From positions 64,001 through 128,000 of the forward strand of contig OZ219815.1 in NCBI GenBank assembly GCA_964291235.2: a stretch of 64,000 nt of DNA. Reading direction: 5' to 3'. The notes under the pieces are model-generated. The model did no database searches, was not told where the DNA came from, and was given only the letters and a program-made list of their open reading frames with translations. The translations under genes were made by a program, and so were the position numbers. The DNA is from Vicinamibacteria bacterium. Its GTDB lineage: Bacteria > Acidobacteriota > Vicinamibacteria > Marinacidobacterales > Marinacidobacteraceae. Shown here piece after piece: positions 1 through 64,000 of this stretch; positions within the stretch are counted from its first letter, which is position 1, and each line of letters opens with the position of its first letter.

Positions 1-1
1 G

Positions 2-1921
2 CCACGCGAGCTGCTCGGGGAGTGGGATCCGGGCACGCGCCTCGGGGAGACGGTCGGATCCGAGATCTGCGGGGCTTGCCACGCGGAGATCGCGGCGACG
101 CAGGAGGATCACCCGATGGCCCGCACCGGAGCACCGCTCCCCTCCACGGCCGGCGAGGCCTGGTTTTCCGAGGAACGTCTGGAGGCTTCCGTGCTCTGGA
201 GAAGCACCGCTCCGGACGGCGCCGAACGACCGCGCTACGCGGCCGACGGGGGCATCGCACTGGTGGATCCGTCGGGCGACCGCGCGGCGGTACACGCGGT
301 TTTCGGATCTGGTCTCCGGGGCGTGACTCCCGTGCACTTCCGGGAGAACGGAGCGATGCGGGAATTGCGGCTCTCGTGGTCTCACGGGCTCGAGGCCTGG
401 ATCGAGACCCCCGGGTCGGAAGAGGACCGGGAGCCGCTCGGGGACCTCGATCCTCGGCGGGAGATGCGGAACTGTGTCGGCTGCCACGCCACCTCGGTGG
501 CCTGGAACGGGCCCGCCCCGGATCTCCACCGGACGGAATGGGGCGTGCGCTGCGAGCGCTGCCATGGACCCGGAGAGGCGCACGCGGGGGCTGCGAATCC
601 CTCCTCGATCTTCAATCCCGGTCGGCTTACTCCCGCCGAGGAGGTCCGCTTCTGCGGCCAGTGCCACCGGATGCCCACCGATTTCGAGCCGCTCCAGGTT
701 CTCGGGCGTGACCGGGGCCTCACCCGTCACGCCGCGGCGAGTCTCATGATGAGTGCCTGTTTCCGCACCCCCGCTCCCGAGCAGACGATTTCCTGTACCG
801 ACTGCCACGACCCCCATCGGGCGGAGGTCTCGGTCGCCGAGCGAAGCCGCGCGGCTTGCCGCCGCTGCCACGAGGATCCGGCGGCCGTCCACGCGTACGA
901 GCGCGTCACCGCGGCTTCGGACTGTCTCGCCTGTCACCTGCCGCCCCAGGCGGAGGTGTTCCCCGGCGCCGGGTTCACCGACCACTGGATCCGGATCCAG
1001 GGGCTGCCGCCGGCCCCGGGGTCCCCCGAGGAGCGGTCCGGGATCGAATATCTCGAACTGCTCTATCGGAACGAACTCGCCGGAGACCACGATCCGATCG
1101 AGGAAGCGAGGCTGCTGGTCGGTCTTGGAGAATTGCTGTTCGCTCAGGACCTGCAGGGCAGCGCGGTCGAGGCACTCGAGCAGGGACTCGAGGCCGAACC
1201 GGACTACGAGCGGCTGCTCAAGGCGGCGGCGCTCCTGCGGGAGAGCGGGCAGCCGGAGTCCGCCGAGGCGGCGCTGACGCGGGCGACCGCGATGGATCCC
1301 GAGGCGGCGCAGGCCTTTTTCGATCTCGGAGCGCTGCGCCTCGCGGGTAGCGACGGTCCGGGAGCCGTCGTCCCTCTCGAACGGGCGCGCCGACTCGACG
1401 CCGGGTCCGCCGTCGTGGCCTCCAGCCTGGGCGCCGCCTACCGGGAAGCGGGCCGCCTCGATGCGGCGCTCGAGGAAGGATTGGCCGCCGCCGGTCTCGA
1501 TAGCGCCTCGCCTGCGGCCTGGCTCCAACTGGGGCTGACCCGGTGGCGGCGGCGCGAGCTACCGGAAGCACGTGAAGCGCTCCAAAACGCCTTCGAACGG
1601 GACTCCGACGCACCGCCGACCCTCGAGGCCCTCGCGCGCCTGCTCGCGCTCGATCCGGACTCCGAAGTGCGGGACGTGGCGGAGGCGCGGCGGCTGGCGG
1701 AACGTCTGGCCGGCTTCGGCGGCTACCAGGAGCCGCACTCCCTCGATCTGCTGGCGGCGGTGTACGCGGCGGGCGGGGACTTCGAACTGGCCATCCGGAC
1801 CGCCGAGCTGGCGGTCTCGAGAGCGATCGCCGGCGGCGAAGCCGCATTCGCGGGCGAGGTTCGGGAGCGGCTCGCGCTCTACCGGGACGGGCAGGCCTGG
1901 CGGAGCCGCGGCCCGGGATAG
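2..1921 (+). CDS. Multiheme c-type cytochrome with C-terminal TPR domain (5' end outside window)
   Basis: Frame is open from position 2 and adds CGACH upstream of the track ORF. Seven CxxCH motifs in total (CGACH, CVGCH, CERCH, CGQCH, CTDCH, CRRCH, CLACH), followed by TPR-like helical repeats. Confidence 0.85.
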   Translation, partial: PRELLGEWDPGTRLGETVGSEICGACHAEIAATQEDHPMARTGAPLPSTAGEAWFSEERLEASVLWRSTAPDGAERPRYAADGGIALVDPSGDRAAVHAVFGSGLRGVTPVHFRENGAMRELRLSWSHGLEAWIETPGSEEDREPLGDLDPRREMRNCVGCHATSVAWNGPAPDLHRTEWGVRCERCHGPGEAHAGAANPSSIFNPGRLTPAEEVRFCGQCHRMPTDFEPLQVLGRDRGLTRHAAASLMMSACFRTPAPEQTISCTDCHDPHRAEVSVAERSRAACRRCHEDPAAVHAYERVTAASDCLACHLPPQAEVFPGAGFTDHWIRIQGLPPAPGSPEERSGIEYLELLYRNELAGDHDPIEEARLLVGLGELLFAQDLQGSAVEALEQGLEAEPDYERLLKAAALLRESGQPESAEAALTRATAMDPEAAQAFFDLGALRLAGSDGPGAVVPLERARRLDAGSAVVASSLGAAYREAGRLDAALEEGLAAAGLDSASPAAWLQLGLTRWRRRELPEAREALQNAFERDSDAPPTLEALARLLALDPDSEVRDVAEARRLAERLAGFGGYQEPHSLDLLAAVYAAGGDFELAIRTAELAVSRAIAGGEAAFAGEVRERLALYRDGQAWRSRGPG

Positions 1922-1956
1922 CGCGGCGGGTGTCAGGGCGTCACCGGGGGAACTCC

Positions 1957-2129
1957 GTGCCCGGGCGCTGACTGGCTAGGTGGGGGCTGTCCCGCCGCCC
2001 CGCTTCCCGGGGCTGTGCCGGCCTGGAGGCCGGCGTTCCCGTGCCGGTGTGCTGAACGGCTGGGGGTGGGCCGTCCCGCCGCCCCGCTTCGCGGGGCTGT
2101 GCCGGTCTGGAGACCGGCGTTCCCTTGCC
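1957..2129. repeat. Degenerate tandem repeat, about 84-bp unit, each unit carrying a REP-like palindrome
   Basis: 1989-2045 GTCCCGCCGCCCCGCTTCCCGGGGCTGTGCCGGCCTGGAGGCCGGCGTTCCC recurs at 2073-2129 with few changes. Confidence 0.85.
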
Positions 2130-2199
2130 TGTGCGCCGTGAGGCTGATGGGGGTTTCCTGTGCCTGGGGGCTGTGAGGCTGAGCAGGCGGCTCTCATCC

Positions 2200-2450
2200 A
2201 ACGAGCGAAGAGAAACGGCAGCGAACTCTGTTCGCTGCCTGCGTGACCGGGGGGAAAGTGTGAAAGGGGGGCATCCCCCCTTTCACAAGAAAGCAACGAA
2301 GAATCGGAACTCGCCGCAGTGCGCCGAAGGCGCACAAGGGAGTTGCGGTTCCCGGCGCATTGCGCCGGGCGGTTCGGGGGCGGGGGCCCGAGGCTTCCCG
2401 CGCAACGGCTCCAAGCTGCCCAGCGGGGTGCCCCCGCCTCCGGACCGCTC
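2200..2450 (+). ncRNA. Structured multi-stem repeated element, copy 1 (RNA or ssDNA; family unassigned)
   Basis: Five stems: GGCAGCGAAC/GTTCGCTGCC, TGTGAAAGGGGGG/CCCCCCTTTCACA, AATCGGAACTC/GAGTTGCGGTT, CCCGGCGC/GCGCCGGG and a long terminal stem. Homologous to 22838-23092 and 29684-30013. Confidence 0.6.
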
Positions 2451-2453
2451 GAC

Positions 2454-2485
2454 AAAAAAGGGGGCGGGCCCGAAAGCCCGCCCCC
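2454..2485 (-). terminator. Rho-independent terminator of the TonB-dependent receptor gene
   Basis: Minus strand reads GGGGGCGGGC-TTTCGG-GCCCGCCCCC-TTTTTT, 23 nt downstream of the stop codon. Confidence 0.9.
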
Positions 2486-2508
2486 AAAGGTTCTTGGGTT
2501 GAGATCGC

Positions 2509-5500
2509 CTAGAAGGTGATCTTCGCCATGAACTGGAAGGTGCGCGGATAGCCCCGCGTACCCGGGATGCTTCCGAAGGTGGACGATCCCAGGACCGTGC
2601 GTGGCCCGCGCCAGTTCACATGGTTGAAGAGGTCAATGAACTCGAACCGCAGGGTCAGGTTCATGTCCTCGTACATCCGCGTGGTCTTCTCGAGCGCGAC
2701 ATCCCAGTTGATGAGGACCGGGCTGCGCACCGAAGCCGTGTTGTTCGGAGCGTTGCTCAGCGTGAGTCCCTGGGTGAGTTGCGCGTCGCCGGCCGAAAGG
2801 TAGCTGGTGTGGTTCCCCTTCGGGTTGCCGCCGCCGCTCAGGTTCGCACTCGTGGGCCGTTGGTGGTTGAAGCCGTAGGCGCTCAGCGGGTTCGAGTTCT
2901 GCGTGACCACTACCGGGAAGCCGCTCCGCATGATCGCGACCGCCGAAAGCGCCCAGCCACCGAAGATCGGATTGTCACCAGGCGTGCGCCAGGTGCCGTT
3001 CACGTTGAACTGATGCGGCACGTGGACCCGCGACGGTCCGTAGTCGGCATCAAGCACCGGGCACTTGCCGTAAGCGCACTCGTCGGGCGTGTTGTAGATG
3101 ACGCTCGTCTCGTTCTCGAGCAACTGGTTGTTCTCGTAGATGTTGTCCTCGTGCTTCGTGAAGGTGTAGTTGATCCGGGCGCCCCAGTTGCCCCGGAAGC
3201 GCTTCTCGAACTCCACCCGGAGGGCGTTATAGAGCGACTTGCCGGAACTCACGTGGCGGGCGAAGACGTTCCGGAAGTGCGGATACGGACGAAGGAGCTG
3301 GCCGAGCGGCAGCGTTTCCACACCCGAAAAGCTGCCGAAGCGCGGGTCGTTGTAGAAGGGGTTGGGGTATTCGTCGTTCAACCGGTCGCCGAGCGACAGG
3401 TACTGGTCAGCCAGCTGGTTGATGTTGATCGACGAGTTGTTCGTGCCGCCGATACCGAGATCGGCGCCCTGGCTACCGACGTAGCCGATCTTCAGCGCCA
3501 GGTCGTTCCCGATGTCCCGCTGGAAGTCGAGCGACCACTTGTTGATGTACGGCGAGGCGCGGAACTGCTCGTTGAAGTACACGTTGCTGCCAATGTTCTG
3601 CAGGCGGCCGTTGGCGTTGCCGATCGGGTTCGCGATGCCGTTCGGGAACGGGTTCGACGCGGTCGCAGCCGGCGGGGTGATGCCGTCAACGCTGGTCGCG
3701 AGCGAGGTGACGTTCGTGTAGCCATAGGTCCCCAGATGGCTGGCGCCCGTGCCGCTGGGAATGGCGTAGGGCGCCCAGAAGACGGCGTATCCGCCCCGAA
3801 TCACGGTCTCGGGGTTGATCGTGTAGGCGAAGCCGACGCGGGGCCCCAGCTTCATGCCCGGCGGGTCCCACTGGTGGGTGGGGTTGCCGTCCACGCCCGC
3901 GTACATCAGGCCGCCGCGCAGCGGGAAGCCGGGAAGGCTGCCCTCGATGGCCGGGTCAAGCCCGACCTGCATCGGGAACGGGTTGGTCCGGTCCCAGCCG
4001 ACCGCGAAGCCGTTGTCGTCTTCCATGAGGCCGCTTTCGTGCTCCACGCGGAGTCCGAGGTTCAGGACGAGGTTCTGGCTGGGCCGCCAGTCGTCCTGGA
4101 TGAAGCCGCCGTAGTAGTTGATGAAGACATCGGCGGGCTCCGCGATGGTCGCGCTCCCCCCGCTCGGAATGCCGAGGAGCAGATCGGCCATCGCGCTACC
4201 GGAACCGCCGTCCGGCGCGGTGGGGCTCGGTCCCTGGGTGAAGCTCTGGTTGAAGCTCATGGAGAACCCGTTTCCGAAACTCGCGGCGTGCAGCCCCATC
4301 CTCCGGAACTGACCACCGTACTTCACGGTGTGATTGCCGAGGAACATCGAGTAGGTGCCGCTGACCTCGCGCGAGGTCCACTGGACATCGGTGTTGGACC
4401 AGGAACCGTGCGTCGAGCCGCCGTCGCCGAAGTCGGAGACGGAAATGGACGGGAACTGCCCCCCATAGCCGGCCTGCGAATAGAGCTGATCGATGAAGCC
4501 TCCCTGGATTCCGAGGCCCGCGACCTGATCCGCCCCAAACGCCGGGTTGACGACCGAGTCGTTGAAGTACGTCTGGCCGTAGCGCAACGTCAGAACCGAG
4601 GTGCTGCCAACGACGAAGGTGTTGTTCAGGGCAACGGCGTGCACATCGCGGATCAACTCCGCGGCGCCGATCCCGAAATCCGGGGCGCTATCCGCGTTCA
4701 GGAGGTCCGTGTACTGCTGGAACGCCCCTTCGCTGGACGTGTAATAGAGGTAGGTCGCCGTAGCCTGCCAGGAATCCGAGAACGAGTGACTCAGGTTCGC
4801 GGTGGACTGGAGGGCCGTCGTCTTCTGCGCTCCGGACGTACTGATTCCGCCGCCCGGCCCCAGGGTCGTCAGCAACTGGGCCAGGCCGGAGCCCGCCGGA
4901 TCAATCATGTGCGAGGGAATCCGGTTCCCCGCAAACGGTTGGCGGTTGCCGTTCGCGTCGAGGTCGAACGGGTTGTAGATCGTCGTGCCGCTCGCCGAGA
5001 AATCGCCTGCGGCCTCGGCCGCCGTCGGCAGGATGACCTGCGTGTTCTCCGCGAGGAGATCGTTGTTTCCTTCGGCCGAAAACCAGAAGAACGTGCGGTC
5101 CCGCAGGATCGGGCCGCCGAAGGAGCCGCCCCAGAGCCAGAAGGGCTGGCTCGCAAGATCGTCATCGTTGATCTGACCCGAGTCGTACGCCAACTGGTCC
5201 GTATAGGACAGCGCCCGCCAGAGCGTGTTCCGAGTGCCGGGGCGCCGCTGGTACAGGCTGCTGCCGGCCCAGTTGTTCGTGCCGCTGCGGTGGATCACGT
5301 TGAACACGCCACCTCCGGTGCGGCCCATCTCCGCATCGTAGGTGTTGACCTGCACCTTCATTTCCTGCACCGCCTCGAACACCGGGATGATGACGGTGCG
5401 GTTCCGCAGGTCCGTTGTGGAGACGCCGTCCACGGTGTAGTTGTTGCCGCGGAGCGGTCCGCCTCCCAGCGAGAGGAGCGAGGAGTTGGTCTGGTCGGAC

Positions 5501-6021
5501 TGCTTGACCCAGACCGGGTTTCCGGTATGGACCACGTTCGGCGTTCCGACACCCAGAATGAACACGTTGCGGCCCGGGGTGGGAAGCACTTCGAGTTCCG
5601 CCCGGCTCACCGCCGAGGAAACCGAGGCGGTCGCGGTCTCGATCAGCGGCGTCTCGCCGATGACCGTCACCGTTTCCTCAATCCCACCAATGGAAAGACT
5701 GGCGTCCACCACCAGGAACGAGGAGACCCCCACGATGAGGCCCTCGCTCACATACGGCGCAAAACCGCTCAGCTCGGCGCGCAGCGTGTACGTGCTCGGC
5801 TGAATGTTGGCGAAGTTGTACTCACCGACCGCGTTCGTAACCGCGGTCCGCGAAACGCCGGTGTCCTCGTTGTCCAGCGTCACCGTGACGCCGGGCAGGA
5901 CACCGCCGTCGGCGTCCTGAATGACGCCACGGACGCCGCCCTGGAATGTCTGGGCGAAAGCGCCCGACGCGAGTCCCAGAACGCCGAGCACCGCGGCGGT
6001 CCTAAACAAAAGCGATCTCAT
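2509..6021 (-). CDS. TonB-dependent receptor (Oar-like, N-terminal carboxypeptidase-regulatory-like domain)
   Basis: Signal peptide, GVIQDADGGVLPGVTV domain, plug motifs (NNYTVDGV, YDAEMGRTGGG), GGFIQDDWR, C-terminal Phe; AAGGAGG RBS. Confidence 0.93.
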   Translation of the reverse strand: MRSLLFRTAAVLGVLGLASGAFAQTFQGGVRGVIQDADGGVLPGVTVTLDNEDTGVSRTAVTNAVGEYNFANIQPSTYTLRAELSGFAPYVSEGLIVGVSSFLVVDASLSIGGIEETVTVIGETPLIETATASVSSAVSRAELEVLPTPGRNVFILGVGTPNVVHTGNPVWVKQSDQTNSSLLSLGGGPLRGNNYTVDGVSTTDLRNRTVIIPVFEAVQEMKVQVNTYDAEMGRTGGGVFNVIHRSGTNNWAGSSLYQRRPGTRNTLWRALSYTDQLAYDSGQINDDDLASQPFWLWGGSFGGPILRDRTFFWFSAEGNNDLLAENTQVILPTAAEAAGDFSASGTTIYNPFDLDANGNRQPFAGNRIPSHMIDPAGSGLAQLLTTLGPGGGISTSGAQKTTALQSTANLSHSFSDSWQATATYLYYTSSEGAFQQYTDLLNADSAPDFGIGAAELIRDVHAVALNNTFVVGSTSVLTLRYGQTYFNDSVVNPAFGADQVAGLGIQGGFIDQLYSQAGYGGQFPSISVSDFGDGGSTHGSWSNTDVQWTSREVSGTYSMFLGNHTVKYGGQFRRMGLHAASFGNGFSMSFNQSFTQGPSPTAPDGGSGSAMADLLLGIPSGGSATIAEPADVFINYYGGFIQDDWRPSQNLVLNLGLRVEHESGLMEDDNGFAVGWDRTNPFPMQVGLDPAIEGSLPGFPLRGGLMYAGVDGNPTHQWDPPGMKLGPRVGFAYTINPETVIRGGYAVFWAPYAIPSGTGASHLGTYGYTNVTSLATSVDGITPPAATASNPFPNGIANPIGNANGRLQNIGSNVYFNEQFRASPYINKWSLDFQRDIGNDLALKIGYVGSQGADLGIGGTNNSSININQLADQYLSLGDRLNDEYPNPFYNDPRFGSFSGVETLPLGQLLRPYPHFRNVFARHVSSGKSLYNALRVEFEKRFRGNWGARINYTFTKHEDNIYENNQLLENETSVIYNTPDECAYGKCPVLDADYGPSRVHVPHQFNVNGTWRTPGDNPIFGGWALSAVAIMRSGFPVVVTQNSNPLSAYGFNHQRPTSANLSGGGNPKGNHTSYLSAGDAQLTQGLTLSNAPNNTASVRSPVLINWDVALEKTTRMYEDMNLTLRFEFIDLFNHVNWRGPRTVLGSSTFGSIPGTRGYPRTFQFMAKITF

Positions 6022-6371
6022 GAGTCCCTCCTTAAAAGGTCGAATGAGTTCATGAGCCTGATGCCCGAAGGCAGGCAGTCCACAGCAAATCTGGTTGGCG
6101 GAGAGCGAATAACGGCAAATCCACGTGTCTAGAGGGCGGAACTTTAGGCGATCCGGCCATGTTTCTCCACTGTTACCCCAGTGTCACGGCAGGCAAAGGG
6201 CGGACCGCTTTCGCAGGGCACCGCTCCTGATTCTATAAGTCACTGACTTTACAGGGTATTGTCCGTATTTTCAGTCCCAACGAACACGCGGGTGGCTGCC
6301 AGAGTCGAATTCAAGAAACCGAACGAAATACGGCTGATCAGATCGCTGCCGGGAAACGGACCGCCCCGGAT

Positions 6372-7583
6372 TCACGACCCGGCGTCGCGCGTCGCCATGC
6401 GGTCGAAGAAATCAGCGTGTCCGGCCAGGATCCGATCCTCGGCGTCCCGATTCGGCTCGAGGGACCACTCCCCTCGTTCCCGCGTGCCCCCGAGCAGAAT
6501 GCCGTCGGCCCGCGGCATCATGTAAAGACCCTGATAGAGCGCGATGTAGCGGATCTCGGGCTGCGGCAGCAGGACCGTAAGCTGCCCCTTGAGCGGAACC
6601 AGTTCCTCGTCGCCGACCAGGTCCCGGGCGCCGATCCCCGTGCAGTTGACCACGCGGCGTTCCGGGAGGCCGGCAACCTCGCCCAGGGAGCGGAAGTTCC
6701 GGATGCGGATCCGGCCGCCGGCGAGCCGGAAGTCCTGCATGACGGCTCCGAGGTACACCGGCGGCTCGATCATCATGGTGGTGTACTCGCGGGCATAGCG
6801 GACCGGGAACGGATGGGTTCCGGGCGCCAGATCCCGGGTCTGGGGGAAGAGGTCGGCAAGCCGGTCGGGCTGGCCGGGACCCCCGAACGGCACATCGCTG
6901 AGCGGATAGTTCGGAAGCCAGTGGACGCCGTAACGCGCACCCACCAGATCCTGGAAGATGCGGTGGGAGATGCGGGCGGCCCGCTCGAGCCGATCCTGGA
7001 ACGCGTCCGTGTGAACGCGGGCATCCGAAACCGAGTAGGGACCCCACTGGGCGCAGGCCACGTTCGAGGTCGTGGCCGGGGGCAGATCCTTCGCGTAGAT
7101 GGTCACGTCCACGCCGCGCCGCTGCAGCAGCCGCGCGGTGGCGAGCCCCACCGCGCCGCAGCCGATCACCGCCGCCCGCGCCGGGAGCGAAGCGTCGCCG
7201 AGGAGTTCCTCGACGGCGAGCCAGGCGCTGCCCCAGGAGAGGGTGACCCCAGCGCCGCCGTGTCCGTAGTTGTGGACCAGGATCCGGCCGTCACCGAGGT
7301 CCTGGCGCTCCACCCGGAAACCCGACGGGCGATAGGGCCGGAGGCCGACCACGGTGCGGATGATCCGGTCCCGGGCGACCTTCACCGCCGGGAGCCGGAA
7401 GGCGGGGGCAAGCGGAGGATCGGACCCGGTCCGCGCCGCCGGCAGCGGCCGGCCGGCACAGGCCGCGGCCACCCCCGCCGCGAGCCCCGGAGCAAGTTTC
7501 GCGGCGGTGCCGAGCACGCGCCGCCGGGAGGGAAGGCGGAGCCGGTCCCCGGGGGGAGGCGGGGAGGACAGAGGCGGCGGCAA
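6372..7583 (-). CDS. Tat-exported FAD-dependent D-amino-acid oxidase family protein (permuted motif order)
   Basis: SRRRVLG twin-arginine signal; GLRPYR and HNYGHGGAG motifs; GCGAVG dinucleotide-binding motif; VVNCTGIG. Start moved to TTG 7583 (uncertain). Confidence 0.85.
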   Translation of the reverse strand: MPPPLSSPPPPGDRLRLPSRRRVLGTAAKLAPGLAAGVAAACAGRPLPAARTGSDPPLAPAFRLPAVKVARDRIIRTVVGLRPYRPSGFRVERQDLGDGRILVHNYGHGGAGVTLSWGSAWLAVEELLGDASLPARAAVIGCGAVGLATARLLQRRGVDVTIYAKDLPPATTSNVACAQWGPYSVSDARVHTDAFQDRLERAARISHRIFQDLVGARYGVHWLPNYPLSDVPFGGPGQPDRLADLFPQTRDLAPGTHPFPVRYAREYTTMMIEPPVYLGAVMQDFRLAGGRIRIRNFRSLGEVAGLPERRVVNCTGIGARDLVGDEELVPLKGQLTVLLPQPEIRYIALYQGLYMMPRADGILLGGTRERGEWSLEPNRDAEDRILAGHADFFDRMATRDAGS

Positions 7584-7675
7584 GAGGTTTTCTATACTAG
7601 GACACGGACGGCTCGCCAAACGCTGATCCAACCAGCGGATCCGGGGCGCACCCGTCAGGCCGGGAGGCGAACGCA

Positions 7676-8401
7676 ATGGATCGCAGACTCTTTCTGAAAG
7701 CGGCGGCCGCGGTGAGCGGCGCCGGCATCGTGGGCGTGAACGATCGGGCGGAAGCGCTCGAACACGAGATGATCCATCTGCTCGAGGCGCCGGAGCGTCC
7801 GCCGCTCTCGAAGTCGGAGGGAGAGGAGCCGCTTTCGGAGATGCCCGCGAAGCCGACGCTGGTGGACTTCTTCAAGCATCGCTTCGCTCCGGCCTCCCAC
7901 GTGTTGCAGAGCGCGACCCGCGCCCTGAAGCACGGGATGAGCGAAGAGATCGTCCTCGCCTGCCTGCTCCATGACATCTCGGTCACCAACCTGGTGCGCG
8001 CCGACCACGGCTGGTGGTGCGCCCAGATGATCGAGCCGTACGTGCCTGAAAAGGTCGCCTGGGGCATCCGCTACCACCAGGCGCTCCGCTTCTTCCCCGA
8101 CCCGTCCGTGGGCTACGAGTACCCCGAGATGTACGTGCGGATGTTCGGTGCCGACCACGAGCCGGAGCCGTACATCAAGGCGGCCCATGACTACGCCAGA
8201 AACCACAAGTGGTACATGGAAGCGCGCTCCATCACCATGCACGACGACTACAGCTTCGAGCGCGGCGTCGAGGTCTCGATCGATCCGTTCGTGGACATCA
8301 TCGGCCGGAACTTCAAGCAGCCCAAGGAAGGGCTCGGGAACGACAACAGCCCCACCGCCCACATGTGGCGGACGATGATCAACCCCCGGCGCCGGCTGTA
8401 G
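7676..8401 (+). CDS. Tat-exported HD-domain metalloenzyme (PhnZ/MIOX-like ligand set)
   Basis: MDRRLFLK signal; H(VLQ)...LLHD...DHG...RYH...HDD pattern. Confidence 0.75.
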   Translation: MDRRLFLKAAAAVSGAGIVGVNDRAEALEHEMIHLLEAPERPPLSKSEGEEPLSEMPAKPTLVDFFKHRFAPASHVLQSATRALKHGMSEEIVLACLLHDISVTNLVRADHGWWCAQMIEPYVPEKVAWGIRYHQALRFFPDPSVGYEYPEMYVRMFGADHEPEPYIKAAHDYARNHKWYMEARSITMHDDYSFERGVEVSIDPFVDIIGRNFKQPKEGLGNDNSPTAHMWRTMINPRRRL

Positions 8402-8434
8402 ATCGTCGAGCGGACCTGGAAGGGGGCGCGCCAC

Positions 8435-8716
8435 GTGGCAAAGCGGCCCAGCCTCACCGGTTTGCTCCGCAGGGTTCGACTGGGCGAAACCGTCCTGATT
8501 ACCGACCGCGGCAAACCGGTCGCGAGGATCGAGCCCTGCCAGCCGACAGACGGCGACGACCTCCAGGTAACGGCGCTGCTTGCCCGGCGAGGCATCGCCG
8601 GACCGCCGCGGGCAACTCTCGACGTCCACAGCTTTCTGAAAGCTCCCCGGCCGCGCCTCCGCCAGGGGGTCCGGGCCAGCGATGCGGTCTCGGCGGACCG
8701 GGATGAGTCCCGGTGA
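8435..8716 (+). CDS. Type II antitoxin, Phd/YefM family
   Basis: LLRRVRLGETVLITDRGKPVARI is a typical Phd motif; GTGA overlap with the downstream PIN gene. Confidence 0.85.
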   Translation: MAKRPSLTGLLRRVRLGETVLITDRGKPVARIEPCQPTDGDDLQVTALLARRGIAGPPRATLDVHSFLKAPRPRLRQGVRASDAVSADRDESR

Positions 8717-8962
8717 AGTACTGGGACTCTTCGGCGCTCGTTTCCCTGTTTGTTGACGAGTAGGAAACGGCGAACCGTCGGGCTCTGTTGCGTGAGGACC
8801 ACCAGGTCGTCACCTGGTGGGGCAGCGCCGTGGAGTGCGCCGCGGCGCTCCATCGGCTCCATCGCCAGAGCGGCCGACCAGAACCCCCCGAACCTGGATC
8901 TCGTTTCAAGCGACGCTCGCCTCTCCGAGGCGGCTTTACGCGAAGGCTTCGCCGTCCATTAG
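8713..8962 (+). pseudogene. vapC: VapC/PIN-domain toxin pseudogene
   Basis: MKYWDSSAL start, in-frame TAG at 8761-8763, continuation VVTWWGSAVECAAAL, then frame change near 8868 to the C-terminal LVSSDARLSEAALREGF; the central part is missing. Confidence 0.85.
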
Positions 8963-8981
8963 CGCGACTTGAACGTCGTCG

Positions 8982-9030
8982 GAGTTTCGCGGCCTGCGGC
9001 CGCGATGCCGGCCGGAGGCCGGCGCTCCTA
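8982..9030. repeat. REP-like double-hairpin repeat
   Basis: GAGTTTCGCGGCCTGCGGCCGCGATGCCGGCCGGAGGCCGGCGCTCCTA; 48/49 identical to 44368-44416. Confidence 0.9.
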
Positions 9031-10335
9031 GCGCTTGGCCACCAGGTAGAGCACCGCGCCGGCGCCCGCGGTGGCAAGCCCAAGGAGCGACTCGCCCGGG
9101 CGTTCCAGCAGGGTGTAACCGAGCGTCCAGCCGCTCATGCCGAGGAAGAAGAGCGGGACCAGGGGATAGAGCGGCGTGCGGAATCGGCCCGGGACCGCAT
9201 CCGGGATCTTTCCGGCACGCAGACGGAAGACCCCCGCGACGGCAGCCGCCGTCATCAGGTTCAGGGTGAACCCGGCGTAGAGCAGGATCTGCTCGAAAGT
9301 CCCGGAATAGAGCAGGACCAGCGTAATGAAAAGCTGGAGGACCAGCGCGCGGTGTGGAATACCTCCCGCGCTGGCCTTGCCGAGGGGCCTCAGAAACGGC
9401 TCGTCCTCTCCCATCGCGCGGACTACCCGCGGGCCGAGGAACACCATCGCGCTCACCGTGGAGGCGAGGACGAGGCCCAGCACCGCAGCCATCACGCGTC
9501 CACCGGTGGCGCCCAGGATGCGCTCCGCCGCCAGGTAGCCGATCTCGATCCTCCCGGCCAGTTCCTCGAGTGGGACGGCGCGCAGGATGACCAAGTTGAC
9601 CAGGAAATAGAGAACGGTGACGAGCAGCGTGCCGGACACCAGCGCCCGGGCCAGGCGCTCGGGATGCCTCAGGTCTCCCACGATGTACACCGCTGCGTTC
9701 CAACCGGTGTAGGCGTAGGAAACGAACACCAGGGACACCGCGAATCCCGGGCTCAGCAACAGTTCAAAATCGCCCGGACGGGGAACGATCGGAGTGGAGA
9801 TTCCCCCGGCCCAGAACCCCATGCAGCAGAACGCGATGACCAGCAGAATCTTGGCGGCGGTGAGGGCGTTGTTGATACCGCTTCCCCAGCCGACCGGCAG
9901 CGAGTGGACTGCCGTGAAGGCCACCACCGTCACCGCCGCGAAGTGGACCGGTTCGATCCCCGGGAACAGCGGCTGCAGATAGGTGGCCATCGCCACCGCC
10001 GCGAGCGCGGTCGGCGCCGCAAACCCCATGGTGGCCGAAACGCAGCCGGCGGCGAACCCCGCGGCCGGATGGAAGCTCCGGCGGAGCAGGTTGTATTCCC
10101 CTCCGGAGCGGGGGAGCGCGGCGCCCAGTTCGCCGTAAACGAGCGCCCCGGCGAGCGCGACCAGGCCGCCGACGACCCAGAGGAGCAGCGCCGGGAAGGC
10201 GGAGGGAACCGCCGCGACCTGGAAACCGAGGCTCGTGAAGACCCCGGTCCCGATCATGTTCGCCACCACGAACATGGCGGCGGTCCAGAGGGAGAGGCCG
10301 AGCCCTCGGCCCCGCCCTCCGTTACCGGGGGTCAT
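9028..10335 (-). CDS. APC-family amino acid permease
   Basis: VANMIGTGVF, ELGAALPRSGGEY, YAYTGWN motifs; about 12 TM helices. Confidence 0.92.
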   Translation of the reverse strand: MTPGNGGRGRGLGLSLWTAAMFVVANMIGTGVFTSLGFQVAAVPSAFPALLLWVVGGLVALAGALVYGELGAALPRSGGEYNLLRRSFHPAAGFAAGCVSATMGFAAPTALAAVAMATYLQPLFPGIEPVHFAAVTVVAFTAVHSLPVGWGSGINNALTAAKILLVIAFCCMGFWAGGISTPIVPRPGDFELLLSPGFAVSLVFVSYAYTGWNAAVYIVGDLRHPERLARALVSGTLLVTVLYFLVNLVILRAVPLEELAGRIEIGYLAAERILGATGGRVMAAVLGLVLASTVSAMVFLGPRVVRAMGEDEPFLRPLGKASAGGIPHRALVLQLFITLVLLYSGTFEQILLYAGFTLNLMTAAAVAGVFRLRAGKIPDAVPGRFRTPLYPLVPLFFLGMSGWTLGYTLLERPGESLLGLATAGAGAVLYLVAKR

Positions 10336-10394
10336 ACCCTGGACCAGGGGTCAGACCGGCTCCCGCCCGGCCGCGCCAGCCGCCGATCGACCGG

Positions 10395-10880
10395 TCAGCG
10401 GACCGCGATCATGTCGATTTCAAGGAGCGCGCCGAGCGGGATATCGGCCACCGCCACCGTCGTCCGCACCGGCGGAATCGCACCCTCGGGGAAGTAGGAC
10501 GCGTACACCTCGTTCATGGCTCCGAAATCGTTCACATCGGCGAGAAAGACGCCGCTCCGGACCACGTTCTCGAATCCGAGGCCCGCCTCCTCGAGAACGG
10601 CCTGCAGGTTCTGCATGACCTGGTGCGTCTGCTCGGCGATGCCGCCTTCCACGAGTCCCCCGCCCTCATGGTTCAGGGCGATCTGGCCCGCGAGGAAGAC
10701 GAGATCCCCGTACGCGATCCCCGCGGAATAGGGCCCGACGGGCGGAATACGGCCATCCAGGCGCGATTTCTCGGGCTTCGGCGGCTCTGCGACCTCGACA
10801 TTCACCGGGCCGGAGCAGGAAAGACCGAGGAGCGACGCCATGGCGGCGCCCAGAAGCAAGCGGGAACGGAATGAGCGCAT
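10395..10880 (-). CDS. RidA/Rid family imine deaminase with N-terminal lipoprotein signal
   Basis: PVGPYS, FLAGQI, FGAMNEVY, PVRTTV, LEIDMIA motifs; MRSFRSRLLLGAAMASLLGLSC lipobox-like leader. Confidence 0.88.
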   Translation of the reverse strand: MRSFRSRLLLGAAMASLLGLSCSGPVNVEVAEPPKPEKSRLDGRIPPVGPYSAGIAYGDLVFLAGQIALNHEGGGLVEGGIAEQTHQVMQNLQAVLEEAGLGFENVVRSGVFLADVNDFGAMNEVYASYFPEGAIPPVRTTVAVADIPLGALLEIDMIAVR

Positions 10881-10937
10881 GAAAAGGATCCTCCGGGAGT
10901 GGCGTCGGATAGTACCCGGCGCCTCCGTTCCCTTACG

Positions 10938-11465
10938 ATGGCGCTCATGTGGAAAAGGCCCCAACCCGACGAGTGCGCCGATTACTACCGGAACTACATC
11001 CGCCTGGTGCCGGAAGGCGACGATCTGCCCGCCGCGGCCCTGCGGGAGATGGAAACGCTCCGTTCGGCCCTTTCGGGTGTCTCGGAGGCGGCGTCAGCAA
11101 GCGGCTACGCCCCGGGAAAGTGGTCCATCCGGGAGGTCGTCGGCCACATCGCGGACGTCGAACGGATCATGTCGGTGCGGGCACTGCGCTTCGCGCGGGG
11201 AGACGGAACTTCGCTTCCGGGGATGGAGCAGGATCCGTACGTCGCGAGCTCCGGCCACGGCAAGCGCTCCCTGAGTTCACTTCTCGATGAACTGGAGACG
11301 ATCCGCAACGCGACGGTGAGCCTCCTGCGCTCCTTCGACGGGGACGCGCTGGGGCGCAGCGGGGAGGCGAGCGGCGCCCGCGCCACCGTACGCGCCATCG
11401 CCTTTCTGACCGTGGGGCACGCCATCCATCACCGCAAGGTGCTGCAGGAGCGGTACCTCGAGTAG
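10938..11465 (+). CDS. DinB/YfiT-like protein
   Basis: YAPGKWSIREVVGHIADVER and GHAIHH motifs; start uncertain (10899/10938/10947). Confidence 0.88.
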   Translation: MALMWKRPQPDECADYYRNYIRLVPEGDDLPAAALREMETLRSALSGVSEAASASGYAPGKWSIREVVGHIADVERIMSVRALRFARGDGTSLPGMEQDPYVASSGHGKRSLSSLLDELETIRNATVSLLRSFDGDALGRSGEASGARATVRAIAFLTVGHAIHHRKVLQERYLE

Positions 11466-11500
11466 CCCGTGAACCGGGCTCACGTACATCTGGGCTGACG

Positions 11501-12169
11501 ATGCCCCCGGGACTGTTCGCGGCGCTGGCCGTCACAACCCTGGCGCTTCTCGGGATCGGCGGCCGCTACTACGTTCACGGGGATCTGAACACCATCCATT
11601 CCCTGCTGAGCCTGTTCCTCTCGATCAACCTTCTGATCTGCTACTGGGAGGTGTGTCTGTTCCTCCGTCGCGACCTGGTCGAGACGCGCACCGAACACTG
11701 GCGCGAGTGGAGAAAGAGGACGGGCCGGACCCCGGCCGTCGAATTTCTCGGCGCGAAAGTCCCGCTGGCCCGGCTGCTGTCGCCGACGCTCTGGGCCGAT
11801 GTCTGGGCGGCCTACTCCCTGTACGACGGTTCCTACGCGGACCGCCGCACGTTCGGATTCAACGTGGATATCGTCAATGGATTTCTTACTCCGGCTCCGA
11901 CGCTGATCGTGTACGCGGCCTATACGATCGATCTGCTGCCCGCCGTCTTCACGGGAATCGTCGGCGCCATCCTGTTCTGGCAACTGATGTACGGGGCGTC
12001 GGTCTACTGGATCAGCTTCTTCGTGGCCCGGCGGCAGACGCGGATCAGCCGGCGCGAGTTCCACATCTTCATCGGCGCGCCGAATACCGTCTGGATCCTC
12101 GGCCCGCTGCTGGGTCTGTACGTCTCCGTCCGGCTGATCGTGGACGGCAACTACAGCGTGCTGGGTTAG
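11501..12169 (+). CDS. Integral membrane protein, EXPERA/EBP-like
   Basis: About 5 TM helices with W-x-x-Y-x-x-x-D-x-x-Y (VWAAYSLYDGSYAD), D-x-x-NG and late N-x-x-W motifs reminiscent of EXPERA proteins. Confidence 0.6.
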   Translation: MPPGLFAALAVTTLALLGIGGRYYVHGDLNTIHSLLSLFLSINLLICYWEVCLFLRRDLVETRTEHWREWRKRTGRTPAVEFLGAKVPLARLLSPTLWADVWAAYSLYDGSYADRRTFGFNVDIVNGFLTPAPTLIVYAAYTIDLLPAVFTGIVGAILFWQLMYGASVYWISFFVARRQTRISRREFHIFIGAPNTVWILGPLLGLYVSVRLIVDGNYSVLG

Positions 12170-12212
12170 AGACGCGCAGCAGCGGCGCAGGACCCCCCAC
12201 CGGGAGAACTGG

Positions 12213-12235
12213 GCCGGCCTCCGGCCGGCGCTCCT
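12213..12235. repeat. REP-like palindrome
   Basis: GCCGGCCTCCGGCCGGCGCTCCT between convergent genes. Confidence 0.7.
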
Positions 12236-12239
12236 GCCG

Positions 12240-13478
12240 CTAACGCTCGTGCCGTTCCGGCGACGGGTGGCCCGAACTGGCGAGGGCGGCGGTCAGGGAG
12301 ACCGCTCCCAGCGCGACGCAGGCGAACGCGACTTCCCGAAACCCGAACTGCGTCATGAGGAATCCCGAGGTCACGCAGGCGACTCCGGCGCCCAACCAGT
12401 TCAGCGCGTCGGCGAGACTCTGGCGGCGCACCTTGGCCGGGGAATCCGGCCCCTCGGAAATCAGGGTGCTGGCCGCCACGAAGGCGAGACACCAGCCGAG
12501 GCCCACCAGGAAGAGCGCCACCCCGAGTTCGAGTTCCACCCCGCGGCCGGGGCCGAACGCGGCGAGCAGGCCCGCCCCCACCAGCGTCGCGCCTCCGAGC
12601 GCGATGATGGGACGTTCCCCGAAGCGGTCGCACAGCACCCCGACCACCGGTGAGAGGGCGAACATGCCCAGGTTGTGGGCGCCCATCATCGCCCCCAGTC
12701 CGGCCAGGGAACCGCCGCTTCCCATCATCTGGAGCGGCGCCATCGTCATGAGGATCATCATTCCGGCCTGCGCCGAGATCAGCGAAACGACAGCGAGCGC
12801 GAAGGTCCGCCCCAAAGCCGGCGTTTCGGAGGGGGGAGGCGCTTCGACGCGTTCCACCGCGGCGCTCCGAATCCCCAGCGAGCGCCGCGCCCGGAGCGAG
12901 CGGCTCTTCAGGAACAACACCCCTCCCGACCCGTAGAGGACGGCGGCGCACAGGTAGGCGAGCGCGAACGCTTCCCCCCCACTGCCCCCGGCGACGCGTT
13001 CGATCCAGCGAAAGAGGACGGGCGCCACGAAGGCGCCGGCCACCGCGACCCAGACCACGAGTCCGATCGCCCGCCCGCTCCGGCTGGGTGGAACCAGCAG
13101 CGCCGCGGTATAGCGGGTCAGGTGATAGGCGGCGTAGCCGCAGCCGAGCACCAGGCTCGTGGCGAAGTGGACCACGAAACCCGCCTCCGACCACGCCGAG
13201 AGCGCCAGCCCCACCGCGGCAAAACCCGCCAGGGTGAGCCCCAGTCCCAGTGAAAAGGGCCTTCCCCGGCGGGAGAAGAGCCAGGTCAGGAGAGGCGTTC
13301 CCGCCGCCACTCCCAGAATCAGGGCGGCGTTCGGGAGGCCGATCCAGGCCGAGTCCGGGAGATATCTCCGGGAGAGGAGCGGCGTGATCGAAAGAACCAG
13401 CAGATAGGCGGTCGAAGCGAACATGGCGCCGGTGAGCAGGACGCCAAAGGCCCGCGCCGGCCGCTTCCTTCCCACCAC
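12240..13478 (-). CDS. MFS transporter
   Basis: 12 TM pattern; GVLCDRFGERP motif A in the second half. Confidence 0.88.
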   Translation of the reverse strand: MVGRKRPARAFGVLLTGAMFASTAYLLVLSITPLLSRRYLPDSAWIGLPNAALILGVAAGTPLLTWLFSRRGRPFSLGLGLTLAGFAAVGLALSAWSEAGFVVHFATSLVLGCGYAAYHLTRYTAALLVPPSRSGRAIGLVVWVAVAGAFVAPVLFRWIERVAGGSGGEAFALAYLCAAVLYGSGGVLFLKSRSLRARRSLGIRSAAVERVEAPPPSETPALGRTFALAVVSLISAQAGMMILMTMAPLQMMGSGGSLAGLGAMMGAHNLGMFALSPVVGVLCDRFGERPIIALGGATLVGAGLLAAFGPGRGVELELGVALFLVGLGWCLAFVAASTLISEGPDSPAKVRRQSLADALNWLGAGVACVTSGFLMTQFGFREVAFACVALGAVSLTAALASSGHPSPERHER

Positions 13479-13615
13479 CGACTGTGAACTACCTCTGGTG
13501 AAACCCCGAAGGGGCGTGATTCACGCCACCAACCCGTGGGGAAAGCGCCCCGCACGCAGGCAAACCGCCAGATTCGGAGTCCGGGAGGTCCCGGGGATCG
13601 TGCGAGGCGCGCTCA

Positions 13616-14797
13616 CTACGGGCTGCTTTGGGAGGGATCCCGCAGACGGGCGTCCAGATCCGAGAGAGCCCGGCGAACGTCGAGCGCCAGGCTCCGGCCG
13701 GTGGCGAGCGCCTCGCGGTCCGTTTCGGACAAACCGAGTTCCTCGGCCCACGCCTGAAGTTCCGCGACCGCGTCGTCCTCGGGACCGACCCGCCAGGCCC
13801 CCTCCACGAGGCGCAGCTCGTGAAGCTCCGCCATCCCGGCCGCCTGAACGCGCTCGCGGTAGGAAAGCACCTCGGGCAGCACGAAATCGTCGAGCGTCCC
13901 CACCACCTCGATGACCGGCCGCAGAAGGGACGGGGGGGGCGCCGGCAACACCGGGCTCGGCACCGCGGCCACGGCGTCGTAAAAGGGCCAGAACCGGCTC
14001 CCCTCGGAGCCAACTCCGGCAGCCGACGCGTAGGCGGCAAGGCCGGTCTCGGAAGCCTCCCGGTCCGCCGCGAGGGCGAGCCGGGCCTCGCGCCGACGGG
14101 CCGCTCCCTCGGGATCCCCCAGGGTGGCGGCGATCAGCACCACGCCCGCGAAAGTCTCCTCCGGAGCGGCGGCGGCGTGCCGCGCGAGTCCGCCCCCCTC
14201 TCCATAGCCGAGGAGAATCGTCCGCTCGGGGTCCATCGCGAGGCGCGGCCGGATCTGCTCGAACATCAGCCGGGCGAAGGCCTCGGTGAGCCGGTACCCG
14301 TCCGGCCCCGCCCCGAGCCCGGCACGGTCGAAGCTCGCCCAGGCGAACCCCTGGTCGAGCGCCCACCAGCCCACCAGGTCGTCGAGTTCCGTTTCGCCGC
14401 TCCCGAGTTCGGCGCCGTCCGGGCCGCGCCGGATGCCTCCGAGACCGCGATGGGCGCCAATGACCAGGGCGCCGTTCCAGTCGGGGAAACGAAGGGGATG
14501 CCGGAGGACGAAGCGGCGCGGCGGCTCACCCGGCGGCAGTCCCCGGCCGGGCGGTACCGAAGCGAGGTATCCCTGGGTGATCAGCGCATCGCCGTAAGCG
14601 CGACCGGGGAGCAGGGTCTCGCGGCCCCCGTGGATGTAGAGATAGAGGCGAGCGTCGCAGGAGATCCCGAGCGCGGCGGCCAGCAGGACGGCCGACAGGA
14701 CGCCGCGAGAAAACCCCCGCCGCGGGCGGAAAAAAGAAAACCGCCGCCGGCGGAAAAGAAAAAGCCCCGGGATCCCTGGGCGGCCGCTAGGCCTCAT
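13616..14797 (-). CDS. Exported alpha/beta-hydrolase-fold protein, probably lacking the catalytic Ser
   Basis: Lipobox-like LGISC, WNGALVIGAH, GFAWASFD, elbow GYGEGG, VVGTLDD; true start probably downstream of 14797. Confidence 0.6.
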   Translation of the reverse strand: MRPSGRPGIPGLFLFRRRRFSFFRPRRGFSRGVLSAVLLAAALGISCDARLYLYIHGGRETLLPGRAYGDALITQGYLASVPPGRGLPPGEPPRRFVLRHPLRFPDWNGALVIGAHRGLGGIRRGPDGAELGSGETELDDLVGWWALDQGFAWASFDRAGLGAGPDGYRLTEAFARLMFEQIRPRLAMDPERTILLGYGEGGGLARHAAAAPEETFAGVVLIAATLGDPEGAARRREARLALAADREASETGLAAYASAAGVGSEGSRFWPFYDAVAAVPSPVLPAPPPSLLRPVIEVVGTLDDFVLPEVLSYRERVQAAGMAELHELRLVEGAWRVGPEDDAVAELQAWAEELGLSETDREALATGRSLALDVRRALSDLDARLRDPSQSSP

Positions 14798-15105
14798 CGC
14801 AGCGCGGAGCCGTGGGGGCGGGCGCTTTCTGCGCCCCGGCCCATTCCGACCGGCCTCGCTTCTGCCGTCAGTGGTCAGGATCCCGGGAACTCGTCCGGTG
14901 AGATCCGTGCCCCGGCGTGGTCCGAAAAGATCGCTCCAGACCCTTCCGGAACCCCTGCCGGGGCCCGGAACAGGAAGTCGTCCGGCGGTGCGGTCATTTC
15001 CGACCCCCTTTCCGAAACTGAGTCGATGACGGTATCTGCTTTGTACCGCCGCTGGCGCGGTATGTCAACCCCGCGCCTGCCCGCGCGCCTCATCCGGCGC
15101 CGCCG

Positions 15106-16935
15106 TTACTCGCCGGAGAGGCTCCCGTGCACGACCTCCCCCTCGACCATGGTGGCGAGGATGCGCTCGCGCATGGTGAAGAGCATTTCGGGGTCTTCCT
15201 CGAGGGCGTCGAGTCCTGCAAGGTCCAGCACCACGAGATCGGCCAGCTTCCCCGGTTCCAGACTCCCCCGCTCACCGTCGTCATGGGTGAGGTAGGCGCC
15301 GTTCCAGGTGTAGGAACGAAGCGCTTCCGCGACGGTGACCGTCTCGTCCTCGCCGTGCGCGACTCCCGATTTCTGGTCCTTGCGGGTGAGCAGGGCATAA
15401 AAGCCCATCCACGGGTTGTGGGTGGTCACGCCGTAGTCGGAACCCGAAGCCATGATCACCCCGCCCCGCATGTAGCTGCGGAACGGCTGGAGCCGCGCCA
15501 TCCGCGCCGGACCGGAGTTCGCGGCGAAAGAAAAGCCCTGCTGCCAGTTGAAGACCGGGTTGGTGGAGGCGACGATGCCGTAGCGGGCCATATCGTCGAG
15601 CACCCGCGTCTTCGGCTCGATGGGGAAGTAGGCGTGGATGACGCTCCAGCGGAGGTCCGGGAGCTCGCCGCGCTCCTGCTGCATTTCGTCAAGCAGCTTC
15701 ATGTAGAGATCCACGGTCTGGCGCATCGCCTGGTCGCCGCAACTGTGGGTGTGGAGATCCCAGCCGTGGCTCCGGATGGCGCGGTACTGCGCCTCGCGCT
15801 CCGGGTAGCTTTCGACCACCGGGTTGCCGAGATTCCGCTCGCCCTCCAGTTCGTCCCACATGTGGAACGGCTCCGACATCCAGGCGCTCCGGGTTCCCAC
15901 CCCGCCATCGCCGTACACCTTCACGCCCCGCCAGCGAAGGAAGCGGTCCCCCAGGTTGTTGACCTTGATGCCGTCGAGGTGGGAGGAGATGGCCTCGGGC
16001 GCGTGACGATTGAACGTGCCCTCGTACACCGCGGCGATCCGGAGCCGCAGGTGGCCGCGGTTCGCGGCCTCCTGATAGACCCGCATGTTGTGCCCCATGC
16101 GGGAAGAGGGATCCACAATGGAAGTGACGCCCAGCGCGAGCATTTCCCCGACTCCCAGCCGGACGCTCTCCACGTCGTCCTCGAAGTCGTCCGGAGGGGG
16201 ACGCTCCGTCACCAGGCGTGAAGCCTGCGAGCCGAGAAAGACGCCGGTCGGAATTTCCCGGGCGACGGATTCGCCGTCCACCATCAGTTCGCGTTCCTCG
16301 CGCAGGATCTGATCCTCGAAGGTGAAGTGGTCCGGGTCTTCGAGCCACCACGCGGGCCAGGTCGACGAATCGCCGTCCTCGATGCCCATCCGCAGGAAGA
16401 CCTCGGTGTTCACCGCGACCCCGCGGTACACGCGGTACAGCGCCACCGGGTTCTCCGGCGCCGCCTCGTCGAGCTGCCAGCGGGTGACCATCTGCGGGTA
16501 CTTGAACTGGTCCCAGCGGCGGCCGACGACCCATTCGCCGGCGGGGATCCGGCTCTCCGCGATCCGGTCGCCCACCCCGGCCACGATGTCTTGGGCCGAC
16601 TCGGCGTAGCTGAGTTCCACCCCGGTCGTGATGTCACGGCCGAGCGACAGGAAGTGGATGTGCGAGTCCTGGATGCCGGGGATCACCGTCTTGCCGGAGA
16701 GGTCCACCGTCCGGGTACGGGAACCGGCGAGCGCGGCGACCTCCGAGGCGGATCCCACCGCCACGATGCGGCCGTCCTTGATGGCGACGGCTTCCGCGAG
16801 CGAGTCCTCGCCATCGACGGTCCGGACCTCGGCTCCGGTGAGCACCAGATCGGGCTCGGGGTACCACTGGGCGGCGGCAATCGCCGGCGCGAAGAGGAGG
16901 ACCGAGCCACTGAAGAACGAACGGAGCTTGCGCAT
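15106..16935 (-). CDS. Amidohydrolase family 3 (YtcJ-like), exported
   Basis: PGIQDSHIH, VKVYGDG, HSCGD, GSDY, GSLEPGKLADLVVL; signal peptide. Confidence 0.9.
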   Translation of the reverse strand: MRKLRSFFSGSVLLFAPAIAAAQWYPEPDLVLTGAEVRTVDGEDSLAEAVAIKDGRIVAVGSASEVAALAGSRTRTVDLSGKTVIPGIQDSHIHFLSLGRDITTGVELSYAESAQDIVAGVGDRIAESRIPAGEWVVGRRWDQFKYPQMVTRWQLDEAAPENPVALYRVYRGVAVNTEVFLRMGIEDGDSSTWPAWWLEDPDHFTFEDQILREERELMVDGESVAREIPTGVFLGSQASRLVTERPPPDDFEDDVESVRLGVGEMLALGVTSIVDPSSRMGHNMRVYQEAANRGHLRLRIAAVYEGTFNRHAPEAISSHLDGIKVNNLGDRFLRWRGVKVYGDGGVGTRSAWMSEPFHMWDELEGERNLGNPVVESYPEREAQYRAIRSHGWDLHTHSCGDQAMRQTVDLYMKLLDEMQQERGELPDLRWSVIHAYFPIEPKTRVLDDMARYGIVASTNPVFNWQQGFSFAANSGPARMARLQPFRSYMRGGVIMASGSDYGVTTHNPWMGFYALLTRKDQKSGVAHGEDETVTVAEALRSYTWNGAYLTHDDGERGSLEPGKLADLVVLDLAGLDALEEDPEMLFTMRERILATMVEGEVVHGSLSGE

Positions 16936-16997
16936 AGTGCGGACTCTAACGAGGACGGCCGGCCTCGTTACGCTTCCGGGTTCCACGGAGGAATCCC

Positions 16998-18728
16998 ATG
17001 CGTCTCCTGTCTCGTCTCGCTCTCCTGGCCGCGCCGGCCCTGGCGCTCGGTTGCGGCCCGCAGCCGCCGGACATCGGCGGCCCCGCCGACCTGGTGCTGC
17101 TCGGGGGCCGGGTGGTCACGGTGGACCCCGCGCATCCGGAGGCGGAGGCGGTAGCGGTCCGGAACGGGAAGATCGCCGCGGTGGGCACGACCGCGGAGAT
17201 CGAGGCGACCGCGGGCCCGGACACCGAGGTCATCGAACTCGACGGCCGCCTGGCGATCCCGGGGTTCATCGAGGGCCACGGCCACTTCATGGGCGTTGGC
17301 GACGCCCAGATGATCCTCAAGCTCGGTGAAGCCGACAACTGGAACCGGATCGTGGACATGGTGGCCGAAGCAGTGGCGGAAGCGCCGCCGGGTGGCTGGA
17401 TCGAAGGACGCGGTTGGCACCAGGAGAAGTGGGACGAGATCCCGGGAGGAGCGGTCGAAGGACTGCCGCACCACCTCGGCCTGTCCGAGATTTCTCCCGA
17501 ACACCCGGTGCTCCTCCGCCACGCGAGCGGTCACGCCGCATTCGCGAACGCGCTCGCCATGGAACTGGCCGGGATCGATCGGAACACCCCGGATCCGCCG
17601 GGCGGCACCATCATCAAAGACGCCGACGGCAACCCCACCGGGGCGCTCCGGGAAACCGCGCAGCGCCTCGTCGCCCGGGCGCGTGACCGCGCGCTGGCGG
17701 AGCGGACCGAGGAAGAGATCCGGGCCGAACTGGAACTTCAGCTTGAACTCGCCGCCGAGGAGTCGCTGCGGAAGGGCGTGACCTCCTTCCAGGACGCGGG
17801 TTCCTCCTTCGCGTTGATCGACTTCTTCCGTGAAATGGCCGAAGCCGGGCGCCTCCCGATCCGGCTCTACGTGATGGTCCGGGGCCAATCCAATGAAGAT
17901 CTGGATGCCCGGCTGCCCGACTACCTGATGACGGGCCACGCGGACGGTCTCCTCACCGTTCGCTCCATCAAGCGGCAGGTGGACGGCGCCCTCGGCGCCC
18001 ACGGCGCCTGGCTCCTCGAGCCCTACGACGACATGCCGTCCAGCGACGGGCTGATGATCGAGGAAGTCGAAGACATCGAGGAGACCGCACGCATCGCCAT
18101 TCGCCACGGATTCCAGGTGAACACCCATGCCATCGGCGACCGGGGCAACCGCGAGATCCTGGATGCCTACGAGCGGGCCTTTGCCGCGGCGGGGGTGGAC
18201 GGCGCGGACCTCCGGTTCCGCATCGAACACTCCCAGCACATTCACCCGGACGACATCCCGCGGTTCGGCGAACTCGGGGTGATCGCTTCCATGCAGGGGG
18301 TCCACGCCACCTCGGACGGCCCCTGGGTGCCGGAGAAACTTGGCGACGAGCGGGCCCGGACGGGCGCCTACGTCTGGCGCTCGCTGCTCGACACCGGGGC
18401 GGTGGTAACCAACGGGACCGACGCTCCGGTCGAGGACGTGGATCCCATCCCCAGCTACTTCGCAACCGTGACCCGGGAACTGCCGGACGGAACGCGGTTC
18501 TATCCCGAAGAAGCCCTGACCCGCGAGGAAGCGCTCTATTCCTACACGATGGCGGCCGCCTGGTCGGCGTTCGAGGAGGACGTCAAGGGAAGCCTCTCGC
18601 CGGGGAAGTACGCCGACATCGTCGTCCTCAGCAGGGACATCCTCACCGTGCCGGAGGAGGAGATCCTGGACGCCGAAGTGGCCATGACCATCGTGGGCGG
18701 GAAGGTCGCGTACCGCGCCGGGGAGTGA
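16998..18728 (+). CDS. Amidohydrolase family 3 (YtcJ-like) lipoprotein
   Basis: LALGC lipobox; PGFIEGHGH, HAIGD, RIEHSQ, GTDAP, GSLSPGKYAD. Confidence 0.92.
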   Translation: MRLLSRLALLAAPALALGCGPQPPDIGGPADLVLLGGRVVTVDPAHPEAEAVAVRNGKIAAVGTTAEIEATAGPDTEVIELDGRLAIPGFIEGHGHFMGVGDAQMILKLGEADNWNRIVDMVAEAVAEAPPGGWIEGRGWHQEKWDEIPGGAVEGLPHHLGLSEISPEHPVLLRHASGHAAFANALAMELAGIDRNTPDPPGGTIIKDADGNPTGALRETAQRLVARARDRALAERTEEEIRAELELQLELAAEESLRKGVTSFQDAGSSFALIDFFREMAEAGRLPIRLYVMVRGQSNEDLDARLPDYLMTGHADGLLTVRSIKRQVDGALGAHGAWLLEPYDDMPSSDGLMIEEVEDIEETARIAIRHGFQVNTHAIGDRGNREILDAYERAFAAAGVDGADLRFRIEHSQHIHPDDIPRFGELGVIASMQGVHATSDGPWVPEKLGDERARTGAYVWRSLLDTGAVVTNGTDAPVEDVDPIPSYFATVTRELPDGTRFYPEEALTREEALYSYTMAAAWSAFEEDVKGSLSPGKYADIVVLSRDILTVPEEEILDAEVAMTIVGGKVAYRAGE

Positions 18729-19159
18729 TGGCGCCGACGAAGCGTGAAACGAACCTCGTCCGGGTCGGCGTTTACGGCACGCTGAAGCGCGGGCACGCGA
18801 ACCACGAGGCATTCCTCGGCGCCAGCGTGCTCGTCGGGGCCGGCGCGGTCCGGATTCCGTATCGCCTGTTCGGAAACCGGGAATACCCGATGCTGGTTCC
18901 TGCAGGCGAGCGCAACCCGGTCGTCGTGGAGACCTACCGGGTGGACACCCGGACCGTCGCCCGGCTCGACGCCTTCGAAGGACAGTTCGGCTACCGGCGG
19001 GTGGAAGTCGTCCCGGAAGGCGAGACCGAATCCCTCGCGCTCTACGTCCACCCCGGCCCGCCACCGTCCGATTTCGTCCCCGCCCCGGGTGGCGACTGGA
19101 ACGGGGAACCGGATGCGTTCGCGGGCGCGCTCGCCCGGGTTCGCTCCCGGGACCGATAG
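18728..19159 (+). CDS. Gamma-glutamylcyclotransferase (AIG2-like)
   Basis: VYGTLKRG motif and LDAFEG catalytic Glu. Confidence 0.88.
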   Translation: MAPTKRETNLVRVGVYGTLKRGHANHEAFLGASVLVGAGAVRIPYRLFGNREYPMLVPAGERNPVVVETYRVDTRTVARLDAFEGQFGYRRVEVVPEGETESLALYVHPGPPPSDFVPAPGGDWNGEPDAFAGALARVRSRDR

Positions 19160-19172
19160 CATCCGGCGCCCT

Positions 19173-20021
19173 ATGCGCTACGCAACCCTGCTCGTTCCCG
19201 GGAGGGGAGAAACCCCCGCTCTCATTTCTCCAGACGGCCTGCGCTACCAGCCGCTCGAGGGCCCGGAGCCGCTCGCCGCGCGGCTCGGCGGTCCCCTGCC
19301 CCGGCCGGACATCGACTGGGAGCAGGCTCCCCCGCTGTCCGGCGTCCGCTTCCTGCCCCTGATCCCGCGTCCCGGCGCGCTCTGGTGCGTGGGTCTCAAC
19401 TACGAGGACCACCGGCTGGAGACGGGCCGGGCGAAGGCCGACTATCCCACCCTCTTTACCCGGTTCCGGGCCTCCCTGCTGGGCCACGGGGAGGCGCTGG
19501 TCCGCCCCGCCGTCTCGCACCAGCTCGACTTCGAAGGCGAGCTGGCAGTGGTCATCGGCCGGAGCGCCCGGCACGTCCCGGAGGAGGCGGCGCTTGACCA
19601 CGTGGCGGGATATGCCTGCTTCAACGACGCCTCGGTGCGCGACTACCAGGGGCACAGCACCCAGTTCGGACCCGGCAAGAACTTCTGGCGGACCGGCGGG
19701 TTCGGTCCGTTCCTGGTCACGCCCGACGAAGTGCCCGACCCTCAGGACCTGCCCATCGAGACCCGGCTGAACGGCCAGGTGGTCCAGCAGAGTCACACCT
19801 CGGTGATGACCTACCCGGTGCGCGAGCTGATCGCCTACCTGTCGCGAATCCATCCCCTCCACCCGGGAGACGTGATCTCGACCGGCACGCCCTCGGGTGT
19901 GGGGGTCGCGCGCAAACCGCAGCTCTTCATGAAGCCCGGCGACGTGGTCGAGGTGGAAATCGGCGGGGTCGGGCTACTGCGGAACGGAGTCGTGGACGAA
20001 GCGGAAACCGCGGGTCAGTAG
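19173..20021 (+). CDS. Fumarylacetoacetate hydrolase family protein
   Basis: CVGLNYEDH, DFEGELAVVIG, FNDAS, GKN, TGTPSGVG. Confidence 0.93.
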   Translation: MRYATLLVPGRGETPALISPDGLRYQPLEGPEPLAARLGGPLPRPDIDWEQAPPLSGVRFLPLIPRPGALWCVGLNYEDHRLETGRAKADYPTLFTRFRASLLGHGEALVRPAVSHQLDFEGELAVVIGRSARHVPEEAALDHVAGYACFNDASVRDYQGHSTQFGPGKNFWRTGGFGPFLVTPDEVPDPQDLPIETRLNGQVVQQSHTSVMTYPVRELIAYLSRIHPLHPGDVISTGTPSGVGVARKPQLFMKPGDVVEVEIGGVGLLRNGVVDEAETAGQ

Positions 20022-21013
20022 CCCCGGCCGCGGTTCACGACGTTCCGCATCCGGCGGCCCGCGAAGAAGCGGGCCATATTCCCGAGGGCGATCCGGAAGA
20101 CCTTCGGCACGTAGTTGTGGATGTCGTCGGCGCCCACGTGGGGGGTGATGAACAGGTTCGGCGCGTCCCAGAGGGTGCTCTCGGGCGGGTGCGGCTCCGG
20201 CCACACGACGTCGAGGAAGGCGCCCCCGAGCCTGCCGCTCCGCAGCCCGGCCTCGAGCGCCGCCTGGTCCATCAACCGGCCGCGGCCCAGGTTCACGATT
20301 CCGGCGCCTTCGGGGAGGTGCGCCAGTTCCCGCGCCCCGAGGATCTCCCGCGTGTCCGAGGTGAGCGGCGCGGCGAGCACCACGTAGTCGGCCCGCGGCA
20401 ACGCCTTCGCGAGGTCGGCGGGTCCGAAGAGCTCGTCCACGAACCGGTGCCGCCGCGCCGTGCGCCGGACCCCGAGAACGCGCATGCCGAGGGTGCGCGC
20501 CGCCTCCGCGGCTCCCGTGCCCACGGCTCCCAGGCCAATGATCAGCGCCGTCTTTCCCGGCAGGGTTCCGGTCTGGATCTTCTTCCAGGTCCGCTCCCGC
20601 TGGTACGCGGCGAGCTGCGGCAGCCGGGTGTGGAGGGCGATGAGTCCCATCAGGACGTACTCGAAGGATTTCTTCGTGTGGACCCCGCTGGCGGTGATCA
20701 ACTTGACCCCGGCCGGCAGCCAGTCGAGGGGGTACAGGTGGTCCACGCCGGCGCCGATGAGCTGCACCCAGCGAAGCCTGGGAGCCCGCGCGGCCAGACC
20801 CGGCCGCGGGAACTTCCAGCCGATGAGCACGTCGGCGTCGCGGACTCCCTGGACAAAGCTGGCCTCGTCGTTCGAGTACGTGGGCCGGAGCCGCCCGAAG
20901 GTGTCCGGGAAGGCTTCCCCCGCGGTTTCAAACCGCTCCCGGTCCAGCCGGTAGTCGTCGGACTCGCTCGGGTCGGTAGCCAGATGAACGCGGAGCGTTT
21001 CGGGGATGCTCAT
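20015..21013 (-). CDS. D-2-hydroxyacid dehydrogenase
   Basis: GLGAVG, NLGRG, LDVVWPEP, TPHVG. Confidence 0.92.
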   Translation of the reverse strand: MSIPETLRVHLATDPSESDDYRLDRERFETAGEAFPDTFGRLRPTYSNDEASFVQGVRDADVLIGWKFPRPGLAARAPRLRWVQLIGAGVDHLYPLDWLPAGVKLITASGVHTKKSFEYVLMGLIALHTRLPQLAAYQRERTWKKIQTGTLPGKTALIIGLGAVGTGAAEAARTLGMRVLGVRRTARRHRFVDELFGPADLAKALPRADYVVLAAPLTSDTREILGARELAHLPEGAGIVNLGRGRLMDQAALEAGLRSGRLGGAFLDVVWPEPHPPESTLWDAPNLFITPHVGADDIHNYVPKVFRIALGNMARFFAGRRMRNVVNRGRGY

Positions 21014-21030
21014 GGCGTGGTTTCCTTTCG

Positions 21031-22848
21031 TTGGCGCGATTCGCCATGAACAGCCTAAGCGAGCACAATGGACTCATGGCCGACAAACTCTCTCCCCCCA
21101 TCTCCCCGCCCCCGCCCGGACCCGAGCGGCTCGCCTGGAACCGGCGCCGCTTCATCGCCGGACTCTCCGGGCTGGGGCTCGGCTCCACGCTGCTCCCCGG
21201 TGCGCTTACGGCCTGCGCCGGAGACGCGGGCGCCGTCTCCGTGGGAATGCTGCGCACCGCCCAGCAACTCGCGGGCCTCGATCTGTCCGACGATGAGTTG
21301 TCCACGGTGGCCGAGCGGCTGAACGGCGAGCGGAACCTGCTGGACGCCTACCGCGGCATCCGGGATCCCGAGATCCACAACCACCTGCCGCCGTCGTTCG
21401 TCTTCCATCCCCTGCCCCCGGGCAAGCCGATGCCGGAGACGGCCGGCGGAATGCAGCCGTCCCGGCCGGAGGCTTCCCGACCCGAGTCCGACACCGAGCT
21501 CGCGTTTCTTCCCGTCACCCACCTGGCGCGACTGGTGGAGTCCCGGCAAGTGACGTCGATGGAACTCACCGAGCTCTACCTGGCGCGGCTCAAGGAGTTC
21601 GATCCGGTCCTGATGTGCGTCGTGAACCTGACCGAGGACCTCGCCCGCGAGCAGGCGGCCCGGGCCGACGAAGAGATCGCCGCCGGGAACTACCGCGGCC
21701 CGCTCCACGGCATTCCCTGGGGAGCCAAGGATCTGCTCGCGGTGAGGGGGACGAAGACCACCTGGGGGGCGTCCCCCTACCGCGACCAGGTGATCGACGA
21801 GGACGCCACCGTTTACACGAAGCTCACCGACGCGGGCGCGGTGCTGGTCGCCAAGCTGACGATGGGCGCGCTGGCGTCGGGGGACCGCTGGTTCGGGGGC
21901 CGGACCCGGAATCCGTGGAACACCGAGCAGGGATCCAGCGGCTCCTCCGCCGGCCCGGGGGCGGCGACCGCCGCCGGCCTGGTGGGTTTCTCGATCGGCA
22001 CCGAAACGCGCGGTTCGATCATCTCGCCGTCAACCCGCAACGGCATCACCGGGCACCGTCCCACCTTCGGCCGGGTCAGTCGGGCGGGCGCCATGGCGCT
22101 CTCCTGGACGATGGACAAGATCGGCCCCATGTGCCGGAGCGCCGAGGACTGCGCGCTGGTGTTCGAAGCCATCCGGGGCGCCGACGACCTGGACCGGGCG
22201 GTTCACGATCCCCCGTTCGCCTGGGACGCCTCCGCCGACGCGGCGGCGCTCCGCGTGGGTTACGACCGGGCGGCCGTCGAAGACGAGATCGAAGACGATC
22301 CGGAAAACCCGGAACGGGCGGCGCTCCAGCGCACCGCGCAGGAGAACACCCGGGCGGCGATCGAAGTCCTCCGCGGGGCCGGTATCACGATCACGCCGTT
22401 CGAACTGCCGGAACTCGACTGGGACGACCTCTCCTTCGTCCTCTCCACGGAATCCGCCGCCGCCCACGACGCTCTCGCCCGGAGCGGGGCCGACCTCAGC
22501 ATGAGGGAGCCTCCGGAGGACAGCCGCTGGCCGGACACCTTCCGCACCTACCGCTTCGTCCCCGCGGTGGAATACATCCAGGCGATGCGGGTACGGACCC
22601 GGATCATGCGGGAATTCGACGAGGCGTTCGGCGACCTGGACCTCTTCATCGGGTCGAACCTGGGCCTGACGAACCTGACCGGACACCCCGAGGTGTGCAT
22701 GCCGAACGGATACCACGAGGGGTCGCCGACCAGCCTGCGGATGACCGGGAAGCTCTACGGGGACACCGAAATCCTCACGCTTGCGCACGCCTACCAGCAG
22801 GTCACCGACTTCCACTCGAGAAAACCCCCGGTCGGCGTCGAGCGGTAA
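21031..22848 (+). CDS. Tat-exported amidase-signature enzyme
   Basis: NRRRFI signal; GAKDLL, GSSGSSAG, GTETRGSI (Lys-Ser-Ser triad). Start may be later. Confidence 0.92.
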   Translation: MARFAMNSLSEHNGLMADKLSPPISPPPPGPERLAWNRRRFIAGLSGLGLGSTLLPGALTACAGDAGAVSVGMLRTAQQLAGLDLSDDELSTVAERLNGERNLLDAYRGIRDPEIHNHLPPSFVFHPLPPGKPMPETAGGMQPSRPEASRPESDTELAFLPVTHLARLVESRQVTSMELTELYLARLKEFDPVLMCVVNLTEDLAREQAARADEEIAAGNYRGPLHGIPWGAKDLLAVRGTKTTWGASPYRDQVIDEDATVYTKLTDAGAVLVAKLTMGALASGDRWFGGRTRNPWNTEQGSSGSSAGPGAATAAGLVGFSIGTETRGSIISPSTRNGITGHRPTFGRVSRAGAMALSWTMDKIGPMCRSAEDCALVFEAIRGADDLDRAVHDPPFAWDASADAAALRVGYDRAAVEDEIEDDPENPERAALQRTAQENTRAAIEVLRGAGITITPFELPELDWDDLSFVLSTESAAAHDALARSGADLSMREPPEDSRWPDTFRTYRFVPAVEYIQAMRVRTRIMREFDEAFGDLDLFIGSNLGLTNLTGHPEVCMPNGYHEGSPTSLRMTGKLYGDTEILTLAHAYQQVTDFHSRKPPVGVER

Positions 22849-23092
22849 GGAAGCGGGGCGACACCAACGCGACAGGAACGGGAACCACCTGGTCATCAAA
22901 CAGCAGAGCCCCGCTTCCTTACCGCCCGGCGCTTCGCGCCGCGAACCACAACTCCCTTGCGCGCCGTTGGCGCGCGGCGGCGAGTTGCGATTCGTCGTTA
23001 CCGTCTTGTGACAGGGGGTGAACCCCCTTTCACACTTTCCCCCGAACTCGCAGGCAGCGAACAAAGTTCGCTGCCATTGTTCATTGCCGTGG
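22838..23092 (-). ncRNA. Structured multi-stem repeated element, copy 2
   Basis: Reverse complement aligns to 2200-2450; perfect 18-bp terminal stem GCGGTAAGGAAGCGGGGC/GCCCCGCTTCCTTACCGC overlaps the amidase stop codon. Confidence 0.6.
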
Positions 23093-23128
23093 TGGCAACT
23101 CACCAGGCCTTCGGATCCGGGTAGCCAG

Positions 23129-23362
23129 AGGAGCGCCGGCCAGGAGCGCCGGCCTCCGGCCGGCATCGCTCCGCCCAGTGGAGCGAAACTCCCGTCGTCA
23201 ACCGGCCAGGATGGCGCCGCAGCCCAGCAGTGTGGCGCGGCGCCACTCCCGCTCTGGTACGGCGACGCGCCGTCCCCGCTTGGACTGGTGCCGTCGAGGC
23301 TGACTAAGTCAGGGAGTTTCGCCTCGCTGTGCTCGGCGATGCCAGCCGGAGGCTGGCGCTCC
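23129..23362. repeat. Inverted pair of REP-like palindromes (REPIN-like)
   Basis: AGGAGCGCCGGCCTCCGGCCGGCATCGC at 23142-23169 (partial duplicate at 23129) and GCGATGCCAGCCGGAGGCTGGCGCTCC at about 23336-23362 in opposite orientation. Confidence 0.8.
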
Positions 23363-23403
23363 GGGCGCTCCTTCTCTGGAGGTCGGCCCAGTCTCCCCGC
23401 GGA

Positions 23404-24729
23404 CTAGAGATAGTCCGCGGGGTTCGCCGCAATGTGGCGGACGCTCGCGAGCAGCCGGTCCACCTCGTGCGGCATGTTGTAAATGTGGGTCGAGGCCCGC
23501 ACCGCGTTGAGATTCCCCGTGCCCATCGTGCGGATGAACACCCGGTCGCGGTCCAGAATGGCCTCCTGGACGTTCGCCATCGGGAGGTCGTGGACCGAGA
23601 ACAGCGTCAGGCCGGCCGCGAGTTCGTCGCTCGCCGACGTCCAGAGCTTGACTCCGGGGATCTCCCGCAGTCCGTCCCGGAGGCGCCCGGAGAGCATCCG
23701 GACCCGCTTCTCGATGAGTTCCTTCCCGATCACGTTCTGGAACTCGACGGACTTCACCAGTGCAAATTGGCTGGGGACGTGGCGCTGGCCGGTGTTCTCG
23801 TACTTCCGGGAGTCCTCGCGGAAGCGGCGCTCGCCGTCCTGGCGGTAGGTGCCGGCGCCGATCAGGGGCCAGATGTCGCCCATGGTGTCCCGCCGGATGT
23901 ACGAGAGGCCGGTCCCGGTACCCGCCATCAACCACTTCTGGCCGGCGCCCGCATAGTGATGGCAGTCCAACTCCTTCATGTCGAGGGCGATCATCCCGAG
24001 CGGATGGGCGCCGTCCACGGTGAGCATGAGGTTCTTTCGGGCGCAGAGCTCGGCCAGTTCCTTCACCGGCATCAGCAGGCCGGTGACGTAGGTGATGTGG
24101 CTCACCATGATCGCCCGGGTCCGCGGCCCGATCGCATTCTCGTAGATCGAGAGGATCTGGTCTTTGCTCTCCGGGGGAGACGGAATGTCCACCCACTTGA
24201 TCACGGCGCCATAGCGCTCCCGGGCGTGGATGTAGGGCTCGATACCGCCGTTGTGTTCATGCGTGCACATGAGCACCTCGTCGCCCTCGCGCCAGTCGAG
24301 TCCCCGCCCGAAAATATTCATCCCCTCCGTGGTGCTGCGCGTGTACGTGACCTCGTCGGGCTCCGCCCCGATGAAGGAGGCGAGCGTCTGCCGGCGTTCG
24401 TGGAGTTCGTCGCGCCGGTACCCGTTCGTCGGGTCGGCGGCGATCTCGGCGTAGATCCGCGCCTCCTCGTCGGCCACCGCCCGCGGGTTCGGTCCCAGGG
24501 TGCCGTTGTTCATGAACGCCATCCCATCGACCACATTGAACTGCGAGCGCACCTTCCACCAGTAGTCCTCGCCCGGACTCCCTGGCGGAGAAAGGTCACC
24601 AAGTGGCAGCGGCGGAACCGCCCGCTGCGCGGCGGCGGCCGCCAGAGTTGCTCCCGGGAGCGCGGCCGCACCGAACGCCGCGGCGGATGCACCAAGGAAA
24701 CGCCGACGTGAAATTGCCGTGGTTGTCAT
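23404..24729 (-). CDS. Tat-exported class V PLP aminotransferase (isopenicillin N epimerase/cysteine desulfurase-like)
   Basis: SRRRFLG; MNNGTLGP, STTEG, EHNG, VDGAH, GQKWL (PLP Lys), RASTHIYN. Confidence 0.9.
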   Translation of the reverse strand: MTTTAISRRRFLGASAAAFGAAALPGATLAAAAAQRAVPPLPLGDLSPPGSPGEDYWWKVRSQFNVVDGMAFMNNGTLGPNPRAVADEEARIYAEIAADPTNGYRRDELHERRQTLASFIGAEPDEVTYTRSTTEGMNIFGRGLDWREGDEVLMCTHEHNGGIEPYIHARERYGAVIKWVDIPSPPESKDQILSIYENAIGPRTRAIMVSHITYVTGLLMPVKELAELCARKNLMLTVDGAHPLGMIALDMKELDCHHYAGAGQKWLMAGTGTGLSYIRRDTMGDIWPLIGAGTYRQDGERRFREDSRKYENTGQRHVPSQFALVKSVEFQNVIGKELIEKRVRMLSGRLRDGLREIPGVKLWTSASDELAAGLTLFSVHDLPMANVQEAILDRDRVFIRTMGTGNLNAVRASTHIYNMPHEVDRLLASVRHIAANPADYL

Positions 24730-24845
24730 GGACTCCCCTTTCCCGCAGGAAAATCGGAACGTAGCGGAACCCGAGGGGGCACTTCAAATGTCGCAGGACG
24801 CGAGCGCCGCGCCCGCCCGTTCCGAAGTGAGATAATTTGAAGTTC

Positions 24846-26006
24846 ATGATTGATCCCTGCACGATCCTGGTGGTTGACGACGAACCCGATCTCGAAACGC
24901 TGATTCGCCAGAGGTTCCGCCGCCGGATCCGCAAGGAAGAAATGCGGTTCGTTTTTGCGCACGACGGTGTGCAGGCGCTCGAAGCTCTTGAAGGCCATCC
25001 GGAAATCGAACTCATCATGACCGACATCAACATGCCCCGGATGGACGGTCTGACCCTGCTGAACGAACTGCGAACCATCCGCCCGAAGTGCCGCGCGGTG
25101 GTGGTTTCGGCCTATGGCGACATGGCGAACATCCGTACCGCGATGAACCGGGGAGCCTTCGATTTCGTCACCAAACCGATCGACTTCAAGGACCTCGAAC
25201 TCACCATCGAAAAGACGATGACCCACCTCGCCATGATGCGCGAGGCCCTCAAGCACCGCGCCCAACTGCTCGCGCTGCACCAGGAGCTGCGAGTCGCCCG
25301 GGACATGCAGATGTCCATCCTGCCGCAGCGGTTCCCGTCAACGCCAAGCACGGATACGCACGCCATCATGACTCCGGCCCAGGACGTGGGCGGAGACTTC
25401 TACGACGTCTTCCACCTCCCCGACAAAAGACTCGGCGTCGTGATGGCGGACGTTTCCGGCAAGGGCGTTCCGGCGGCCCTGTTCATGATGGTCAGCCGGA
25501 CCCTGGTCAAGGGGAACGCCGTGAGCGCCCTCTCCCCAGGGGACGCCCTGACCCAGGTGAACAATCTGCTCGGAGAGGAGAACGAACGGGCCATGTTCGT
25601 CACCCTGCTGTTCGGGATTCTGGACACCCAGGGGGGAAGCTTCACCTACGCCAACGCGGGGCATTGCGCTCCCTACCTGCTGCGCACTGGAGAAAAACCC
25701 CGGGAATTGCCGCTCACCCAGGGAATCGCCCTGGGCGTCATGCCGGACTTCCCTTACAGCGAGGACAAGATCCAGCTCGAAGCCGGAGATCGGATTTTCC
25801 TCTATACCGACGGCGTGCCCGAGGCCGAGGCTCCGGACAAGGAACTGTTCGAGAACCAGCGACTGGAAGAAACCCTCCAGAAGGTCGCCGACCGGTCGCC
25901 GGAGGAGATCAATCGAACCGTCATCGAAGCAGTTCGGGTGTTCTCGGGAGGGGAACACCAGTCCGACGACATCACCTGCCTGACGCTCGCCTATCGCGGC
26001 AACTGA
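24846..26006 (+). CDS. Response regulator receiver fused to SpoIIE/PP2C phosphatase (RsbU/RsbP-like)
   Basis: VVDDE, TDINMP, TKP; VGGDFYD, DVSGKG, YTDG, SDDIT. Confidence 0.93.
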   Translation: MIDPCTILVVDDEPDLETLIRQRFRRRIRKEEMRFVFAHDGVQALEALEGHPEIELIMTDINMPRMDGLTLLNELRTIRPKCRAVVVSAYGDMANIRTAMNRGAFDFVTKPIDFKDLELTIEKTMTHLAMMREALKHRAQLLALHQELRVARDMQMSILPQRFPSTPSTDTHAIMTPAQDVGGDFYDVFHLPDKRLGVVMADVSGKGVPAALFMMVSRTLVKGNAVSALSPGDALTQVNNLLGEENERAMFVTLLFGILDTQGGSFTYANAGHCAPYLLRTGEKPRELPLTQGIALGVMPDFPYSEDKIQLEAGDRIFLYTDGVPEAEAPDKELFENQRLEETLQKVADRSPEEINRTVIEAVRVFSGGEHQSDDITCLTLAYRGN

Positions 26007-26012
26007 CTTCCG

Positions 26013-27251
26013 ATGCATCTGCGCGGTTCAGGGTGGGAGGACCGGCTGCCGCCGGTTTCGGATTTCCGGCTCCGGGCGGGCTGGATGTCCGTCCTCTGCC
26101 TTACGGGCGCGGTGGCGGGCGGACCGGCGGCCCTCGCATCCGCCCAGGACGAGACCGCAACCCCGGGCATCAGCCTCGAGCGCGTTCTCTTCGGGCAGTC
26201 GGCGGCCCTCAGCGGCCCGGCCGCGGCTCTCGGACAGGGGATGCGGCTCGGGATCCAGGCCGCTTTTGCCGAGATCAACCGCGGCGGCGGCGTCCACGGC
26301 CGGCGGCTCGAACTGGTCTCGCTCGATGATGGCTACGAGCCCGAGGCCGCCCTCCAAAACACCCGCCGACTGTTGCAGGACGAAGAGGTCTTCGCCCTCA
26401 TTGGTCCGGTCGGCACGCCGACCTCCCGCGCGGTCGAGCCGGTGGCCGCCCAGGCCGGAGCCCCCTACATAGGCCCGTTCACCGGAGCGGAATTCCTGCG
26501 CGAGCCGGAAGAGGCGCCGACCGCGGTGAACGTCCGCGCCTCATATTTCCAGGAAACCGATGAAATGGTCGAGCGGCTCACCGAGGATCTCGGTGTCTCC
26601 CGGATCGCCGTGCTCTATCAGGACGACTCCTACGGAGGCGCCGGGCTTGCCGGGGTTCGACAGGCACTGGCCAGACGAAGGCTGGAACTGACGGGCGTGG
26701 CCGCCTACCAGCGGAATACCACGGCGGTCAAGGTTGCCGTCCTGGAACTGCGCCGGATGCAGCCGGAGGCGGTGATCATCATCGGAGCGTACCGGCCGGT
26801 GGCGGAGTTCGTGCGCTGGGCCAGGCGCATCGATTTCACTCCCATCCTGATGAACATCTCCTTCGTGGGCAGCGAAGCGCTGGCCGCGGATCTCGGGTCG
26901 GCCGGCGAGGGAGTGCTGATCACCCAGGTCGTTCCCTTTCCGGAGGACACCTCGCTCCGCGTGGTGCGCAGCTACCGGGAAGCGCTCCGCCGACAGGAAC
27001 GGGGAGCACCGCCCAGCTTCGTGTCGCTTGAGGGGTACATCGCCGGGCGCCTTACCGGCGAGGTCCTCGAACGGGCCGGGCCGGAGCTGACCCGCGCCGG
27101 TTTCCTGCAGACTCTCACGACGATCCGCAATTTGGACTTCGGCGGTTTCTCGCTCACTTACGGTCCGGGAGACTCGCAGGGTTCCGACCGCGTGTTCCTG
27201 ACCCGTATCGAGGCGGACGGACGACTGAGGCCGCTCACCTCGCTGAGGTAA
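26013..27251 (+). CDS. Periplasmic binding protein (type 1, LivJ-like)
   Basis: GQSAALSGP, LDDGYEP, GPVGTPT, RASY, QVVPFP. Confidence 0.9.
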   Translation: MHLRGSGWEDRLPPVSDFRLRAGWMSVLCLTGAVAGGPAALASAQDETATPGISLERVLFGQSAALSGPAAALGQGMRLGIQAAFAEINRGGGVHGRRLELVSLDDGYEPEAALQNTRRLLQDEEVFALIGPVGTPTSRAVEPVAAQAGAPYIGPFTGAEFLREPEEAPTAVNVRASYFQETDEMVERLTEDLGVSRIAVLYQDDSYGGAGLAGVRQALARRRLELTGVAAYQRNTTAVKVAVLELRRMQPEAVIIIGAYRPVAEFVRWARRIDFTPILMNISFVGSEALAADLGSAGEGVLITQVVPFPEDTSLRVVRSYREALRRQERGAPPSFVSLEGYIAGRLTGEVLERAGPELTRAGFLQTLTTIRNLDFGGFSLTYGPGDSQGSDRVFLTRIEADGRLRPLTSLR

Positions 27252-27256
27252 CGGGG

Positions 27257-29689
27257 ATGGCCGAGGAAGACCGGCAGAACGGGACCGCGGCGCGTGATGA
27301 GGAAGAGGTGCGCGAAGAATCCACCGAGTCCGTCGAGGAAACGGAGGAATCCGCCCAGACGACGGAGGAGTCCGCCGGCGTCTCGATAGTCGGAGCCCTC
27401 CGGGAGGCGCTCTCCGGGAAGAAGCCCCTTTCCCCTGAGGAAGGCGGCGGGGCACCCGAGGAGGAGGCCGCCGCCGCGGCCCCGCGAGACGAGCCACCGT
27501 CGGGAGGGGCCGACGAATCCGACCCCGGCGCCGCGGAACGGGGCGGCTGGTTTCGCCGGAAGTTCGCCCTCCGCCAGAGCCTGCGGGTCCAGATCGCGGC
27601 CGGCCTCGGGGCGGCCATCGTCTTCACCCTCCTCGCGAGCATCATCGCCCTCGTCGCGTTCTTCCAGGTCGGTCGGATCCAGCGGGAAATCAACACCGAC
27701 TACGTGCCGGCGCTGACCCGCGCCGTCCAGATCGGGCAACTTGCGACCGATCTGGCGGGCGCCGCTCCCCGGCTGGTGGCGGAAGCCAGGAACCGCCAGC
27801 TCTCCTCCGATGCCTCGCAGGAAGAGAGTCCCGCCGCCGCGGCCGGAAACATCGACCTGCTGGAGAACGCGGCGCGCATCATCGAGCTTTCGTCGGACCT
27901 CGCGGTCGGTGAACGGACGGCCGGGCTCCGGCAGTTCTCCGCCGATCTCGCGAGCAACCTTCGGGACATCCAGGTCTCGGTCGAGGGCGGCGTCGAGTTT
28001 CAGGAACGGCTGGCGCAACTGCAGGAAGAAACGGCCGTGGAGACCCGGGAGTTGAACGAACTCATCGGACCCCTGCTCGACAACCAGGTCTTTTTCATGG
28101 CGACCGGTCTCCGCACGCTCGACGACGAGCCGGCTCCGATCGAGGTGCGGGGTTCGGAAACGGAAGTGATCTACCAGCACGCCCTGAGCGCCATCGATGC
28201 GCGCGGCAACCTCGCCGGCAGCCTCATCAGCGACGTGATCGTGCAGGACGACCTCGAACTGGTCGAAACCCTCGAAGAGAGGTTCCGGGCCGCCACCGCC
28301 GGCACCTTCCGGGCGCTCGACACCCTCGGTGACCGCGCTCCCCCGCAACTGGAGACGACCCTCAACACGATCTACGAACTGGGCCTGGACCCGGAGGGGG
28401 CGTTCCCGGTACGCCGGCGCTATCTCGCCGAACTTCGGAACCAGCTCGCCTACCTGGCGCGGAACGAGTCCATCACGGACTCGCTGGAATCCGCGGTGGC
28501 CAGCCTGACCGTGGGACTCGAGGTGGACGCGCTGGCCGCCACCGAGGAGTCGGAGGCGGCGCTGAATCTCGGGAGATCCCTGCTCGTGGCGCTGAACGTC
28601 CTGGGAATCAGCAGTGCCGCGCTGATTCTGTGGCTCTTTGTGGGCCGGTTCCTGATCGCGCGGCTGACCGCCCTTTCCCGCGCGATGCGCCGGATGGCGG
28701 GAGGCGATCTGGAGACCCGCATCGAGGTTCGCGGCCAGGACGAGGTCGGGGAGATGGCGCAGGCTCTCGAAGTCTTCCGGCAGCACGCCCTCGAGGTGCA
28801 GCGGCTCAACCTGGTGGAGGAACTCGCCACCCGGGTCGAAGCGCAGAACGAGGAATTGGCGAAGACGCTGGAAGACCTGGAAAAGGCGCAGGACCAGATC
28901 GTCATGCAGGAGAAGCTCGCGTCCCTCGGCCAGTTGACGGCCGGAATCGCGCATGAGATCAAGAACCCGCTGAACTTCGTCAATAACTTCGCCGACGTCT
29001 CGAGCGACCTGCTGGAGGATCTCAAGGAAGAGCTGGAAACCGTCAAGGAAAACGTGCCCGAGGAATCACTGGCGGAAATCGACGACATCAGCACCGATCT
29101 CTCCGGGAACCTCGAGCGGATCGTGCACCACGGAAAACGGGCGAGTTCCATCGTTTACGGCATGCTCGAACACGCCCGGAAGGAAGGCGGCGAGACCCGT
29201 CCGACGGAGATCAACGCCATGCTCGAGGAATACATCGCGCTCGCCTTCCACTCGATGCGCGCCGTGGACAACCGCTTCCAGATGACCATCCGGAAGAATC
29301 TGAGTGACGACGTCGGCGCCATCGAAGCCATCCCGCAGGACCTGAGCCGGGTGTTCCTGAACATCGTGACAAATGCCTGCCAGGCGACCTTCGACAAGCA
29401 ACTGGACGAGAGTTCGGATCCCGGCTATCAGCCCGAACTGGCCGTGAGCAGCAGCAAGGAGAACGGCCAGGTGGAAGTGCGCATCAAGGACAACGGTCCC
29501 GGCATCCCGCCAAACCACCTGGCCAAGATCTTCGAGCCGTTTTTCACCACGAAGGACACCGACAAGGGAACGGGGCTCGGCCTCTCCCTTTCGCACGACA
29601 TCATCCGGGGGCACGGCGGCACGCTGGCCGTGAACTCGGAGGTCGGCCAGGGCGCCGAATTCGTGATCACCCTTCCCGCCGCGTCGTAG
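27257..29689 (+). CDS. Membrane sensor histidine kinase (periplasmic helical sensor, HAMP, HisKA, HATPase)
   Basis: Two TM segments, HAMP DEVGEMA, AHEIKNPLN H-box, DNGPGI, FEPFFTTK, GTGLGL. Confidence 0.93.
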   Translation: MAEEDRQNGTAARDEEEVREESTESVEETEESAQTTEESAGVSIVGALREALSGKKPLSPEEGGGAPEEEAAAAAPRDEPPSGGADESDPGAAERGGWFRRKFALRQSLRVQIAAGLGAAIVFTLLASIIALVAFFQVGRIQREINTDYVPALTRAVQIGQLATDLAGAAPRLVAEARNRQLSSDASQEESPAAAAGNIDLLENAARIIELSSDLAVGERTAGLRQFSADLASNLRDIQVSVEGGVEFQERLAQLQEETAVETRELNELIGPLLDNQVFFMATGLRTLDDEPAPIEVRGSETEVIYQHALSAIDARGNLAGSLISDVIVQDDLELVETLEERFRAATAGTFRALDTLGDRAPPQLETTLNTIYELGLDPEGAFPVRRRYLAELRNQLAYLARNESITDSLESAVASLTVGLEVDALAATEESEAALNLGRSLLVALNVLGISSAALILWLFVGRFLIARLTALSRAMRRMAGGDLETRIEVRGQDEVGEMAQALEVFRQHALEVQRLNLVEELATRVEAQNEELAKTLEDLEKAQDQIVMQEKLASLGQLTAGIAHEIKNPLNFVNNFADVSSDLLEDLKEELETVKENVPEESLAEIDDISTDLSGNLERIVHHGKRASSIVYGMLEHARKEGGETRPTEINAMLEEYIALAFHSMRAVDNRFQMTIRKNLSDDVGAIEAIPQDLSRVFLNIVTNACQATFDKQLDESSDPGYQPELAVSSSKENGQVEVRIKDNGPGIPPNHLAKIFEPFFTTKDTDKGTGLGLSLSHDIIRGHGGTLAVNSEVGQGAEFVITLPAAS

Positions 29690-30013
29690 GTGGTTTCCGA
29701 ACGGGGCCGTGAGTCCGGTCAGGTCCCGTAAGTCAACCCGAAACCGAGTCGAGGCCCCCTTCGGAAACCACCGGCGCTGCGCGCCGGAAATCGGAACTTT
29801 CCTCGCTGTGGCAAGCCTACGGCGCGCTGTGCGAACCCAAGTTCCGATTTGACGCCGTGTTCTTGTGAGATCGGCGGTGCTTCGGCTGGTCTTGCTGCTA
29901 GCCGGGATTTCTCATACCTCATGGCCCAAGGTGCCGCGCGGATCACACTTTCCCCCCGGTCACGACGACACGGGGCGAACCCAAGGTTCGCTGCCATTTG
30001 TTTTCGCTCGTTC
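29684..30013 (-). ncRNA. Structured multi-stem repeated element, copy 3 (expanded stems 2 and 3)
   Basis: Reverse complement keeps AACGAGCGAA, GGCAGCGAAC, CGTGACCGGGGGGAAAGTGTGA, TCACAAGAA, AATCGGAACT and CCGGCGC-nnn-GCGCCGG, with longer inserts. Confidence 0.6.
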
Positions 30014-30023
30014 GAAATCCGGA

Positions 30024-31709
30024 CTAGAACCGCGCGGCGGTCAGGACGATGTCGGCGCGGCTCCAGGCGCGCAGAAAGCGGCGCTGCACGCGGTTGGCCT
30101 CGTCGGTCTTGCCCTGGTCGCGGAGCGATTCGAGCAGACCGAAGAGCGACCAGCCGTTTTCGGGCCAGTGGCGGAGATCCTCGCGGAACGCCACCTCGGC
30201 GTGGTCGGGCTGGCCGGCCTCCAGCAGCACCGCTCCCAGCGTCTGCCGCATCGGCATGTACCAGGGCGGAGGCTCGGTATAGGCGAGGTTGTCCTGGATG
30301 TTGATGGCCTCTTCGAGCAACGGGATCGCCTTCGCGGGGGCGTCGTGGCGCGAAACGATGTCGGCTTCGAGCGCCGTGGCGGCGAGCCGCAGCATGTCCT
30401 TGGCGGACACCCGTCCCATGCCCGGCAGGTTTTCGTCCGCCGCAATGGCGGCGACCTGCTTCTGGTGTTCCCGGGCGGTCTCCACCTCCCCGGTGGCCGA
30501 GTGCGCAAGTCCACGCACGTAGTGCCAGATCGCCGTCTCGAAGAGATACTCGGCGCGCGGCTGCGGCTCGCTCATGATGTCATTCCAACGACCGAAGCGC
30601 GCCTGCGCGAACAGCGGAATGGTGAGGAAGAGTTGCGGGCGGGAGGACTCCGCGATCCGGTTGGGGCCGACCTGGACCCGCACCTTGTCGCGCAGCTTGT
30701 AGGCCTGCTGGAGCGCCACGGCGCTCCTGCCCTCGAACTGCGCCGCCGACCAGGCGAAGTGGACGTTGTGCTGATAGGAACCGACCGGGTAGCGGCCCTC
30801 CTGATCGGGCATTCCGATATAGAGCTCGTCCACCGCGGCGGCGTCCAGGTTGAAGTCCGCCGCCTCGTCGTAGTTGCCGGTCTGGATCAGGATGTGCGCG
30901 CCCATGTGGACGAGGTGCGCGGCGCCCGGCATGGTCCGGGGAAGGTTCCGGGCGTGCGGAACCGCGCGCGCGAGATTGTCGGACGCCTCGACCCCGTGGA
31001 TGTAGTAGTGGATGGCGCCGGGGTGGTCCGGGTCCATCTCCAGAGCGCGTTCGATCTGCTCGACCAGCCAGACGGTGCCGTCGTTCAGCGGCTTGCCGCC
31101 ATCGTCCCAGTAGTTCCAGCGGGTGGTGTTCATGTAGGAGGCCGCCGCCATCACCTGGAGGTCGATGTCGTCGGGATAGGCCTCCGCGAGCGCGCGGGCC
31201 TTGTCGTGGTACGCCTTGTCCAGCGGGGCGCGCTCGGACGCGGGATCCTCGGCGTAGCGGGCGGCGAGCGCGTCGATCATCGCCTTTTCCTTGTCGGTAG
31301 CGGTCCCGGACAGCTCCTGGGCCCGGCTGATCGCCTCCCAGGCGGTTGCGAGCTGGTCCTCCGGCGGGTCTCCCTGGTTGAGGTAGGGCCCGTAAGCGAG
31401 CGCCCGGCCCCAGTGGGACATCGCGTTGTCGTCCAGCCGGGCGGCCTCGTCGAAGGACCGCCGCGCCTCTGCCATCCAGAAGGCGTACACCAGCCGCAGT
31501 CCCTGATCGAAGTACTGCTGACCCAGTTCCGACGCGCCGCTCACCGGATAGCTGACCTTGCCGAGCTTCGCGTGCAGCGGAACCGCCAGATCGGTGGTGT
31601 TCGTCTCCTCTTCTTCCCAGGCGGGCGCCGTGGCGGCGAACAGCAGGGCCAGGACGGCCAGCAGGGAGGTACATCGGCTGGTTCGGGACATCTGGGGGTT
31701 TCTCCTCAT
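30024..31709 (-). CDS. Exported TPR-repeat protein
   Basis: QYFDQGL, HPGAIHYYIH, HLVHM, PENGWSLFGL conserved blocks; ATGA overlap with the upstream gene. Confidence 0.85.
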   Translation of the reverse strand: MRRNPQMSRTSRCTSLLAVLALLFAATAPAWEEEETNTTDLAVPLHAKLGKVSYPVSGASELGQQYFDQGLRLVYAFWMAEARRSFDEAARLDDNAMSHWGRALAYGPYLNQGDPPEDQLATAWEAISRAQELSGTATDKEKAMIDALAARYAEDPASERAPLDKAYHDKARALAEAYPDDIDLQVMAAASYMNTTRWNYWDDGGKPLNDGTVWLVEQIERALEMDPDHPGAIHYYIHGVEASDNLARAVPHARNLPRTMPGAAHLVHMGAHILIQTGNYDEAADFNLDAAAVDELYIGMPDQEGRYPVGSYQHNVHFAWSAAQFEGRSAVALQQAYKLRDKVRVQVGPNRIAESSRPQLFLTIPLFAQARFGRWNDIMSEPQPRAEYLFETAIWHYVRGLAHSATGEVETAREHQKQVAAIAADENLPGMGRVSAKDMLRLAATALEADIVSRHDAPAKAIPLLEEAINIQDNLAYTEPPPWYMPMRQTLGAVLLEAGQPDHAEVAFREDLRHWPENGWSLFGLLESLRDQGKTDEANRVQRRFLRAWSRADIVLTAARF

Positions 31710-32602
31710 TCGGACAGGTTGCGGTACAGAACGCGGATTATCGCGTAGCCCTCGGCCATGTCGGCGGCTTCGAACCGCACCGTGTCCGGGGAAATTCGTT
31801 CGATCTGCGGCAGGAGCGACGCGATCTCCGCCAGGTCGGGGCGGGTGTACTGGATCTCGATGGGGACCGGGGATTCCGGGGCCGGAGGCGGCTCCGGGAT
31901 GGACTGGAGCGCCCTGGTCGCGGCCTCCCGGATCATCCGGGCGGTCACTTGCGGGTGGATCAGCTCGGCCGTGGTTCGGCGGATAGCCCGTTTCACGGCG
32001 ACGAACTCGGTGTCCGTGAGCCGCTGACCCAGTTCTTTCGCGAACGCCTCGTCTCCGGTGGCGAGGGCGACGGGAACCCCGTGGTGCGCGGCGAGCATGG
32101 CGTTCATGTCCCCTTCCCCGGCCGGTTCGCCGCCCACCCGAATCTCGCGGATCGATGCGCCCGATCCGGTGTGGGCCATCAGCCCGTCGGGGTTCCCGGC
32201 CCGCGCGTGGTAGCCGATGAAGAAGACGGCGTCGAAGTCGCCGTCGATGCCCTGCATCATGCCGAAGGGCTTCGAGTTGTGGCTGATCAGCCGCGCCGGG
32301 GGCAGCATCGCTTCCACGCGGATGTTCCGCATGCTGCCGTGGCTGTCGTTGACCAGGATCTCGGTAGCGCCGGCGTCGAGGGCGCCCTGAATGGCAGCGT
32401 TCAGATCACCCATCATCAGGTCGCGGCCCCGCCCGTACTCGGCGCCGGACGCCGAGGTCATTTCGGAGTGGGCGATGCCGCTGAGCCCCTCCATGTCCAC
32501 CGAGATGAACACCCGCGGACCGCCACCCTGGGCGGACGCGGCGGTGGCCCAGAGCGCCGCGAGAAAGACGAGTCCGAACCGGCGCCCCGCGCGCGAGTGC
32601 AT
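31706..32602 (-). CDS. M55 family D-aminopeptidase (DppA-like) with signal peptide
   Basis: ISVDMEG, VNDSHG, IGYHA, AHT, TGD motifs. Confidence 0.92.
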   Translation of the reverse strand: MHSRAGRRFGLVFLAALWATAASAQGGGPRVFISVDMEGLSGIAHSEMTSASGAEYGRGRDLMMGDLNAAIQGALDAGATEILVNDSHGSMRNIRVEAMLPPARLISHNSKPFGMMQGIDGDFDAVFFIGYHARAGNPDGLMAHTGSGASIREIRVGGEPAGEGDMNAMLAAHHGVPVALATGDEAFAKELGQRLTDTEFVAVKRAIRRTTAELIHPQVTARMIREAATRALQSIPEPPPAPESPVPIEIQYTRPDLAEIASLLPQIERISPDTVRFEAADMAEGYAIIRVLYRNLSE

Positions 32603-33558
32603 CAGGATCCGGGATTGCGCAACTGGTCGAGGATTTCCTGCACCATGACCGACTGGGCGCCGTCGGGTTCGATCTCAAGGTAGCGCTCGAACGCGGCGAT
32701 CGCTCCTTCGCGATCCTCCTGCCGGGCTTTCGCCATCCCGATCTGCAGGTGTGCCGGCGCGAACTCGGGGTCGGCCGCCGCCGCCTTCTCGTAGAACTCG
32801 TCGGCGGTCTCGATCCTGTCGGCGTTGCTCGCGTACACGGCGTAGTTGAAGAGGTTCACCGCGTTGCCTTCAACCAGCTCCATGGCCCGGTCGAAGGCGG
32901 CAAGCGCCTGGTCCCACTCTTTCTGCCGCCCGTGCAGATCCGCAACCGCCATGAGCGCTTCGAGCATCGAGTCGTCGAGTTCATACGCCTTCTCGTAGGC
33001 GGCAATCGCGGCAGGGAAGTCCGGGAGCTGCTCGTAGGCCGCCGCAAGGTTGAAGTGCGCCGGGCCCGAATTGGGGACCAGTTCGAGGAAGCCGTTGAAC
33101 TCCGTCACCGCGGTCCCGAAATCGCCGAGCTCGAACGCATCCTGGGCCGCCTGAAGGTGTCCGTCAGCGCGGTCGGCCTGCGCCTGGCTGAGGACGCCCT
33201 CGGGTAGTGGATGGAGCGTCTCGTTGATGAAGCTCTGCCCCCCGTTGCTCACCGTCACCATCGCCTGGAGCGGTTCCCAGCCCTCGAGTTCGAAGGCAAC
33301 CCGGTACATCTGCACCGGAATGCCGGCCCGGATGAACTCCCCCTTGTCGTTGGTCTCGGTTTCGATCGAACGGCCACCACCGTCCATCAGCACGATCGAA
33401 ACCTGCACCCCGGGAACCGGGTTGCCGTCGGGATCGGTGATCTTTCCGCGAATGGCGCCCCGCTGCGCAAGCGCCGGCGCCACGGTGAGAAGCAACAGCG
33501 CGACCGCAAGAACGCCCGACAGGGCAAGCCGGCCGCGGCCCAAATCAACACTCTGCAC
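32602..33558 (-). CDS. Carboxypeptidase-regulatory-like domain plus TPR protein
   Basis: GTG start after GAGGA; signal peptide, IRGKITDPDGNPVPG, then TPR repeats. It is the C-terminal third of track ORF 32602..35343. Confidence 0.85.
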   Translation of the reverse strand: MQSVDLGRGRLALSGVLAVALLLLTVAPALAQRGAIRGKITDPDGNPVPGVQVSIVLMDGGGRSIETETNDKGEFIRAGIPVQMYRVAFELEGWEPLQAMVTVSNGGQSFINETLHPLPEGVLSQAQADRADGHLQAAQDAFELGDFGTAVTEFNGFLELVPNSGPAHFNLAAAYEQLPDFPAAIAAYEKAYELDDSMLEALMAVADLHGRQKEWDQALAAFDRAMELVEGNAVNLFNYAVYASNADRIETADEFYEKAAAADPEFAPAHLQIGMAKARQEDREGAIAAFERYLEIEPDGAQSVMVQEILDQLRNPGS

Positions 33559-33684
33559 GATGAATTCCTCCCGGCGCCGCCCGAAACAGGGCGATGAGTT
33601 TAGCAGCCGATCCTGCAGTCGGTCCCACGGCGGGGGCGCCGCCGGATCGGCGCGCACCGCCGCGAATCCGCCATAATCCGGGCC

Positions 33685-34944
33685 ATGGCGAAAAAACCGG
33701 AGAACCGCGAGCTTCCCTCGCGCCGCGCATTGCTGGCGGGGGTGGTCGGAACCGCCGCGGTGGGCGCCGGAGCGCTGGCGAGCGCACAACACGAGGAGAC
33801 CTCCAGGCCTCGGCCCCGGGCCCCCGAGGACCCCACCAAGATGCAGGGCCTGGTGCCGCGTCCGCTCGGGGAGCGCTCGGCATTCGAGACCCCGCGGCGG
33901 CTGGTCCGGGTACTGGAACCATCCTCTTCTTCCCGCACCCCGCTCCAGTATCTCCAGGGGATCGTGACCCCCGCCGATCTGCATTTCGAGCGCCATCACG
34001 CCGGGATTCCGAACATCGATCCGGAGCGCTACGAGCTGCTGATCCACGGGATGGTGGACCGGCCGAGGACTTTCACCCTGGCCGACCTGAAGCGGTTCCC
34101 CGCCGAATCGAAACTGCGATTCCTCGAATGCTCCGGGAACGGCGGAACCGCCTTCCAGAACCAGGGCCGTTTCCCGAACATGAGCCCCCAGGAAATGGAC
34201 GGCCTCACCAGCACCAGTGAGTGGACCGGGGTGCCCCTGAAGCTCCTGTTCCGCGAGGTGGGGGCGCGCCCCGAGGCCACCTGGTTCCTCGCCGAGGCGA
34301 TGGACGCCGCGGTCATGACCCGCTCCGTCCCGATGGAGAAGGCGTGGGACGACGCCATCGTCGCCTACGCCCAGAACGGAGAACCCCTGCGGCCCGAGCA
34401 GGGGTATCCGGCGCGGCTCTTCCTGCCGGGGTGGGAAGGAAACGCCAGCATCAAGTGGTTGCGCCGGCTGGAGCTTTCCGACCGGCCGTTCATGACCCGC
34501 GAGGAAACCTCCAAGTACACGGACCCCCTCCCCGGAGAGAAGGCGCGGATGTTCAGCTTCGCCATGGACGCGAAGTCGCTGCTCACGTTCCCGACCTTCC
34601 CGGAGCGCCTCGACGGACCCGGTTGGTGGGAGATCCGCGGAATCGCATGGACCGGCCGGGGCAGGATCACCCGGGTCGAGATTTCGACCGACGGCGGCGA
34701 CACCTGGGAGGACGCCGAACTCCAGGAACCCGTGCTCCCGAAGTGCCACGTCCGTTTCCGCAAGCTCTGGAACTGGAACGGCCGCCGCGCCACCCTGATG
34801 AGCCGGGCCACCGACGAGACCGGGTACGTCCAGCCGACCCGGGAAGCGTTGCGTCAGGCCCGCGGTTCTTACACGCGCTACCACTTCAACCAAATCCGCC
34901 CCTGGCGCGTGGAACCCGACGGGCGAGTCTTCTTTGCCGACTGA
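33685..34944 (+). CDS. soxC: Sulfite dehydrogenase/SoxC molybdopterin subunit
   Basis: SRRALL Tat; RTPLQ, HFERHHAG, FLECSGN, GEPLRPEQGYPARL, SRATDETGYVQPT. Confidence 0.92.
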   Translation: MAKKPENRELPSRRALLAGVVGTAAVGAGALASAQHEETSRPRPRAPEDPTKMQGLVPRPLGERSAFETPRRLVRVLEPSSSSRTPLQYLQGIVTPADLHFERHHAGIPNIDPERYELLIHGMVDRPRTFTLADLKRFPAESKLRFLECSGNGGTAFQNQGRFPNMSPQEMDGLTSTSEWTGVPLKLLFREVGARPEATWFLAEAMDAAVMTRSVPMEKAWDDAIVAYAQNGEPLRPEQGYPARLFLPGWEGNASIKWLRRLELSDRPFMTREETSKYTDPLPGEKARMFSFAMDAKSLLTFPTFPERLDGPGWWEIRGIAWTGRGRITRVEISTDGGDTWEDAELQEPVLPKCHVRFRKLWNWNGRRATLMSRATDETGYVQPTREALRQARGSYTRYHFNQIRPWRVEPDGRVFFAD

Positions 34945-35770
34945 CGGCTCGCGGGGAGGGGACACCCCTCCCCGCGCCCCTCCCCGGCGGCGCTGCGCGC
35001 CGCCGGCCGTGGCCGACCGGCGTCCGCCAGTAATCTGGGTGACGGCCGCGGGAGCCGCGCTACTCCTGCTGGTTACCGGCTGCGCTCCGGAACGGGACGA
35101 GCCGGAGTCCGTCCCGCCGGCTCCCTCAGAGACCGGGGCTGTCCCGGAGGCTGCCCCCGGGAGCGGGGCCGTTCCGCCGCGTCCGGAACTCCATCCCACC
35201 ATGCCCGGGCTCCTCAACGAAGCGGAAATGGAAGAACTGCGACAGGCCCGCGAGCGCGGCCTCACGGACATCGGCCATCTTCCCGAGTTCGGTTTCGGGG
35301 AGCCGGCGAGTCCGGAGCGGATCGCCGCCTGGGACATCGACATCGGCCCGGACGGCGAGGGGCTCCCGGCCGGCAGCGGGTCGGTGGAACGCGGCGAAAC
35401 GCTCTACCGGTTGCAGTGCGTCCAGTGCCACGGCGGCCGGGGCGAGGGCGCCGAGTTCGAAGCGCTGGCCGGCCGGGTCCCCGGCGACCGCTTCCCGTTC
35501 TCCGAGGATCGGCGATACCGGATCACGGTAGGCAGCTACTGGCCCTACGCCACCACGCTGTTCGACTACATCCGGCGCGCCATGCCGCAGGCGGCGCCCG
35601 GCACCCTGCCCCCCGACGACGTGTACGCCCTGACCGCGTTCATCCTCCAACTGAATGGAATCCTCGAGCCGGGAGACTCGCTCGACGCCGACTCGCTGCC
35701 CCGGATCCGGATGCCCTCCCGCGACCGCTTTGTACGGGACGACCGGCGTGGCGGGCCCGAGGTGCGATGA
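34934..35770 (+). CDS. soxD: SoxD-like monoheme cytochrome c lipoprotein
   Basis: AWDIDIGPDGEGLPAGSG, CVQCH, TVGSYWPYATTLFDYIRRAMP. Confidence 0.88.
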   Translation: MPTDGSRGGDTPPRAPPRRRCAPPAVADRRPPVIWVTAAGAALLLLVTGCAPERDEPESVPPAPSETGAVPEAAPGSGAVPPRPELHPTMPGLLNEAEMEELRQARERGLTDIGHLPEFGFGEPASPERIAAWDIDIGPDGEGLPAGSGSVERGETLYRLQCVQCHGGRGEGAEFEALAGRVPGDRFPFSEDRRYRITVGSYWPYATTLFDYIRRAMPQAAPGTLPPDDVYALTAFILQLNGILEPGDSLDADSLPRIRMPSRDRFVRDDRRGGPEVR

Positions 35771-37509
35771 CCGGCGGGAAATCCCCGGAGGGTGACGGGG
35801 AAACGATGAAGGAACCGGGCTCCGCGCCCGGGACCACCCCGCCGCCCGACTTCATCCGGGCCATCGTGGTCGCCGACCGGTCCGCCGGGAAGCACGACGG
35901 TCGGGTGGGGACCCGCTTCCCTCCGGAGCCGAACGGCTTTCTCCACATCGGGCACGCCAAGTCCATCGTCCTCAACTTCGGGGTGGCGGCAGAAAACGGG
36001 GGAACCTGCAACCTCCGCTACGACGACACGAACCCGGCGAAAGAGGAGACGCTCTACGTGGAGTCCATCGCCGCGGATGTCCGCTGGCTGGGCTACCTTT
36101 GGGAAGGGCCGCGCAAGTTCGCTTCCGACTATTTCGACCGCCTCTACGGGTTCGCCGAAACGCTGATCCGCCGCGGCAAGGCGTACGTGGACAGCCTGAG
36201 CGCCGACGAGGTCCGGCAGACCCGCGGGACGCTCGAATCCCCCGGCAGCGAGAGTCCGTACCGGAACCGCACCGTCGAGGAAAACCTCGACCTCTTCCGG
36301 CGCATGCGAGCGGGCGAGTTTCCCGACGGCGCCCACGTGTTGCGGGCCCGGATCGACATGGCCTCCCCCAACCTGAACCTCCGGGATCCGACGCTCTACC
36401 GCATCCGCCGGATGCGTCACCACCGGACGGGCGACGACTGGTGCATCTACCCGATGTACGACTTCGCGCACGCGCTCTCGGATGCCATCGAGGGGATCAC
36501 CCACTCGCTGTGCACCCTGGAGTTCGAAGACCACCGTCCGCTCTACGACTGGTGCGTCGCCGAGAGCCGGGCCGATTTCGTCCCGCGGCAAATCGAGTTC
36601 GCGCGCCTGAACGTGAGCTACACGGTGCTCAGCAAGCGCCGGCTGCTGCGGCTCGTTTCCGGGGGGGCGGTTTCGGGATGGGACGACCCGCGGATGCCAA
36701 CCATCGCCGGGCTGCGCCGGCGAGGCGTCCCGCCGGCGGCCATCCGGAACTTCTGCGAGCGCGTCGGAGTCGCCAAGCGGGACAGCACCGTGGACATCGC
36801 GCTCCTCGAACACGCCGTCCGGGAAGAGCTCAACCGGACGAGCCCGCGGCTAATGGGAGTTCTCGATCCGGTCCGGCTGGTGATCGAGAACTATCCCGAA
36901 GACGCGGAAGAGACGTTCGAGGCGGTCAACAACCCCGAGGATCCGACGGCCGGGACGCGACGGGTGCCGTTTTGCCGGGAACTGCTGATCGAGCGCGCCG
37001 ACTTCCTGGAGGATCCGCCCCGGAAGTTCTACCGGCTGGCCCCGGGGCGCGAAGTGAGGCTCCGCTACGCCTTCCTGGTGACCTGCACGGATTTTTCCAG
37101 GGACGCGGACGGGCGGGTGCGGGAAATCCGCTGCCGCCTCGATCCCGAGAGCCGGGGAGGAGACGCCCCGGACGGGCGGCGCGTCCGGGCCACGCTCCAC
37201 TGGGTTTCGGCCCGCCACGCCGTCCCCGCCGCGGTGCGGCTCTACGACCGGCTGTTCCACGTGGAAGAGCCGGGACGGGATCGGGATTTCCTCGAGGATC
37301 TCAATCCCGATTCGATACGGGTGAACCAGGACGCGCGCATCGAACCGGCGGTCCGCGCCCTGAACCCCGGCCAGCGCATCCAGTTGGAGCGGCTCGGGTA
37401 CTTCGTCGCGGACGCCGAGGACCACGTGCCGGAAAGTCCCGTCCTGAACCGGACCGTGAGCCTCCGGGACACCTGGGCCCGGATCATGAGGCGGGGCCAC
37501 CGCTCCTGA
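35767..37509 (+). CDS. glnS: Glutamine--tRNA ligase
   Basis: TRFPPEPNGFLHIGH, WCIYPMYD, SLCTLEF, LSKR, GWDDPRMPT; start 35767 or 35806. Confidence 0.96.
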   Translation: MTGGKSPEGDGETMKEPGSAPGTTPPPDFIRAIVVADRSAGKHDGRVGTRFPPEPNGFLHIGHAKSIVLNFGVAAENGGTCNLRYDDTNPAKEETLYVESIAADVRWLGYLWEGPRKFASDYFDRLYGFAETLIRRGKAYVDSLSADEVRQTRGTLESPGSESPYRNRTVEENLDLFRRMRAGEFPDGAHVLRARIDMASPNLNLRDPTLYRIRRMRHHRTGDDWCIYPMYDFAHALSDAIEGITHSLCTLEFEDHRPLYDWCVAESRADFVPRQIEFARLNVSYTVLSKRRLLRLVSGGAVSGWDDPRMPTIAGLRRRGVPPAAIRNFCERVGVAKRDSTVDIALLEHAVREELNRTSPRLMGVLDPVRLVIENYPEDAEETFEAVNNPEDPTAGTRRVPFCRELLIERADFLEDPPRKFYRLAPGREVRLRYAFLVTCTDFSRDADGRVREIRCRLDPESRGGDAPDGRRVRATLHWVSARHAVPAAVRLYDRLFHVEEPGRDRDFLEDLNPDSIRVNQDARIEPAVRALNPGQRIQLERLGYFVADAEDHVPESPVLNRTVSLRDTWARIMRRGHRS

Positions 37510-37542
37510 CCACGTAGGATTGCCCGCCGGAGGTTCCCCCTC

Positions 37543-39240
<1,698 letters not shown>

Positions 39241-39354
39241 GGGGCCGCGCCGGCATCCCCCTACGGGTACGCCGCTCCTCCGTTTCCTGCCGCCCGGGAT
39301 TTGTCATGCTTCGGACATCCTGAGCATGAGGAATCCGGGCTAGCCTTCCGAGAC

Positions 39355-41547
39355 ATGTTCCACCGCTGGATTTCCGCCCTGCTGCGGACCCCGGCGTACC
39401 GGATGAGCGGGCTGGCGCCCGCGGCGCTGGCGGCCTGTATCGCCGCCACGACCCCGCATGCCGCCTGGGGGCAGGCCGCAACCGAGCGGGAGAGCGGTTC
39501 CGACGAAGAACAGGCCGACGAAGAGCAGCCCGATAGCGACGAGGCGAAGCCGGAGCTTCCGGTCATCCGGGAGACCGTGGTGGTCACTGCCTCCGGCGCC
39601 GATCATCCGCTGCTGACGGCGCCCGCGGCCATCGCGGTGCGCACCGAGGAGGAGCTGGCTGCGGAGGCCGCCCGCAGCTTCACGGATCTCTTCGAAGGGG
39701 TTCCGGGAATCTCGATCCAGGGAAATGCGCGCCGGATCACCGAAGCTCCCAACATCCGGGGGTTCGCCGACCAGCAGGTGGTCGTCCGCCAGGACGGAGG
39801 AAGACAGAATTTCAACGCCGCGCACGGCGGGCGGTTCTTCACCGACCCGGACCTGCTGCAGCGGGTCGAGGTGCTGCGCGGCGCCAACTCGGCCGTCTTC
39901 GGAAGCGGGGCCCTGGGCGGCGTGGTTTCGCTCACCACCCGGAGCGCCCGGGATCTGCTGGAGACGGGCGAGGAGTTCGGCGGCCGGTACCGGGTCGGCT
40001 ACCAGTCGAACGGAGGGGATCTCACCCAGTCGTTCTCGGGATTCGCCGCGGGGGAGACCTTCGACGCTCTCGTCAATTTCGGGCTCGGGGGAACCCGGGC
40101 TCCGATTCGGGACGGCAACGGCGACGCGATTCCGAACACCGAGGACGAACTGCGGAACGGGCTCGTGAAACTGGGCTGGACGCCCGGCGCCACGACCCGC
40201 TGGGAATTCTCCTGGCAGGGCTTCGACAACCAGGCGGCGGAACCCACGAACGCCAACGATCTCACCGGGACGCTGGTGGACCGGGATACGGGCTTCGAGG
40301 CGCTCCGGGCCAGCTTCCGGACCCGTTCGGAGACCTCCGAGTGGCTCGACCTCTCCGTCCTCGGGTACCGCAACGAGGTGAACGTCGGGGAAGACATGCG
40401 GATCCGGACCCGCCGGGACGACACCGCGTTCGAGACCACCGGTCTCGAGGCCCACAACAGCTCCCGGTTCCGCTGGGGCAACTCGGTGCGCCTCACCCTG
40501 AATCTCGGCGCCGAGACGTATCGGGACCGGCAATCGGGCACTCGGGACGGGGCTCCCCGGCTGCAGTTCCCCGATGCGGAAGCCTCGTATCTCGGCGCCT
40601 TCTTCTACGGTGAAGCCGAGGTCCGCGACCGGCTGCAATTGGCCGTTGGCCTGCGGCGCGATCACTGGCGGATTCGGGCGGACCGCTTCGCCGCCCGCGA
40701 CGAAGGCGATTTCTCGCCGCGCGCCACCGTCGGGTACCGGCTCGGCGACACCGCCTTCGCCTGGGTCGGTGCATCCCGGGGTTTCCGGGTGCCGAGCCTG
40801 ACCGAGCTCTTCGCGGACGGCCTGCACTTCCAGTTCCCGGTGGGCACGGGGATCGACGTCCTCAATCGGTTCCGGCCGAATCCGACGCTGGCCGCGGAAC
40901 GCGGCACTTCCTGGGAGGCCGGATTTCGCGGCGGTCGGGGATCTCTCTCGCTCGAGACCACCTGCTTCGACCAGACGGTGGCCGACTACGTGGACCAGAT
41001 CGTCGTGGTGGCCGATCCGAACCTCGATCTGGAGGTGGATCCGATTACCGGGAGAACGATCATCCGGGGATTCACCTACAACGCGTCGCTCGACGCCCGC
41101 CTCCGCGGCTGCGAGGCGGCCGGGCTGCTCGAACGGCCCCGATTCCGGATGCGGGCGACCGGTTCGGTTCTAGACACCAAGAACGTAGCCACCGGCAACC
41201 CACTGGGGCGGGCGCCGGCCAACGCGCTCTACCTGATGGCGAGCGGCCGCATTCCGAGCCTTGACGTCGAAATCGGCGGCCGGGCGACGCTCACCGGCAG
41301 CCGGACCCGTGGTCTGGCCGCGAGCCGGACTTCGGACCCGGGCGCCGACGCGGAGGCGCCCTCCTACCGGGTGCTCGACCTCTTCTTCCGGTTCACGCCG
41401 GACAGCGGGCCGCTCGCCGGCGTGGACTGGACGCTGGCGCTGAACAACCTGATGGACGAGTACTACGCGATCTTCCCGGCAGTGGTGCCCCAGCCGGGGC
41501 GGAGTCTCCGGGTGTCCGCCGCCTACCGCTTCGGAACCTCGCGGTAG
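39355..41547 (+). CDS. TonB-dependent heme/hemoglobin-type receptor
   Basis: TVVVTA TonB box, plug EVLRGANS, FRVP...H...NPTL (FRAP/NPNL motifs with intervening His). Start uncertain. Confidence 0.85.
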   Translation: MFHRWISALLRTPAYRMSGLAPAALAACIAATTPHAAWGQAATERESGSDEEQADEEQPDSDEAKPELPVIRETVVVTASGADHPLLTAPAAIAVRTEEELAAEAARSFTDLFEGVPGISIQGNARRITEAPNIRGFADQQVVVRQDGGRQNFNAAHGGRFFTDPDLLQRVEVLRGANSAVFGSGALGGVVSLTTRSARDLLETGEEFGGRYRVGYQSNGGDLTQSFSGFAAGETFDALVNFGLGGTRAPIRDGNGDAIPNTEDELRNGLVKLGWTPGATTRWEFSWQGFDNQAAEPTNANDLTGTLVDRDTGFEALRASFRTRSETSEWLDLSVLGYRNEVNVGEDMRIRTRRDDTAFETTGLEAHNSSRFRWGNSVRLTLNLGAETYRDRQSGTRDGAPRLQFPDAEASYLGAFFYGEAEVRDRLQLAVGLRRDHWRIRADRFAARDEGDFSPRATVGYRLGDTAFAWVGASRGFRVPSLTELFADGLHFQFPVGTGIDVLNRFRPNPTLAAERGTSWEAGFRGGRGSLSLETTCFDQTVADYVDQIVVVADPNLDLEVDPITGRTIIRGFTYNASLDARLRGCEAAGLLERPRFRMRATGSVLDTKNVATGNPLGRAPANALYLMASGRIPSLDVEIGGRATLTGSRTRGLAASRTSDPGADAEAPSYRVLDLFFRFTPDSGPLAGVDWTLALNNLMDEYYAIFPAVVPQPGRSLRVSAAYRFGTSR

Positions 41548-41575
41548 GAGCCAGGAACGCCGGCCGGCGCTCCTA
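41546..41575. repeat. Degenerate REP-like palindrome
   Basis: AGGAGC...CGCCGGCCGGCGCTCCTA between convergent stop codons. Confidence 0.6.
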
Positions 41576-42331
41576 CGGCCGGGGGCCTTCCACGGCAAGG
41601 AAGGCGCTTTCCGAGTCGAGCATGCCCTGGTCGGTGAACCAGTCGGTCCAGAAACGCCGTAGCGCGGCCTCGTCCACCAGGCCGTCCCGACTCGGAGGGA
41701 GCTGGAGAACCATCAAGCGCGCGCCCGCGAGACCCCGACTGCTGACCTCCCGATAGAGGGACGTCCCCCGGAAGGCCTCGAAGTCGGGGATTCCCCGATA
41801 GAAGTTGATTCCCGAATTCTGCATGAGATCCGAGACCAGGACGAGATGTGAATCCGACCCCGGGGCGTCCCGAAAACGGCGGGCGGCCGACTGGACCGCC
41901 TGCAGGATGGCGGAGGAGTCGCTGGGACCGGCCCGGGACATCGAGCCCAGGGCGTCGCGGAGCGGCCGCAGGTAGAGCGGGGCCCACTGCGCGGCCCGCT
42001 GGTCGGGGTTGTCGTTCCAGTGGCTCACCTCGCAGGGATGCGGCGGCCGCCGGACGGCCGCCACCTCCCGCACTCCCCCCGGCGCCTCGGAGCGCACCTC
42101 GTAGAGATGGAAGACCGATCCCGCCGGCGCCCCTTCGGCCAGCGGCCGAATCCGGCTCCACATGTCCTCCCGCTGGGGGCGCGAGAGACCGTCGGTGGCG
42201 TCCATCACCACGGCAACGGTCTGCGGCGCCAGGTTCTCCGGCCAACCGGCGCATGGATCGGCTTCCCGGGCGCACCCGGCGAGGGGAAGAACGGAGGCCG
42301 CCAGCAACGCGGCGACCGCGCGCGCCGTCAA
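41573..42331 (-). CDS. Hypothetical lipoprotein with vWA-like motifs
   Basis: TTG start overlapping upstream TGA; LAGC lipobox; VVMDATD, SAILQA, LVSDLMQNS. Confidence 0.75.
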   Translation of the reverse strand: MTARAVAALLAASVLPLAGCAREADPCAGWPENLAPQTVAVVMDATDGLSRPQREDMWSRIRPLAEGAPAGSVFHLYEVRSEAPGGVREVAAVRRPPHPCEVSHWNDNPDQRAAQWAPLYLRPLRDALGSMSRAGPSDSSAILQAVQSAARRFRDAPGSDSHLVLVSDLMQNSGINFYRGIPDFEAFRGTSLYREVSSRGLAGARLMVLQLPPSRDGLVDEAALRRFWTDWFTDQGMLDSESAFLAVEGPRP

Positions 42332-44187
42332 GACGCGATCTCCAGGCGGGCCGCCGGGTCCGATCCGGCGCGGGTCACCAGCCGGACTTCCTGGCTCGCC
42401 GGCTTCCCCCCGGAAGGCGGACCGCCGCCGGGAGACCCGGGCGGGCGCCGGCGGGTTCCCGGAATCCGCGCCGCCTGCGCCAGCCGTTCCCGGGCCTCCG
42501 CGAAAGCCTCGGCGACCGGCGCGGCGTGAGCGGCATTGGCGATCCGGACGCGCTCCGCGGCCTCCATGACTTCGAAGAGGCCCTGCTCGTGATCCCTTTC
42601 CCATGTCGTCCTTTCCCCCTCCTTGCGGTCGGGCAGGGCCGGAAGCCAGGGCGCGCTCCAGCGGGCTGGAGGTGGATCGTGAGAGAGCCGCCGCTGGCGG
42701 TTCGACTCTCGGAAGTCCTCGATGGCGCTTGCCCCGGCCGCCGCCGCGAGCCGGAGGAGTTCCGCCTCCCGGGCCAGCAACCGGCGTCTCGCCGCATCGA
42801 GACCGGTCAACCGGCCCCCGAGAGCCAGCAGTTCCGCTTCCGCGTCGCCGAGCCGCTGCCGGTGATCGCGCTCCTCGTCCTCCAGCTTCCGCAGGGAATC
42901 CGCGTACTCCGCCTGGAGCGCCCGCGCCGTTTCCTCCCGCGCGGCGTGCAGGCGGGCGAAATGGGGGATCGGCTCCCGGCCGCCAAACCATTTCCAGGCG
43001 GCCAGCAGCAGGGCGGTGAACCCGATGCCGAGCAGCAGCAGGGAACGCCACCCCTCGAATCTGCCGGCGAGCGGATCCTCGACCAGCACCAGACCGCCCC
43101 CTTCCGCCCGGTAGCCGACGCTGCCGGCGGCAAGCTGCCGCACCGAGTCCAGCGAATGGTCGTCCGGCGGCGCCTCGGCCGGATGGTCCACGAGGCTCGC
43201 GCCGGGACGCCACCAAAGGAACTGGGCCCGCAGTTCGCCGATCACCGCCTCCTCGACGCTCAGGGGCCGCGGCGGGTGGGGATCGGCGCCGAGCGCCGCC
43301 TGCCCCGCGCCGGCGTCGATGTCGTCGAGATCGAGGACGGCGGCGGCGCGTGACGCGTCGAGCGCCTGGACTGCGTCCCGGTAGTGGGCGAAACCGAAAT
43401 GGAGCAACCCCGCGAGGAAGAGGCAGGGCAAGAGGGCTCCGGCCAGAAGCAGCCGCCGGCCGGTTCCCGCTCCGAGCATCCGGCGGAAGATCAGATCGCC
43501 GATCACCCAGCCCAGCAGGCCGACGTTCATCCCGGTCACCAGGGCGGCGAACAACCAGTTCGAAACCACCCCCTCGGTGGACGCGGCGTGCAGGAGGAGC
43601 CCGTTCGCGGTGGTCTCGGCCACGGCGACGGCGAGCAGCAGCCATATCCAGCCACGGGAGGGCGGCTGGGGGGTGGCGTAGTCGGGAAGCTGGCGCGCCC
43701 GCCGGAAGCCGGCGAGCTCCTTCGCGGCGGTCTGCGACCGCAGGTAGCGGGCGTCGAGCCGCTGGCAGGCGGCCTGAACGTCGGAAAGCGCCAGCCGGCG
43801 CTCTCTTTCCCGGACGGTTCCGGCGTCGATCCGGACGGCCCGGGTCCGCGCCTCGTGCTGCGCTGTCTGCAGCCGACCGAGCGCCCCGTCGGCGAGGCCG
43901 CGAATCCTGGCGATGGCGTCCTGGAAGCGGCCCTCAACCCGGCGTTCCCCGGGAGAGGGAGCCGTCGCCGCCGACGTGGGAATGCCCTGACGGGCTTCCT
44001 CCCCGGCGTCCGCCCGTTCGCCGGCGGTGAGGACGGGATCGGGGACAACCCCGGAGCCTTCCCGGAACGGATCGAACGCATCGAGTCCGCCGTCGGCATC
44101 GGCCTCCGGCGCGCCGGCGGAATCCGCCGTGTCGCCGCGGCCGCCCTCGCGGCGGGATCTCCTCGAAAAACGGACTCGGATGCTCAT
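42328..44187 (-). CDS. Hypothetical membrane protein (coiled coil, 4 TM, coiled coil)
   Basis: Helical N-region, TM block with ETTANG, GMNV and HFGFAHYRD, fourth TM, coiled-coil C-terminus. Confidence 0.75.
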   Translation of the reverse strand: MSIRVRFSRRSRREGGRGDTADSAGAPEADADGGLDAFDPFREGSGVVPDPVLTAGERADAGEEARQGIPTSAATAPSPGERRVEGRFQDAIARIRGLADGALGRLQTAQHEARTRAVRIDAGTVRERERRLALSDVQAACQRLDARYLRSQTAAKELAGFRRARQLPDYATPQPPSRGWIWLLLAVAVAETTANGLLLHAASTEGVVSNWLFAALVTGMNVGLLGWVIGDLIFRRMLGAGTGRRLLLAGALLPCLFLAGLLHFGFAHYRDAVQALDASRAAAVLDLDDIDAGAGQAALGADPHPPRPLSVEEAVIGELRAQFLWWRPGASLVDHPAEAPPDDHSLDSVRQLAAGSVGYRAEGGGLVLVEDPLAGRFEGWRSLLLLGIGFTALLLAAWKWFGGREPIPHFARLHAAREETARALQAEYADSLRKLEDEERDHRQRLGDAEAELLALGGRLTGLDAARRRLLAREAELLRLAAAAGASAIEDFRESNRQRRLSHDPPPARWSAPWLPALPDRKEGERTTWERDHEQGLFEVMEAAERVRIANAAHAAPVAEAFAEARERLAQAARIPGTRRRPPGSPGGGPPSGGKPASQEVRLVTRAGSDPAARLEIAS

Positions 44188-44367
44188 GGATAACCGCCTT
44201 CCCCCGGAGGCGGGCACACCGAACCCCGGGTTTCCCTCCCCTTACGAAGGCGGAGCCGCTCTGGTTCGCAGAACGTGGCGGGTCACCCTCCGCCACGCGT
44301 AAGAAAGGCACGGGAGCACTACGCCGTCCCCGTTTGGGTGGGTGCCGTGCGGCGAGCTGCAATACGT

Positions 44368-44416
44368 GAGTTTCGCGGCCTTCGGCCGCGATGCCGGCCG
44401 GAGGCCGGCGCTCCTA
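44368..44416. repeat. REP-like double-hairpin repeat
   Basis: Near-identical to 8982-9030 (loop TTC versus TGC). Confidence 0.9.
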
Positions 44417-44436
44417 CTGCGACATGTTCCCGCGAG

Positions 44437-44907
44437 CTAGTCCCTACGTTCCCAGTTCCCGACGATCCTGGTTCCTTCGCCGCCCGGCGCCCAGATGACG
44501 AGGGCCCGGACCTGCCCCCCGTCCGGCGAGGTGATGTGGTTCACCTCGGACGGCGGACGGACGAAACCGAGGTCCCCGGGGCCCAGGATCTGGGAGACCC
44601 CGTCCACCACGTGCTCGAGTTCGCCCTCCAGCACGTAGAAGATCTCGGTGGCCCCGTGCGGGTGGCTCCCGGAGTTGGCCCCCGGTGGCCAGGTGATCTC
44701 CCCGATCTGGATCTCGCTTCCACCCAGGTTGGACTCCGAGAGCAGGAGTTCGATCTCGGTGCCGCCGGTGCTGACCCACGTTCCGAGATCCGCGTTCTGG
44801 ACGGCCACGGACGATCGTCCCATGGCGAAGCCGGCGGCGAGAGCGAGTCCCGCGGCGAGGAAGACCGCGAGCGCGGCGCGGCTTTTGCCAGCGGCTGTCA
44901 AGTTCAT
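44437..44907 (-). CDS. Exported cupin-domain protein
   Basis: HPHGATEIFYVLEGE and downstream His; signal peptide; ATGA overlap with the peptidase gene. Confidence 0.88.
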   Translation of the reverse strand: MNLTAAGKSRAALAVFLAAGLALAAGFAMGRSSVAVQNADLGTWVSTGGTEIELLLSESNLGGSEIQIGEITWPPGANSGSHPHGATEIFYVLEGELEHVVDGVSQILGPGDLGFVRPPSEVNHITSPDGGQVRALVIWAPGGEGTRIVGNWERRD

Positions 44908-46976
44908 GGATCGGTCTCCCGGGCCGGCTCGCGTGTGTAGCGCGAGAACCAGTCCAGCATGTAGAGCTGGGTGCGGATGAAGTTGGAGGGCTGGGAACTC
45001 GTCCCGTGGTACTCGTCGTAAAAGCGCACCATCTCGGTCGGCACCCCCACCGCCTTGAGCGCCTGGTAGTACTCCTCGGTCTGGCTCATCGGCGTCCGCA
45101 GGTCGAGTTCGCCGGTCATCAGCAGCGTGGGGGTGGTGACCCGGTCCACGTACATGAGCGGCGAGTGCTCGAGGTACTTCTCGGCGTTGTCCCACGGGAA
45201 GCCGTGGTAGCGGTTGTAGCCCCAGCGCACGATGTCGGCGGTCCCGGCGAAGCTCATCCAGTTGACCACCGGACAGCGCACCGAGGCGGCGGCGAAGCGG
45301 TTCGTCTGGCCAATCACCCACGAAGAGAGCACGCCTCCCCCGCTACACCCGGTCACGTACATCCGGCTCTCGTCCACGGAGCCACGCTCGATGGTGGCGT
45401 CCACCCCGGCCATCAGATCGTCGTAATCCACGCTCGGGTAGCCGTTGTCGATGGCGTTCCCGAAATCGGTGCCGTAGCCGGTGCTGCCCCGGGGGTTCGT
45501 GTAGAGCAGGAGGTAGTCGTTGGCGGCGAAGTTCTGGAAGGAGCTGTTGAAGCCCACGTTGTACATGCCGTGGGGACCGCCGTGGATGTAGAGAACCATC
45601 GGATACTGCCGCGCGGGATCGAAGCCGGGGGGCTTGATGACCCAGCCCTGCACCCGCGCCCCGCCCGTCGAGTCGTACCAGATCTCCTCCACGTCACCCA
45701 GCTCGATCCCGGTGAGCACGTCGTCATTCACGGCGGTGATCCGGGTGGTTTGGGACGGATCGGAAACCGGGAAGACGACCACGTCCGCGGGCTCGTGGAA
45801 GGAGGTCTTCACCGCCGCCGCGACCCCGGTCTCGGAGATGGTGTTGACGGTGAGCATGTGGGTGCCCTCGGTGACCGGGCTGGTGCCGCCGTCGAGCGAC
45901 GCCACGTGGAGGTTCCGGGAGCCCCGATCGTCAGCGGTGAAGTAGATCCGGTCGCTCTCCGAGCCCCAGATGGGATTCGTGGCGTCCCGGTCGAGGCTTG
46001 CCGAGAGGGAACGCATTCCCGAGCCGTCGAAACCGATGACCTGGAGGTCGCTCACCTTGTAGGTCTGCTCCGTCCAGTCGAACCCGCCGAAGGCGATGTG
46101 CTCGCCGTCGGGCGACACCACCGGACCGGCCCACGGGCCGCGCTTTTCCGTGATCTGCCGGATGGCGCCGGTGGCGAGGTCCACGAAGTGGATGTGCGAC
46201 TCGCGGTAGCGGAGGTCGGCGTCGTCCACCCGGGAAGCGTCAAAGACCAGTCCCTTGCCGTCGGGCGTCCAGTCGAGGCCGGCGCCGTAGTCGAGCCCCA
46301 CGGCGCCACGGGAACCCACGTGCCAGGAACCCTCGGTCAACTGGCGCGCCGCACCGCCGTCAGCGGGGACGACGAAGAGGTGCCGATACCCCTCCTCGAG
46401 AAAACCCACCCGGTCCTGCCGGAAGTGCATCTTGCGGACGATCCGCGGGGTCTTTGTCCACCGGGCGCCCTCCGGCGAGCGCGGCATCGAGGGAAGGTCC
46501 CACGTTTCCGGAGCGGCGACCATCCGGGTGAAGGCGATGAGCCCCGAGTCCGGCGACCAATGGATGTCGCGCGGCGTCGGACCGTCGCGGGTGACCTGCG
46601 ACGTTGCGCCCTCGGCGTCCATCCAACGGACGAAGATCTGGTTGCCCCCGCCGGACTCCCCGTCCCCGGTGCTCGCCAGATACGCGATCCGGGTTCCGTC
46701 CGGCGACCACACCGGGCCCGACCCCTTGGTCAGGAAGCGGTTCCGGCTGCCGTCGGCGCCGACGATCCAGAGTTCGGAGGCCCAGCGGTCCTTCGTCTGG
46801 TCCACGTGACTCCGGGTGTAGATGACGACCGAGCCGTCCGGAGAGATCGCCGGGCCGCTCACCCGTTCCCAGTCCAGGATGTGCGACGCGGCCAGCCGAC
46901 CCTCGCCCGCGATCTCCTGGGCGCCGGCGCCCCCGGCGATCAACAACGCGGCAAGCGCGATCAAGACGTTTCTCAT
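44904..46976 (-). CDS. S9 family peptidase (acylaminoacyl/dipeptidyl peptidase)
   Basis: Beta-propeller WSPDG repeats; IHGGPH, GCSGGG nucleophile, DLRT Asp, YHG His. Confidence 0.94.
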   Translation of the reverse strand: MRNVLIALAALLIAGGAGAQEIAGEGRLAASHILDWERVSGPAISPDGSVVIYTRSHVDQTKDRWASELWIVGADGSRNRFLTKGSGPVWSPDGTRIAYLASTGDGESGGGNQIFVRWMDAEGATSQVTRDGPTPRDIHWSPDSGLIAFTRMVAAPETWDLPSMPRSPEGARWTKTPRIVRKMHFRQDRVGFLEEGYRHLFVVPADGGAARQLTEGSWHVGSRGAVGLDYGAGLDWTPDGKGLVFDASRVDDADLRYRESHIHFVDLATGAIRQITEKRGPWAGPVVSPDGEHIAFGGFDWTEQTYKVSDLQVIGFDGSGMRSLSASLDRDATNPIWGSESDRIYFTADDRGSRNLHVASLDGGTSPVTEGTHMLTVNTISETGVAAAVKTSFHEPADVVVFPVSDPSQTTRITAVNDDVLTGIELGDVEEIWYDSTGGARVQGWVIKPPGFDPARQYPMVLYIHGGPHGMYNVGFNSSFQNFAANDYLLLYTNPRGSTGYGTDFGNAIDNGYPSVDYDDLMAGVDATIERGSVDESRMYVTGCSGGGVLSSWVIGQTNRFAAASVRCPVVNWMSFAGTADIVRWGYNRYHGFPWDNAEKYLEHSPLMYVDRVTTPTLLMTGELDLRTPMSQTEEYYQALKAVGVPTEMVRFYDEYHGTSSQPSNFIRTQLYMLDWFSRYTREPARETDP

Positions 46977-47074
46977 GGGACTGCCTCCCTTTCGGGTCAG
47001 AGAGTGTGGGGGCTCGGTCGCTCGTTCACAACCCCGGACGCGGAGGAGTCCGGCTGCCTGGCGGCCTCCGCAAC

Positions 47075-47482
47075 TCAGCCGCTCGGGTACGGGGGTGGCG
47101 GCGGAGACCCAATCTGGCCGGGGACCGCGGCCACGACGGGACTGGGGCCGTATTGGTTGTGTCCGCTATCGCCCTTCTGCACCATGAACCACAACATGGC
47201 CAGGGCGGCGACCCACCCGATGAAGGGAATCCAGCTTGCGGCGTTGAGCAGAACCCACCAACCGGTCCGGTTCGTGTCGTGAAGCCGACGGATCGTCACC
47301 GCGAGACCGGGTACGAAGAGGACCGTCCCCAGTACGAACAAGAGCGGCCCGAACCACGCTGCCACCATCGCGACCAGGAGCGTGAAGACGAAGAACCACC
47401 AGTACTCCGCCCGCGAGGCCCGTCCTTCGAAGGACGCAAACTTCCGGAACAGACAGGTCTTGACCGCTTCCGGGAATCCCAC
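47075..47482 (-). CDS. DUF805 membrane protein
   Basis: FEGRASRAEYWWF, RRLHDTNRTGW, NQYGP. Confidence 0.9.
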   Translation of the reverse strand: MGFPEAVKTCLFRKFASFEGRASRAEYWWFFVFTLLVAMVAAWFGPLLFVLGTVLFVPGLAVTIRRLHDTNRTGWWVLLNAASWIPFIGWVAALAMLWFMVQKGDSGHNQYGPSPVVAAVPGQIGSPPPPPYPSG

Positions 47483-47655
47483 AACGGAAGCAGTACAACA
47501 CACTTGGGCGAATCGAAAAGCGGCCTCGCCGCCTCGCCTCGGGCATAAGCCGACCCTGGCAACTCCCCGCGGGAGTCCACCTGCCGCGGAACAATGGCGG
47601 GGGCCGGTTCGTTTGCCTGATCCAATCCACTCCACACTCCCGAGGAGGAGCCTTC

Positions 47656-48042
47656 ATGGACCGCGTTTGCCACTTCGAGATCCCCTTCGCCGACAAACCG
47701 CGCGCCACCGCCTTCTACGAGAAGGTGTTCGGTTGGCAGTTCATCGACGTGCCCGGCGAAGCGCCCTACACCTTCGCGATCACGACCCCGGCGGACGAAC
47801 AGGGGAATCCAGAGACGCCCGGCGGGATCAACGGGGGGATGTTTCCCCGCGAGGACGGAGGAGGCGCCCAGTCTCCGGTCCTGATAATCGAGGTTGCCTC
47901 GTGCGAGCAACGCGTGCGCGAGGTCGAGGTCGCCGGCGGCGAAATCCTGGTCAGGCCCACCCAGATCCCGAACATGGGGATCTACGCCCAGTTCAAGGAT
48001 CCGGAGGGCAGCGTCCTCGGTCTCTGGCAGCCGCTCGCCTGA
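47656..48042 (+). CDS. VOC/glyoxalase family protein
   Basis: HFEIP, FYEKVFGW, GINGG, FKDPEG; GAGGAG RBS. Confidence 0.92.
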   Translation: MDRVCHFEIPFADKPRATAFYEKVFGWQFIDVPGEAPYTFAITTPADEQGNPETPGGINGGMFPREDGGGAQSPVLIIEVASCEQRVREVEVAGGEILVRPTQIPNMGIYAQFKDPEGSVLGLWQPLA

Positions 48043-48072
48043 TCCGAGGCGGCGCACGCCGCGCCCGCGGTT

Positions 48073-48498
48073 TCAGCGCTCGTCGGGCGGGGGCGGAGCG
48101 CCAGGCCGGGAAAGGCCGAGCGAGCTGTCCGGCACCGGATCGGGTCCGTACCGGTTCTCGCCGACACTGCCCTTTTGCAGCGTGAACCACAGCATGACCA
48201 GGGTCGGGATTACCACGGCCCACCAGCGGGCGCCCGGAATCCAACCAACGAGGGAGAGAAGGGCCCACCAACCGGACCGGTCCGTGTCGTGAAGCCTCCG
48301 GACCGTCACGGCCAGTCGAGGCAAGAAGATGATTCCGGTCAGCAGGTATTCAATGGGATCGCTGCGGCTCAGGTCCGCCGCGCCCACTACCGAGGCGCCG
48401 AAGAGAAAGAACCACCAGTACTCGGCCCGGGACGCGCGCCCCCGGAACTCGAAGTACTTCTGGAACAGGCAGATGCGGACCGCTTCGGCGAAGCTCAT
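48073..48498 (-). CDS. DUF805 membrane protein (paralog)
   Basis: FRGRASRAEYWWF, RRLHDTDRSGW, NRYGP. Confidence 0.9.
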   Translation of the reverse strand: MSFAEAVRICLFQKYFEFRGRASRAEYWWFFLFGASVVGAADLSRSDPIEYLLTGIIFLPRLAVTVRRLHDTDRSGWWALLSLVGWIPGARWWAVVIPTLVMLWFTLQKGSVGENRYGPDPVPDSSLGLSRPGAPPPPDER

Positions 48499-48542
48499 CT
48501 GCGGGCAGCGGGATGGAGACGGACGCCGGGCGCCCGGCCCGG

Positions 48543-48929
48543 TTACCCGAAGACCTGCTCCAGCAGTCCCTGGTTGTAGCCGACCACCAGCCGGTCGCCG
48601 ACCCGCATGGTGGGCGCCCGGAGCTTCCCGGAACGACCGAGCAGCAGGTCCGTGAGACTCGCGTAACTGCCGACCAGCGCCCCGGTCAGCGCCGCATCAT
48701 CCGGACGTCCGGCGCCAAGGTCGATGCGCTCGACCTTCCGGCCCTTGGCCACCAGGAGTTCGCGTACGCCCTCCAGCAGGGTGAGGGCCTCATCGCCCCG
48801 GATCGGGGCTTTGTTGGCGTTTTGGATCTCCCCGTCGGGGATGTTGTGGACCGCAAGAAACTCCTCGGTGCGCTTGCAGCTCGTTCACCCGGGGCGGTGA
48901 TACCGCCAGCTCAGGTTCGTGCCGGCCAC
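48543..48929 (-). CDS. ArsC-like thioredoxin-fold selenoprotein (UxxC)
   Basis: GAGGAG RBS and GTG start; YHRPG-TGA-TSC in frame with the downstream GKLRAPTMRVGDRLVVGYN; stem GCTGCAAG/CTTGCGGT immediately 3' of TGA (48885-48887). Confidence 0.85.
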
Positions 48930-48931
48930 GG

Positions 48932-49417
48932 TTACTCCTCCTGGACGCGGTCGTAGATGGCGTGCGTCACCCGGGTGATCTTGCCGTCGGCGTCGAGCCG
49001 GACGTATTCGTTGTCGATCCGGTTGCCGTCTTCGGAGAGCGTGTTGATGATCACCTGGTACACGGCGCCGTTTCGCATGTTGGAGATACGGGTGCTGCGC
49101 TCGTCCACGACCTCGACTGCCGTCTCGGAGTTCTCGATCCCCTCGACCGGGCGAAAGACGCCATCGAACATCGTCACGTAGCTCCACACCGATGCGTTGC
49201 CCTCGGCGTTCGTGGTGGCTACCTCGATGCTCATGCCCCCGTCGCCATGGGCCGCGTAGGTCATGACGTTCTTGTAGGGCGGCGGGTTGTCGGAGCGCAA
49301 CCTCCAGACCCCGAAGCGCGGGTTGGAATCAGTGCCGTCCTGGGCGGCGGCGCAGGCCGCGAGGCCCAAACCCAGGGAGAGCATGGCGAGAACCGCCGGG
49401 AACCGCGTAAGACGCAT
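48932..49417 (-). CDS. Hypothetical exported beta-barrel (lipocalin-like) protein
   Basis: Signal/lipobox LAAC, FGVWRL, LSEDG; AGGAGG RBS. Confidence 0.75.
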   Translation of the reverse strand: MRLTRFPAVLAMLSLGLGLAACAAAQDGTDSNPRFGVWRLRSDNPPPYKNVMTYAAHGDGGMSIEVATTNAEGNASVWSYVTMFDGVFRPVEGIENSETAVEVVDERSTRISNMRNGAVYQVIINTLSEDGNRIDNEYVRLDADGKITRVTHAIYDRVQEE

Positions 49418-49478
49418 GGATGGATCCTCCTGATGGGAGGCGGGATTCTGTCAGACGCGCGCGGCGGACCGCGCCAGG

Positions 49479-51074
49479 CTATGGACCCGGGACGGGCCGC
49501 AGACCCCGGCCGGCGAGCGCTCCGGTGTGTTCCCCGGCGCGGATGGCGAACTCCCCGTTCACCAGGACGTGCACGGTTCCCTCGGAGTACTGGTGCGGCT
49601 CGTCGTAGGTCGCCCGGTCGCGAATCCGCTCTGGATCGAGGATCGCGATGTCCGCCTTCATCTCCTCCCGCAGGAAGCCGCGGTCGGGAAGTTCGAGGAA
49701 CTCGGCGGCCAGGCCGGTCATGCTCCGGATGGCGAAGGCCATCGAGATCCGTTCTCCATCGAGGACGTAGTCCCGGAGCTTCTTGGTGAACGCGCCGTAC
49801 ACCCGGGGATGGCCGACCGGAATATCCGGCTCGATGTCGCGGCCGTCGGTGCAGGTCATCATCCAGTCCTGTTCGGCGAGGTAGCCGGTGTTGACCGGGT
49901 CGTAGAGGCCGACGTTCATGACCGAAGCGTTGCCCTCGGCGAGGATCCGGCGCGCCGCTTCCGGAGCCGGTACGCCCCACTCCTCGGCGAGCTCCGCGAG
50001 GGTTCGCCCGTTCAGGTGCGGCCGCGAATCGGAGAAGCGAATCTTGTCGGCGCCCCCCCGGATCGCCAGCATCTCGGCGGTCGCCTCGTCGAGGACGCGG
50101 GCGGTGTCGGGATCGTCGAAGCGGTCGAGCATGGCGTCCCGGCCCCCGGCCGAGGCCCAGCGGGGAACGGTGTAAGCGCGGAGACTCGACTGGGTCGCGG
50201 TATAGACATGCTGCGCGCCGAACACCGGCACGCCTCGCTCGCGGGCGGCTTCGATCAGGGCGGCCCCTTCCGGCGCCCGGCCGTAGTTTCGGGCGCCCTG
50301 GGCGTTGAAGTGGCTGAAGATGACCTTGGTCCCGGACTCCTCACCGATGCGGATGGCTTCCTCGATGGAGGCGAGGTAGCCGAAGCTCGGATAGGCGGCG
50401 CCGAGGTCGCGGTCGTGGGTGTCGTAGATCGCCGGGGAGTATTCCGCCGCCACCCGCGCCAGCTCGATGACTTCCTCGGTGGTCGCGTAGTTCCCGGGAA
50501 TGTAGAAGAGACCGCTGGAAAGACCGAAGGCGCCCTCGTCGAGGCCCTGACGCACCAGGTCGCGCATTCGACCCAGTTCTTCGTCCGTAGGGGCCCGGTT
50601 TTCCTCGCCGAGCACCCGGCGCCGCACTGCCCCGTGACCTACATAGGTCAGACCGTTGACGCCGATGCCGCTCGCTTCCCAGCCGGCGAGGGTCTCGCCG
50701 ACATCGGGGGAACCGCCGCCATCCGCTCCCACCACCACGGTGGTGATCCCCTGGTAGAGGAACGGCAGCGCCTCCTTCGCCCACTCCTGCCCGATCTGGG
50801 AGTGGGAGTGCATGTCGATGAATCCGGGCGTCACGATCAGGCCGGCGGCGTCCACGGTCTCGCTGGCGGTCACTCCCTCGGCGCCGGCGTCGCCGACGAA
50901 GGTGATCCGGTCGCCGGTGATCGCGACGTCCGCGGCGAAGGGCTCACCGCCGCTTCCGTCATGGACCAGGCCGCCGCGGATCAGCAGATCGTGCGGAGCG
51001 TCGCCGCAGGCGCCGGCGAGCAGCGCCGCGAGCAGCACGGGCGAAAGGACGAGAAAGCGGTTCCGGAAGGGCAT
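49479..51074 (-). CDS. N-acyl-D-amino acid deacylase (D-aminoacylase) family lipoprotein
   Basis: LAGAC; PGFIDMHSH, QGITT, GAFGLSSGLFYIPG, HPRVYG, DRATY. Confidence 0.92.
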   Translation of the reverse strand: MPFRNRFLVLSPVLLAALLAGACGDAPHDLLIRGGLVHDGSGGEPFAADVAITGDRITFVGDAGAEGVTASETVDAAGLIVTPGFIDMHSHSQIGQEWAKEALPFLYQGITTVVVGADGGGSPDVGETLAGWEASGIGVNGLTYVGHGAVRRRVLGEENRAPTDEELGRMRDLVRQGLDEGAFGLSSGLFYIPGNYATTEEVIELARVAAEYSPAIYDTHDRDLGAAYPSFGYLASIEEAIRIGEESGTKVIFSHFNAQGARNYGRAPEGAALIEAARERGVPVFGAQHVYTATQSSLRAYTVPRWASAGGRDAMLDRFDDPDTARVLDEATAEMLAIRGGADKIRFSDSRPHLNGRTLAELAEEWGVPAPEAARRILAEGNASVMNVGLYDPVNTGYLAEQDWMMTCTDGRDIEPDIPVGHPRVYGAFTKKLRDYVLDGERISMAFAIRSMTGLAAEFLELPDRGFLREEMKADIAILDPERIRDRATYDEPHQYSEGTVHVLVNGEFAIRAGEHTGALAGRGLRPVPGP

Positions 51075-51188
51075 CGGCGTGAACAGCCTGTAGCAAAACC
51101 CCCGCGGCGTTCAAGCGGCGAGAACCGGATATCCCCGGATGGGACAATACCGGCCGCGCCGGACGGCGCCCGAACCGGAGGAACCCGC

Positions 51189-52403
51189 ATGAGGATAAGG
51201 CTCGCCGCCGCGCTGATCGCGCTCTTGCCGGCTGCCGCCGCCGCCCAGGACTGGCCACAGTGGCGGGGCGCGGCCCGGGACGGCGTGGCTTCCGGATTCG
51301 AAACGCCCGCCGCCTGGCCGGAGGCGCTGACCGCGGTATGGACCGTGGACGTCGGCACCGGCTACGCCACTCCGATCCTGGTGGACGGCAACCTGTGGCT
51401 GTTCGCTCGTTGGGGCCAGGAAGAGGTCCTGTATTCGATCGACCCGGAGACGGGAGAGACCCGCTGGCGTTCGGGGTACCCCGCGCCCTTCGAGATGAGC
51501 TCCGCCACCCGGCGGCACGGACCCGGCCCGAAGTCCACCCCCGCCTACGCGGACGGGCGGCTCTTCGTTCACGGGATGACCGGTTCGGTCACCGCCTTCG
51601 ACGCCACGGACGGCGAGCAGCTCTGGCACGTCCCCGGGACCGGGGTGGAGCCGCTCTACCACACCGGCACCTCGCCGCTCGCCCACGACGGGCTCGTCAT
51701 CGTCCACGTCGGAGGGCACGATGACGGAGCGCTCACCGCATTCGATGCCACTTCCGGGGAGGTCCGCTGGTCCTGGGACGGCGACGGCCCCGCCTACGGC
51801 TCCGCCATGCTGTTCGAGTTCGACGGCGTGGAGCAGGTGGTGACGTTCACGCAGGAACATTTCGTGGGGGTCTCCTTCGCCGACGGGACCCTGCTGTGGA
51901 GCCGGCCCTTCACCACCCGTTCGACCACGACCTCGCAGACGCCGGTGCTCTTCCGGGACCTGGTGATCCAAAACGGCCGCGGCAACGGGGTGACGGCGTT
52001 CCGGGTTTCCCGCGGCGGCAGCGGCTGGACGACCGAAGACGTCTGGAGCACGGCCGAGTACTCGCTCCACATGGCGAACCCGGTGGTCCGGGACGGCGTG
52101 ATGTTCGGGCTGTCGCACCTGAACAGCGGCCAGTACTTCGCTCTGGACCTCGACTCCGGAGAGGCGCTCTGGGAGAGCGCGCCGCGCCAGGCCGAAAATA
52201 CGGCCCTGGTGGGCGCCGGGGAGGTCGTGTTCTCGCTCGAGGACGATGCCGAGCTGGTGATCTTCGAGGCGAGCCGCGCGGGCCTCACCGAGATGCGGCG
52301 CTACGAGGTGGCGGACAGCGAGACCTGGGCGCAACCGGCGGTGTCCGGGGACCGCATCTACGTGAAGGACGTGTCCCGGCTGTACCGCTGGGACATCCGC
52401 TGA
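51189..52403 (+). CDS. PQQ-binding-like beta-propeller protein
   Basis: Signal peptide, DWPQWRG, GPKSTP, repeated D-x-x-x-G-x-x-x-W blades; GGAGG RBS. Confidence 0.9.
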   Translation: MRIRLAAALIALLPAAAAAQDWPQWRGAARDGVASGFETPAAWPEALTAVWTVDVGTGYATPILVDGNLWLFARWGQEEVLYSIDPETGETRWRSGYPAPFEMSSATRRHGPGPKSTPAYADGRLFVHGMTGSVTAFDATDGEQLWHVPGTGVEPLYHTGTSPLAHDGLVIVHVGGHDDGALTAFDATSGEVRWSWDGDGPAYGSAMLFEFDGVEQVVTFTQEHFVGVSFADGTLLWSRPFTTRSTTTSQTPVLFRDLVIQNGRGNGVTAFRVSRGGSGWTTEDVWSTAEYSLHMANPVVRDGVMFGLSHLNSGQYFALDLDSGEALWESAPRQAENTALVGAGEVVFSLEDDAELVIFEASRAGLTEMRRYEVADSETWAQPAVSGDRIYVKDVSRLYRWDIR

Positions 52404-52458
52404 GGAGCGCGGTCCCAGCGCGACGGGTGTTTCCCGTGCCCGCGTGCCGCGATGCCGG

Positions 52459-53877
52459 TCAGAGGCCGGCCTGACGACGCGAGGCTTGCAGTTCCTTCTC
52501 GCGGCGGCGGGGCACTCCACCGAGGGCCGCCCGGGCGCGGCGCAGCCGCATGCGGGTCATCGCGCTCCCGAGGAGCACCATCGAACCGAACAGCGGAGTC
52601 GAAGACGCCGAACCGCTGATCGCCACGTAGAGCGGGCGGGTGAACTTCCTCAGCTTCACCCCGAGGGACTCCGATAGCGCCCGGAGCGCCTGGTGAACCG
52701 CATCCGCGGTGAACTCCGGGAGATCCTCCAACGCCCACTCGGAGAGCAGGAGCCACTCGGCGACTTCGGACTGCTCCTGGCCCCCGGCAAGAATCTCGGG
52801 CTCGGAGGGTGTCTCGTCGGTGAAGAAGAGCGACGCCAGCGGCCCGAAGTCTCCCAGGGTCCGCATCCGGGGCTGCGCCAGCCCGGCAACGGCCTCCAGG
52901 GTTTCGTCGTCGAAACGCCACTTCCGGAGAAGTCCGGCCAGCTCGGCCGGGCCGTAGTCCTCCCGCAGATAGCGGCCGTTCAGCCACGCCAGTTTTTCGG
53001 TGTCGAAGACGGCGCCCGCCAGCGACAGGGAGTCGAGTTCGAAGTGTTCGACGAACGCGTCCAGCGGGAACTTCTCCTCGCCCTCGGAACGAGTCCAGGC
53101 CAGCATCCCGAGGAAGTTGAGGAGCGCCTCCGGCAGGAAGCCCGCCTCCCGGTAGAAGTCGATCGAGGTGGGACTCTTCCGCTTACTGAGCTTGCTCCGG
53201 TTCCGATCGTTGTTCCTGAGGAGTGGCACGTGCCAGAAGGACGGCGGCTGCCAGCCGAGCGTCTCGTAGAGCAGGAGGTGCTTCGGCAGCGAAGCGATCC
53301 ATTCCTCGCCGCGGATGACGTCCGAGATTTCCATCAGGTGGTCGTCCACCACGTTGGCGAGGTGATAGGTGGGGAACCCGTCGGACTTGAGCAGCACCGG
53401 ATCGTCCACAGATTCCCAGTCCTTGGTCAGCCCCTGGCGGAGTCGGTCCGGAAGCGCAATGCGCCCGGATTCCGGGGTGCGGAGCCGGATGGCGTAGGCG
53501 CCCCCGGCATCTTCGCCGTAGTCCCGATACGCCTTCCCCTCGCCCAGGAGCCGCTCGGCCACCTTCCGGCAGGCCTCGGTCCGCTCGCTCTGCCGATAGG
53601 GGGCGAAGGGTCCTCCCACGTCGGGGCCTTCGTCCCAGGCGAGGCCGAGCCAGCGCAGGGAGCGGAGGATCGCCACCTCGGAGGCCCTGGTCGAGCGCGC
53701 CTGATCGGTGTCCTCGATCCGGAGTACGAAAGCGCCTCCGTGTTTTTTGGCGTAGGCGTAGTTGAGCAGCGCCTGGTACGCCGTCCCGACGTGCGGATCG
53801 CCGGTCGGTGAGGGCGCGATCCTGGTGCGGACCGTGGATGCGCTCAGACCGTCGCGTGTCGGTGAAAGGCGATCCAT
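52459..53877 (-). CDS. gltX: Glutamate--tRNA ligase
   Basis: RTRIAPSPTG, HVGT, LRIEDTD, PTYHLANVVDDH, RGEEW, KLSKR; start may be slightly downstream. Confidence 0.95.
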   Translation of the reverse strand: MDRLSPTRDGLSASTVRTRIAPSPTGDPHVGTAYQALLNYAYAKKHGGAFVLRIEDTDQARSTRASEVAILRSLRWLGLAWDEGPDVGGPFAPYRQSERTEACRKVAERLLGEGKAYRDYGEDAGGAYAIRLRTPESGRIALPDRLRQGLTKDWESVDDPVLLKSDGFPTYHLANVVDDHLMEISDVIRGEEWIASLPKHLLLYETLGWQPPSFWHVPLLRNNDRNRSKLSKRKSPTSIDFYREAGFLPEALLNFLGMLAWTRSEGEEKFPLDAFVEHFELDSLSLAGAVFDTEKLAWLNGRYLREDYGPAELAGLLRKWRFDDETLEAVAGLAQPRMRTLGDFGPLASLFFTDETPSEPEILAGGQEQSEVAEWLLLSEWALEDLPEFTADAVHQALRALSESLGVKLRKFTRPLYVAISGSASSTPLFGSMVLLGSAMTRMRLRRARAALGGVPRRREKELQASRRQAGL

Positions 53878-55700
53878 TCGGCCACGATCAGAAGGAGAGC
53901 GAACAGGGCAAGTATCGGCCAGATCGCGCTCACTGCGCTCGCCGCCGGAGCCAGCGTCGCGGGCGCGTCCCCGGCCCAGGCCGACTGGTTCAGACTGGAA
54001 GCCCGCCGGTCGAGAAGGCTCGCCGCCACCACGACCTCCCGCCCGCCTCCCGCGGCGTAGTAGAGCGACGGGTCACTGGCGTCAAAGGAAATCTCCGAAC
54101 CCAGGCGGCGCGACGGGACTTCCCGGCCCTCGGCATCGAAGATGGCCCCGGCCGCCAGCGCCACCCGCGCCTGGCCCAATCCGACCCGGCGGACTTCCAC
54201 ATCGGTCAACCAGCTCAGTGCCCGGGAGAGCAACAGCGGGAAGTCGGCCTGAAGCGGCAGGTTCGACCGGGCGATCGGGAAGGCGAACGCGAGGCCGCGC
54301 AGCGGGCTCTCCCGGGCCGCCAGCAGACCGAGCCGCGCATCGCCGAGCAGGAGCTCCCAGGAGCGCTGATCGGCGAACGAGGCCGCGTCGAATGCCTCGA
54401 CGTCCCTCGCCAGCGCATCCTCGAAGTTGAGGTCGCGGAGCAGCGGATGTTCCGCCTGCCCGCGCACGACGGGGAGCATCACGGTCGTCGATTCCTCTCC
54501 CCCGAGACTGGCTGCGTCGCTCCCGAGCCGGGGGGGAAGCCACCCGGCGGTCCCGGAGCCGGCGAACAGCACCGGGACCGGGAGCATCGCGTCCGGCGGC
54601 GCTCCCTCGACGACCACCAGATCCACCGACGCGGAATCGAGATCGGCGAGCGCCTCCGAACCCGGCGGCGCCATGGACAGGCTCACCCGGGGATCGAGGC
54701 GCAGCGCGGCCTCCCAGAACGGGTTCGGCCCGCCGACGAGCAGCACGCGCAGCCGGTTCCGCGCCGGAATGTAGGCGTGCGCCACGTCATCCGCGGACAA
54801 CGCGTCTTCTCCCCCGATCCCGATTACGGCGCGTACCGGCCCCGCGACAAACCCGGTCAGCGGGACCGTTTCGCCGAGCGGGGTCCCGGCATCCACCTGG
54901 AGGGTGCGCCGGGCGGAAGCGCCTCCCGCACCGTCGATCTGAAGCACGACCACCCCCTCGCCGTCCGCTTCGGCAGGATGGCGAACGACCTCGATGAACG
55001 CTTCGAAACGGCCGGGGTCGGAGGGCAGCGGACGCACGTCAAAGGCGGTGATCCCGGCGTTCGACGCCGGCTCGAAGACGGAGAGACGCTCGACTCCGTC
55101 CGGCGCCTCCCGCACGTACACCCCGTCTCCCACGAAGATGACATCAGCACCCGGACCCGTTCCGGAAGCGGGGTCGAGCAGGTCGGCGACGTCCGGGAAA
55201 CCATGTTCCCGGCCATGCACCGGGCCGAGATCCTCAAGCGCCTCGAGCGCTTCGCGCCGGCCGATGAAGGAACGCCCGCCACGATCTCCAGCGGTGTCGA
55301 GCAGCAGGAATTCGCTCGTTTCACTGCCGCCGGCGAAGATGCGGCGTGCCTGCTCGGACCCCCGCTCCCAACGGGTGCTTCCCCCGGGAAGCGCGGCCGC
55401 CATGCTCGGTGAGGTGTCCATCACGACGACCACCCGTCCGTCCCGGGCGGCGCTGTCCGGGATCGGTTCGGACACCGCCAGGATTACGGCGAGGGCGGCC
55501 AGCAAGGCAATCACGAGCGAGATGAGCCAGCGCCAGAAGTCCTCGCGGCGCCGGCGTTCGTCGAGGACCCGCCGCCAGATGAGATTCGAGGGAACCACCA
55601 CCGGCTGAGGCTCCGGCCGGACCCAGTAGAGGACGACGACGATGGCCGCGGTCAGCAGGACGCCGAGCGCGATCAACAGCGGGGCGGCGGCGAAGCCCAT
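53844..55700 (-). CDS. BatA/vWA-domain membrane protein
   Basis: N-terminal TM hairpin with VPSNLIW, MIDAS DTSPSM, VGDG, C-terminal TM ending AEW. Confidence 0.88.
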   Translation of the reverse strand: MGFAAAPLLIALGVLLTAAIVVVLYWVRPEPQPVVVPSNLIWRRVLDERRRREDFWRWLISLVIALLAALAVILAVSEPIPDSAARDGRVVVVMDTSPSMAAALPGGSTRWERGSEQARRIFAGGSETSEFLLLDTAGDRGGRSFIGRREALEALEDLGPVHGREHGFPDVADLLDPASGTGPGADVIFVGDGVYVREAPDGVERLSVFEPASNAGITAFDVRPLPSDPGRFEAFIEVVRHPAEADGEGVVVLQIDGAGGASARRTLQVDAGTPLGETVPLTGFVAGPVRAVIGIGGEDALSADDVAHAYIPARNRLRVLLVGGPNPFWEAALRLDPRVSLSMAPPGSEALADLDSASVDLVVVEGAPPDAMLPVPVLFAGSGTAGWLPPRLGSDAASLGGEESTTVMLPVVRGQAEHPLLRDLNFEDALARDVEAFDAASFADQRSWELLLGDARLGLLAARESPLRGLAFAFPIARSNLPLQADFPLLLSRALSWLTDVEVRRVGLGQARVALAAGAIFDAEGREVPSRRLGSEISFDASDPSLYYAAGGGREVVVAASLLDRRASSLNQSAWAGDAPATLAPAASAVSAIWPILALFALLLIVAEWIAFHRHATV

Positions 55701-55715
55701 GATTCCGCGGAACGG

Positions 55716-56603
55716 TTACCGGATGAACCGATCCGACTTGAAGATCGCCATGATGGCGTCCTCGAAGGGCTCCCCGGTGTTCGCGACACAAAACCCGAAC
55801 CCGTAGCGGGAGCAGTACTCCTCGACCTTTTCCTGGTGCTCGGTGAGGGCCTTCTGGTAGCGGTCCAGCAGCCTGGGGGTCACTCGAATGCGGCGCTCGG
55901 AACCGTCCTCGCTATCGGTCAGCAAGGCCTCGTCGGGAAGCGATGGCTGGAGCTCGTCCGGAGTCAGCAGTTGCACGACGAACATGTCGTGCTTCTGAAA
56001 GCGGCAGGCATCGAAGGCTTCCAGCAGGTCCTCTTCGTCCATGAGGTCGGAGAGGATCACGGCGAGACCGCGCTTCCGGCGCGAACCGAAAAACGTCCGG
56101 AAACAGGCGGAGAGCGACGTGGCGCCTCCCGTCACGCCCGCGTCGAGAAACCGGAAGGCGCGGAAGATCTGGTTCCGGCCCCGCTTCGGCGCCATCCATC
56201 CCTCGATCTTTGGTCCGTACCAGACGATCGAGATGAGGTCGTGGTTCATCAGGCCGATGTAGGAGAGCGCCCCGGCCATCTTGCGGGCGTAGTCGAACTT
56301 CGGGGGGCTGCCGAACGACATGGAGGTGCTGCGGTCCACGAACAGGTAGATGGGCAGGTCCGCCTCTTCGTCGAAGATGCGGAGCACCAGTTTGTCGAGA
56401 CGGAGAAACGCCTTCCAGTCCACGTCGCGGGTGTCGTCGCCGTCCACGTAGGGCCGGTAGTCGGCGAGCTCGATGCCCGACCCCCGCTTTCTGGCCCGGT
56501 GCTCGCCGCGATGCCGGCTCGGCAGCATCCGGGTGGCCATGAGCTTCAGGTACTCCAGCCGCTCCATGAAATCGGCGTCGAAAAGGGTGCCCGACTGGCT
56601 CAT
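55716..56603 (-). CDS. DUF58 protein
   Basis: GIELADYRPYVDGDD, DWKA, DRSTSM, LSD. Confidence 0.92.
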   Translation of the reverse strand: MSQSGTLFDADFMERLEYLKLMATRMLPSRHRGEHRARKRGSGIELADYRPYVDGDDTRDVDWKAFLRLDKLVLRIFDEEADLPIYLFVDRSTSMSFGSPPKFDYARKMAGALSYIGLMNHDLISIVWYGPKIEGWMAPKRGRNQIFRAFRFLDAGVTGGATSLSACFRTFFGSRRKRGLAVILSDLMDEEDLLEAFDACRFQKHDMFVVQLLTPDELQPSLPDEALLTDSEDGSERRIRVTPRLLDRYQKALTEHQEKVEEYCSRYGFGFCVANTGEPFEDAIMAIFKSDRFIR

Positions 56604-56699
56604 GACCTCACCTGGCGAAGTCCCGGGCCCGGCCGAGCCGCACAGAGGTACGCCCCACAGGCGTAGCGTGTGCGGAACGGCATCACCCGGGGGCGGATG

Positions 56700-57722
56700 T
56701 CAGGCGCCCGGCGGCGCGATCGAGGCGAGGATTTCCCCAAGGATGTCGTCGGTGTCCACCTTGTCGGCTTCTCCCTCGAAGTTCAGCAACAGCCGATGGC
56801 GCAGCGTGGGAAGAACGCTCGCCCGGATGTCCTCCGCGGAGACGTGGACGCGGCCGGCGAGGAGCGCCCGGAACTTCCCGGAGAGGACGAGCGCCTGGGT
56901 GCCACGCGGGCTGGCCCCGAACTTCACGTAGCGGTTGGTGAGCGCGTGGGCGAACTTCGATCCGGGGTGCGTGCCCATGGTCAGCCGGATGGCGTAATCC
57001 TCGATGGGGCGGGCAACGGGAACCGACAGCACGGTGTCCCGCATCTCCAGAACCTCTTCCCGGGTCACAATCGGCTCCGCCTTCGGTTCCGAGACCGAGG
57101 TGGTGCGTTCGACGATTTCGCGGAGTTCCTCGTGGGAGGGATACCCGATCCGGAGCTTCATCAGGAAGCGGTCCATCTGGGCTTCGGGGAGCGGGTAGGT
57201 GCCCTCGAGCTCGATGGGGTTCTGGGTCGCCATCACGAAGAACGGTTCTTCGAGCTTGAACGTGGTGTTTCCGACGGAAACGCTCTTCTCCTGCATCGCC
57301 TCGAGAAGCGCGGACTGGGACTTGGGGGTAGCCCGGTTCACCTCGTCCGCCAGCATGAGGTTGCAGAAGATGGGCCCCGGCTGGAAGTCCAGGATCTTGG
57401 CGCCCGTTTCGGTCTCCCGGACCACGTTGGTGCCCACGATGTCGCCGGGCATCAGGTCCGGCGTGAACTGGACGCGATTGAACTTGAGGTGCATCGCCTC
57501 GGAGAGCGTCTGCACGATCTTCGTCTTCCCCAGCCCGGGAATGCCCTCGAGCAGCACGTGGCCCCGGGTGAGCAGGCAGGTGATGATCCCGCTGATTACC
57601 TCCCGATTGCCGACGATGACGCGGCCGACCTCGGCCTGGATACGGTCATGGCGATCACGGAAAGTATCGACCCGGCTCTCGATGTCGAGAGCCGGGTCGG
57701 CGAGTGCGGTTTCCGGGGTCAT
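56700..57722 (-). CDS. moxR: MoxR family AAA+ ATPase
   Basis: EGIPGLGKT, QFTPDLMP, ADEVNRA, ATQNPIE, GASPRG. Confidence 0.95.
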   Translation of the reverse strand: MTPETALADPALDIESRVDTFRDRHDRIQAEVGRVIVGNREVISGIITCLLTRGHVLLEGIPGLGKTKIVQTLSEAMHLKFNRVQFTPDLMPGDIVGTNVVRETETGAKILDFQPGPIFCNLMLADEVNRATPKSQSALLEAMQEKSVSVGNTTFKLEEPFFVMATQNPIELEGTYPLPEAQMDRFLMKLRIGYPSHEELREIVERTTSVSEPKAEPIVTREEVLEMRDTVLSVPVARPIEDYAIRLTMGTHPGSKFAHALTNRYVKFGASPRGTQALVLSGKFRALLAGRVHVSAEDIRASVLPTLRHRLLLNFEGEADKVDTDDILGEILASIAPPGA

Positions 57723-59278
57723 TCTTCGTTCGCTCCTTCGGCGTCGGTCTTGGCCGTCTCGCGGATCATGAGGAAGTAGGCGCGGACCAGCGGCCTGAGT
57801 CCCGTGGGGATGGGACGGGTGCGGGTAACTGTCTCGTCGGCGTACTCGGAAAGGGAATTGACGGAGTCGTAGGCGACCGTCGCGTCCTCGCGGCGGCTCT
57901 GGCGCTCGATCATCTGCTCGGGCACCGGCTCCTCCGCGAGGGGAGCCGGAATCGCCTCCATCTCGAGCTGTACCTCGAGGCTGGTGGCAGCCCCGAACAC
58001 CTCGGACTCGCCGCCCCCGCCGGGCCCGGTCATGTTCCCGGCCGGACCGGCGTCCATCGGAATGGGCGCCCCCATCTGGCCCTCGGCGGCCATCATCTGC
58101 ACCTGTCCGGAGAGTCCGGCCGCTCCCTGGGGCATGCCGGCGGCGGGTTCGCCGCCCTCACCGGCCTGCGGCTGTCCACCCTCACCCTCGCCGGGGAACG
58201 GCATCTGCTGCGCCTCTCCCTGGCCCTGGCCATTCATTGCCTGACCGTCCATCGACTGCATGTTCTCGGCAAGCTGCTCGAGCGCCTCGTCAGCACTCAA
58301 CCCGCCCTCCATCAGTTCCATCATTTCCGCCGCGGCGGCGCTCAGCGCGTCCCCTTCGGCGCCCTGTTCGAGGGATTCGAGAAGCGCCTGGAGTTCTTCC
58401 GGCGTGCTCGCCGAGCGCATCGCCTCGGAGAGGCTGTCGAGCCATTCCGAAGCGGTCAGCGAATCCGAATCCATGGCTTCCGCCAGTCCGGCCAGCGCCG
58501 CGGAAACCTCCTCGCTGGACTCCTGGAGCGCCCGCTCCTCCATGGCCGCGGTCAGCGCCGCCTGGAGGGCGTCGATGTCCTCGCCGGACTCCTCGGGCAG
58601 CCGCAATTCGCCGGCCCGCAGTTCCGCGAGGATCTCCTCGGGGGATCGGGCCTCCACCCGAGCGTCCTCCGCATCCTCGAACGCGTCCGGCCCCGCCAGC
58701 GGATCGCCTCCCTCGGGATCACCCCCCAGACTGCCCGCGAGCCCGGCGATCCGCGCGCGCAGCGCATCGGAAACCAGGGGTCCCTCCGTCAGGGGCAGGA
58801 TCACCGCCAGGACGGCCAGAGCGGCCGTGGCCACCACGCTGGAGCGGGGAACCTGGAAGGGGAGCAGTCGCCCCGCGTCCAACTCGTCAGCCCGCCGCCG
58901 GGCGCGGCCGATCTGATGAACCTCCCAGGGAGTCGGGGACGGCGACGCGGAAAACCACTGCGCCGAGGAGAGCTCATCTTTCAGTTCCCCCGCGCGATCT
59001 CCCGCGGCGGCGGCCCGGTCGAGCGCGGCGCCGGCCCGCAATCCGGAAAGGCCCCGGTAGGACAGGACGGCGACTCCCGCCACCGCCACCAGCACCGGTA
59101 GCCAGGTGATTCCGTCGCCCACCAGCCGGGGAAGGAGCAGCGCGAGAGCCACGGCCCCCGCCGCGAAGGCGAAATCGCGTACCAGTCCCAGGATGCGCAG
59201 CCGGATGTCCAACTGCCGGACAAGATCGTGGAAGGGAAGCTTCACGGAGTCGTTCAGGGAGTCATGCAAGGGGTTCAC
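57719..59278 (-). CDS. MoxR-associated membrane/coiled-coil protein
   Basis: Three TM segments, acidic helical region, Gly/Gln-rich linker, IPxGLRPLVRAYF C-terminal motif. Confidence 0.8.
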   Translation of the reverse strand: MNPLHDSLNDSVKLPFHDLVRQLDIRLRILGLVRDFAFAAGAVALALLLPRLVGDGITWLPVLVAVAGVAVLSYRGLSGLRAGAALDRAAAAGDRAGELKDELSSAQWFSASPSPTPWEVHQIGRARRRADELDAGRLLPFQVPRSSVVATAALAVLAVILPLTEGPLVSDALRARIAGLAGSLGGDPEGGDPLAGPDAFEDAEDARVEARSPEEILAELRAGELRLPEESGEDIDALQAALTAAMEERALQESSEEVSAALAGLAEAMDSDSLTASEWLDSLSEAMRSASTPEELQALLESLEQGAEGDALSAAAAEMMELMEGGLSADEALEQLAENMQSMDGQAMNGQGQGEAQQMPFPGEGEGGQPQAGEGGEPAAGMPQGAAGLSGQVQMMAAEGQMGAPIPMDAGPAGNMTGPGGGGESEVFGAATSLEVQLEMEAIPAPLAEEPVPEQMIERQSRREDATVAYDSVNSLSEYADETVTRTRPIPTGLRPLVRAYFLMIRETAKTDAEGANEE

Positions 59279-59370
59279 CCCATCCGCCGCGGTCGCGAGC
59301 GGCAGAATTTGCGGAGTTTATTCGCTCGCGATTCTCTCCCGCCACTCCGAGCCGGGAAACACCCGGCGAG

Positions 59371-60447
59371 CTACCTCCGGTCGAAGCGGACGCAATAGAC
59401 GGGAGCCAGTTCCGCGGTGACCAGTTCCCAGGAATCGCCCAGGTCTTCCGAGATCCAGAGGGCGCCGGTGGTGGTGGCCATCGCGAGCACCGCTCCGGTG
59501 GGATGGACATCGAGGCCGTGGCGATACACCACGGCGAACGAGTCTCCCTCGGGAAGCCCGCGTCCCACCGGCTCCCAGCTCTCCCCGCCGTCCCGCGTCC
59601 GGGAAACCACCATCCGGCAGTCCACCGGCACCCGGCATTCGTCCTTCACCAGGGGAACGCTCCACGCCATCCCGGGATGGTGCGGATGCGCGGCCACCGC
59701 GAACCCGAAGGAGGAAGGGGGAACCTCCAGACTGGTCCAGGTGGCGCCACCGTCGTCGGAGCGGAAGAAGCCGTTGTGATGCTGGCACCAGATGCGTCGC
59801 CGGTCGGCCTCGCACCACGAGAGCCGGTGCGGATCCTGGATGGCTGGATCATCCCGCTGTTCGGGAGGCATGTAGTCCGCGAACATGCCCGCGGTGGACA
59901 CCCGCCAGGACTCCCCGCCGTCCTCGCTGATCCAGACTCCGCCACACGAGACCCCGGCCACGATCCGCCGGCCGTCGGGCTCCACCAGAACCGAATGGAT
60001 CCCGGGGTGCGGATATCCGCCGCCGAACCACCGTTCGCGGCTCGGCTGGTTCCAAAGCGGCTGGTTCAGGGCCCAGGAACGGCCTCCGTCGTCCGAGCGG
60101 AAGAGTCCGCCCGGAATCGTTCCGCACCACAACGAACCAGCGTCCGGGCCGGCGGGTTCGAGGCACCAGAGAAGGTCCACCGAGGGAGCCGCCTCGGAGG
60201 CGGCCGCCGCTTTCGGGAACGCCGGCGCCGCAAGCTCCTCGAAGGTGGCGCCGCCGTCCTCACTACAGCGGAGCTTGACGCCGAAGTGCCCGAGGTTGAG
60301 AGCCGCGTAGAGCTTGCCGTCGCGCGGGTCGGGCAACAACTGGGACACGGGATCCCCGAGGAAGGCGGTGCGCTCGCAGCGCCAGTCACCCCTCCCGAAC
60401 CGGCGAAGGCCGAGGTACCCCTTGCGGGTGGCCAAATGCAGCAGCAT
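59371..60447 (-). CDS. BNR/Asp-box beta-propeller (sialidase-like) protein
   Basis: Repeated S-x-D-G-G-x-[ST]-W boxes; QHHNG, VYRHGL; no signal peptide. Confidence 0.9.
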   Translation of the reverse strand: MLLHLATRKGYLGLRRFGRGDWRCERTAFLGDPVSQLLPDPRDGKLYAALNLGHFGVKLRCSEDGGATFEELAAPAFPKAAAASEAAPSVDLLWCLEPAGPDAGSLWCGTIPGGLFRSDDGGRSWALNQPLWNQPSRERWFGGGYPHPGIHSVLVEPDGRRIVAGVSCGGVWISEDGGESWRVSTAGMFADYMPPEQRDDPAIQDPHRLSWCEADRRRIWCQHHNGFFRSDDGGATWTSLEVPPSSFGFAVAAHPHHPGMAWSVPLVKDECRVPVDCRMVVSRTRDGGESWEPVGRGLPEGDSFAVVYRHGLDVHPTGAVLAMATTTGALWISEDLGDSWELVTAELAPVYCVRFDRR

Positions 60448-60450
60448 TGA

Positions 60451-60720
60451 CTAGCCCCCAGACAACGCCTGCATGACGTGAATCTCGGCGGTCTCGCCGA
60501 CCGGATCGCCGAGTTCGATCCGGTCCTGGAGCGGGCGGCCGTCCACGTAGATCGTCACATGGGTGCGCAGGCGGCCCTGATCGTCAAGCACGTAGGAACG
60601 AAGGCCGGGATTGACGCCGAACACCCGTGAGAGTGCTTCCGAGACGGTCTGTCCCTCAACCTCGACGCTCTCTACGACGAGGTGGCGCCGAAGGTTCGGG
60701 GTGAAGTGAACGGACGGCAC
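60451..60720 (-). CDS. MoaD/ThiS-family ubiquitin-like protein
   Basis: 89 aa beta-grasp, LRSYVLDDQGRLRTHV, C-terminal ALSGG. Confidence 0.92.
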   Translation of the reverse strand: MPSVHFTPNLRRHLVVESVEVEGQTVSEALSRVFGVNPGLRSYVLDDQGRLRTHVTIYVDGRPLQDRIELGDPVGETAEIHVMQALSGG

Positions 60721-60771
60721 GGGGCGACAGCAGACGGCGAGACTGACGAACGGACGGACGGGAGTCGCTAG

Positions 60772-60950
60772 CAGCCTGTGGATAAAGTGACGTGAGCACC
60801 GAGAATGGTGAGGCGCCCGGCTGACAAGGCGCGTGAGGGAGGAATACCGAGTGTATTCCGACCGAAACGCAACGATGAGGGCCGCATGGCGGCCCGTTTC
60901 AGCCGGGATGCATCGCCGTTCGAATGCCGCGTGACTTTGTCCACAGGCTG
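60772..60950. mobile_element. MITE, 179 bp, with about 21-bp terminal inverted repeats and CTAG flanks
   Basis: CAGCCTGTGGATAAAGTGACG ... CGTGACTTTGTCCACAGGCTG; CTAG at 60768-60771 and 60951-60954. Confidence 0.88.
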
Positions 60951-61829
60951 CTAGAACGGCGCCCCTCCGGCGCGGAGCCGTTCGGCGAGCCCGCGGGCCG
61001 CTTCCTGCACCTTGGCCTGGTTGTCGGGCCCGAACCGGAGCAGATGCTTGCTCGCATCGTCAAGCTCCTCGAAGCCCGGGTCGCGGTATTCGTAGCGCAT
61101 GACCTGCTCGTCCACCAACACCGGCAGGTTCGGCGCCGGAACCGCGGCAAGCCGGTCAAGGGCGACGAGCAGCGCGTCGGCGAAGGTGCGGTCGGGACGG
61201 CCGAGCTCGGCGTAGGCGGCGTCGAGGATGGGCATCGCCTCCCGGATCACCCGCGCCATCCCGGGGCTGTCGGCGCCGGCTGCCGCCTCCGCCACCGCGT
61301 CGTAGCGCGCGAAGGCGGCCGGGGCGACGTGGAGTTCCTCGCCCTCACCCTCGGCGCGAAACGGATCCGTCGGCGACAGCCCGGCGAGCGCCCTCCGCGG
61401 AGAGATCCCGTCGGCGACGTTGTCCGTGGCCACGGCGATGCGGCGCGCCAGGTCGTCGCCAAGCAGCCAGGCGAGAATGTCGGGATTCTCGGTGATCGCG
61501 GCGAAGAGGGCCCGCAGGAAAGGATCGCTCGCGTCGAGGGCGGGCAGCTCCGGCTCGGGCTCTTCCTCGACGACGGGTGGGGGAGCCGCCTCCACGACGG
61601 GAGGCGGCGGCTCGGGCGGCTTGCCCGGGCCGAAGGTGAAGTACCAATAGCCGGCTCCGGCAGCGATCAACAGCGCCGCGATGGTCGCCACCATCGTGTT
61701 CCGCCGCTTTCCGCCCGCAGCGGCGTCCGACGGTTCGGCTTCAGATTCGACCGGCTCTCCGTCCCCGGGCTCCTCGGCCCACTCGTCGTCTTCCTCCATT
61801 TCGTCCGTCCGCACTTGGTCGTCAGCCAT
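60951..61829 (-). CDS. DUF3014-like membrane-anchored protein
   Basis: Acidic N-tail, one TM, Pro-rich linker, LPALDASD, AYAELG, YEYRDP, KHLLRFGPDN. Confidence 0.85.
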   Translation of the reverse strand: MADDQVRTDEMEEDDEWAEEPGDGEPVESEAEPSDAAAGGKRRNTMVATIAALLIAAGAGYWYFTFGPGKPPEPPPPVVEAAPPPVVEEEPEPELPALDASDPFLRALFAAITENPDILAWLLGDDLARRIAVATDNVADGISPRRALAGLSPTDPFRAEGEGEELHVAPAAFARYDAVAEAAAGADSPGMARVIREAMPILDAAYAELGRPDRTFADALLVALDRLAAVPAPNLPVLVDEQVMRYEYRDPGFEELDDASKHLLRFGPDNQAKVQEAARGLAERLRAGGAPF

Positions 61830-62003
61830 CGGTCAACCTCCTGGATCAGCGCTGGCACTACAGCGGGCCAACCCGTTCAGGAGGCGGATCATACTGTCCA
61901 ACTATCCCGGCGAAGGGACGCGTACGGGCGCGCCGCAACGCCGGGCAGCCGGCGCGCAGCCCCTCGGCACTATCATGGACCCGGAACCGATCCGGGGATC
62001 AGA

Positions 62004-62066
62004 CAGCCTGTGGACAGAGTCACGCGGCCCAGTTCTCGGTGATCAGGTGACTTTGTCCACAGGCTG
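62004..62066. mobile_element. Short (63 bp) internally deleted copy of the same MITE family
   Basis: CAGCCTGTGGACAGAGTCAC ... GTGACTTTGTCCACAGGCTG with a 23-bp unrelated core. Confidence 0.8.
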
Positions 62067-62104
62067 CTCATGGAGGCGAGACTTCCGAATCAGGGTTCCG
62101 GGCG

Positions 62105-62284
62105 ATGATCCGGTTCCGTAACGTCGCGATCGTCGCGGGGATCGCGGCTGTCCTCTACGCGCTGGCGCCGGCCGCCCGCAAGGCCCGCTTTTTCGACAAG
62201 CTCCGGGAGTTCGGGCGGGCCCTCGTGCTGTCGCTGATCCTCTACTGGGTGCTCATCCTCGGACGCGCCTGGTTCGCGAACTGA
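62105..62284 (+). CDS. Small two-TM membrane protein (59 aa, below ORF-track cutoff)
   Basis: MIRFRNVAIVAGIAAVLYALAPAARKARFFDKLREFGRALVLSLILYWVLILGRAWFAN; strong GC3 bias. Confidence 0.65.
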   Translation: MIRFRNVAIVAGIAAVLYALAPAARKARFFDKLREFGRALVLSLILYWVLILGRAWFAN

Positions 62285-62373
62285 GCGGCGGTGACCGAAC
62301 ACCCCGCGCCGCTTCCCGCCACCGGGGGGCGCCAGGCCACCGGCGGCGCAGATTCGAACGAGAACCACAGACC

Positions 62374-62799
62374 ATGAGCAAGAAAATCCAACGGACCAAC
62401 ACCGAGTGGCGAGGCCGGCTGACCCCGGAACAGTTCGCCGTTACCCGCCGCGGCGCGACCGAACCACCGTTCAGCGGGGTTCACTACCGAAACCACGCTC
62501 CGGGGGAATACCGCTGCGTGTGCTGCGGCGCGCTGCTCTTCGCTTCCGAGGACAAGTACGACTCGGGGTGCGGCTGGCCGAGCTTCACCCGGCCCGCGGA
62601 GGCCGACACGATCGCCACGTCGGTGGATCGCAGCCTCGGGATGGTGCGCACGGAAGCAACCTGCTCGCAGTGCGACGCCCACCTCGGCCACGTGTTTCCC
62701 GACGGGCCGCCCGAAGCAACCGGAGAGCGCTGGTGCATCAATTCCGTCGCGCTCGACTTCCGCCCGGACTCCCGCGATCAGGGTGACGACGATCGCTGA
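62374..62799 (+). CDS. msrB: Peptide-methionine (R)-S-oxide reductase
   Basis: TEPPF, SGCGWPSF, RTE, HLGHVFPDGP, RWCINS. Confidence 0.97.
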   Translation: MSKKIQRTNTEWRGRLTPEQFAVTRRGATEPPFSGVHYRNHAPGEYRCVCCGALLFASEDKYDSGCGWPSFTRPAEADTIATSVDRSLGMVRTEATCSQCDAHLGHVFPDGPPEATGERWCINSVALDFRPDSRDQGDDDR

Positions 62800-63544
62800 T
62801 CCGCTGTTCGCCGCCCTGCTGCTCATTCCGGTGGGTTTCGTTGCGGGAGTGCTCAACGTCGTCGCCGGCGGCGGATCGTTCCTCACGCTGCCGCTGCTCA
62901 TCTTCATGGGGCTCCCTCACAACGTGGCCAACGGAACGAACCGGCTCGCGATCCTGATTCAGACCGCCGCCGCCACCGCCGTCTTTCGCCGCGCCGACGC
63001 GATTCCAGCCTCGGTGATGGTGCGGCTCGGCGCCGCGGCCGTCGTGGGCGCCGCACTCGGCAGCACGCTGGCGGTCCACGTCGGAGAAGCGGCGTTCCTT
63101 CGCTTCCTGTCGATCGTGATGGTGCTGTTCACTCTGTTCCCGCTGCTCCAATGGGGCGCTCCGAACCCGGAGGGAGAGGGTGGGGCGCCCCGCGTCGGGG
63201 CGGGATTGCTGGCCGGATTCGTCGTGGTCGGGTTCTACGGGGGTTTCGTGCAGGCGGGCGTAGGGTTCTTGTCGCTCGGCGCCACGAGCTGGGCCGGATA
63301 CGGGCTGGTCGCCGGGAACGCGATCAAGGTGGCCTGCATCTTCCTGTTTTCCATCGTGTCGCTCTCGGTCTTCGCCCTGAACGGCGTCGTCGATTGGGGT
63401 ACCGGCCTCGCGCTTGGAATCGGCACCTTTGGTGGCGCCCTGGTCGGCGCCCGGCTGACCATCCTGGCGGGCGATCGCATCCTGCGGTTTATCGTCGCCG
63501 CCGCGACCCTGGCCTTTGCCGTCGCCCTGTGGCTGCGGACCTGA
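62783..63544 (+). CDS. Sulfite exporter TauE/SafE family
   Basis: AGGGS, ANGTNR, GFYGGF repeated halves; about 8 TM. Confidence 0.9.
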   Translation: MTTIADPLFAALLLIPVGFVAGVLNVVAGGGSFLTLPLLIFMGLPHNVANGTNRLAILIQTAAATAVFRRADAIPASVMVRLGAAAVVGAALGSTLAVHVGEAAFLRFLSIVMVLFTLFPLLQWGAPNPEGEGGAPRVGAGLLAGFVVVGFYGGFVQAGVGFLSLGATSWAGYGLVAGNAIKVACIFLFSIVSLSVFALNGVVDWGTGLALGIGTFGGALVGARLTILAGDRILRFIVAAATLAFAVALWLRT

Positions 63545-64000
63545 CCCCGGCCGCGCGGCGTCCGCCGCGCGAGCCCTGGGACGTACCGGCGAACGCCGCA
63601 CCGCACCGGCGGCTGCGACTCTCTCCGCCCGGCCCCTTCCGTCTCGAGAGCGGGGCCGTCCTGCCGCGCGTGGAAATCGCCTGCGAGACCTGGGGTGAAC
63701 CCGATCCGGACGGGGGGAACACCGTCTTGATCTGTCCGGCGCTCTCCGCCGATGCGCACGCGGCGGGACGGGGGGGAGGGGTGGAGTCGGCGCTCGACGG
63801 ATTCGGGGCCGAAGGCGCTTCCGGCGGGGATGGGCTCGGGTGGTGGGACCGCATGATCGGCCCGGGCAAGGCGTTCGACACCGACCGGTTCCACGTGGTC
63901 TGCATGAGCCTGCCGGGAGGCTGCGGCGGCACCACCGGCCCGCTGAGCCTGAATCCGGGCACCGGGCGCCCCTACGGACCCGATTTCCCGAGCGTCAGCG
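63529..64000 (+). CDS. metX: Homoserine O-acetyltransferase family (3' end outside window)
   Basis: FRLESG, ETWG, NTVLICPALSADAH, GWWDRMIGPGKAFDTDRF, GTTGP, YGPDFP; start inferred at GTG 63529. Confidence 0.85.
   Translation, partial: MAADLTPAARRPPREPWDVPANAAPHRRLRLSPPGPFRLESGAVLPRVEIACETWGEPDPDGGNTVLICPALSADAHAAGRGGGVESALDGFGAEGASGGDGLGWWDRMIGPGKAFDTDRFHVVCMSLPGGCGGTTGPLSLNPGTGRPYGPDFPSVS

Follow-up and report, generated by a model that had tools for sequence, protein, structure and literature searches.

The 64,000-nt stretch of a Vicinamibacteria genome analyzed here (the window) contains three dispersed copies of a non-coding element that consists of five successive hairpins, and the question is what this element is, which of its strands is functional and how it spreads. 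The sequence-only reading had proposed a selected single-stranded structure, namely an ncRNA, a ribozyme-like RNA or an ssDNA substrate of a mobilizing enzyme, that had spread and belonged to no recognizable family. The nhmmer searches recover all three copies at the places given there (Table 1).

Table 1. Element copies and neighboring features, in window positions
Feature	Position	Strand	Basis or remark
Copy 1, full element	2196..2457	+	nhmmer, folding
Copy 1, A-run leader	2207-2216		
Copy 1, P1	2217-2239		
Copy 1, P2	2260-2286		
Copy 1, P3	2301-2351		
Copy 1, P4	2354-2366		
Copy 1, P5	2367-2450		variable loop 2387-2430; end motif ACCGCTCGAC
Copy 2, full element	22832..23088	-	nhmmer, folding
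Copy 2, P1	23053-23075		
Copy 2, P2	23008-23033		
Copy 2, P3	22943-22993		
Copy 2, P4	22928-22940		
Copy 2, P5	22840-22927		loop 22860-22907
Copy 3, degenerate and expanded element	29694..30016	-	nhmmer, folding
Copy 3, P1	~29972-29995		imperfect
Copy 3, P2	29864-29948		interrupted
Copy 3, P3	29789-29849		expanded
Copy 3, P4	29771-29787		
Copy 3, P5	29689-29770		
Separate ~48-nt dispersed repeat in P2 loop of copy 3	29899..29946	-	genome-wide copies
P1 hairpin and T-rich run, copy 1	2217..2239	- (gene-sense)	terminator-like
P1 hairpin and T-rich run, copy 2	23053-23075	+	terminator-like
P1 hairpin and T-rich run, copy 3	29974-29992	+	terminator-like
Canonical intrinsic terminator of gene 2509-5991	2460..2485	-	conserved behind this gene in relatives
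Convergent gene at copy 1	2509..5991	-	3' end toward P5 end of copy 1
Convergent gene at copy 2	21046..22848	+	frame extends 16 nt into copy 2
Histidine-kinase-like gene	27257..29689	+	name from C-terminal sequence; ends 5 nt from copy 3
Two REP-type units, RAYT-flanking kind	1986..2151 (approximate)	+	5' side of copy 1, same orientation

The same set of five hairpins forms in each full copy when folded by itself, with energies of about -135 to -170 kcal/mol, and the outer and inner arms of P3 read as previously described for the window copies. The pairing analysis, which covers 63 consensus pairs (3699 cells) in 59 distinct copies taken from about ten genomes, confirms that pairing is kept while the sequence changes: it holds in 98.3% of the cells, and 26 of the 63 pairs show compensatory changes with both sides altered. 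None of 500 column shuffles reaches any of the five measures used, and in a control in which the 3' partner was slid by 1-3 columns, pairing drops to 34-53% of the cells. P2 is the only helix with a fixed sequence, an invariant inverted repeat with a variable spacer in which none of the 10 pairs covary. P4 has a GNA loop in 57 of the 59 copies. The earlier statement that P5 differs substantially between copies applies to its ~45-nt loop, which varies freely, but not to the stems, which are variations on a single theme. Similarly, copy 3 does carry inserts in P2 and P3 but these are not its only departures: the P2 insert is a separate ~48-nt repeat (positions 80-127 of the copy 3 query) that matches ~17 other places at 83-100%, and P1 and P3 are degenerate as well.

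The two strands of the element are not equivalent. On the strand on which the hairpins were originally read (hereafter, the folding strand), the consensus helices include 182 G.T wobble cells versus 15 A.C cells, and the substitutions in the stems are strongly skewed (C>T 63 vs G>A 7; A>G 22 vs T>C 6), whereas 41 unpaired columns lack the stem-type bias (C>T 27, G>A 41). The folding energy of this strand is the lower one in 65 of 84 copies. The number of G.U pairs per copy in the MFE folds of the two strands (5.0 vs 5.4) is uninformative in this respect because it takes in P5 loops and chance pairs. The excess of G.T over A.C shows that the folding strand, which is antisense to the adjoining gene, is the one under selection to fold, as the sequence-only reading had concluded from the G-T wobbles. 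The gene-sense strand, which was initially taken to be the selected functional RNA given its docking and terminator-like features (see below), is rejected as the selected fold by the same counts.

The genome that contains the window (G000; 3.45 Mb) yields 41 nhmmer matches above 60 bits, 24 of them full length, in agreement with the prediction of many copies per genome. The element is ~255 nt long and is present in dozens of copies per genome within a small group of marine Acidobacteria. BLAST detects it in 15 of 15 congeners, and a covariance-model survey extends the family beyond the window copies to three genera of one family (g1, 14/14 genomes; g4, 3/3; g5, 1/1), with no matches in 8 genomes from four other genera of this family or in 124 genomes from 18 other families. 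At least 83 BLAST matches are found in the single-contig genome G019. The copies form tandem arrays of up to 5 units, and one P5 loop is common to a subfamily of 6 copies in G001. Taken together with the covariation and the strand bias, these copy numbers support a selected single-stranded structure that has spread. A few exact matches to the P2 motif come from MAGs labeled Oscillospiraceae, Dysosmobacter or Gemmatimonadetes; one of these, L027, shows 76% identity to a G000 flank and is probably a mis-binned contig. The host group is poorly studied and largely uncultured, and the titles of the database records point to marine and sponge-associated Vicinamibacteria.

The element cannot be assigned to any described family, which agrees with the initial failure to recognize it. 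None of the Rfam 15 covariance models matches it, with only chance-level matches inside the element (E >=0.8, far below gathering), and literature searches of partial coverage returned no description of a five-stem element. The sole match in the window to reach gathering level, a borderline one to suhB/mmgR sRNA beside copy 1 (41.1 bits against a gathering threshold of 41), is read as the terminator of the adjacent gene. A MITE is rejected: no target duplication is detectable at 22 listed junctions or between filled and empty sites, and longer, ORF-carrying copies were not seen, the interruptions in two copies being integrase islands. The lack of target duplications had been noted before; the reported lack of terminal inverted repeats, however, missed a 6-nt pair, CGAGCG/CGCTCG, at the two ends. 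Also rejected are a derivative of IS200/IS605 or a guide-RNA scaffold of TnpB/IscB, given zero matches to PF07282 in the 90% complete assembly of G000, no match to HEARO or IS605-orfB in the Rfam search, and the REPtron flanks of the sole Y1_Tnp gene; RNAs borne by retroelements (group II introns, retrons), given zero matches to PF00078 in the same assembly; and integron attC sites, given that the integron integrase model TIGR02249 scores at best 80 bits, with a cut-off of 265, and that the neighbors are syntenic core genes and tRNAs. A REPIN doublet is ruled out by the presence of five different hairpins in a fixed order, of which only the head (P1) is REP-like.

The placement of the element follows a strict rule. 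In 37 of the 41 copies in G000, the P5 end is directed toward a convergent gene to which the folding strand is antisense. The distance to a stop codon or tRNA end is at most ~12 nt for 19 of these 41 copies and for 42 of 77 copies in other genomes, and seven copies begin 0-7 nt past a tRNA 3' end. Copy 1 starts directly past the T-run of the adjacent terminator; the stop codon (TAA) of the gene convergent with copy 2 falls within the base of P5; and, in relatives, the reading frame of the histidine-kinase-like gene next to copy 3 continues into the P5 arm. Reading frames thus enter P5, and the C-terminal tails of proteins are therefore rewritten by the element. No target motif was found at the host-gene junctions, and the GC-skew/replichore signal is too weak to tie the orientation of the element to replication. 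On the gene-sense strand, P1 combines a G+C-rich stem, a short loop and a T-run right after it, as in intrinsic terminators, and is flagged as terminator-like in 3/3 window copies. The first reading had overlooked three points: that the element abuts the 3' ends of genes and tRNAs, that P1 resembles a terminator when the opposite strand is read, and that there is a connection with REP units (see below).

Species differ from one another through gain, loss, replacement and tandem amplification of element copies. Among 15 relatives' loci corresponding to that of copy 1, the element is present only in G007 and is absent from 10 with ample flank (of the remainder, two are too short in flank and the orthology of two is doubtful); it is placed exactly after the conserved terminator T-run, and the P5 stems differ between G000 and G007. 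The copy-2 locus contains the element in G000 itself and in G013 and a remnant in G001; it is absent from 11 others, and in G004, a copy is located 171 nt away in the opposite orientation. At the copy-3 locus, a whole or partial element is found in 10 of 15 genomes, and just a remnant of the P5 arm is retained as a coding tail in 5 of 15. In G001 and G013, an older unit is separated from the gene by partial or new units. Two copies are interrupted within P2 by islands of 8.2 kb and ~56 kb that encode a P4-type integrase, with an 8-nt shared core; the integrase gene (an island integrase is encoded at G000:C2 1673032-1674180) adjoins the regenerated P2 hairpin, and the displaced part (linker and P1) is not restored by the island. 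P4-type integrases usually target tRNA or tmRNA genes.

The element is further connected to REP units. A single RAYT gene (Y1/HUH transposase) is encoded in G000 (G000:C1 ~16.2-16.9 kb). On both sides of this gene are inverted arrays of a 120/121-nt REP unit, whereas the closest copy of the five-stem element is ~8 kb away, so that, by its flanks, the element does not qualify as the REP/REPIN partner of this RAYT; like such repeats, it is extragenic, multi-copy and vertically inherited in the clade. Of the 41 copies, 15 have a REP unit no more than 200 nt away on their 5' side, in the same orientation in 15/15 cases (at copy 1, the REP-unit matches terminate 45 and 156 nt ahead of the element). 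In 5 copies that lack P1, a REP unit is fused where P1 would be; the tail of the REP unit resembles the 3' arm of P1 and the linker, and both modules start with CCACCGAG. The head hairpin is interchangeable with the RAYT-flanking REP unit. The orientation of 37 of 41 copies toward a convergent gene is the element's own property because the REP units follow only a weak rule (convergent gene downstream in 142 of 205). Y1_Tnp is present in 12 of 15 congeners, and RAYT was not found in G004, G013, G015, G018 and G019, all five with many copies of the element; the presence of RAYT does not appear to track the element. According to the literature, populations of REPINs are located outside genes, form hairpins in ssDNA or mRNA, and are long-lived and vertically inherited (PMC3116915; bioRxiv 10.1101/2021.07.10.451892), and repeat decay following RAYT loss is described as slow (bioRxiv 10.1101/2021.07.10.451892).

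With somewhat less than even confidence, we favor the view that the element is a REPIN-like, strand-specific, non-autonomous, lineage-specific structured repeat of a new, larger architecture. Its fixed body, P2-P5, would be joined to a REP-like head hairpin, either P1 or a substituting REP unit. The folding strand would have to form the five hairpins for recognition and copying, with the invariant P2 and the GNA-loop hairpins as likely points of protein contact; RAYT is the only candidate seen for the copying enzyme. New copies arrive P5 end first, directly against the 3' end of a gene, tRNA or terminator, and newcomers displace older copies and REP units outward; tandem duplication, replacement, truncation and deletion are the later fates. 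On the opposite strand, P1 and the T-run probably end transcription of the gene, which would make the insertion harmless or even useful. Of the options raised by the sequence-only reading, the ssDNA substrate fits best, considering the exchangeable head, but not with respect to the distribution of RAYT. Other points against the REPIN-like interpretation are that none of the known ssDNA routes accounts for the folding strand being the template of the adjoining gene, that the junctions lack a target motif or duplication, and that neither a transposition intermediate nor a de novo insertion was observed.

The best surviving rival, unlikely in our judgment, is a structured ncRNA family expressed from the folding strand, convergently with the neighbor gene, that would be a cis-antisense regulator or a scaffold with a locus-specific tail; its conserved P1-P5 part would stop at the 3' end of the gene or run on into it. 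Wobble asymmetry combined with covariation is a classic signature of functional RNA, two G.U pairs are nearly fixed (56/59 and 39/59 copies), and P2 attracts integrases that usually target tRNA or tmRNA genes. Moreover, the P1-P4 stems of same-locus copies are 86% identical across species compared with 54-69% identity at 4-fold sites, which could reflect selection on each copy at the level of the host, e.g., as an RNA, instead of turnover. However, no conserved promoter precedes P1 (conservation stops ~11 nt ahead of it in 111 copies), a promoter consensus scan beside the three window copies found no promoter-like site, and P5 is not followed by a terminator. A search of sequencing runs located the stretch in four DNA runs of one study and in no RNA run. 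The upstream neighbor is directed away in 17 of 41 copies, transcripts of seven copies would run antisense directly into tRNA genes, closely related species differ in whether they have a copy at a given place, and copy 3 shows decay. Without a conserved promoter and with the folding strand antisense to the adjoining gene in nearly all cases, an RNA or ribozyme, as suggested earlier, is possible but less likely.

Alternatively, the element could be a 3'-UTR/terminator module that acts on the gene-sense strand and spreads by recombination: transcripts would pass the reversed P5-P2 and stop at P1 and the U-run, with the hairpins protecting the RNA or insulating neighboring genes. This scheme, although improbable overall, accommodates the position of nearly all copies behind a gene in the gene-sense direction, commonly next to its stop codon or tRNA end, and the terminator-like P1 of all window copies. 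It also agrees with the conservation of the A-run at -9 to -6 (81-98 of 111 copies), the A/T-run being the sole conserved flank and retained in a second genus, and with the composition of arrays, in which P1-less units precede a P1-containing terminal unit. Nevertheless, read as gene-sense RNA, the stems would contain 182 A.C mismatches and only 15 G.U pairs, whereas selection on that RNA would yield the reverse. In addition, copy 1 is located after a strong terminator and accordingly would be rarely transcribed, a terminator 240 nt downstream offers no evident advantage, and sister species lack the element at the same loci without a visible replacement.

Doubtful to a similar degree is a new class of single-strand device, mobile or replicating, with transcription-unit 3' ends as its homing target or, in its other version, a promoter-independent antisense RNA made at each copy. 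The former would have the CCA ends of tRNAs, the T-runs of terminators and stop codons as its docking sites; in the latter, the tail of the RNA would be set by the gene on which the element is docked. The enzyme of the homing device would be an unrecognized one because no RT, TnpB, IscB or integron integrase is found and RAYT appears uncorrelated with the element. Finally, a site-specific recombination module of a tyrosine recombinase with P2 as the core (a miniature integrative or cis-mobilizable element or a decoy attachment site), with arrays growing by accretion at gene 3' ends, is suggested by the invariance of P2, the two islands, and the docking with new units joining on the gene side but is very improbable given that host-gene junctions show no common core sequence, P2 is located mid-element rather than at the ends, no partial tRNA-end duplicate is seen on the far side, the integron integrase is missing and the wobble asymmetry indicates a single-stranded form.

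If the REPIN-like interpretation is correct, the element would exceed all other extragenic repeats in size and in elaboration of structure; if it is an RNA, it represents a new multi-copy class of structured RNAs. The combination of a clean strand signature, strict 3'-end docking and a head that can be swapped with a RAYT-associated REP unit is rare, and therefore the recognition, copying and targeting of REP-type repeats become a testable question. For the host, the element provides terminator-like sites and ~40 attachment sites per genome that are open to integrase-bearing islands. It will also confuse gene calling and binning in MAGs of the host group.

Among known systems, several share part of these features. 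The G4-type ssi and the sso of rolling-circle plasmids are orientation-dependent, multi-hairpin ssDNA structures of 140-300 nt with one folding strand. As described, however, they are single sites on phages and plasmids, unlike the element, which is dispersed in the chromosome; to our knowledge, there is no dispersed chromosomal ssi/sso family. ERIC/IRU and Correia/NEMIS are repeats of 100-250 nt, extragenic or transcribed, that can carry terminator-like or processing hairpins; they have long terminal inverted repeats, target duplications and one long hairpin, in contrast to the 6-nt inverted end pair, lack of duplication and five independent hairpins of the element. In integron attC sites (e.g., Vibrio VCR), recombination involves the folded form of the strand that serves as template of the upstream gene. 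These sites resemble the element in that structure is conserved over sequence, in their location directly after the stop codon and in the same-orientation arrays. The element, however, is two to four times longer, comes without an integron integrase and has core genes and tRNAs in conserved synteny as neighbors, not cassettes. The tRNA/tmRNA attachment sites of P4-type integrases are likewise conserved symmetric stem-loops, comparable to P2, although the target here is a ~40-copy repeat and not a single essential RNA gene. Compared to REP and REPIN, which are 20-60-nt palindromes or inverted doublets, the 255-nt, five-hairpin element is strictly oriented and docks at gene and tRNA 3' ends, and the RAYT gene was not found in several genomes rich in it. 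Nevertheless, it shares with the REP/REPIN-RAYT systems the extragenic location, the tens to hundreds of copies with subfamilies and clusters within a clade, and the single-strand hairpins with pairing-preserving changes, and it is tied, physically and by sequence, to the REP unit at the single RAYT gene.

The three dispersed copies reported in the window by the sequence-only reading are all real copies of one element, a DNA repeat of about 255 nt that folds into five hairpins (P1 to P5), and its expectation of many copies per genome holds as well. In the genome to which the window belongs (G000; 3.45 Mb, 2 contigs, 68% G+C, 90% complete), two nhmmer rounds seeded with the three window copies yielded 45 rows, 41 of which score >60 bits; 24 of these 41 cover the whole element. 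On the reader's strand, that is, the orientation chosen in that reading, the order is a short leader (CCACCGAGCG, then an A-run), P1, a G-rich linker, P2, P3 (a long stem in two parts), P4 (5 pairs and a three-base loop), P5 (~20 pairs and a freely varying loop of ~45 nt) and the end motif ACCGCTCGAC. Folded singly, each full copy is predicted to form the same five hairpins, at about -135 to -170 kcal/mol per ~245 nt. The comparison with Rfam proposed in the earlier reading showed no match to any Rfam 15 family, even at E up to 10, and no description of the element was found in the part of the literature covered.

Locations of the five-stem copies and associated features (window numbering unless a locus or contig is named; L-numbers are fetched loci, G001 is a relative)
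Feature	Location	Remark
Copy 1	2196..2457 (+)	
Copy 2	22832..23088 (-)	
Copy 3	29694..30016 (-)	
suhB/mmgR match	2447-2525 (-)	
Gene preceding this stretch	2509-5991	
Histidine-kinase-like tail	29660-29689	orthologues L109-L122
~48-nt repeat	29899-29946 (-)	within P2 loop of copy 3
Y1/RAYT gene	L104 1096-1827	
REPtron	L104 640-2521	G000:C1 about 15.7-17.6 kb
8.2-kb island	G000:C2:1672848-1681041 (L171)	inserted in P2
About 56-kb island	G000:C2:514026-569963	inserted in P2
P4-loop mini-repeat	G000 C1:44499, C1:683203, C2:1107641	also L112 540-940
Putative mobile island	G001:C17:2399000-2419000 (L105)	eight same-strand copies

The fold is under strand-specific selection. In an alignment of 59 distinct copies from about ten genomes (A2; RNAalifold structure with 63 pairs), standard pairs occupy 98.3% of the 3699 cells and two-sided changes occur at 26 of the 63 pairs (241 cells), so that pairing is kept while sequence changes, as had been read from the window copies alone. 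These values were reached by none of 500 shuffles; the aligned copies are related, so that the numbers overstate independence, but the effect is still very large. Pairing falls to 34-53% if the 3' partners are shifted by 1-3 columns. Most of the covariation sits in P5 and P3, whereas P2 is conserved as sequence, because none of its 10 pairs changes on both sides. The strand that folds is the reader's strand: its consensus helices contain 182 G.T against 15 A.C cells (87 against 15 without two nearly fixed G.T pairs), which bears out the earlier wobble argument. When single transitions are polarised against the commoner Watson-Crick state, stems show C>T 63 vs G>A 7 and A>G 22 vs T>C 6; the 41 conserved unpaired columns show C>T 27 vs G>A 41 and A>G 36 vs T>C 14. 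Selection on pairing, not mutation bias, therefore accounts for the asymmetry. For 65 of 84 copies the reader's strand gives the lower minimum free energy. Of 59 copies, 57 have GNA as the P4 loop. DNA mini-hairpins of exceptional stability characteristically have a GNA triloop on a C:G closing pair, and this loop might be a lead towards a single-stranded DNA form.

Copies dock at the 3' ends of transcription units in a single orientation. With genes called by a crude codon-bias finder built for this analysis (coding density 86%), the P5-side gene is convergent in 37 of the 41 G000 copies, and thus the folding strand is antisense to the docked gene. Twelve copies end at -29 to +12 nt relative to the stop codon of the convergent gene, and 7 further ones begin 0-7 nt past the 3' end of a convergent tRNA gene (Pro, His, Phe, Val and three Leu, among 58 tRNA genes). 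Of 77 non-redundant copies from other genomes, 42 lie directly against a tRNA end (12) or an ORF stop (30), and the non-abutting remainder are mostly array members. At several loci the host reading frame enters the P5 arm and terminates inside it. The C-terminal 4-18 residues of a histidine-kinase-like protein next to copy 3 are encoded by the junction and P5 arm; these tails vary by species (e.g., SGSRTGP, SGPQPGP, GSEAGRS), and genomes without the element at this locus retain the P5 arm as a coding tail. The sole conserved flank is the A-run, kept in 81-98 of 111 copies at positions -9 to -6; in these copies there is no conservation beyond about -11 and therefore no conserved promoter on the element. 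An RNA made from the reader's strand would share the strand of the selected fold and would have to be transcribed without such a promoter; we consider it unlikely. Read on the opposite, gene-sense strand, P1 and the complement of the A-run behind it are predicted to form a terminator-like site in each of the three window copies. A chiefly gene-sense role, as a 3'-UTR or terminator, would fit this prediction and the docking, and the selected fold is that of the other strand; such a role appears somewhat less likely still.

Orthologous loci, fetched in an unbiased way with flanking proteins as queries, display gain, loss and replacement of the element. At the copy-1 locus, relatives have a conserved intrinsic terminator behind the gene, and the element lies directly behind the terminator T-run; among the loci of 15 relatives it is present only in G007, with a P5 stem different from that of G000, and a REP unit (see below) takes its place in the 10 relatives with ample flank (2 loci have too little flank and 2 are of doubtful orthology). 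This terminator, kept after the gene in relatives, coincides with an Rfam match to suhB/mmgR, an alphaproteobacterial sRNA family (41.1 bits vs the gathering score of 41); in an acidobacterium this match is probably spurious. At the copy-2 locus, the element is found in G000, where it replaced the original stop codon, and in G013; G001 has a remnant, the copy in G004 lies 171 nt off in the opposite orientation, and 11 other genomes have no element within ±1.5 kb. At the copy-3 locus, 10 of 15 genomes contain the element or parts of it, and 5 of 15 retain nothing but a P5-arm remnant, which encodes the C-terminal tail of the protein; G013 has a tandem triplication, and in G001 a partial unit is inserted gene-side of an older one. 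Turnover, gene-side accretion and tandem amplification are likewise apparent elsewhere: six G001 copies form a subfamily with a common P5 loop, G001 also has clusters in which eight same-strand copies fit into 7 kb, G019 has five-unit arrays, and two G000 copies lie within a 590-bp duplication whose boundary coincides exactly with the P5 end of the element. Locus L105 of G001, with eight same-strand copies, encodes, as judged by eye from translations, a putative large serine recombinase (727 aa), an IS4/IS1634-like transposase-like ORF (639 aa) and a PPK2-like gene, and may be a mobile island accumulating the repeat. In 12 same-locus pairs between species (6 loci, found via the P2 motif and hence ascertained for presence), identity is 86% in P1-P4 stems, 71% at unpaired P1-P4 positions, 76% in the P5 stem and 44% in the P5 loop, the latter below the neutral yardstick of 54-69% at 4-fold sites of flanking genes. 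In view of this and of the observed replacements, many "orthologous" copies seem to have been inserted anew at a shared hot spot and not to be conserved orthologues. Between G000 and G004 at the copy-3 locus, which share the P5 loop, P1-P4 stems are only 71% identical, near neutral.

The exact 21-base P2 motif matches >103 public-genome stretches, nearly all from MAGs whose titles give Acidobacteriota or Vicinamibacteria, in several cases 'Candidatus Marinacidobacterium'. By BLAST, the core is present in 15 of 15 congeners and one genome of another genus, with copy counts to be read as "at least", at most 20 candidates being scored per genome. The covariance-model search of related genomes that the sequence-only reading had envisaged, run with a P1-P4 model (R1) over 151 genomes of the class, gave matches confined to the family of the window's genome: in genus g1 (14/14, plus G000), g4 (3/3, weak) and g5 (1/1), with none in 8 genomes of four other genera of that family or in 124 genomes of 18 other families. 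In g5 copies, the P1 and P3 stems are quite different in sequence with pairing retained, and the sequence of P2, P4 and the P5 base is kept.

The small repeats of these genomes nest within one another's hairpin loops. The ~48-nt dispersed repeat in copy 3 has about 17 more G000 copies (83-100% identity); a ~22-nt palindromic mini-repeat (CACCAGTTCTCCsGGTGGGGGG type) that recurs in G001 intergenic DNA takes the place of the P4 loop in 3 of the 24 full copies; and another structured repeat, of ~130 nt, lies between P4 and P3 at the histidine-kinase-like locus in L117 (G007), L122 (G010) and L110 (G008). Two integrative islands with similar ends are inserted in P2 of two copies, P2 thus being a multi-copy attB; the 8-nt core AAAGGGGG is retained at both junctions, and a 382-aa P4-type tyrosine integrase (Arm-DNA-bind_3, Phage_int_M and Phage_integrase domains) adjoins the regenerated P2, followed by a sigma-70-like gene.

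The head of the element is REP-like and exchangeable. G000 has one Y1-transposase gene, whose 243-aa product has HVH where the HUH motif is usually located. On either side of the gene lie inverted arrays, of 3.3 and 5.1 copies, of a 120/121-nt REP unit, the layout of REP-associated tyrosine transposases (RAYTs). This unit contains two small palindromes, has 205 nhmmer matches in G000 and follows a weak orientation rule towards genes. It lies <=200 nt 5' of the element in 15 of 41 copies, in the same orientation in all 15, and on the 3' side in only 2; in five copies without P1 it is fused in the position of P1. Its tail GTTCCCTTGCCTGTGCGCC resembles the P1 3' arm and linker GTTCGCTGCCTGCGTGACC, and both repeats start with CCACCGAG. 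Given the neighbouring and fused units and this likeness, the element head therefore looks like a REP variant. The RAYT is present in 12 of 15 congeners and was not found in G004, G013, G015, G018 and G019, all element-rich; this speaks against the element simply depending on the RAYT, as does the weak orientation rule of the REP unit. Of the enzyme genes suggested earlier, the HUH type is represented by the RAYT, and neither reverse transcriptase nor TnpB was found in G000 (90% complete), nor was an integron integrase.

The reading that we tentatively prefer, at somewhat less than an even chance, is that the five-stem element is REPIN-like. An enzyme acting in trans, for which the RAYT is the sole candidate seen, would copy the element as a single strand or recognise it in that state; contacts would be made at the invariant P2 and at the hairpins with GNA loops, and P1 with the T-run terminator on the other strand would make insertions behind genes tolerable. 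A recombinase-driven module, to which the attB role of P2 might be related, is quite unlikely, and the remaining probability goes to some explanation outside all these. A MITE is rejected, there being no real terminal inverted repeats or target duplication, as already seen in the window, and no parent IS; likewise an IS200/IS605 or TnpB derivative and an attC site, G000 having yielded no TnpB and no integron integrase, respectively. The element is not filed as a REP/REPIN member, because it is not a REP doublet, the defining architecture of these repeats, and does not flank the RAYT gene, and there is a real chance that it is something more unusual than a REPIN-like repeat. In how it works, the known system that it most resembles is nevertheless that of REP/REPIN populations.
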